The notes beneath the pieces were generated by a model that was not told the origin of the DNA, ran no database searches, and saw only the letters and a list, made by a program, of their open reading frames with translations. Source: Chiloscyllium plagiosum (lineage: Eukaryota). Taken from it: DNA of 34,443 nucleotides. The stretch is taken from positions 59,230,838 through 59,265,280 of the forward strand of contig NC_057718.1 in assembly GCF_004010195.1 (NCBI RefSeq), written 5' to 3'. Made by a program: the position numbers and the translations under genes. Shown here one piece after another: positions 1 through 34,443 of the stretch. Positions within the stretch are counted from its first letter, which is position 1; every line of letters begins with the position of its first letter.

Positions 1-45
1 GCAAATTAAAAACATAACTGTTATCAGCACAATGGTGCACAATAC

Positions 46-138
46 CTCTTTGTGATTTCTGAAGCCTAGAAGTAAGTTTGCTGACTTGATATCACCATGG
101 ATGTATTCGTGTTCATGAATAAACTCCAAAATCTCAAG
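46..138 (-). CDS. VRK2: VRK2-like kinase coding exon (6th coding exon here; catalytic loop); gene continues beyond the left edge
   Basis: 93 nt between acceptor tttctgcAG and donor GTattg; translates LEILEFIHEHEYIHGDIKSANLLLGFRNHKE, containing the VRK catalytic loop HGDIKxxN. Confidence 0.93.
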
Positions 139-366
139 CTGCAGAAATGAAATTTTTTAAAATGAATATTAGTCTGTAAGATACGGAGAATAATACATTT
201 TCCTACAGGTTACATTATTCATGATTTAACAGTCGTAATAATAAGCTAACATAATCATGACCTGATCCACATTAACCATCCAGCTAACTCAGTCAACTCT
301 CTACCTCCCAAGATAATTTGATTTGCTATGGTCTGCAGCTTTCAATACAAATATACAAAGCAAGAG

Positions 367-536
367 TACAATTGCAACATTTAAGAGGCATTTGGATGGG
401 TATATGAATAGGAAGGGTTTGTAGGGACATGGGCCACGTGCTGGCAGGTGGGACTAGATTGGGTTGGGATATCTGGTTGGCATGGACAGATTGGACCGAA
501 GGATCTGTTTCCATGCTATACATCTCTATGACTCTA
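367..536 (+). mobile_element. CR1/HER1-type LINE 3' end
   Basis: Encodes TIATFKRHLDGYMNRKGL-like C-terminus, 3'UTR and ctctatgactcta tail. Confidence 0.85.
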
Positions 537-619
537 CTCGACCTCTTGAACCAGCACTGCCCATCAAAAGATAATGTCCAATCTGGTTGCCCCACATTCC
601 CACTCACCTACAATAACCT

Positions 620-1210
620 TTCACCCTCCTGTTTATAAAGAATCCTTCTAGCTCTGCCTTAAAAACATTCAGTCTGCTTCTTTCATCTTTTGGCTCTTGA
701 CACTGTGAGGAAAAAAACTGCATCTCATCTCTGTCTTAGATGGGTTATCCTTTATTTTTGAAGTGACCCTGAGTTGTAGAATCTCCCACAAGAGGAGAAC
801 TCCTTTCCACATCAACATTATCAAAACCTTTCAGGACCTTATATATTTCAGTAAAGTTGTCTCTCTCTAAATGCCAGAGGATTCAACCACAGCAGCCCAA
901 TCTTTCCTAAAGAAAACCTGCCCATTAAAGAAATTAGTCTGGTAAAACTTGCCTGAACGGCTTCTTACAATATATTTACATTCTCCCTTAAATATGGAGA
1001 GCACCAGTTATGGTCTCGTCAATGCCCTTTTTAGCTGAAGCATAACATCCCTTCTTTTTGTGTTCAAGTGTGCTTGTAATAAACATAATATTATATTTGC
1101 TTTCATAATTACACTCTGCACCTGCTCACTAATCTTCTGTGATCCATGCAGTGGCACACCCAGATCTCTCTGCATCTCGCAACTCTGCAATCTCTCACAT
1201 TTATTAGTAT
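620..1210 (-). mobile_element. Degenerate CR1 LINE fragment (ORF2 C-terminal region)
   Basis: QRDLGVPLHGSQKISEQVQSVIMKAN...DVMLQLKRALTRP is typical of CR1 ORF2. Confidence 0.8.
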
Positions 1211-1299
1211 GATTCTTTTCCATCCTTCACACAAACATTGATACTGACGGTGGAGGCTCCAATTTCTATCCATTACATGATTGACCAGGAAACTTGACT

Positions 1300-1440
1300 G
1301 CTCTTACCACTTGCCACTGGTCCATGCAGAAGGATTTAGAAGTTGATACCCAACTATTATGGACTCATTACCTTTCTTCTTGAGCAGGACTTGAACTCGG
1401 AGCTTCTGGCTCCAAGGCAGGGATGCTATCCATAGCACCT
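1300..1440 (-). mobile_element. Old tRNA-derived SINE
   Basis: Minus strand reads ggtgctatggatagc...gagttcaagtcc, resembling A and B boxes; degenerate, left boundary approximate. Confidence 0.45.
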
Positions 1441-1733
1441 GGTACTGTACAAATCACAACCAATAACAAACCAAATGGCGAAAACATCTCTGAAATTTAA
1501 GTTAGCTTATTGCCTCACCTCCAAAGTTTTAATAATAAGAATTTTTCAAAGTTGGTAAATCATGTTGATGTGCAATTGCACAGGTTCCTCTCATGCATTA
1601 CACTGGTTAATTCCTCTTATGCAAAAACCCAGAGACAGACCGGTCTTTAAATGAATGAATCATGTACAAACCTAAACTGGAGTTCACCAAGCTCCTTTAT
1701 ATCTGCATCGCTAGCAGGTGTCTTGGAAATATT

Positions 1734-1835
1734 AGGAGAAAGTGCAGATGCTGGAGATCAGAGTCAAAAGGTGTGATGCTAGAAAAGCACAGGCAGCATC
1801 CGAGCAGCAGGATGGAGAGCTTAAGCATGAAACGG
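1734..1835 (-). mobile_element. Penelope-like element 3' terminal fragment
   Basis: 1734-1812 is the reverse complement of the PLE tail at ~14575-14663; exact 12-bp TSD cttggaaatatt at 1722-1733 and 1836-1847. Confidence 0.8.
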
Positions 1836-3199
1836 CTTGGAAATATTGCCTACAGAGATAAGCCATGCCAAGGAAGGTGAAGCAAAGCATGTCAATTTAC
1901 AAGCCTAGTTGATAGCTAGTCAGCACACATAAAAAGTTTAATCACATTTCCTTATTTATCCTGCATTTAACCTTCACTAGTGTTAAGCATTTTTAGATCA
2001 TTAATAATGTGCAACATTTGAATTCAGCTGATTTTCATTTCTCCTGACTTTAAGTAGATACAAGTTTAAGGACCACTTATCTAAAGAGATTCTAGTACTG
2101 TCAGAACTATAAATCAGTCGGCTAAACAGGATCTAATTCTTTCAAAATATTTGCTGCATCCTTATGTCTTAATGTTGATAAGCTACAAATATGAGCATTT
2201 CACACTACTGCTGTATAATAAAAATGCAATTCAGTAACTTCATCCTCAAAAACTCCCAGAAATGCAGGACACGACAATCTGCAATATCTAAAATTTACGA
2301 ATGTCTAAATTTCTCCATTCCTTTAAAGGAATTAACTCCAACACCACTTAAAATTAACTACACAGTGCAAAACTGGAGTCCATAAGGATCTGACCAGTCA
2401 AGGACATAAAATTCTCTTCCCTGAAGGTCCTGACTGAATCAATTCAATTTAAACAGCCATCTGGCACATCTCACTGTCATTTCTGCTCTAAACCAGATTT
2501 ATTGGCTTGAACAACATTGAGACTGTCAGCTTTTAAGCTCTCAGTTATAGTGCAGTATGAGAACCACTCGACTATCATACCATCAACCAAGGATAAATAG
2601 GCAAACTCGGAAATAACTGGTATGGAGTTCCAACCCGGTCTTGCACATCTTAAAACAGAATTGTTGTACAGACCAATGCGATCATTTCCAGGTTTAATGG
2701 ATTCTCCTCTAGGACCCATCACACGCCTGCTTCTGACTTTGCAGCTAGGGTTATTAGAAAGTAATATGCAGCTGGAACCCTGGCTTATATTTTTCTTCTC
2801 ACTAGCCTGGGGTGAAGACGGAAATCTTTGGACTCAAGGGTCTGCCTTGTCTGAGAGACCAGTAAAATAGAAAGATCAGACTTATCATTTATAAGTTATG
2901 TCATGCATTTCTTCCCAACATCAAAGATATTTCGGAAATACTTTGATATTTGGAATCCTAAAGGGAATAAAAATGGCCATGTAGGAGTGCAAATACATAG
3001 GAGCTGGTCTACCATGTTACATTAACAGTTGTTCTTGTCCATCTGATTCTGTCCATAGATTGTCTGATTAACCCAGGTACTCATCTTCATGTAGATGATT
3101 CAGTTGTTTCACGATGGGAGATAACACCCAGAATTCCCTCATCTGGCGTCCTATTGGTACAATATTTCACCCAATCATTATGCATGCCCAAATACTTAC

Positions 3200-3308
3200 C
3201 AGTCGACTGCCTATCAGCAAAACAGTTGTTTTACTCAATCGGTTTCCACTTGCTTCCAGCACTTTTTGCAAATCTACACCAAGTCTGTCTAATACCATGA
3301 ACCGATAG
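3200..3308 (-). CDS. VRK2: VRK2-like kinase coding exon (5th)
   Basis: 109 nt, acceptor cttttgttttctttacAG, donor GTaagt; (S)YRFMVLDRLGVDLQKVLEASGNRLSKTTVLLIGSRL; phases fit both neighbours. Confidence 0.93.
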
Positions 3309-3390
3309 CTGTAAAGAAAACAAAAGTCACCATTTCAAAGAGATAGGGATGGTCTGGCATTTACTGGCAATAAATCTGGAACTTTCTCAC

Positions 3391-3478
3391 CTTTTCCCAT
3401 TGTGTTCAACCAATCCTGATCCCCAATAAGCAGGTATGCCTAAGAAACTCAACTGGTGATCCTTCATCCATTTCTTTA
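3391..3478 (-). CDS. VRK2: VRK2-like kinase coding exon (4th)
   Basis: 88 nt, acceptor tttctttatcAG, donor GTgaga; (I)KKWMKDHQLSFLGIPAYWGSGLVEHNGK(S). Confidence 0.93.
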
Positions 3479-3805
3479 CTGATAAAGAAATACACAAACA
3501 AAAGAAAAACTTCATTAAAATGTTTGTACCTTCTTTCTCTAAAACTAAGCATACCGAATTTATTTCTTTATGATCTTAATCGTAGTGTTGCAATTACGTT
3601 TCAGTTACTATTTTCCTTATTCTTAATCTGTAGAATAAAGACAATGATGACATGCAGGCTTTCACCCTGAACATACTGATGCAGTAATTTTAAAAAAAAG
3701 CTATACAAAGGCATTACACTATGCATAAATTCCTCCTCATTAAATACAAGTACAGTCCCACAAATAAAACGAGCATTTAGCACACTCTACATCATAGTTA
3801 CCCAC

Positions 3806-3875
3806 TGTGCTCAGATTTCGCCACTCTCTGATAAAATTTCAGCTCTGTGAACAAGGGCCCATTATCCTGGTGCTC
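3806..3875 (-). CDS. VRK2: VRK2-like kinase coding exon (3rd; alphaC region)
   Basis: 70 nt, acceptor cttgttttcAG, donor GTgggt; EHQDNGPLFTELKFYQRVAKSEH (VRK motif NGPLFxELKFYQR). Confidence 0.93.
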
Positions 3876-4391
3876 CTGAAAACAAGAGGTACCTCTTATA
3901 ATAGTGCATTCATACAAAAGAGTAAGAGAATTGGCATCAAATAAACAGGTGGCTCTTCTTGTCTCACCTTTATTGCACAAAGTAGTAACATTCAAGTTCC
4001 GATTCTGCTTGTGTCCCAGCAAGAAATTATATATTATTAAACTGTTATCCTAACTAGGAGCCTTCAAAGTTCAAACCATAGTCAATGTTCAGGTAGCTGA
4101 TCTGGCACAACAACTAACGTCGGTATCTATGAGTTACAGCTACTACATTTCCAAATTTTAATATGTATCTGACCATTACAATTGTAAATTACACTTATGT
4201 AGGCGTGAATCAGGACAGGATCCCACTTAGCAGTGATTGATGCTATAACAGACAGCTAGTCCACTGACTCTTATTGTCTCGGTTCACATGCAAAAAATAA
4301 ACTACATGAAAAAGACACTGGAAGAATACAATCACTCATTGACTTTACACCTCATGATCAGGTGGTCACAAATCAACAGGAAGGGACAAGT

Positions 4392-4520
4392 TAGGAGCAA
4401 GTTACTGCAGATGCTGGAATCTGTAGTAAAAACAAAAAATGTTTGGATATCACAGCAGGTCAGTCAGCATCCACGGAGAGAGAGCAAGCTAACGTTGAGT
4501 CTAGATGACTCTTCATCAGA
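4392..4520 (-). mobile_element. Short PLE-type terminal element with degenerate hammerhead motif
   Basis: Shares the actgcagatgctgga tail with other PLE ends; minus strand CTGATGA-A-GAGTC-atcta-GACTC-AACGTT; homologous to 26583-26706. Confidence 0.7.
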
Positions 4521-4630
4521 GAAGTTGATCGGACACTGCCCATAGACCATGTGCCAGAGGCTGAAGGTGATAGCTTTGGTCTTATTACACTAAAATAAAG
4601 TATAACCCATCCAGAGGGCATAGTAGAATA

Positions 4631-5294
4631 CAGGGGAACCTCGATGGGCGCGTTTTCGCTTGGATAATCGATTATTCAGTTAATCAATTAAATGTCTTTC
4701 CTCTGGGGCTCGGAGTTTTTAAAGTCTGCTCCACGTTCAGGACACTGAGCAGCACATAGTGCGAGACCCCACTCTCAACTCCGCCTAACACCACCCCCCG
4801 CCCCCCCAACCCCACGCAGACAAGGGAGAATGTACAAACTCTACACAGTTTTGCCCAAGGCTGGAATCGAACCTGGGACCTTGGTGCTGTGAGGCAGCAG
4901 TGCTAACCACTGAGCCGCCATGCCTTTGTGGGGTAAGTCTCCATAAAGCGCGCGCACACACACACACATCTTTTTACGGCAACTTTTTGACAAGTTTCAC
5001 CTCTGCCCTGTACAGGACAATGTTGGTCAGATTATCTGGGGAAGTGGGGGGGCGTGGGCGGGAGGGGGGGTGTTTAGGGTACACCTCTATGTAGAACTCC
5101 AGGGAAAGTGTGGCGAGAGAGAGAGAACGGGAGGTCAGTCATTTGGAAACGGTGCCTGTTTAATCACTGTTAACCAAAGACACGTCACTGTTGGCAACAC
5201 GTCTTTGATGCAATGTTTCTATCGGGACCTCGAGATCTCCTTCGGATAATCCGATTTTCGGATAATTGGTGTTCAGATAATCGAGGTTCCTCTG
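4631..5294. mobile_element. Non-autonomous Tc1/mariner-pogo (Tigger-like) DNA transposon containing a SINE fragment
   Basis: TIRs CAGGGGAACCTCGAT / ATCGAGGTTCCTCTG flanked by TA on both sides (4629-4630, 5295-5296). Confidence 0.75.
4811..4924 (-). mobile_element. HE1/V-SINE 5' fragment
   Basis: tRNA-like head GGCTCAGTGGTTAGCACTGCTGCCTCACAGC...GGTTCGATTCC plus start of the central domain. Confidence 0.85.
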
Positions 5295-5361
5295 TACCAG
5301 GAATGTAACATGACCAAGCATTGCCCCTGTTCTGGTTCAGCTGCTGCTGGATCTCTCTCTC

Positions 5362-5683
5362 ACTCCCTACAGTATAGAAACAGGCCGTTTGGCCCAACAA
5401 GTCCTTACCGACCCGTCCGAAGAGTAACCCACCCACACCCTTTCCCCTTCCCTGTATTTCCCCCTGACTAATGCACCTAACACTACTGGCAATTTAGCAT
5501 GGCGAATTCACCTGACCTGAACATCTTTGGACTGTGGGAGGAAACCCGAGTACCCAGAGGAAACCAACGCAGACACGGGGAGAATGTGCAAACTCCACAC
5601 AGACAGTTACCCAAGGCTGCAATTAAACCAGGTCCCTGGCGCTGTGAGGTAGCAGTACTAACCACTGTGCCACCGTGCCGCCC
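5362..5683 (-). mobile_element. HE1/V-SINE, near full length
   Basis: tRNA head, V-domain-like core (GGAGTTTGCACATTCTCCCCGTGTCTGCG...CCTCCCACAGTCCAAAGATG) and LINE-derived tail. Confidence 0.9.
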
Positions 5684-5714
5684 CTATGAGGTCATCCAAA
5701 ACTATGTAGTTCAA

Positions 5715-6175
5715 GTCTTAACTTGCATTTGGTCCCATTCATCCATCACTCCTGGGTTCACAGACATACAATGGCTCATGGGCAAGCAACATTTTGGTGT
5801 TAAAATGCTCAACCCATCAAGGCCTCATGTCTCTCGACTCTGGAATCTCTCCCAGGCCCACAACCCACTGAGATATGTGCACTCCTCCTATTCTGGGCAC
5901 TTCTGATTACAATCACTCCATCATTGATGGCCATGACTCCAGCTACCGAGGCTCTAAGCTCTGGGATAGTCTCTCATTCTCTCTCTCTCTCCTTCTCTGC
6001 CTCTCTCTCTCTCTCTCTCTCTTTTCTCCTTTGGGACATTATAAACTCTCTCTTTGAATAGGCTTTTAGTCATTTCTCTATGTGGCTTTGGGTGATATTT
6101 TGTTTTAGAATGCTTCTGGTAAGAGTCTGGACCATTTTATTACAGTAAATATCCAAAATAAAATAGAAATCTGTT
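5715..6175 (+). mobile_element. Degenerate L2-type LINE 3' end containing a (TC)n tract at ~5970-6022
   Basis: Remnants of ITP....QWL...KIL and KLWDSL motifs plus an L2-like 3'UTR. Confidence 0.6.
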
Positions 6176-6234
6176 TTTCCTGATGATTATAATTTCAACC
6201 AAATCATAGCTTAAAGATTACTGAGAGTACTTAC

Positions 6235-6290
6235 TATTTTAACGACATACATGGCATCATCACCAACATTGTCTTCTGTCGCAGGAGAAG
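6235..6290 (-). CDS. VRK2: VRK2-like kinase coding exon (2nd; catalytic Lys)
   Basis: 56 nt, acceptor ttatttctAG, donor GTaagt; (A)SPATEDNVGDDAMYVVKI. Confidence 0.9.
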
Positions 6291-6339
6291 CTAGAAATAA
6301 TTTGGAAGAGATTAGTTAAAATAAATTATTTAAAATAAA

Positions 6340-6452
6340 GGGATATGGGCCAAATGCTGCAAATGGATCTATATCAGTTTAGGATGTCTGATCAGCATGG
6401 ACAGGGTGGACTGAAAGGTCTGCTTCCATGCTGTAGAACTCTATGGCTCTAT
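6340..6452 (+). mobile_element. CR1/HER1 LINE 3' tail
   Basis: gggatatgggccaaatgc...ccatgctgtagaactctatggctcta, homologous to 425-536. Confidence 0.8.
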
Positions 6453-7476
6453 AAATAAAAGGTAACAAGATCAAAACAAAAGTGAACAGTAATTATCAAA
6501 ACAAAACATCATCACTGGATTGCCAACTGAAGAATGACAGTGAAATAGAAACTTGATGACCAGTTACTTTAATGCTTGTTCCTGCAGTAGAACTTCCCTA
6601 ACTCAGGCCTGTAAGTATCTATTTTCTGTTTTACATTGGGAAGCCAAAGCATTGCAATGACGTACTGCAAGGCACGTTCCAGTCCAGTGTGCTCACTCAA
6701 CAAGAAGCAGGCACTATTGGCTAATAGGAGGTTCCTCACTACATTATATCACAAGATTGTAACCAAATAGTGCAGGGAACTTATAAAATTAGATCCCTGA
6801 TTTTATTTAAAATTAGTTGATCTCAGTCAAGATATTAGTGGTAATGTGGCAATGACTATGCATCAGAGCAAAAAAAACTCTCCATTTATAATTATTAAGC
6901 AGTATTTTTGATGCACTGTTTAGTAAAAGGATGAGATAGCATTCCATCCATAATTAGATCAGAAGCTTGACATTAATCAAGTTATTACAGTGAAAATACC
7001 TGTTGAGCATCATGCTGATAGGGTTAGTTGTACAAATAAAAATAGAATGACATGTCACATGCTTCAGTTCTATCCTTTAAGAGTCAAAATTGGACTGAAT
7101 TGGAGTAGGCTAGTCAGTCCAACTAGCCTGCTCTGTTATTGGTTAATCTTATTTCTCCCATCTGCTTTATATTCTTTGGAATCCCTATTTCTCAATTAAG
7201 TATGTATTTTTTTTTCAAAACATTAATTTTTTTCAATTACTTAAATTCAGGTGTCTCCGTGGGGAATCAATGATGAATGCTCTTCAGGGGTTCCCTATCC
7301 CTCCCAAAATAGAAGGGGCAACCCAAAGTTATAGACAACAAAGTAGTTTCCTACTTTGGTAATCCAGTACCAAATTCCAGACTCAAGATCACACTGTTTT
7401 AGCGAGTTTTGAGAAGATTTGTAGCTCAGGTTGAGGTTCTGGATGTAAATTTGCTCGCTGAGCTGGAAGGTTTGTT

Positions 7477-7518
7477 TTCAGATGTTTCAACACCATACTG
7501 GGTAACATCATCAGTGAA
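7477..7518 (-). ncRNA. Minimal type I hammerhead ribozyme motif (partly decayed)
   Basis: UUCA-CUGAUGA-U-GUUACC-CAGUAU-GGUGUU-GAAAC-AUC-UGAA: core boxes intact, 4-bp stem I. Confidence 0.65.
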
Positions 7519-7705
7519 CCTCCAGTGAAGCAATGGTGTTAGTGACCCGCTTTCTATTTGTGTGTTTAGGTTTCCTTGGGCTGGTGACATCATTTCAGAG
7601 GAAAAGACCTCCAAGAAAAAGAACAGGAAATGACATCACCGACCCTAGGAAACCTAAACACATAAATAGAAAGCAGGTCATTAACACCAGTGCCTCACTG
7701 GAGGC

Positions 7706-7745
7706 TCACTGATGATGTTACCTAGTATGGTGACAAAATGTCTGA
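7706..7745 (+). ncRNA. Minimal hammerhead ribozyme motif (CpG-decayed core)
   Basis: UCA-CUGAUGA-U-GUUACC-UAGUAU-GGUGAC-AAAAU-GUC-UGA; two CpG-type transitions from GAC-GAAAC-GUC. Confidence 0.55.
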
Positions 7746-8347
7746 AAACGAACCTTCCAGCTCAGCGAGCAACCTTACTTCCTCACACTGGCTTTTCAAA
7801 ACAAAGTTATTGTTCAAGTTTCTGCTCAAACTACTTGGCAGAGCTTCACAAGGCAAAACCTCGCATGATGCAGTGTGTTTAGGCAAAGTTTTTGAATGGA
7901 ATTGTGTGTTTTTTGCCTTGCAATGAAAAATATTCGGGATATAGTTAAGTGTGGGAATCTGATTCTCATTTTACAAATATAAATAAAAGTGATTAAATAC
8001 AATAAGTAAACATTTTGCCAGGTGTACAGTCTAACACCTAAGTAAACTGATTTTAAGCAACTGAAAATGATGAACAAAACTGTACATCATTTATTAGTTT
8101 CACTGGTACATACTATCCAGATTATTGGCATATTTAGCAACTTGTGAAAAAGGTACCTCGAAGACTTTTGCTGGTAACTGGCAAGTATCGTACACACCAT
8201 GCAAGTGCTGGCAACAATTATTTTTAACAAGCAAGAACCTAATTATCATCCCTTGACATTCAATGACATTGCAATCACTGTATCCCCTACTGTCAACATT
8301 TGTAGAGTTACCACTGACATGAAACTAAACCAGTCCAGCCATGCAAA

Positions 8348-8611
8348 GGGAAGCATGGAGGCTCAGTGGTTAGCACTGTTCAATTCTACCCCCGGGTGAA
8401 TGTCTGTGTAAAGTTTATATATTTTCCCTATGTCGGTGTCAGTTTTCTCCAGGTGCTCCAGATTCCTCCCACAGTCCAAAGATGTGCAGGTTAGGTGGAA
8501 TAGCCATAGGAAATGCAGGTTTACAGGGATAGGGTAGGAGTGGGATGCTCTTTGTAGGGTCAGTGTAACTGGATGGGCCAAATGGACTCTTTCTTCACTG
8601 TAGGGATTCTA
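8348..8611 (+). mobile_element. HE1/V-SINE (degenerate)
   Basis: GGCTCAGTGGTTAGCACTG head, CCTCCCACAGTCCAAAGATGTGCAGG core and LINE-like tail. Confidence 0.85.
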
Positions 8612-8661
8612 CATAAATACTGTGGGTCAGGAAAACTCAGAATCTGGGAATTCTGAGGTTA

Positions 8662-9375
8662 GTACTATTAATTTGCTGCATGTATTTATGAAAATATTGT
8701 GAAATGTGTATAGGTCGTCATAAGCCTGCGCCATTTTAATTTAATAGGAATAAATCAATAAAAATAAATCATACAAAGTTGGGACAAATTCCATCCACGG
8801 CTTCTTGATTTCCTAAGTGGCAATGGGAAACTGCCACACTCCACAGCTGCCAAATCATTCCCTGAGGCAGCAACTCCAAGGAGTCAGCACACTAAAGCAG
8901 CCCCCACTGCTTCTGACCGAACCCAGAACTCCGCCTCTGCCAAAGCTGCCTAATTGCTGCCGATACACCAGCCCCCGCCAGAGCCAGGAGACTGTCCCAA
9001 CTCTCTGGGACTGGACTCATTTCAACTTCCAAGAACCACTTCATCATCCAAATTAAATCCCATGGACTGAGAAACCATTCATTCCACCACTGTTGCAGAC
9101 GCCACCAAAACATCAGAGCAAAAGAGCAGACGCCAATTCATCAACGCCCGACCAGTTCCTCAAACCTCAACTGCCATGGCCACAAGAAATGGATTGGATT
9201 TGCCACTCAACAGCTCCCCACAACCTCTCTCCAGACAATGCAGCCACTGAAAGAAGAATAAGTGAATTTGATTCAAAAGTTAAAATGAAGAAAATAAAAT
9301 CAAATAAAAGAAGGATGCAGTTGGTCATGGGCTGGGAGCCTGAACACCTCCTACGCTGCCGCCTCTGCCATCTTG
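8662..9375 (-). mobile_element. Unclassified non-coding insertion, probably a non-autonomous retroelement
   Basis: Interrupts the collinear LINE; minus strand starts CAAGATGGC (YY1-like) with a GC-rich head and ends in an AT-rich tail. Confidence 0.4.
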
Positions 9376-9764
9376 CAAATAACTCACCTCCTGACTCCAC
9401 AAACCCTGTCTACCACTACAAGGCAGAAGTCAGAAGTATGATACTGCTCTATACTGGTCTGGATGAATGCAGCTCCAACGACACTGAAGAAGCTCAACCA
9501 CCACATAGGTCAAACTCTACGGTCAATCGTGTTTAATTGCACTCATTTGTGATGATTCACATCCAAAGTGTGTGTTTCGTCATCACTTTACAGCTAATGG
9601 TGCTCTAATAGTTGTTTGGTAATATAGAACTTCAGCATTTCTCCAACCAACGAATGAATGCGACCTACTTTGTTGAAAATTTAAACAGGCACAGTGGATG
9701 TACAGTGCAAGAGTGGCAGGGGTAAGATTCTGTCTGTCAAGAAGAGGGACTTGCATATCACAGT

Positions 9765-10105
9765 CATCCCCTATTCTCTTTCCCCACTCTCTTGTCTCTC
9801 CACCCCATCCTCCTACCATCACTCCTCAGCCCCGTCTCCCTCCTCCACATCCCCTTCTCCTCCCTCAACCCATCTCCATTCTCCATCTCTGCACATCTTT
9901 CAACTGCCCTCACTAACTCTCTTTCTCTCTCTCTCCACCTTCCCTTTGTTCCTACATCTCCTCTAACACCCCTTTTCCCTATCTCCCACCCTGTTCCTCC
10001 TCTCTTTCTCCCCAATCACCCCTCTGTCTCATATCCATCATCCCTCTCTATCCCTACATCTCTCCATGATTCCTCCTCTTTTCCTCATTCTCCTCCCTCC
10101 TCAGC
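9765..10105 (+). repeat. Polypyrimidine (CT-rich) low-complexity tract
   Basis: About 340 bp that are strongly C/T-rich with very few G. Confidence 0.85.
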
Positions 10106-10653
10106 CATGTCTTGTTCCCTGTCCCGTTAATGTCAGGCATTGACCGGATTGGGACATTAGGTTGGAAGCTTGTTCTGCTCTGGTCCCAGTCCAGGCACCA
10201 TGTTATACTAAGGAATAGTGGAAGGGATACGCATGTGGGTTCAGGAATTCCCTCAGGGGTGTGGGGAGGTTTGGGAGTTCATGATTGGTTTGAGATGTTG
10301 GGTGGCTGGGTCTGAGTTTACAGGTAAGTGAGACATCAAGCAAAAAAGGTGAGAGTTTGCCTAGAGTGGCAGGGGTAAGAGTTTGGGTACCAGGGCAGCT
10401 CAACCTGGGAGATGGCTGATCTAGCTATCTTGGTGAAGTGTAATTTGTTTCATATGTAATATTACTGATGGAGCTACTCTGTCATCATTGTTTAAAGCAT
10501 AAATCCTGATTAAATTACCCAGTCCAGTCCTGAGTTTCATCACACGGTATGTGTGTGTGCGGGAGGTGTGGGGCAGCCTGAGTCTGTCAAGCTTTGAAGT
10601 ATTTGCAAATGATATTTTACCAATGTAGATGGGGTGATGTAGCTTTTCTTGAT

Positions 10654-10778
10654 AGGTAAAAGCAATGACTGCAGATGCTGGAAACCAGATTCTGGATTAG
10701 TGGTGCTGGAAGAGCACAGCAGTTCAGGCAGCATCCAAGGAGCAGCGAAATCGACGTTTCGGGCAAAAGCCCTTCATC
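10654..10778 (-). mobile_element. PLE 3' terminal fragment ending inside the hammerhead core
   Basis: Minus strand GATGA-A-GGGC-tttt-GCCC-GAAAC-GTC followed by the PLE tail; homologous to 14546-14660. Confidence 0.8.
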
Positions 10779-12350
10779 TCCAGCTCCAGGATCTCAATGC
10801 TCAATACACAAGAACAACAGCCAATTAGGTGGAGGCTGTCAGAAAGGAAGTTCCTGTTTTTTTTTTAACCCTCTGAAGCGAAGAGACAATGATGTAAATC
10901 AAGATGGCAAGTGGCATGAATAGAAACTTGATCCCAAACAGCTACTCCCTCCGGCCTTCCACATTGTAGAGACTGTTGAATTGGGAAATGTTTTCAAAGA
11001 AACCTTCACAGATTGGCAGGTCACTAGCTCACAATTTATATATTTTTTTAAATAACTTAATTTCACTGCCTTATTTCTCCAAAGTTGCTACATTTACACC
11101 TTTGACTATATCTTTATCATCTCCCCTATTCGTACTCCTCATACCTTGTTTTTCCACAGAGTTGATCGCCATATCAGAATCTGCACAGAGATCATTCTGG
11201 AGGAGTGTCCATGGGGTCACCAGAAGCAGTGGGCACAGGGGTCACATTGAAGGAATGGGCACAGACAGCCAGAATAATGATCAGAGGAAGAGTAGCATGC
11301 TCGTTGAAATGGAAGGGGCGAGGAAAGCACTTGGGAAAAAGTTTGGAAATATGCACTAAAATTTATTTATTTTTGCTTCTTTTATAACCTGTAGGAAGCT
11401 GCATTTTGTTGCCTATAATAACTGCATATACAAATTTAACAACTATGAACAGTTTGAATGTGCCTTATAGATCACAATCACTTAGCCTGTGAATCAAGAT
11501 TCATCCCAAAATCACACTATTTGATTTCAAATGATGCACTCGGGAATTATCAAACACCGAAGGCATGTTAATATTTACTGGTAGGGAAAACAGCCCACTT
11601 GATTGGTGCCACATCCACCACCTTAAATAATCCTAGTTCTTTCACCTGTTACACAGTGGCAGCAGTGTGTACCATCTACAAGAATGCACCGCAGTGGTCC
11701 ACCAAGGCTTCACAGCCAGACCACCTGCCTAACTGGTGAACTCCACCAGTTCGAAAAACCAAGGGCAGCATATGCATGGGAACACCACCACCTGCAAGTT
11801 ATCTTCCAAGCTACACACCAGCCTGACTTGGAATTATACCACCGTCCATTCACTATTATTGGGTCAAACTTCTGGACCAATTTCCTGATAACATTATTAT
11901 TGCATCCAACAAGTCAAGAAATCAGCTCAAGAAGCTGGCTCACCACCACCTTCTCAAGGACAACTCGGAATGAGCAATAATGCTGGCCCTAGCCAGTGAT
12001 GTCTATATTCTGTAATGGAATAAATAGAAACCAAGAAAAATGCACTGTGCACTGGGCAAAAGACTTGTCTTCATATTCCTACTTCTATTGTTTTCAGTAA
12101 GAGAATGAGATGTGAATATGATAACTTGATTCACATAAAAATAAATAACAGAATTACTATAATATTGGGTGTGTTAAGGTTTTTTTTAAAAAAAAACATG
12201 TTGATCTACGTTAGTAAGTTAGAAATATCTTCGCGTTTGGACCTTATGTCCTGTAGTGGTTTTTTGTGCAAAACAACCTTTGCCTAATCCAGTAATTATT
12301 CATTCTAACTAAACCACCTTTAAAAGCTTAGGCTTTATCAGCCTTCTTAC

Positions 12351-12486
12351 CCAAGTGTATCAGCCCAAATCCACCATTACCAATAACTTTCCCAAGTTTC
12401 CAGTGTTTCTTTTCAAAATCCACAAGGATAAAGCCCTCAGGGAGAGGATCAGGAAGCTTCTTTCTCATGTTGCCTTTGGGTGGCAT
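12351..12486 (-). CDS. VRK2: VRK2-like kinase first coding exon (exon begins at 12491 with 5 nt of 5'UTR)
   Basis: Acceptor ccttttgttAG, then GTCTG ATG; 136 coding nt, donor GTaaga; MPPKGNMRKKLPDPLPEGFILVDFEKKHWKLGKVIGNGGFGLIHL with the Gly-rich loop; the short MPPK...KLP.P.PEG N-terminus is VRK2-like rather than VRK1-like. Confidence 0.92.
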
Positions 12487-13008
12487 CAGACCTAACAAAA
12501 GGAAGACATGTTTTATTCATGTTTACAAATGCATAAAACAAACTACAGTTTCTTTTTCCACAGAATGTTATGCCTTCTTTTATCAATGTAACTGATCAAG
12601 CTCATGCGATATATGGTGGTCTCATATATGTAAGATATATACTATATATAAAAATAGATCAACTTTTGAGATGGTTACAAGAGTTAGTGTTACAACACAG
12701 ACAGCCAAATCATATCAGCCTCCCTATCCCCATATTCACAAAATAATAAAATTAAAATATTCAAATAACCCTCAAAATTGACTCCAATGGTTCCTAACCA
12801 GAGTTTTTTGAATAACCAGTACCAGACTTTGTGAATAATCAAAACTATGATGCACACTGGCTATATAGCTAAAAAAGATTTCACAATTTATTAGTAATAC
12901 AGTAATTTTAGCAGAGCAAAATTCAACAAATAATCCAATTAATGTCTAAGATTTTTCCTTCTAGCCTCCAGTCTCACACAAAGATAGAGACAATCAGAAG
13001 TAGTTAAG

Positions 13009-14663
13009 CTACCTAGCTACCTAGACTACACCTCCCTGTATACATCTTTCCACCACGGCGAAGGTCTCCAAGCCTTCCATTTCTTGCCCTCACGCCGTCC
13101 CAACCAGTACCTTTCCACTGACACTCATCTGTCTGGCTGAACTGGTTCTCACCCTCAACAACTTCTCCTTCAAATCCTCCCACTTCCTCCCTTCCTCCAA
13201 ACCAAAGGGGTAGCCATGGGCACCCACATGGGACCCAGCTATGCCTGCCTGCTTGTCAGATATGTGGAACAGTCCATCTTCCACAGTTACACCGACACCA
13301 GCCCCCACCTGTTCCTCTGCTTATCGATGATTATATCATCGCCACTTCATGCTCCCATGAGGAGGTTGAACAGTTCATCAACTTTACCAACACCTTCGAC
13401 CCTGACCTCAAATTCACCTGGACCATCTCGGCAACCTCCCTCCCCTTTCTGGACCTCTCCATCACTGTCTCCAGCGACCGACTAACCACAGACATCTTCT
13501 ACAAACCCATCAAATTCCACAGCTACCTAGACTATACCTCCTCCCAACCTACCTCCTGTAAAAATGCCATCACTTATTCCCACTTCCTCTGCCTCCGCCG
13601 CATCTGTTCCTAGGATGACCAATTCCACCTTAGAAATTCCCAGATAGCCTCCTTCTTCCAAGATCACAACTTCCCCTCCCACATCGTTGATGATGCTGTC
13701 CAGCGCATCTCCTCCATTTCACACACCACTGCCCTTGAACCCCACCCTTCCCAATGCAACAAGGACCCAACCCCCCTGATCCTCACCTTTCACCCCATCA
13801 ATCTCTGCATACATCACATCATCCTCCACCACTTCTGCCATCTCCAAACGGACCACACCACCAGAGATTTATTACCCTCCCCACCCCTATAAGGAGAGAC
13901 CATTTCCTCTGTGACTCTCTCGTCCACTCCGGGCATGTTCCCCTGCCACTGCAGGAAGTGCAAAACCTACGCCCACACCACTCCTCTCACCTCTGGGCAA
14001 GGCCCCAAAGGATCCTTCCACATCCATCAGAAATTTACCTGTACCTCCACCGATGTCATCTACTGTATCTGTTGCACCTGGTGTGGTCTCCTCTACATTG
14101 GGGAGACAGGACGCCTTCTTGCGGATCGTTTCAGAGAGCATCTTTGAGTCACCCACACCAACCCCACCGCCTTGTGGCTGAACACTTTAACTCCCCCTCC
14201 CACCCAATGACATGCAGGTCCTTGGCCTCCTTCACCATCAAACCGTTACCACCCGATGCCTGGAGGAAGAAAACTTTCGACCCTGCAACCACACAGGATA
14301 AATGTGGATCTCAACCGCTTCCTCATTTTCCCTCCCACCACATTATCCCAGTACCAAGCCTCCAACTCGGCACCGCCCTCCTGATCTGTCCATCACCTTT
14401 CCCATCTATCTGCTTCACCCCCCACCCCTATCTATCACCCTCGCCCTCACCTTCATCCACCTATCGCTTTCTTAGTTTCCTTCCCCCCAACCCCAACCCC
14501 CTCCCATTTATCTCTCGGCCCCCCTGGCCCACAAGCCTCATTCCTGATGAAGGACTTTTGCCCAAAACATCGATTCTCCTGCTCCTCGGATGCTGCCTGA
14601 ACTGCTTTTCCAGCACCACACTCTCGACTCTGATCTCCAACATCTGCAGCCCTCACTTTCTCA
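13009..14663 (+). mobile_element. 5'-truncated, disrupted Penelope-like retroelement (RT + Cys linker + GIY-YIG; Neptune-like)
   Basis: SLYTS, LNNFSF, MGTHMGPSYA, LPFLDL, YLDYTS RT remnants; CHCRKCKT linker; DVIYCICCTWCGLLYIGETGR..RFREH endonuclease; frameshifts and stops; TSD tagttaag at 13001-13008 and 14664-14671. Confidence 0.92.
14541..14575 (+). ncRNA. Decayed minimal hammerhead motif in the PLE 3' repeat
   Basis: CUGAUGA-A-GGAC-uuuu-GCCC-AAAAC-AUC; CpG-decayed version of GGGC-uuuu-GCCC-GAAAC-GUC seen at 10753-10778. Confidence 0.55.
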
Positions 14664-15739
14664 TAGTTAAGGGACAAATCTAAAGGAAAAATAAATGAGA
14701 TATAACTGGCCAGTTCACTCAAAAGGACTCCACGATCCATAACATCACCAACACATAGAATTATACTTGCTTGGATTCGGACGACACTAATGCATGCAAA
14801 CCTCTTCCGGAAGGCTCCGAGGAATATTCATTTAATTCTTATAACAGAGATTCTATTCTCCACATTTTCAATAAATTGATAATAAGAGGACAACCTGGCA
14901 GCAATCAAACCTCTGTTCACAAACAGAATCCTTCTGGCCTAAACACAACCAGGCCCAGTTCAAACTCTGGCCTCTCTCTGCTTGACTAACAGTCTCCACA
15001 CAAGGTCCGAGTTGATATTCAACATCTGCCATCTGCTTGAGCATAAGTGTCTATAAAGCACTTTTTAATAAGAATCAGTCTGTAATTAACTTACAGGTCT
15101 GACCTTAAATGCAAAATTCAGCTTGTTTGTTCTTATGCTTTGGTCAACATAAGCTGCTGTTTGCAGTCCAAAGGTGATCTTCAGCTCTCAGCTCACAGTT
15201 CACAGCTACAAACCAAAAATGATTTTAAAAAAATGAAATACCGTTGACGGTCTGACAGCAACTTTGGGAATGCATCAGAACAATTTGGAGTTGCAGTTGC
15301 TGACAATAAGTCTATGCTCCACCACAGGGGACAATATTGACTTGTCCCTCCCCACAACCTACTCCATATCAGAGATCTCCAAATCATTCAGTGAGCTGGC
15401 AAACTCACTTTTACACTGCTGATCGCATTGTAAAACTCCTTTAAAAAAATTATGTGGTTGAATGTGATGGGATTGTTTTAAAGTGCATTCACTTCATAAT
15501 TACAAATCAACAATTCTGCTTCTATCACAATCCACTATAATTATTTTTCAGTATTTGAAATCGAATTTAGAAATGGGGGAATTCAATGCTTCTAGCTTCC
15601 AAATTTATTCTATTCACTGACATGATAACTGCTGGATGGCTGGAGATCCCCTTGACACTGCAGCCAGATTCAAACTGCCATCAGGAAAGAGGAAGTCAGC
15701 ACATAAAGTTACCAGATCTCAGTCAACAGAGTCAGATAT

Positions 15740-15855
15740 GGATGTAGGTTTGCTCGCTGAGCTGCAAGGTTCATTGAAAATGAACCTTCCAGCTCAGAGA
15801 GCAAACCTACATCCAGAACCTCAACGTGAGCTACAAATCTTCTCAAAACTCGCTA
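15740..15855 (+). mobile_element. Miniature fold-back element of the same family as 7400-7782
   Basis: ~37-bp inverted arms with a 3-nt loop plus 40-nt tail; TSD agagtcagatat / agagtcagttat (15728-15739, 15856-15867). Confidence 0.8.
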
Positions 15856-17141
15856 AGAGTCAGTTATCTCCAGCATGAGTGGCATGTGACCACATTTTGC
15901 CATTCAATAAAAAAAATCAGGCTGAATCTGAATTCCATAGCCCAGAAAAAGGAAAAACATGGTCAGATTAACATTGACTCCTTTTTTATGTTGACTCCAT
16001 GGTGTAAAGATTTACCAAATAATGAAGCTGGAACATATTTTTCCAAAAATCATTGACTTGAATTGGAATGCAATGCAATACAATTATTCTAAATGTATTG
16101 GTTGTTCCCCCATGAATTTAATGAATATCTGAATTTCCACTGGTTGGTCAGACTCATCATTAGAAGTGTACGGTTTGATGAAGTTCTTTACTTGTATCCA
16201 TTTTTGTACTGAACAAACCAGCAATCTTTGACTGATAACATTGATGGACCAGATAAATCTCGGGGTTGCTAGGCGGCAATGTTCAATTCTGCCCAGCAAT
16301 AGGGAGAAACTGCCAAGTATTTGATAGGTCACTCAGGACAGTACCAAAATGTAGTTCAAAGGTTACAGGCAGTGAATGTGTATTTGGAGAAACAGACTTT
16401 TCCCAATTATGTTGATAATAATTTGCTTGTTCACTAGCCCCAGTATCTCATCATTTGTTAATTATTTCTTTCAAAAGGTTCTTTACTTCTCCCCCAAACC
16501 CACAATTCAAAGCCAATGAACAAGTTGGTTTGTCTTTACATAAGTTTCAAGTCTCTAATCTGTGCATCACCTCAAAGGAAGCTCTTTGTCATTCACTTAA
16601 GGCCTTAATACTTTTCCAATCGCTTTTAAAAGGGTCTACATATTCCATGTATTAACTTGGTGAGGCATGATTAAAACAACGGAAAAATCAGTTCTTCACA
16701 GAAAAACAGCACGCTTTAATCACAATGCCAATTCATTGCTTCAAAAATCCCATCTACAAATACAGAAATTCATTTTATATTAATACACAAAACTATTTGC
16801 TAGTTATCTTGAGGTTCGTGAACCAGTATCTTAGCAGCTCAAAGCAAATGTTGTATTTAAAAGCTTTCAAAATATATGTTTTAATCCATTGCATCCAAAA
16901 GGTGTTGTCATTAATTTTTGAAGCCATTCTGAAAGCCTGCAAACAAGTGCATTGGCGTAGAATTGTTACGATCACTAATTCACACTTGAGCAGGCTGCTG
17001 CAAGGCTACTTGTCACCTGGAGGTGAACCTTGAACTTATTGTTGCTCACTCCTCCAATACACTTGAGGAAGAAATGATAGAACCCAGATTACACGTCGAA
17101 TGGAAGAGAGAGACACAAAGTAAACTGCCCAGCAGGTAGGG

Positions 17142-17478
17142 TGTCATGTCTAAAATGCAGCAGTGATCAACAGAAGATCTTTATTGAAGTGAAGATATCA
17201 GTCTACAGCAACAATGGCTCATGGTGAGAGGTCACAAGTTTATGGCAGACTAGGGACGACATTTATATACAGTAGACCCCCGCATCTATAGGAGATACAT
17301 TCCTGGACCTACCACGGATAGGAGCGAACACATTCATTTCATTGAGAAACGTACCTTCCTGACAGCCTCCTGGTCCCTGGTTCCCTGTAATATGTTCAGG
17401 GCGCGGTAATCTGTGCATAACTGAAACCGCGGAAACGATTCCGCTGATATGGGGGTCACCTTGTATTTCAATACAACA
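17142..17478 (-). mobile_element. Gypsy 3' LTR interrupted by a MITE
   Basis: Minus strand: purine tract aaaatggggaa then TGTTGT...AATAAA...TGACA; similar to the segment at 19610-19709. Confidence 0.6.
17270..17463. mobile_element. Tigger/pogo-like MITE
   Basis: Imperfect TIRs CAGTAGACCCCCGCATC / GATATGGGGGTCACCTTG flanked by TA. Confidence 0.65.
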
Positions 17479-18228
17479 TTCCCCATTTTATACATAATTG
17501 ATGCTTTGTTTTTCTTGTTTATGTATTTTTAAAGTCTTCCAAGTTATTAAATATATAGATGACAGTTCTATGCACTGGCAGTTCATTACTACTGCCTATC
17601 TATGCACACATGTTGCACACATAAGCCTTCAATCATGCTGGTTTCATAATGAAATGTGCATGCTGTTGTCATGGCTGTTCGGGTGGGTGATGTTGTTTCC
17701 CAAGGTAATGTCATTCCTGGATCATTCACTGTTATTGTGACACCCACTGCTGATGTGTAACCAGTGCAGCTGGTGGATTCACCTCATCCTGATCTGCTGC
17801 CTCAAATTAAGGACTAACCTCCCCAGTTGGATTTCCATGCCTGCAATTTCAGTGTAGTATATCTGGTCACTCATTTCTACTGAATACGATTGGAATGACA
17901 ATTGCTCTATGCAGGTCACAAGTTGTAACTTGAACTGAATGGTTGTATCTTGACTGGCTCTTCAATGCTAAACTCTGACAATGATTTATCAGTCTTGTCA
18001 TTTGCTTTGTTTTGTTGTTCGCTTTTGTTACTACTTCTGGCTTCAGTAGATTTTTGTTGCTGGAAGAGTAGTTTGGATTCAGCGTGATATTAGTCTTTGT
18101 ACTGATCTATTTTGAATGGCTTCATTAGGTGTGTTTCTCCACTGAAAGATTACAATCAAATGCAAGGGATTTGCTTTATTTCCTTATAATTCTTTGCGAT
18201 TTTTGCTGCCACCTCAGCCTGGCCATTT

Positions 18229-18445
18229 TGAAATAACCCCAGACGCCAGTATCCTGTCACCAAGTCACACTTTATTAACACGTGGAGAGTCCTTGACACT
18301 TATCCAGCTCTCAGTGAACAGGATGCCTGACACTCCTGTTCTTATCTTTCAGCCAGAGTTCCCGAATTGGACCAGGTCAACAGTCCCAATCAGGAAACAC
18401 ATTTTCTATGAGGTCTACCTAGCTGACCTTGTTACAATCACTACA
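18229..18445 (-). mobile_element. Solo LTR (217 bp)
   Basis: TG...CA termini, exact 5-bp TSD CATTT (18224-18228, 18446-18450), AATAAA on the minus strand. Confidence 0.85.
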
Positions 18446-18450
18446 CATTT

Positions 18451-19560
18451 GACTGAGAGTATGTTGTATGTTATTAAATTTCCGAGTTGCTTATGCAGTA
18501 ACTAAATTCTTCACTCATGAACTGAGGGTCACTGTTACATATTGCAGTCAGGAATGCCACAACTGAAGAGTGCTTCCCGGCATTGAGCAGTAGTCATTGA
18601 AGCCAACGGTCTACCTCAGAATTGTAGTCGAATGTGACAGGATAATCAGTTCCTGTGAGCTTAAAAGATCCACTTCCAATTTCATTCATAAACTGATTGC
18701 GATGTCATGTGTCTTCAATAGTCTCTAACTTGCTTAATTTGATACTCATTACAAGACCTGCATTGACTGATGTGGCCATTGATTTGATTGCTCATGTTCG
18801 GCCAATAGAATACATTGCTTGCTTTCGTCAAACGTGATTCAATTCTCCACTGGCTTACATGGATCTGCATCTCTCCCCTCAATTCCTTCCTGATAATTAT
18901 TCTACTTCCTTTGTACAATATGCCATATTGGGCTTTGAATTAATCTCTTTATGCCTGATGTGCTCATCCAGCAGGAAGTGTCTATGCGATGCTCTCTGGC
19001 CATCCTTTTATTGCTACTTTTAGCAACAGTTGGAGATTTGCATCCCATTGGACAGTCTGCTTGATTGAAACAAGTACTTGTCTGTTAAATTCAATATCTC
19101 TGCTCTTGATTTCCAAGGTATACTAAGCTGCTCCTTCATGTTGATTTCACGCTGTGTTGTAACATCCTCCACTTTCATCTGGAGGACTTCTCTTGACAGC
19201 ATGTCTACAATATGCATCAGCTTGCCTTGCATCTATGTCACAGATGACATCTTGGTAATTGGAATAACAATCTTTGCAGATGCTTTGGAGCAGATAGTAG
19301 TGGCTTGAAGAAAATCCTTAGAACTGGCTTGTGGTCAGAGTTAGCTGTCAGTTTTTCTCAGTAGGTACTGATGAAAATGTTTGGAGGCAAGGATAATGGT
19401 TTTTATCTACTGTTTGGTCTCATCTGTTAGAAAATGCCTCCCCCATGTTAATCTGCTGTCTAAGCCTATTCAAGCAATCTGCTTATCCTTGGAACCTATT
19501 TGCACCGTGCCACTAGCTTGCGAACTGTCATGTCTGCCACAGTATGTTCAGCCAGAATTG
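18451..19560 (-). mobile_element. Degenerate Ty3/Gypsy pol (RNase H to integrase)
   Basis: HFHQYL, SDHKPV, GKLMHIVDMLSR and YKGSRIII...FYWPNM...CRSC (integrase Zn-binding region); many stops. Confidence 0.85.
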
Positions 19561-19609
19561 GCAATATTTCAGATTGAAATGCAATCATGGACAAATCTTG
19601 CTATGATTA

Positions 19610-19723
19610 TGTGACCTCTACCATGAGGTGCACACACCCTCTGGGGCGATATCTTCACTTCATCAAAGACCTCATGTCGAACACAATGCTGTGCGATACA
19701 CACAAAACATGGCGTCAGAAGTG
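19610..19723 (+). mobile_element. Partial LTR followed by a primer-binding site
   Basis: LTR-like end ...AAAACA directly followed by TGGCGTCAGAAGTG (19710-19723), resembling the complement of a tRNA-Leu 3' end. Confidence 0.6.
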
Positions 19724-19974
19724 ACATTGAGGTGAATGTAGCAGACTATGAGAACGTATAGCAAGAGGCAGAGACACACTGGTATGTAAATCTGAGTTGC
19801 AACGGGAAGAAATTAATGAAACAAAGATCAATGAAGCAAGCTAATCAGAAGTGACATTGAGGTGAATGTAGCAGACTATGAGAAAGTATAGCAAGAGGCA
19901 GAGACACACTGGTATGTAAATCTGAGTTGCAACAGGAAGAAATTAATGAAACAAAGATCAATGAAGCAAGCTAA
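19715..19974 (+). repeat. 130-bp tandem duplication (2 copies)
   Basis: 19715-19844 vs 19845-19974, two substitutions. Confidence 0.95.
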
Positions 19975-20065
19975 AGTTCAAACACTCATTAAGAGAAAAT
20001 GGATGCAGCTTTACCTTACCATCTCCTTTTCAAATGAGAAGAGATATGGAGCAAATCAAGAGCAA

Positions 20066-20364
20066 GGGGTGGCACAGTGGCTCAGTGGTTAGCACTGCCG
20101 CCTCACAGCACCAGGGTCCCAGGTTCAATTCCAGCCTCGGGCGACTGCCTAAGTGTCTGTGTGGGTTTCCTCTGGGTGCTCCAGTTTTCTCCCACAGTCC
20201 AAATATGTGCAGGTCCGGTGAATTGGCCGTGCTAAACTGGCCTTAGTGTTAGGTGCATTAGTCAGATGGAAATGGGTCTGAGTGGGATACTCTTCGGTGG
20301 GTCAGTGTGGATTTGTTGAGCCGAAGGGCCTATTTCCACACTGTAGGAAATCTAATCTAATCTA
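20066..20364 (+). mobile_element. HE1/V-SINE with internal deletion and (AATCT)n tail
   Basis: tRNA head, core, tail ending aatctaatctaatcta. Confidence 0.9.
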
Positions 20365-21453
20365 AAAAATGTTTCCACGCACAGTGGCAGAATCATGAGA
20401 TAGTGTTTTGGTTTGTTGAGGAAACCAGAACAGTTACAAGTTGCTACCCTATTATTGCTGCTGAGAAGAGTCTGGGGTTCAATGGGGGCCTTCAAAGCTA
20501 ATAAGAATTCTTTCACCTCTCTTTTTCTGCTCTTCAGAAAGAGATTCAGTATGGAATATATTTTGAAAGTTTCCCAACAGGAATTATTCAAATAAAATTG
20601 AAACGATAACAACAAAAACACATATTGCAAAGTCAAATGTTACCAAAAAAACTACCACAAACAAACTGCTGGCACTGAACAACCCCCATCACTGTCATTA
20701 GTATCCTGCATTTACAGACCACATAGTCCACAGTCTTGCATGATGTTAATGAATAATATTGAAACTGTCACAGACCAGGCAGCACATAACATTTTGCTAT
20801 AAATGTATAGATTTAATGATTACTTACATTTATTGCTGATATGCCAAATATCCACTTATTTTACTGAGCTGCATTTACATAAAAGCTATGTGCAAAGAAA
20901 GCACTGTGACAAATACATTACTCACTTCTGTATGTGAATGTCATAAGTTGACTGTAAATCACATTTCTTGCTTTAGTAGGCAAATGTCACAGTACATATC
21001 AAAAAGGAACTTCCCTTTTCTTCCCCATTCTCTCAGAAATAGCTGTGTTGTTTCCAAAAATCTACCAGAATTTTTTGACTGACTAAGATCAGCAATACAA
21101 TACAATTTAGAACATGGTGCATCGTACTGAAGAAATACCACTTTCAACTAAAAAACATCTGCATATGAAGAGACGTTGGCCTTCTGCGGAGCTTAATCTA
21201 TTTAAATAACTGTATAATGGCTGCCTCCACAATGGAAACCCCTGGCACCACATTGGAAACCCCCGCTGTATAAACACACAGAAGCAACAAGCAGACTGTG
21301 GGTTAAAGCTCTGCTATTTGTCTGCCAGTCACAATCATACAACAAAAACAACCTCAAAAACAAATCACTGATTCAAGCAGAAGTATTCCTCCAAATGCCC
21401 ATCACACAGACTGCCACATGCCCAATCCCTCAATGAAATTCTAGCCTGACCAA

Positions 21454-21740
21454 TCATAGAAATATAGAATACCACATTGCAGAAAGAGGCCATTTGGCCA
21501 ATATTAATGCACTGATAATCCAATGAGCATCCCACCCAGACCCAGACCCCCACCCTATCCCTGTAACTCCGCATTTACCACAGCCAAATCAACCTAACTG
21601 CACAACTTTGGACTGTTGGAGGAAATCCAGACAAAGGGGAGAACGTGTAAACGCCATACATCAGTTACCTAAGATTGGAATCGAACCAGTGTCCCAGATG
21701 CTGTTAGGCAGGAGTGATAACCACTGAGTCACCATGCCAC
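21454..21740 (-). mobile_element. HE1/V-SINE (degenerate)
   Basis: Reverse complement of head (GACTCAGTGGTTATCAC...GGTTCGATTCC), core and tail. Confidence 0.85.
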
Positions 21741-23974
21741 AGTATCGCAGCCTGTCAGAAATCCCAAGCAGAATCCTCTTGGCATCTTTTTCATTTCAAT
21801 TTGATTGGGTGACACTGTGCTGGATGCAACGTCATGCTGTGACAATGCTCATGATACTGGGAGCTGGGGATTCTTTCCCCTTGGTTTCTGATGACATGTT
21901 TTGGGACTATTTTCTTTTGAGCACTGCATTGCAGTCTCCAGAATGCTTTCTTTGGGTGCTGGGGTATTGGTGTCAAGCTTTATGTGGTTTCTGCTAGCTT
22001 TAAATTCTGATTTTTTTTTTAAATGCTTTTTGCCACCTTCCTTAAAACCTGCCACCTTGGCAGCCACCTGGTTGGTTGCGCTGGCCTGTGCTTGGCCACT
22101 TTTGTTGGCGCCACCTGTTCTTTTGTGCAATATAGTTTTAAATATGAGCACACAAAAGAAAAATGCAGAAACCTGAGTTGCACTGAACCCAAGAATGCTC
22201 AGAGGTATGGCATTGGTTATGTCATCTTTGGCTGAATTGAACTGAGAAAACCCGTTTGATCAAACAGAAATTCCAGGCTAATTAGCCAACACACATAGTC
22301 AACAGCTCTGATCGATAGTGACCAACATTGCTTTTGCTTAAATGCCAAAATGGCAAATGAATTGATCATTTGAAGCAAGAAAAACAGAGATGGGTTGTTT
22401 GAACTGACTTGATGAATTGATTTGGTTCCATGCATACAATGAGAGGAATACATACATACTTATGGTCTGTGAGAAAACTGGAATATGGAACTATTTGGTC
22501 GGTTCTGGATTAAAGAGGCTTTACCATATGATTACATTGAAGCAAACAGTCAGAAGATCAAAGATAACTGCTGTCTAAAGGAAAATCAAACTATTGGAAT
22601 CTTTCTCTGAAAATTTAGGGTTTTAAGAAGAGTGAAGAGATAGGTTTGACTGCTTAATTGTGGACAAAGAGACACGGAGGAGCCTTCCATCTATGTCCAT
22701 GGCCTAACAGGGTGAAGTTGCTGTGTGTTTTCAGCTGGAAAATCAGCTGCGACAGAAAGCAGATGTTAAAGTGGAAGCAGCAGCTCACTCTCTCTCTGAG
22801 TGAAGTTTTATTGTGAAAGCTGATAAATTTAAATATCAGGGTTTCTAGCCAGTACCCATCTGAATCTGAAATCTGGCCTGAAGATCATTCTGTGACTCGC
22901 AGCAACTGGATCTTGTTGACAGGAAATCGAAGGAATTATTGAAAGTCAACCATTTTAGCATGTGAATTTGAAGCTGGACAGGGTTTTTCTTTTGCCTTTA
23001 TTTCCCCAAAATCCATGCTATCTTTACAGAGCTATACTGTCTTGCCTTGGACAGGTGTGCATGTAGATCTAAGGGAATATAGTTTAATTCTACTTCATAG
23101 GTTAGCTGCTAATCAGTTTTGCAAGGAATAAGTTTGTTCCTAATAAAAAAATTATTTTGGAGTTTATAAAGAAACCCAGTTGAAGTTTCTTTTCTTCATT
23201 CCCCCCAGGAAACAGTAATAAAAGAAAAACAAACTGATCAGTTTGATGATTAAATATGATACTTACCATTTGGTAAAACTTTGTGAAATTGTCAGCTTGA
23301 TTATCACAAGACTATAAATTACTAGCAATTGTGCTTGTCAGAGATGCAACAACAACCCTTAATTAATGTATCCTCATACGTTCTACATACCATGAAGTTT
23401 GGGTATAGGCACTGTAGAGGCTGCCTTTTTTGACAACACTGTCCTTTTGTCAGAGTCTCCTGCATTTCTGCCTCTGCCTTATCTAAGGGTGACTACTGCC
23501 TGACACTGCAAAGTTTGAATAAGAACTTTGACATATTAGAAATACTGATCTTTGTATTACATCTCTCAAATCCAATTAATCCATCCTCACTTCTCAGATT
23601 CTCAACCGTATGGGATGCTGATTTCAGAGTTTCATCATTGTATACATCACCATTTCATTAACATACATATTGTCAGCATACTAGATTAGGCCAGGACCCA
23701 GGTTAAGGAAAGGAACATGAGGGCCCACAAACGAGGGCCCAGGCCTCTAGTGGGCTCATTGTGCTTTGGTTAAGATCAGGATCCCAAGTCAGGAGCAGCA
23801 CCAGGACCTGAAATTTCTGAATCTACCTGTACAATATCAATATCTGTTTCACCAGATGCTTTCCAATCAATACTTAAAGCATTTCAGGGTCACATAGGAG
23901 ATTGGTAGTCTCACATAATGTCAAGTCAAAATAAAGGTACAATTAATAAGCACTGACACTGCCCACTCCTCATT

Positions 23975-24730
23975 TTAGGAGTCATTGAGTCATAAAGCAC
24001 AGAAACAGATCCTTCGATACATTCACACCACGCCAGACATAATCCCAAACTAAAGTAGTCCCACCTATTCGCTCCTGGCCCACATCCCTCCGAACCTTTC
24101 CTATTCACGTACTTATCAAAATACCTTTTAAACATTGTAATTTTTCCTCAGAAAGTTCATTCCACACATAAACCACCCTCTGAAAAACAGTTGCCCCTCA
24201 TGTTTTTCTGTTTAAAATCTCTCTCATGTCACATTAAACATGTGCAACCTAGTCTTGAAATCCTCTAAACTCGGGAAAATACAACTACCCTTAACTCTAT
24301 CTCTACCTTTCATTATTTGATAAACTTCTATCAAGTCACCTCTCAACTTCCTACACTGCAGCAAAAAAAAAACCCAGCCTTTCTTTATAACACAAACTTT
24401 CCATACTGGGCAACATCCTGGGAAATATCTTCTGAATCCTCTCCAGCTTAAATAATATCCTTTCTGTAACTGGGTGACTAGAATCAGATACAGTATTCCA
24501 GAAGAGGCCTCATCAATGTCAATCTCAACATAACTTTTCAACTCCTATATTCACAGGACTGAGCAATGATGGCAAATGTGCCAAATTAACCACCTTGTCT
24601 ATGTGTTGCAAACTTTCAATGAATTATGGACCTGAACCCCCCACATCCCTCTGTTCCACGCCACGACACAAGGCCCTACCATTAATTGTGTAAGCCTTGT
24701 TTGTTGTACCTCACATTTATCCAGATTGAA
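23975..24730 (-). mobile_element. CR1/HER1 LINE 3' fragment
   Basis: KLRGDLIEVYQIMKG and FKRYFDKYVNRKG motifs; 3' tail. Confidence 0.88.
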
Positions 24731-24829
24731 GCTCAAACTAGAGACCTGGATTTAGCACATTCGTGGCACACAAAATGTTTATAAAATATCAAATTATATA
24801 TTTTTCAAAGTTCTATTTTAGTTTAAAAC

Positions 24830-25890
24830 TCAGTAAACTCGAGTACCTCCCTGGTAAGCAGTTGGGACTGGGTACAATCTAAATTAACTAGTACAGTGGT
24901 AATGCGTCGTTAACCTAAATAAACTACGTACGTGCTTACACCTATAATTCACCCAAATGTCCAGTCTTTTACGTCTATCCATTACCATTCCTGTACGCAA
25001 ACTAGTTCCCGCCCATAAACCTGGCCGAGCCCAGTGTTTATTCTGCGGGCTCCGATCAACAATCGTTACGATGTGCCCAGACAAACTTGGCCAAATGAAT
25101 CCAGCAGGTCAGCAATAAATTAAAGACATTCAGCTTGCCCTGCTACTGCAGAATTCATATAAACTGAAAAGGTGTGGACCAATTTAAATTTTACGGTACA
25201 AGTTTTCAGGGCTGGAACATTTCCATCTCCAGCCACACTTAAAGAACTTTCCCCTCCCTCGCCTTCTCCAGTGGTCTCGTTCTGTTCAATAGCATAGGTT
25301 TGTTTAAAAAGAGCACATTTATACAGACAGAATGTTTAAACGTAGAAGATAAATGGATTAAGCGTGTACTTTACAAACAGGCCGAAGACGGGAGGTCAGG
25401 AGACACCTACACAGTCAGAAGGACTCCAGTCTACAGTGTGGGCTCCAGAGGGTGGGCTGTGATAGGCTGGTGCTTTCTGTTTGAGCCGACTCCCAAGAAA
25501 TGTGATACCCCGGTGACTGGAGTGAGTCCCTGAGAAAGTGAAAGTAAAAGTAAAAAGACAGAGCCGGGACTTCGCCTTCCTGTTTTCTACTTTCAAGCCT
25601 GTAGAGAAGTGCTGTGAAGAAAATCTGGACAGCCAGGAAAGTCACTCTTGCAGTTCTTTCTTATTGCGGGTAGGAATGGTGTGGACTGTACAGAAAACCA
25701 TTTATTCCGCTCTGGTACTCCACCCGGAGACGTGTCTTTCCAAACCCTAACGGCTTAAATAAAAGTGAGGCCCATTGCTCTTATCCTGGTTTTCTAGAAT
25801 TTCTGAACTGCTTCTGGATTAGAACAAAGGAGGAAATGTACCACCGCTACAAGCGTGGGTCTCACTCCGACCTTATGGCTCGAGTAAAGG
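24830..25890 (-). promoter_or_regulatory. Candidate VRK2 promoter / non-coding first-exon region
   Basis: Non-repetitive stretch with visibly more CpGs than the rest of the window, upstream of the first coding exon, whose splice acceptor requires an upstream exon; GAAAGTGAAAGT at 25534-25545 and ETS-like CTTCCTGT at 25576-25583. Confidence 0.5.
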
Positions 25891-25919
25891 GATTGTTCAT
25901 TCTGTATGTCTGTGCCAGT

Positions 25920-26415
25920 GAGTCATAGAAATTACAGCACTGAAACAGGCCCTTGGGACCAACTCGGCTATATGCCGACCAGATATCCTAGCCTAACCTA
26001 ATCTAGTCCCATTTGCCAGCGCCTGAACCATATTCCTGTAAACCCTTTCTATTCCTATACTCATCCAGATGCATTTTGAATGTTGTAATTATACCAGCCT
26101 CTACCACTTCCTCTGGCAGCTCATTCCATACACGGACCATATACCTGAAAAAGTTGTCTGTTGGGTCCCTTTTGAAATTTTCCCCTCTCAACCTAAACCT
26201 ATGCCCTCTAGTTCTGGACTCCCCCATCCCAGGGAAAAGACCTTGTCTATTTACCTTATTCATGCCCCTCATAATTTTGTAAACCTCTATAAGGTCACCC
26301 CTCAGCGTCTGACACTCCAGGGGAAACAGCCCATGCCCTTCATGATTTTATAAACCTCTATAAGGTCGCCCCTCAGCCTCCAGCACTCCAGGGAATACAG
26401 CCCCAGCCAATTTGC
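25920..26415 (-). mobile_element. CR1/HER1 LINE 3' fragment with a 71-bp tandem duplication at its 5' end
   Basis: SRTRGHRF..VRVWNELPEEVVEAG...FKMHLD; diverged repeat units 26262-26332 and 26333-26403. Confidence 0.9.
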
Positions 26416-26582
26416 CTCTCCTGCAGTATTTGGTAATTTCCATTTCATAGCACAGACTTTGTTCTGTTACTTGTAAAGAACTAGGAAATAATTGTGTGAA
26501 TGTACATCTTTTGATGTGATATTCACTATGGTGCTGTAGCCATATGTCAAGTAACAGTAGCCTAAATTGTCCAAAACTGACA

Positions 26583-26706
26583 TAGGAACAAATTACTGCA
26601 GATGCTGGAATCTGTACTGAAAAAAAACTGAAGATCACAGCAGGTCAGATAGCTTGCTTTCTCCCCATGAACGCTAATGTTTCAAGTGTAGATGACTCTT
26701 CATCAG
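26583..26706 (-). mobile_element. Short PLE-type terminal element with hammerhead motif
   Basis: Homologous to 4392-4520; minus strand CTGATGA-A-GAGT-catctac-ACTT-GAAAC-ATT. Confidence 0.7.
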
Positions 26707-26799
26707 TCCAAACCAGATGCAGTGTGTGGGGACATTGCAAAAATTTCTGTGACCTATCATTTTAATGTTGTTTTTCAGCAAGCACAAATGATTCCAACT

Positions 26800-27832
26800 G
26801 AAGCAGGCACCCCAGTGGGCAACTGAGGAGCAGATGGATGAAGAGAGAGGACACTGGAGGCCGGTGTCCAGTGATGTTCCACAGGGATATCTTATTGTTT
26901 ATGATATTCATAAATGATGTAGACAATGCAAGGGGGTGGGGGATGATAAGTAAATTTCTGGATGACACAAACAGTGGCTGGGTGGTTGACAGTGATGAGG
27001 GAGGCCTTGAGTTACGGGCTAATATCGATGGTTTGGCCAGATCAGTGGCAGATGGGGTTTAACCCTGATAAATTTGAGATGATGCATTTTGGAAGAAATA
27101 ACAAGATATGAAAGTGCAAAATGAATGGCAGGACATTGGGAAGCTCGGGGGAACAGAGGGATCTTGGGGTCCTGGTCCACAGATCCATGAAGATGTCTGG
27201 ACAGCATAATAGGGTAGTTGGGAAGGCATACGGCATGCTTACCTTTATTAGCTGAGGCATATGTTATAAGAGCAGGAAGGTTATATTGGAGCTATACAGA
27301 ATTTTGGTTAGGCCACAGTTGGAGTACTGTGTGCAGTTCTCTTTACCACATTAAAGGAAGAATGTAATTGCAGTGGAGGAGTTCCAGAGAAGATTCACCA
27401 TGATGTTGCCTAGGATGGAGCTTTTCAGCTGTAAATAGAGGATAAATAGCTTTGTGTTGTTTTCTATAGAGCGGAGAAAGTTGAGGGTGGTCTAGATTGA
27501 GACATATAAAATTATGAGGGGCATGGATAGGGTGAATAAGAAGCAGCTGTTCCCCTTAGTCAAAGGGTCAAGAACAAGAGAGTTCACTTTTTAAGAAGAC
27601 TTAGTCGGGATTTGTGTACAAGTAATTCCATCCAGAGCGTAATTTTGGATCTGGAATTCCCTGCCAAGGAGAGTAGTTGTGACAGGTAACCTCACAATCT
27701 TTAAAAAGTACTTGGACAAATACTTGCAGTGTCATAACATTCAAGGCTATGGGCCTATTGTGGGAAAGTGTATTTTTGGTGGTACAGACACGATGGGATG
27801 AAGGGCCTCTTCTGGACTCCATGATTCTATGA
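26800..27832 (+). mobile_element. Degenerate CR1 LINE (RT to 3' end)
   Basis: VPQG, LLFMIFINDVD...ISKFLDDT, QRDLGV, LVRPQLEYCVQF remnants; attctatga tail. Confidence 0.9.
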
Positions 27833-27959
27833 CATGTCTATTCCCTCACCCCGCCCCCAAAACCACCACAACCCACCCCCCCCCACACACACACACACAC
27901 TTTTTTAAAACAGTCAATCTACTGAGTCTTGATCAGAGAAGATTTTCCATCAGATTATC

Positions 27960-29150
27960 CAAATCCTGAAAGAAATTCTTAAGTAATCAATGTCTGCCTG
28001 TTGTGCCAATTTGACCTGTGGCAATGAACATTTTTCTTGGGTCACTTTACTTGAAGATAGAAGTCCTGGAACCTTTTCCTGTCATTTCTCCCTCACTTTG
28101 GCTTCACTTGCTCTTTCTCTGACTATAGGAAAGGTTATGACCTTCACTCCTGCCAAATCATTCACCAGTAGTTCAACTCATTTCTACAGGCACATTTTGG
28201 ACAACCCTACAGTTACTGTTCTGGATATTTGGTCACACACAAGGTGAACCCTATTCAAAGACATGGGTCTTTACTCAGTGCTAATACCATTTATTAAAAT
28301 CTTGGTACACTATTGTACACTCTCCAATGGAAAAGTTATACCTTTCCAAAGCAAAAGAGTTTAGTGACTCCTATCTCCTTTACTGTATCTAAATTTTTGC
28401 CTGTCTTATTTGAAGAATATGGAGTTACTTTTTGATAACTCTTTGTAACTCTCAGATATCTTGTCTAACAACCCCACGCTCACATTAATGTGTACTTTGT
28501 CTCAAAATTAAGAGTCAGAATTATAACTTATATTCTTAGTCAGGTCTCCTTTCTTTGCATTAACAGTGTGTGCCCCATTAAGACCCATAGGTTTAGCTTT
28601 AATGTTCAGCAAAGGTGTCCCACTTTGTGACAATGGAAAGATTTAGGCCTTTGGACATTGTTTCCTCCCTGAGCACCGACCTTCCTCAAGTCTGAGGAGG
28701 AGATAATGACATATTTCCAACTGTTTCTGCTCTTGCTACTTGCCTTCCTTTCATCTTCCCCGCTTCTATCCATTTGGGTTTTATGGGAGACCAAGAGTTT
28801 GGATTTGAGGACAACCTTGCAATTGGCAGCTGTCTATCTTACTGTATCAATCTTCTTGTTTTTCTATTTGAGTCTTTGCTATTGGATGGAATTAACTTTT
28901 ACATTCTTCCAAGAGAATTGGCTCCCTCGGGGCTTCATATGCAATCTCCCCCCTTTAATGGCTACATTCAGTGGTCACAATTATTTTGTCATACTTTCTC
29001 AAACTCTGAATTAATCTGCACAGACTGCTTCTGCATACTCCAAAATATCTACCTATAGACTTCAAGGCCACAACTTGTAAGCATTGAGAATATCCTTTTG
29101 TCCCATCTCATAAATCTATAATAAACCTCTTCAGAAAGCAAAATAAGCTT
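27960..29150 (-). mobile_element. Highly degenerate LTR-retrotransposon gag/protease remnant
   Basis: FHCHKVGH zinc-knuckle remnant in ORF 28606-28794; boundaries approximate. Confidence 0.5.
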
Positions 29151-29714
29151 CATAAGCCCTTTTTGTTCAGGGTCTGACCATCATCAGTTGGCCTGTCCTT
29201 CTGAGTCAGTTGATGGAATGGGCCACAGTCAGTCCTAAGCAATCACAAGATGTTATTGTTATGCTGGGGATTAGAGGAAGAGAGGCAATCGCTTTGACAG
29301 GGTTCAAATATGATATGGCAATAAGGACAAGTAGATGTATAGCTTAATTCATGTAGGTGTAGTTATTATGAAAATTGATCAGTGAAGTGATAGTATAAAG
29401 CCGCAATACACTTACAGATGTGATATTCGATTTACGTTGAGCTGTTACGCGAGCTACCGAGGTGCACTCATAAGTTTTTCTTTTTCATTTTGCTGCCACT
29501 GTGTGTACTGTGAAAGGCTATTCATGTCAGGCAGTAATTGGTCTGGTACCCAGCTATGTTTAAATATGGCACTAGTGACAGAAATCATGGAGGGTCCCAG
29601 AGCAGCAAATACTTCTGCCATTAGTAAGTCCCTGATAGAGCAAGTGTGGTGCTATGGAGGTAATGTGCATCTATAATGAGGTGAACAGCAGAGAATTCCA
29701 TCAGTTAGTTCACT

Positions 29715-29980
29715 AGAGCACATGGAGAAAAACCCTCTGCAATTAAAGGGCATAGGTTTAAGGTAAGAGGAAAAATATAAAATGGACTTAAGGAGCAACA
29801 TTTTCAGGCAGAGTGTGGTGCATGTTTGGAATGAGTAACCAGAAGAAGTGATGGAGGCAAATGAATTTAGAGAGTTATGTGCCAAATGCTGTCAAATGGG
29901 ACTGAATTGATTTAGGATATCTGGTTGGCATGGACTGGTTGGACCATAGGGTCTGTTTCTATGCTTTACAACCCTATGAT
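29715..29980 (+). mobile_element. CR1/HER1 LINE 3' fragment
   Basis: GHRFKVR...NIFRQSVVHVWNE.PEEV remnant and 3'UTR. Confidence 0.85.
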
Positions 29981-30795
29981 GATGACTAATTGGCAATTAG
30001 CCAGAGTTTGGTAAAATTCAGCCCACTGGCACTCAGCATACCTTAAGAGTCGAAAATAGACTTCGGATCTGCAAGTATGAGTCTCTAAAAACAAGTGGGC
30101 TAGAGCCAGGCCAGAGGGAAAGATAATAATAAAAACTTTGGTAGGTTGGGGGGTTGAATTTGAGGTCATAGCCAAGTTCTCCACCATAGGAGTTTGATGG
30201 CATTATATAATAAAGAATCAGTAAATTAGTGCTTTTGAAGGTCTGACGGACAGCCTGTCTGTGAACATGAAATGTTGGGAATACGTATCTATAACTAAGG
30301 ACTATCTGGAATATAGCTCGTAAGATTTTGAGCTATTTAGACATTAACTAGACATAAAATATTCTTTTCTTCTTTGAAATAAAGCCATTATTCAATGGTT
30401 TACTTGCTGTTTATGAGAAATCGGGTGACTTCAGAGAAGCAGTCAAACAAAACTTTCAGAAAGGCAAGAGATGGGATTTATTGTCTCAATTATTAGAAAA
30501 TCTGGCTTTGAAGAGGGTGGGCCCTCTATCTTAATGGTCATCTAGCAAACTCCTTTTGGTCTTAGAGTTATGTTTACAGGAGTAAGTGTAAAGAGAATAT
30601 TACAGAAGCCTCTCCCCTGAAATCCTTTACTCAGTAAAACTTCCTCGGAACCTGATAAAGCTTTCAAGCATCTAGTATTGCTGTCTACCTGGTAAAACCT
30701 GCAGGAATGAACTGTGACCAATCCCTAGTGACTTGAATCCAAGTTAATTAGAATCATAGGTGTACAGTTGGCTTCAATCTACAGATTGCTCCCTG

Positions 30796-30830
30796 ACCTG
30801 CTGTGCTTTTCCAGCACCACACTCTCAACT
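30796..30830 (+). mobile_element. Tiny PLE tail fragment
   Basis: cctgacctgctgtgcttttccagcaccacactctc matches ~14596-14625. Confidence 0.6.
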
Positions 30831-33800
30831 TCAATCAACAGCTGTCAACAATTCAGCTTCATCAACAGGAAATCCAATGGATTTGTGAATATGTCATATT
30901 GTATACTTTGTTTATGATTCTTCGCCCAAGGCATTGTTTTTCCCCTTTTATTTTAAATGCAACTTCAGCAGCGATGAATCTTTTTTTGTCTTGTGTGAAC
31001 ATGCCTGAGTGCAGGAATAAGAAGAAATAATTCTATTTCTGGATCATCATTTAGGTTGACATTTAGAAATAAGTCAACTTAAGTTTACCTATCCTTATTA
31101 AAACGTGTTTTTTATTATCTACTCTTCCATTTTGCCATAAAATATTGCTATAATTCCTTGAGATCCTTACAGTCTTGTGACACACTCTTGGGTATCTGTA
31201 TTGTTTTGACAGTTGTGCACACAAGTGTGGCAATAATTGTTGACAGAACATTAGACAACTTAAAACAGCAATAATTGATGGAGACAACTGACAGTCTATC
31301 TTTGTGCAGTGTTGACAAAGGCATTAAGCATGATCAGTCATTGACAATCTTAATGTGCAGAGTTTGTTGCCAATGGAGTAGCCTGTTCAATAATAGCAAA
31401 ATCTGCAGAATGTTGAAATCTGACACAATATTATAACAAAGCCCATCAACAGTTTCACTCAAGAGTTATCAGAAAAGCACTTTCAGGTTAATATCTTAAT
31501 ATTGAGACCTTTGAAAGCTGTTGTTAGTGTGAAAATGATGCTTAAACTATCCATCAAATCATTTCTACTGTCAAGATGGTATAGTACAAGAATCAAGAAC
31601 TGAATATTGTGGGTGTTTATTTTATAGTGAAATCAATCTAACAAGACGCTTTAAATTAAGAGAACAATTCTTCACAGCCATTTCAACCATGGAAATCCAG
31701 CCCATATGTTCATATTTTGTAAAGAAAACTTGAATGTGAGTTGCTGTAGGAAATATCATTTCATAATTTTCCAAAATCAAAGGATCTTCAAACATTTGGA
31801 TGCTCTTAACATCTCCATTTGAGATAACCACGCTCAGAGTTACTATCCATGCAAACTGTTTGCTATTCTATTAAAAATATTCAGACCAGGGTTTGCTTAT
31901 CTTGTTTTTAGGACAGAAATCAAGAAGCATTTGAAAGGTGGTTGTTGATAATTTGCAGAATACGCAGGGCATCAGCAAGGTCAGCATATCTCACTCATCA
32001 CTCATTCTCCCTAAAGTACAACAGTGTGGTTTGGTAAGTCCTCTCAGGAAAGAGTCAAGCACAATGCTGAGGGTGTGGAGTCACATATAGGTCAGACTGG
32101 CTAATAATGACAAATTAGAACATGTGAATTAGGAGTAGGCTATTCAACCAGGTATCAATTTCCTTCTCTAAACGACATCAGTGAACCAGGTGGACTTTTA
32201 AAACACTTTTGTAGCTACCATTTATCTATTAACTTTTGTTTCATTTTGGATTTCTTTCTTTAGCAAATTTAAATGTTCCAGCTTCTATGGTGGATTTTGA
32301 AGTATGCATTCAGATTTGTCACTCTATGACTCTGGATTAATAGCACAGTCACAGAGCTACTATGCTGCCATTGTCAATAGCATTATTTTGTTAAACGGAA
32401 CTGTTACACATATGACCTATTCTCAAACTTGAAATTTGTCTTCTATGATGAAAGCAGAGCTTCCTGCATCCTGAACCAGTTATTGGTTTGTTCATTGTAA
32501 ATAAATAGAGCCATTGTCTATGTATTTACTGGAAATGCTGATGGCAGCCTTTGCATTTTTGACATATCATTAAGTATTATCCATCATTCTGAAAAAAAAG
32601 GAATTATTTAACTATTCATCATATTTCACAAGTTGAAAGTGATTGAGATTTTACAAAGTGGTTCGTGCTAATACCCTATCATGTAAATAATGCAGGTCTG
32701 CTTGAGATCAGTAATGCATGCTGAAATTGGGGATTCTGTGAAATGGATGGTTTTATAACTTAATTTGCAAATAATGTGCATGACATTTCTAGTCATTAGC
32801 AGATCTCAGCTTGGCAACTTTTCCCTTATAAAAGTGTAAGTCTTTATTTCATGTGATAATTTACAAATTAGTGCTTCTTCAATTGCAGAAAAATAAATGA
32901 TGAGGAAGAAAGCAGCTGGCCTTGCCATCATCAGCCTGAGACATGCAAGAATTTTATGAAAAGATTTGAGAAAAAATAAGTGTGAAATGCCTGTGTCCAC
33001 TATTTTTAGTGGGACTGATTAATGCATTTGTATCAGATTCCCATGTATGCAGTTGAGACAAAATTGTTACCTCATTTATTTTAATTGAATTAATGATTTT
33101 GTTAAAATAGCAGACTCAGTTATTTGATAGAATAGCATTAACCATTGGACTAAAAATAGTGGTCAAAGGACTACTGAGCCTTGACAATTAAGAGTTGGTA
33201 GGAAACCTCCAGAGAAACAGTGTAATTCTTTTCCCAGTTGAAGTACAATAAGAAGGGCATGCAGTGCATTTAATTTATCTCGAAAAAAGGGATGCATCTC
33301 TAAGGAACTAAAGTTGTAAGTGCACTCACTATTTTACAGCTTCATAATGTCACGTAGATGATCCGAGATTGGGTGAGTTGAGGGAAATTCAGGTTATGAG
33401 AGACTTTAAGCTCTTAGGTGTATTTTATTGAAATGAGATACCAAGCAATGCACAAATGGAAATATTGTACAGACAGCCAACTCTTGAGTTCTTTTGAATT
33501 AAATTATTATTGAAGGAAATATAATCCTCAGTGCCAAGGCATCAGGATTATGGAATTTTCCATCACCCTGTAGCAAAACTTGCAATCTTTTTTCTGAAAT
33601 ATCCACTTGTGCTTTCCAACAGTACTCAAAAGAAAGCATTTTACAATGCTCCCACACAGCAATAAGTTTGCTTCCCTAATTCAGTAAAAACATCTCACCC
33701 ATAAAAACGGCATTTCATGTTAATGCTATCTTACTAATGCAGTCGTCTTCAATATCTTTTTCAAGAAAGTCATCTCTCCATCTAATTCATTAACATTTTA

Positions 33801-34212
33801 CTTATTTTTAACTTTGATAATTTTTTTTCTTTCCTGATGTACTGTTGACCTCTCTTTTAAAGTTGAGAGGTCAACCTTTACATTCCGATCAACTTCTGCT
33901 CCAGCTGTAACTTCTCCCTGAGAATATTATCATTGTGTGTCAGCTCCATGTTTATATCTTTCAAAACTTCCTGATGAAATTCCTCCATATTGACTTTTGC
34001 TCAATGCTCTGACCAAAGTCACCAACAATGTATGTTATAAGGAAGGTGTGCAATTCCTTGCTTCCTATCACAATCTCATTTCCGCGGTTTGATAAAACGT
34101 ACCATCATCTCTCAACTACCATGAAGCTGTACAGAGCTGTCCGTGCTGATTCAACCCTTATTAACTCAGCCACAGTGCATCTCTAGCAATAACTTGTCTC
34201 CCCATTCCTAAA

Positions 34213-34443
34213 TGCTGAAAATGTGTTGCTGGAAAAGCGCAGCAGGTCAGGCAGCATCCAAGGAGCAGGAGAATCGACGTTTCGGGCATGAGCCTTCTTC
34301 AGGAATGAGGAAAGTGTGTCCAGCAGCCTAAGATAAAAGGTAGGGAGGAGGCGCGTTGGAAATGCGATAGGTGGAAGGAGGTCAAGGTGAGGGTGATAGG
34401 CCGGAGTGGGGGTGGGGGCGGAGAGGTCAGGAAGAAGATTGCA
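34213..34443 (-). mobile_element. PLE 3' end (young; continues beyond right edge) with hammerhead motif at 34271-34306
   Basis: Reverse complement of a PLE 3' region; CUGAAGA-A-GGC-ucau-GCCC-GAAAC-GUC with CpGs retained. Confidence 0.85.

What the first reader, a model, noticed from the sequence alone, without database searches (positions are those of the whole stretch)
4392..34306. Seven minimal hammerhead-ribozyme motifs from three PLE-type families in one 34-kb locus
Seen: CUGANGA-N-stemII-GAAAC-NUH motifs, or decayed versions, at ~4489-4519(-), 7477-7518(-), 7706-7745(+), 10753-10778(-, truncated), 14541-14575(+), 26673-26706(-) and 34271-34306(-). They carry three different stem II helices (GAGUC/GACUC, GUUACC/GGUGAC, GGGC/GCCC) around the same core, which acts like covariation. 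Established: PLE terminal repeats carry minimal type I hammerheads with a palindromic, loopless stem III thought to work as dimers. Inference: most copies are inactivated by CpG decay of C-GAAAC-G; 34271-34306 has the best-preserved core. The minus-strand copies inside VRK2 introns are sense to the pre-mRNA.
Basis: partly seen in the sequence, partly recalled or inferred. Interest (0 to 1): 0.7.

Follow-up and report, generated by a model that had tools for sequence, protein, structure and literature searches.

The report
Decayed Penelope-element hammerheads in shark introns
The seven motifs are real but all damaged copies of the small "minimal hammerhead" RNA motif already described at the ends of Penelope-like jumping genes; here they are leftovers of six insertions in and near a shark kinase gene, and they are likely inert.

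Summary
All seven motifs are present, within a few bases of the stated coordinates, and exceed chance: 3 keep the invariant core, against a mean of 0.095 in 200 shuffles. They come from six insertions; 7481(-) and 7709(+) are two arms of one target-site-flanked inverted insert. Family C follows a broken RT + GIY-YIG Penelope-like ORF (75-81% identical to Chiloscyllium proteins). Family A shares its tail. Family B has Penelope-type architecture and is very abundant, but no ORF link was found. 0 of 7 copies pass the published min-hammerhead descriptor. CpG decay affects 4 of 7; the other three carry a deletion or truncation. 34276-34302 has the best core. Three minus-strand copies lie sense in introns of a VRK (probably VRK2) gene; all three are defective. 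The class has been in print since 2014, and this scan has reported it repeatedly in this genome. One lead was tested: a ribozyme-less B palindrome pivots at the predicted cut site. Laid reads showed no end or junction there among the rows displayed. Verdict: correct catch, known kind, low interest.

The parts
4392..4519 (-). Family A short PLE-type tail fragment; hammerhead A1 at 4491-4519 lacks two bases of the GAAA box; lies in a VRK intron, sense
7399..7782 (.). Family B head-to-head inverted insertion (arms 7441-7596 and 7627-7782, extra tail 7399-7440 on the minus arm only), flanked by an 8-bp repeat at 7389-7396 and 7783-7790; lies in a VRK intron
7481..7514 (-). Hammerhead B1: invariant core kept; G16.2>A, C11.1>U and a U.U pair at 10.2-11.2
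7709..7742 (+). Hammerhead B2: stems intact, G12>A and C15.2>U (CpG decay)
10669..10778 (-). Family C tail fragment; hammerhead C1 at 10753-10778 is 5'-truncated at G5 (no C3, U4 or stem I 5' strand); lies in a VRK intron, sense
13021..14378 (+). 5'-truncated, frameshifted Penelope-like ORF remnant: RT C-terminal part, decayed CX5CxxC linker, GIY-YIG endonuclease
14544..14571 (+). Hammerhead C2 in the 3' end of the family C element (tail to about 14649): G12>A, G16.2>A, G10.3>A
15739..15856 (.). Second family B palindrome without a hammerhead; the plus arm starts 1-2 nt after the predicted cut site, the minus arm 5-6 nt after it; 12-bp flanking repeat (11 of 12)
26583..26706 (-). Family A tail fragment; hammerhead A2 at 26676-26706 keeps the invariant core but has C11.1>U, G16.2>A, a stem II mismatch and no stem I
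34222..34443 (-). Family C 3' end running off the window; hammerhead C3 at 34276-34302 keeps all invariant bases and ACGU, lacks one stem II base, stem I has a U.U mismatch
1743..1812 (-). Family C tail without hammerhead
30787..30830 (+). Family C tail without hammerhead, 13-bp flanking repeat (12 of 13)
60..12491 (-). Host VRK-family kinase gene, probably VRK2: coding exons at about 12351-12491 (ATG 12486), 6235-6290, 3806-3875, 3391-3478, 3200-3308, and about 60-153; a 5' untranslated exon lies further upstream and was not located

Best explanation
The seven motifs are damaged copies of minimal type I hammerhead motifs left by six insertions of three repeat families (one shown to be a Penelope-like retrotransposon, two inferred to be), and they are likely inert. 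In the source elements the motif would sit in the pseudo-LTR and would cleave only as a dimer, or with help from the element's protein, because stem III (ACGU) has no loop. Reverse transcription likely starts at a few fixed sites 30-80 nt downstream of the motif and usually stops early. That would scatter short tails, many of them headed by the motif, and head-to-head pairs with a tail on one arm only. After insertion the copies decay, often at the two CpGs in the motif. At this locus no copy is intact, no intact same-strand partner exists, and the B pair is predicted to be locked in a long hairpin, so cleavage of the VRK pre-mRNA is unlikely.
For: Shown: motifs exceed shuffles. The C body aligns with RT and GIY-YIG proteins of Chiloscyllium, Rhincodon and rays, 17 hits at E<=0.001 among 528 candidates. 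The A and C tails are homologous (26 nt at 92%, E 9e-6). B has inverted arms, a one-sided tail and an 8-bp flanking repeat. B is massively repeated: 24,780 and 13,769 contigs laid in two runs of organism A and 1,052 in organism B, with discrete 3' ends at 7399/7400, 7407, 7443 and 7450 followed by AT-rich flanks. Family letters restore stem II (7490 T 98%, 7500 A 90% in X1), and both CpG decay forms occur. 0 of 7 copies pass the published descriptor, while the in-script B reconstruction passes. The B insert folds at -247.7 kcal/mol, z -26. From papers: min-HHR features and low dimer-only activity (PMC4209133); two RT start sites, tail and AT-rich targets, protein-assisted and dispensable cleavage (PMC11167929); inverted copy, tail and target duplication (PMC3846280, PMC8557442).
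Against: No ORF link for B: a profile-free search gave one spurious repeat hit and a word search gave none. At the two core CpGs the laid majority is the decayed letter (7489 G 41%, 7483 C 28% in X1), so the intact B core is an inferred ancestral state; the reference itself is decayed there and biases this. The family C reconstruction (3 copies) fails the 3-bp stem I and family A stem I could not be assessed. The Pfam GIY-YIG score of the window piece (18.5 bits) is below the curated cut-off (22.6). No genome was held, so families A and C have no genome-wide consensus. No cleavage was measured.
Confidence: 0.88

Rival explanations
1. Families A and B are non-autonomous, hammerhead-headed elements (retrozyme- or SINE-like) that are transcribed and copied as units of their own by a PLE protein, rather than truncation products of autonomous PLEs.
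For: Both A copies begin at or within about 2 nt of C3 and end at the same tail; no ORF was linked to A or B; B is very abundant and B reads occur in a poly(A) RNA run (457 reads); bioRxiv 10.64898/2026.07.22.740005 derives animal retrozymes from pLTRs and reports them in one chondrichthyan.
Against: No tandem units in the window, whereas retrozymes are defined as tandem repeats. The two B palindromes have different centres, and laid contigs show varied inversion joints, as expected if each is built at insertion. C shows the same kind of short tails alongside an ORF-bearing copy.
Confidence: 0.15
2. The cleaved RNA is sometimes the template for insertion, so 5' ends and inversion junctions mark the hammerhead cut site and record in vivo self-cleavage.
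For: In the 15739-15856 palindrome the plus arm starts at +1/+2 and the minus arm at +5/+6 relative to the predicted cut. Summed depth falls about 4.6-fold between bins 7461-7470 and 7491-7500 in X1.
Against: One event, noticed after the fact. In one search none of the 24 loose-end rows shown (799 not shown) or 15 joint rows shown (28 not shown) lies at 7480/7481, and the table of common molecule ends is empty. The depth fall is gradual and coincides with mismatches private to the reference. Palindrome centres can also be deleted after insertion. PMC11167929 found no RNA-seq ends at the cut site and cleavage dispensable in vitro.
Confidence: 0.08
3. Sense-strand intronic copies have been co-opted to cut or regulate the VRK pre-mRNA, alone or as mixed dimers through the shared ACGU stem III.
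For: A1, B1 and C1 are sense within coding-region introns; ACGU is common to all three family reconstructions.
Against: All three are defective (A1 lacks G12-A13, B1 has three weakening changes and is predicted to be hairpin-locked, C1 lacks C3-U4); stem I strands differ between families; the changes look like neutral CpG decay; even repaired in-script dimers fold about 28 kcal/mol above the minimum-energy state (arbitrary linker, weak test).
Confidence: 0.03
4. The motifs are chance matches to a short degenerate pattern.
For: Rfam gave no hammerhead hit; a loose two-mismatch scan finds about 1 hit per shuffle and 3 unrelated hits in the window.
Against: Strict patterns exceed shuffles about 30-fold; every motif sits at the same place in a repeat family with homologous tails.
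Confidence: 0.01

Closest known systems
Minimal hammerheads (min-HHR) of metazoan Penelope-like elements (Cervera & de la Pena 2014, PMC4209133; dimer cleavage also Lunse et al., known here only from a review passage and reference)
   Same: Type I topology, CUGANGA plus one extra base, G10.1-C11.1, 4-6 bp stem II, loopless palindromic stem III, short stem I, several families per genome, mostly solitary copies, some on opposite strands 100-700 bp apart.
   Different: No cartilaginous fish among the 56 rows of Fig. S3 or in Table S1. The copies here are all decayed. The family C reconstruction has a U.U mismatch in stem I.
Endonuclease-positive PLE insertion units, Neptune/Nematis type for family C (Craig et al. 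2021 PMC8557442; Arkhipova et al. 2013 PMC3846280; Frangieh et al. 2024 PMC11167929)
   Same: RT followed by a CX2-5CxxC linker and GIY-YIG domain, 5' truncation, inverted 5'-truncated copy, one-sided tail, 8-12 bp target duplication, discrete 3' ends, AT-rich targets.
   Different: The ORF is a broken remnant; no tree was built, so Neptune versus Nematis is not resolved; clade of A and B unknown; B shows four 3' end classes rather than two.
Non-LTR retrozymes (Cervera & de la Pena 2020 PMC7229834; Li et al. 2026 bioRxiv 10.64898/2026.07.22.740005)
   Same: Type I hammerhead in a short non-coding repeat related to pLTRs; reported in one chondrichthyan genome.
   Different: Retrozymes are head-to-tail tandem units; these are dispersed or head-to-head copies with loopless minimal motifs.
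Domesticated intronic hammerheads of amniotes (RECK and related; figure legend in PMC6155905)
   Same: Hammerhead motif on the sense strand of an intron.
   Different: Those are few-copy, conserved, canonical motifs with tertiary contacts; these are multi-copy, minimal and broken.

Membership tests
PLE min-HHR (Cervera 2014) | CUGANGA box plus one unpaired base before stem II | tested here: met
   6 of 7 copies have the full box (C1 lacks C3, U4); 7 of 7 have the extra base
PLE min-HHR (Cervera 2014) | Stem II of 3-7 bp closed by G10.1-C11.1 | tested here: met
   A 5 bp, B 6 bp, C 4 bp in the in-script reconstructions; G10.1 in 7 of 7 copies, C11.1 in 5 of 7, U in 2
PLE min-HHR (Cervera 2014) | GAAANNUH with palindromic 15.2-16.2 and no loop 3 | tested here: met
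   Complete in C1 and C3; restored in all three reconstructions; B ancestral CG inferred from both decay forms in laid contigs
PLE min-HHR (Cervera 2014) | Stem I of at least 3 bp | tested here: inconclusive
   Met for B (UCA/UGA); not met for the three-copy C reconstruction (U.U at the third pair); not assessable for A because the copies start at about C3
PLE min-HHR (Cervera 2014) | An individual copy passes the published descriptor (Fig. S7) | tested here: not met
   0 of 7; A2 and C3 pass all but stem I. The copies are relics of the class, not intact members
PLE min-HHR (Cervera 2014) | Position in the pLTR downstream of an RT-EN ORF | tested here: inconclusive
   Met for C2 (about 165 nt after the ORF remnant); not shown for A or B
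PLE min-HHR (Cervera 2014) | Self-cleavage as a dimer or with protein help | not testable with these tools
   No assay; no RNA end at the B cut site, but the library type is unsuited
EN+ PLE, Neptune/Nematis type (family C) | RT followed by C-terminal GIY-YIG endonuclease | tested here: met
   tblastn of P0003 and P0005 covers 13021-14378; those proteins match RVT_1 and GIY-YIG, P0001/P0002 pass the RVT_1 cut-off; the window piece matches GIY-YIG at E 0.0025, below cut-off
EN+ PLE, Neptune/Nematis type (family C) | CX2-5CxxC linker between RT and EN | tested here: met
   Intact in close relatives such as P0003 and P0005; the window remnant has lost the last Cys
EN+ PLE, Neptune/Nematis type (family C) | RT phylogeny | not tested
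   No reference PLE set was on hand; no tree built
EN+ PLE insertion unit (family B) | Inverted 5'-truncated copy, one-sided tail, target-site duplication, discrete 3' ends | tested here: met
   Both B inserts; 3' ends at 7399/7400, 7407, 7443, 7450 with AT-rich flanks
Non-LTR retrozyme | Head-to-tail tandem units each with a type I hammerhead | tested here: not met
   No tandem hammerhead-bearing repeat among the window's repeat families shown; not tested genome-wide
Domesticated intronic hammerhead | Intact canonical core with stable stem III | tested here: not met
   All three sense intronic copies are defective
Domesticated intronic hammerhead | Conservation at the orthologous locus across species | not tested
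   No shark genomes were searchable

The most novel reading that the evidence does not exclude
Shark PLE insertions keep a fossil record of in vivo hammerhead cleavage: the ribozyme-less palindrome at 15739-15856 formed when both ends of a target break copied an RNA already cut after GUC, so its pivot marks the cut. A genome-wide excess of such pivots among tens of thousands of family B copies would be the first evidence that minimal PLE hammerheads cut the transposition template in the germ line.
Probability: 0.08. Interest if true: 0.55.

Novelty: new member of a known kind. Interest (0 to 1): 0.14.

Why it matters
As found, it matters little: it extends a class described in 2014 to three repeat families of a shark. 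Searches for hammerhead + Penelope + shark, hammerhead ribozyme + elasmobranch or Callorhinchus, and Chiloscyllium + Penelope listed no paper describing these families (open-access library only), but a 2026 preprint already reports hammerhead-bearing retrozymes in one chondrichthyan. The open question nearby is real: whether PLE min-hammerheads cut in vivo and what for. Very high-copy shark families offer a large natural sample of 5' ends and decay patterns with which to test it, but this window does not answer it.

Tried and rejected
Whole genome: none held, so no genome-wide consensus for A or C. Rfam: no hammerhead at E<=10; the miRNA-type hits at 7550-7673 and 15732-15830 are below gathering scores and reflect the B palindromes. 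Tail-motif scans for more copies: viral contigs gave 18 and 0 matches, metagenome contigs 0 and 0, genome contigs 3 bacterial matches; the 21 loci were taken as chance from their sources and not opened. Sequencing runs: no RNA holder on record was listed for 2000-4400, which is no evidence on expression. Cut-site pile-up for B: not seen among the rows displayed; lead not supported, not excluded. B ORF link: one hit, a KRAB zinc-finger protein with an internal repeat, rejected as spurious; word search, 4 candidates, none at E<=0.1. Dimer folding of in-script B and C reconstructions: hammerhead fold -12.8 and -6.6 against minimum -40.8 and -35.1 kcal/mol, with an arbitrary linker, so weak evidence. 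The first partition of C3 was one base out of register; one search corrected it. Flanking-repeat scan of 8 elements: clear for both B inserts and C5, borderline for A2, not significant for A1, C1 and C4; the C2 match lies away from the element ends. Lunse et al. was not held; it might list shark examples. bioRxiv supplements were closed, so the chondrichthyan species and families in the 2026 preprint were not seen.
Full report
Setting. The window is shark DNA: the retroelement ORF at 13021-14378 is 75-81% identical over part of its length to proteins named Chiloscyllium punctatum, with weaker hits in whale shark and rays. A VRK-family kinase gene runs on the minus strand, with coding exons at about 12351-12491, 6235-6290, 3806-3875, 3391-3478, 3200-3308 and 60-153. 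The first coding exon matches VRK2 best (E 7e-7, against 5e-5 for VRK1), but the 3200-3308 exon matches VRK1 best (3e-6, against 6e-5). VRK2 is therefore probable, not proven. The ATG exon follows an AG acceptor, so an untranslated exon lies upstream. A CpG-richer stretch at 24751-26000 is a candidate promoter, which would put A2 and C3 outside the transcript; this was not tested.

Observation. All seven motifs are present (Hertel numbering recalled and as used in PMC4209133). A1 4491-4519(-): core box and 5-bp stem II intact, two bases of GAAA missing. B1 7481-7514(-): invariant bases kept, C11.1>U, U.U at 10.2-11.2, G16.2>A. B2 7709-7742(+): stems intact, G12>A, C15.2>U. C1 10753-10778(-): intact from G5 onward, C3, U4 and the stem I 5' strand absent. 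C2 14544-14571(+): G12>A, G16.2>A, G10.3>A. A2 26676-26706(-): invariant bases kept, C11.1>U, G16.2>A, one stem II mismatch, no stem I. C3 34276-34302(-): all invariant bases and ACGU kept, one stem II base missing. A full-core pattern finds 3 sites against a mean of 0.095 in 200 shuffles. A one-mismatch descriptor finds 2 against 0.07 in 30 shuffles. A two-mismatch descriptor finds 7 against 1.07, of which 3 are unrelated noise. Rfam has no hit. With the published descriptor (Fig. S7), 0 of 7 copies pass and 2 pass all but stem I.

Decay. Of the 14 CpG sites in the seven motifs, 8 show a CpG-type transition (two each in A2, B1, B2, C2), 1 is hit by a deletion (A1) and 5 are intact (counted by eye). 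CpG decay thus affects 4 of 7 copies and removes an invariant base in 2. The window's CpG observed/expected ratio is 0.27.

Families. C: C2 follows a 5'-truncated, frameshifted ORF that aligns with proteins carrying RT, a CX5CxxC linker and GIY-YIG. Craig et al. (passages read) give that linker as the mark of Neptune and Nematis. Five C tails are in the window, three with the motif. A: two copies, 72% identical over 130 columns, whose tails share a block with C (92% over 26 nt, E 9e-6); both begin at about C3. B: 7399-7782 is one insert with 156-nt arms, 87% complementary, a 42-nt tail on one arm and an 8-bp flanking repeat, so seven motifs are six insertions. A second B palindrome at 15739-15856 has the same long-tail and short-tail ends, a 12-bp flanking repeat and no hammerhead. 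This is the insertion layout described for PLEs (passages of PMC3846280 and PMC8557442). Two protein searches with the peptide read upstream of B2 found no ORF relative.

Family B in sequencing runs (stretch 7341-7640, 80% likeness, 4 of 24 listed runs). Laid: 24,780 contigs (X1), 13,769 (X5), 1,052 (X15, organism B) and 457 raw RNA reads (X21, about 2% of the run). Unique flank depth was 9.5 in X1 against up to 1.07 million summed in the tail; the tool warns this is not a copy number, but the family is plainly very abundant. Loose ends with AT-rich, low-agreement flanks pile at 7399/7400, 7407, 7443 and 7450, i.e. discrete 3' ends. This matches the internal RT start sites and AT-rich targets shown for the anole element (PMC11167929, parts 1-2 of 4 read). 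Family letters repair stem II (7490 T 98%, 7500 A 90% in X1) and set stem I at 3 bp (7518 G 94%). At the two CpGs the intact letter is a minority (7489 G 41%, 7483 C 28%) and the opposite decay form also occurs (6% and 7%). The intact core is thus the inferred ancestral state and most laid sequence is decayed, with a bias from the decayed reference. 32 further rows were not shown. RNA reads are family reads (254 of 457 under 90% alike), about five-fold biased to one strand; they say nothing about this locus.

The cut-site lead. In the 15.7-kb palindrome the plus arm begins 1-2 nt after the predicted cleavage triplet and the minus arm 5-6 nt after it, as if both arms were copied to the 5' end of a cleaved RNA. 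In one search no displayed loose end (24 shown, 799 hidden), no displayed joint (15 shown, 28 hidden) and no molecule-end peak lies at 7480/7481. The 5'-side loose ends shown for the DNA runs are at 7517, 7540 and 7596, and their loose letters largely continue as family-like sequence. Depth does fall across the motif, but gradually and where the reference has private changes. The lead is not supported and not excluded. In the window, A1, A2 and C1 instead begin at C3-G5. This fits earlier scan notes that 5' ends gather at the upstream edge of the motif; I did not test that genome-wide.

Mechanism. Shown: sequence, families, architecture, abundance of B, defects of each copy. From papers: min-hammerheads do not cleave as monomers and cleave weakly as dimers (PMC4209133); the anole motif cleaves only with its protein, cleavage is dispensable for insertion in vitro, and no RNA-seq ends were found at the site (PMC11167929). 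Inferred: these copies are by-products of early-stopping reverse transcription from fixed sites downstream of the motif, and have decayed neutrally. The three sense intronic copies (A1, B1, C1) cannot form a complete ribozyme, and B1 is predicted to pair with its own antisense arm (-247.7 kcal/mol, z -26). The three-copy C reconstruction has a U.U mismatch in stem I and fails the descriptor; if that holds genome-wide, a family spread with a weakened ribozyme, in line with cleavage being dispensable.

Known and new. The class, the many solitary copies, several families per genome and opposite-strand pairs are all in Cervera & de la Pena 2014. No cartilaginous fish is in its Table S1 or Fig. S3. 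Five listed searches found no description of these shark families. A 2026 preprint (parts 1 and 3 of 5 and passages read; supplements closed) reports hammerhead-bearing retrozymes in one chondrichthyan, and Lunse et al. could not be read. Earlier notes of this scan report the same class many times in this genome; they are AI notes and were used as leads only. Verdict: real, correctly recognised, new members of a known kind, locally dead; interest 0.14.

Noticed in passing
window 15739-15856: Hammerhead-less family B palindrome whose pivot lies at the predicted cut site (+1/+2 and +5/+6), with a 12-bp flanking repeat.
   Followed up: partly
window 7481-7514 and 7709-7742: The family B motif resembles the two Clonorchis sinensis rows of Fig. 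S3 in PMC4209133 (U as extra base, 6-bp stem II, 6-nt loop). Could be shared lineage, transfer or convergence of a short motif.
   Followed up: no
window 4519, 26706, 10778: Three short copies begin at C3-G5 of the motif; for A2 a 7-bp flanking repeat abuts C3.
   Followed up: partly
window 14536-14575 and 34272-34310: Family C stem I has a U.U mismatch at the third pair in the copies that retain both strands.
   Followed up: partly
window 7407 (run X21): 26 RNA reads carry a poly-T run directly at a family B 3' end, suggesting oligo-dT priming on sense transcripts ending there or on an A-rich flank; strand bias about 5:1.
   Followed up: no
window 24751-26000: CpG-richer stretch (o/e 0.5-0.8), candidate promoter region for the VRK gene or a divergent neighbour.
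   Followed up: no
window 19715-19974: Tandem duplication of 130 nt at 98% identity.
   Followed up: no
window 4851-4924, 5456-5685, 8378-8606, 20065-20308, 21473-21740; 366-534, 24042-24400, 25933-26402, 26800-27830, 29816-29979: Other interspersed repeat fragments; by recall they look like tRNA-derived SINEs and CR1-type LINE 3' ends, not tested.
   Followed up: no
P0009, P0014: Ray proteins annotated as a divergent protein kinase domain protein and a nicotinamide riboside kinase isoform contain this PLE ORF piece; probably gene-model fusions.
   Followed up: no

Follow-up and report, generated by a model that had tools for sequence, protein, structure and literature searches.

A head-to-head Penelope-like insertion in a VRK2 intron of Chiloscyllium plagiosum, from a family whose shortest copies are often joined at a predicted hammerhead cut site

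In the insertion units of EN+ Penelope-like elements (PLEs), an inverted, 5'-truncated copy lies head to head at the 5' end, a tail of 30-40 bp is found at one end, and there are target duplications of 8-10 bp. The sections of the papers drawn on here describe this inverted-plus-tail layout qualitatively and call its origin unresolved (PMC8557442, PMC3846280). The PAc element of Anolis carolinensis is another point of comparison. As far as the cited sections go, its RT precedes GIY-YIG, its ORF starts at stem II of a hammerhead, and uncut RNA is its main template (PMC11167929). In vitro, both target strands are cut and extended and two start sites bound the tail, with no difference in start site between the strands (PMC11167929). 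The same sections report that no RNA reads were found whose start or end lies at the cut site, and they do not treat inverted insertions.

Minimal hammerheads, according to the cited parts of Cervera and De la Pena (PMC4209133), have an extra base between positions 9 and 10.1, a long stem II, a short stem I, and a palindrome with no stem III. They need a dimer, opposite-strand pairs 100-700 bp apart have been reported, and Cervera 2014 states that in vivo evidence of cleavage is lacking (PMC4209133). Non-LTR retrozymes, in the part of their description used here, are pLTR-derived, hammerhead-bearing, and non-coding, as is the element reported below, and they form head-to-tail tandem arrays (bioRxiv 10.64898/2026.07.22.740005).

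We analysed a window of 34,443 nucleotides of C. plagiosum DNA (contig NC_057718.1), which contains a fold-back in which two 3' ends of a Penelope-like element, both of them 5'-truncated, meet head to head (Table 1). Its inverted arms, each of 156 nt and separated by 30 nt, are 87% complementary and fold into a hairpin of -258 kcal/mol (z -26 against 100 shuffles). The 8-bp target duplication that encloses them scores 7.8, compared with a null 95th percentile of 5.25. Alignment, fold, and duplication score agree with the anatomy that a first-pass annotation, made from the window's letters, had described. Two of its details were only partly right. The tail, which it had called single-copy, is one-sided within the element, but it sits on thousands of family copies, where it is bounded by two 3' end sites at about +4 and -35 relative to the chosen family reference point. 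The arms are indeed 30 nt apart, but about 19 bases of that spacer are parent sequence, through which the right arm carries on as far as the final codons of the parent ORF. The one-sided tail of ~40 nt resembles that of EN+ Penelope-like units in the cited papers, whereas the window's unit, unlike theirs, consists of two truncated ends only (PMC8557442, PMC3846280).

The host gene is a VRK kinase with VRK2 as its best match, on the minus strand. Because the fold-back lies between the first coding exon and an in-frame candidate exon, it is intronic, just where the first-pass annotation had put it. SINE-like repeat copies in both orientations also occupy the VRK2 introns (4851-4924, 5456-5679, 8343-8601, 20062-20273, and 21474-21740) and could be an additional source of intronic dsRNA. 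Short tandem duplications were seen at 19715-19974 (130-nt unit, 98%) and 26261-26402 (71-nt unit, 86%).

Table 1. Features of the two fold-backs and of the host gene, in window positions
Feature	Position	Strand	Remark
Target-site duplication, left copy, TCACACTG	7389-7396		8 bp; family median 12 bp
Penelope tail, ~40 nt between the family's two 3' end sites	7399-7440	-	Family contigs end at 7399/7400
Tail-bearing arm, 3' pLTR, subfamily A	7441-7596	-	Sense strand is the VRK2 pre-mRNA strand
Minimal type I hammerhead motif	7478-7518	-	Predicted cut between 7481 and 7480
Junction	7597-7626		~11 nt of filler or remnant, then parent sequence 7608-7626
Tail-less inverted arm, 3' pLTR, subfamily A	7627-7782	+	Ends at the second end site
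Minimal hammerhead motif	7705-7746	+	G12 to A (7735) and C to T (7739), both CpG decay
Target-site duplication, right copy, TCACACTG	7783-7790		
VRK2 first coding exon, upstream boundary of host intron	12351-12486	-	Best match human VRK2, E 7e-7
Candidate next VRK2 exon, downstream boundary of host intron	6235-6290	-	56 nt, frame-compatible; from splice signals and phase only
Second fold-back, same family	15728-15867		~118 bp between 12-bp duplications (11/12)
Second fold-back, tail-less arm	15740-15775	-	
Second fold-back, tailed arm	15775-15855	+	Starts on the very base that follows the hammerhead cut site (C17)

The first-pass annotation had proposed a Penelope-like origin and a search for further copies and a parent, and that search succeeded. 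Relatives number in the thousands: a 30-mer taken from the motif has 722 exact matches in the genome, and a 22-mer that lies directly downstream has 5,477. Among 100 anchored copies, the common sequence reaches upstream into the region that encodes RT and GIY-YIG, its 5' ends being staggered. Translations of the longer copies carry RT and VIY-YIG motifs. One near-full pLTR-ORF-pLTR copy was found (L110/L140). Self-alignment and the reading frame of L140 place a pLTR at both ends, with the frame beginning at the hammerhead motif and running through the tail. The Pfam scores of the parent (GIY-YIG, E 0.004; RVT_1, E 0.09) are below the curated cut-offs because the open stretches are short, and at E 0.01 three stretches matched no relevant family. 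The best five database proteins were 61-79% identical; four are annotated in carpet sharks, and three carry PF00078.

The family combines the features of EN+ Penelope-like elements: RT followed by a C-terminal GIY-YIG, a pLTR at both ORF ends with the ORF start inside it, a tail of 30-40 bp at one end, an inverted 5'-truncated copy, and a short target duplication. Its domain order, its ORF start at stem II, and uncut RNA as the main template are also as described for PAc in the cited sections (PMC11167929), and from this overall likeness it might be labelled "Poseidon-type." The window's fold-back is almost certainly a by-product of Penelope, namely, a decayed 5'-truncated insertion of an RT plus GIY-YIG element. 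Random sampling hit one pLTR insertion of the family in 373 kb (39 random 10-kb stretches), which is too few for an estimate of copy number. At least three further hammerhead-bearing PLE families are present (L154:5671-5767, L171:5233-5359, L285-L294, and others), and a sister family also has tail/no-tail fold-backs.

We aligned all loci to the family reference and matched each end on the minus strand to the plus-strand end that followed it, up to a distance of 2.5 kb. The 3' ends form two clusters ~40 nt apart, which resemble the two start sites of PAc (PMC11167929). One tailed and one tail-less end were combined in 46 of 49 pairs in a hammerhead-anchored sample and in 44 of 47 in a sample anchored downstream of the hammerhead (84 loci after removal of 6 overlapping ones, all from contig C1). 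Together, 90/96 pairs were mixed (p 1e-20 against 50%). Among the six exceptions, five have no credible duplication, and that of the sixth is no more than a match in a T-run. Twenty pairs from a whole-element search were all mixed and were excluded from the counts as selected. Such strict pairing is not predicted by the in vitro data alone, because the strands there are equal in start site (PMC11167929). Target duplications exceeded the null in 74 of the 90 mixed pairs, with a median of 12 bp and a range of 7-17 bp, and their AT content was 67% versus 59%.

No two of the 90 tail/no-tail pairs in the pattern-anchored samples agree in their junction coordinates, and the window's exact junction recurred in none of its 19 other best fold-back matches. 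Total lengths run from ~120 to 2400 bp. In subfamily A, divergence from arm to arm (0.114) is similar to that from copy to copy (0.117), and the window's own arms differ by 0.10 at non-CpG positions. Because every junction differs and the arms have diverged like unrelated copies, the fold-back is not a self-propagating unit. Rather, fold-backs arise separately at each insertion. The non-coding derivative suggested at first pass is not supported as a unit; the parent itself codes for RT and GIY-YIG.

Of the 37 pairs that could be typed, 32 have both arms from one subfamily, against a mean of 10.5 and a maximum of 23 in shuffles, and 5 are discordant; a further 10 of the 47 pairs could not be typed, and the set includes query-selected loci. 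Subfamilies A, B, and C are equally diverged (about 6%) yet rarely mix within a pair. Sharing of rare variants between arms was slightly raised in A and B but not in C, on numbers too small to weigh. Of 64 simple junctions, 23 bring together arms whose 5' ends differ by no more than 25 nt, where shuffling gives a mean of 6.8. The other 41 were not near-symmetric, and 26 of the 90 pairs, which have long rearranged middles, had been set aside. Therefore, a single simple run-off is insufficient for all copies.

A partner arm was found at 46 of the 84 loci, which leaves about half unpaired. A few simple insertions with duplications exist, for example, L065 and L096, which end at the second priming site. 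Short inverted stubs were clear beside only a few of 65 unpaired arms, and most of these arms have neither a stub nor a nearby duplication. Later insertions or partners out of range could be involved. Several longer fold-backs (L030, L063, L085, L130, L135, L235, and others) have extra inverted or displaced ORF pieces between their arms, suggesting several template jumps per insertion. At L011:1878-2082, where the duplication is 15 bp, the tailed end occurs again after a fragment of a different repeat, which looks as though outside sequence had been taken in at insertion. Two near-identical 400-bp copies in direct tandem, ~600 bp apart, at L061:2182-3179 are probably a local duplication.

Each arm of the window's fold-back was said at first pass to hold a hammerhead motif damaged at its own positions, and it does. 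The minus-strand motif retains all 12 core bases, with damage to stem II and the loop-3 palindrome, while the plus-strand motif has lost the catalytic G12. Largely, CpG transitions account for the damage in both. On the core alone, the minus arm thus qualifies as a minimal hammerhead and the plus arm, for want of G12, does not. The ribozyme that had been reconstructed from the two arms is a real motif, but the 5' strand of stem I is CUCA in the family majority, not UUCA (C in 82% of 87 arms), which leaves most copies with a core-proximal stem I of 3 bp. The family majority has the CUGANGA, GAAA, and UH core, an unpaired base before stem II, and a palindrome replacing stem III. It resembles the minimal hammerhead of the cited sections (PMC4209133), although both copies in the window are damaged.

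Rfam gave neither motif a hammerhead score, only generic hairpin (miRNA) matches below the gathering score, and when single strands are folded, the ribozyme structure is not preferred (z -1.3 to +0.5). All 12 core bases are retained in 32 of 89 arms that were not selected on the motif. G12 decays at 0.31 (n=97), compared with an ordinary CpG rate of 0.34. Non-CpG core positions change at 0.046, versus 0.084 elsewhere. This difference counts against a purely neutral reading and may reflect selection on source elements. By eye, two loci of the sister family (L154 and L171) have stem I changed on both sides, U-A becoming G-C; in stem II, a change on one side only is accompanied by one mismatch. 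The hammerhead in the fold-back is the pLTR motif of the parent, duplicated as a passenger.

We searched the genome with two motifs for very short fold-backs, which yielded 57 junctions, 50 of them listed. Nineteen of the 50 listed junctions have exactly the gap predicted if both arms start just after C17 and are joined blunt, against a uniform expectation of 1.9 (p 6e-15). By eye, another 12 have both arms at the cut base with filler or a one-base loss, for a total of 31/50, and about 5 of the 50 extend past the cut site. At 35 of these short fold-back loci, 42 of 70 arm ends fall on the base after C17, and 34 of the 35 are of the tail/no-tail type, each with its own duplication (two loci are duplicates). 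Because they have their own duplications and vary in their alleles at a subfamily site, these fold-backs are separate events. The blunt joints have zero overlap, the next parent base of each arm differing from the base read. A natural 4-nt palindrome three bases from the cut was used in only 1 of the 50 listed junctions.

A control search anchored at a featureless position gave 2 junctions versus 57, and conservation of the anchor accounts for at most about a fivefold difference. A control just upstream of the motif gave 67 junctions from several families, with a top class of 8 among the 50 listed, compared with 19/50 at the cut site (Fisher p 0.02). About 8 symmetric joints, such as G000:C7:29005037-29005086, make up a second hot spot ~50 nt upstream of the cut. 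Its short motif is common to several PLE families, and the site may mark where transcription starts or may reflect a symmetry of 2 nt. Among 19 junctions of the sister family, 6 have the gap of a 4-nt overlap at a palindrome starting at the cut, none is blunt, and 8 run past the cut; several are on unplaced contigs and may be duplicates. Because the palindrome starts at its cut site, this family is ambiguous and was not counted as support.

Copies that begin at the cut are a minority (2-3 of 84 loci), and more 5' ends fall on the motif's front edge. The cut-site copies contrast with the sections of the PAc study in which no RNA reads begin or end at the cut site (PMC11167929). A stop imposed by protein or structure at the same base is an alternative to a ribozyme cut. 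Judged from these genomic junctions, the joints of the shortest copies at the predicted cut are likely a DNA record of ribozyme activity in the living animal. The literature that we searched contained no report of inverted junctions at a hammerhead cut site, and the PLE papers of 2004-2006 or supplements may hold one.

The explanation that we favour, with a probability of roughly 0.8, is that the window holds a decayed 5'-truncated Penelope-like insertion whose head-to-head shape likely came from both target strands priming on the element's RNA. It builds on an observed parent, layout, and duplication, on junctions particular to each insertion, and on neutral-like divergence. An endonuclease would make a staggered cut of ~12 bp in AT-rich DNA. 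One target strand would then prime at the tail end, and its partner would do so ~40 nt upstream, the template being probably one and the same RNA molecule. Both cDNAs would copy the pLTR and stop, often near the same place, and end-joining would unite them blunt, with filler, or at microhomology. We consider it reasonably probable that the two primings were on one RNA. The window's copy is from uncut RNA, because both of its arms run through the motif, whereas a minority of family copies likely came from ribozyme-cut RNA. We put at slightly better than even the odds of a fuller account. In it, the fold-backs record one RNA primed twice, by each target strand at fixed sites 40 nt apart, with both cDNAs running off one RNA 5' end that was sometimes hammerhead-cut in the germ line, giving blunt, microhomology-free joints at the cut. 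In LINE-1 twin priming, both target strands also prime on one RNA, and an inversion results. However, annealing of the second LINE-1 primer takes place upstream, with the result that neither arm repeats the other, whereas here the start sites are fixed within 40 nt and the same sequence is copied twice.

In an alternative that we regard as unlikely, only one priming occurs, and the cDNA (or an antisense RNA) folds back, self-primes at a short symmetry, and copies itself into the second arm. This would explain why arms share a subfamily and why junctions are near-symmetric. Short inverted repeats or palindromes do underlie many junctions, both upstream of the hammerhead and in the sister family, junctions overlap in 19 of the 90 pairs, and self-priming of antisense RNA has been proposed for rotifer elements in the cited part of that work (PMC3846280). 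However, the zero overlap of the blunt cut-site joints and the near-absence of the adjacent palindrome from the listed junctions argue against it. It would also require copying to end at the second priming site on every occasion, and that site ends simple insertions as well. In its antisense form, it does not explain why ends should fall at a ribozyme site of the sense strand. We are equally doubtful that the target strands primed on two RNAs held by a protein dimer, with the concordance of arms due to one active source gene. The predicted dimer and both-strand extension in vitro (PMC11167929) favour two RNAs, and so does the dimeric action attributed to minimal hammerheads (PMC4209133), in the sections cited. 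Discordant-looking pairs (L005, L020, L097, and L122) and the very unequal arms of many pairs point the same way. However, two RNAs do not readily give strict tail/no-tail pairing or an excess of matched 5' ends, and the rarity of mixing among equally diverged subfamilies argues against them.

The first-pass annotation had loosely compared the fold-back with ambisense ribozyme-bearing RNAs. A non-coding unit that is transcribed from either strand, has a ribozyme in both polarities, and spreads or functions in fold-back form would suit the presence of a motif on both strands and the very stable hairpin. It is most improbable, given junctions that never recur, the spread of total lengths, and a coding parent. 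Both motifs are damaged and buried in duplex, and there is no common unit. An ambisense ribozyme-bearing replicon, which would have an intact ribozyme per polarity, was rejected. Classification as a non-LTR retrozyme was also rejected, because the window's element is a head-to-head by-product, not a head-to-tail tandem array (bioRxiv 10.64898/2026.07.22.740005). Inverted arms with a target duplication could likewise belong to a non-autonomous DNA transposon (MITE) as its terminal inverted repeats. We give that reading practically no weight, since the ends are asymmetric, the duplications vary from 7 to 17 bp, 5' truncation is staggered into RT and GIY-YIG, and there is no common interior. The sequence of the parent, with its RT plus GIY-YIG, refutes a DNA transposon, and on this the first-pass annotation was right.

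Intronic inverted repeats are common ADAR substrates, and a duplex of 156 bp could undergo incidental editing. The duplex in the pre-mRNA would be a physically plausible ADAR/Dicer substrate; incidental editing would not amount to function, of which there is no sign. Co-option of the duplex, edited or diced so as to affect VRK2 processing, is very unlikely. It is 156 bp long, 87% paired, and ~1.1 kb from the next 3' splice site, all in favour of such a role. However, the arms have diverged at the pace of unrelated copies, and among the 21 mismatches just 9 would be G-U on the pre-mRNA strand, compared with 7 on the other. No reads from the window's locus were found in runs X11 and X12. X12 gave no reads at all, and X11 gave 98, all partly on the stretch. 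Because none of these covers the unique flanks, they stem from copies elsewhere in the family. Five X11 molecules ending at 7481, one base off the predicted product end, were discarded as reads of other copies clipped near mismatches. The hairpin at VRK2 is probably inert or incidental dsRNA.

The window's locus itself is ordinary, and the interest lies in the statistics of the family. The counts of paired ends, concordant arms, and junctions come from the present analysis, whereas the cited papers describe the layout qualitatively. They bear on the origin of the inverted-plus-tail insertions of Penelope, which the papers cited above left open. They also bear on whether weak minimal hammerheads cut in vivo, a matter raised by the cited sections of PMC4209133 and PMC11167929. 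The peak at the cut base, the tail/no-tail pairing, and the common source of the two arms yield sharp predictions for the in vitro system and for two-motif searches in other PLE-rich genomes.
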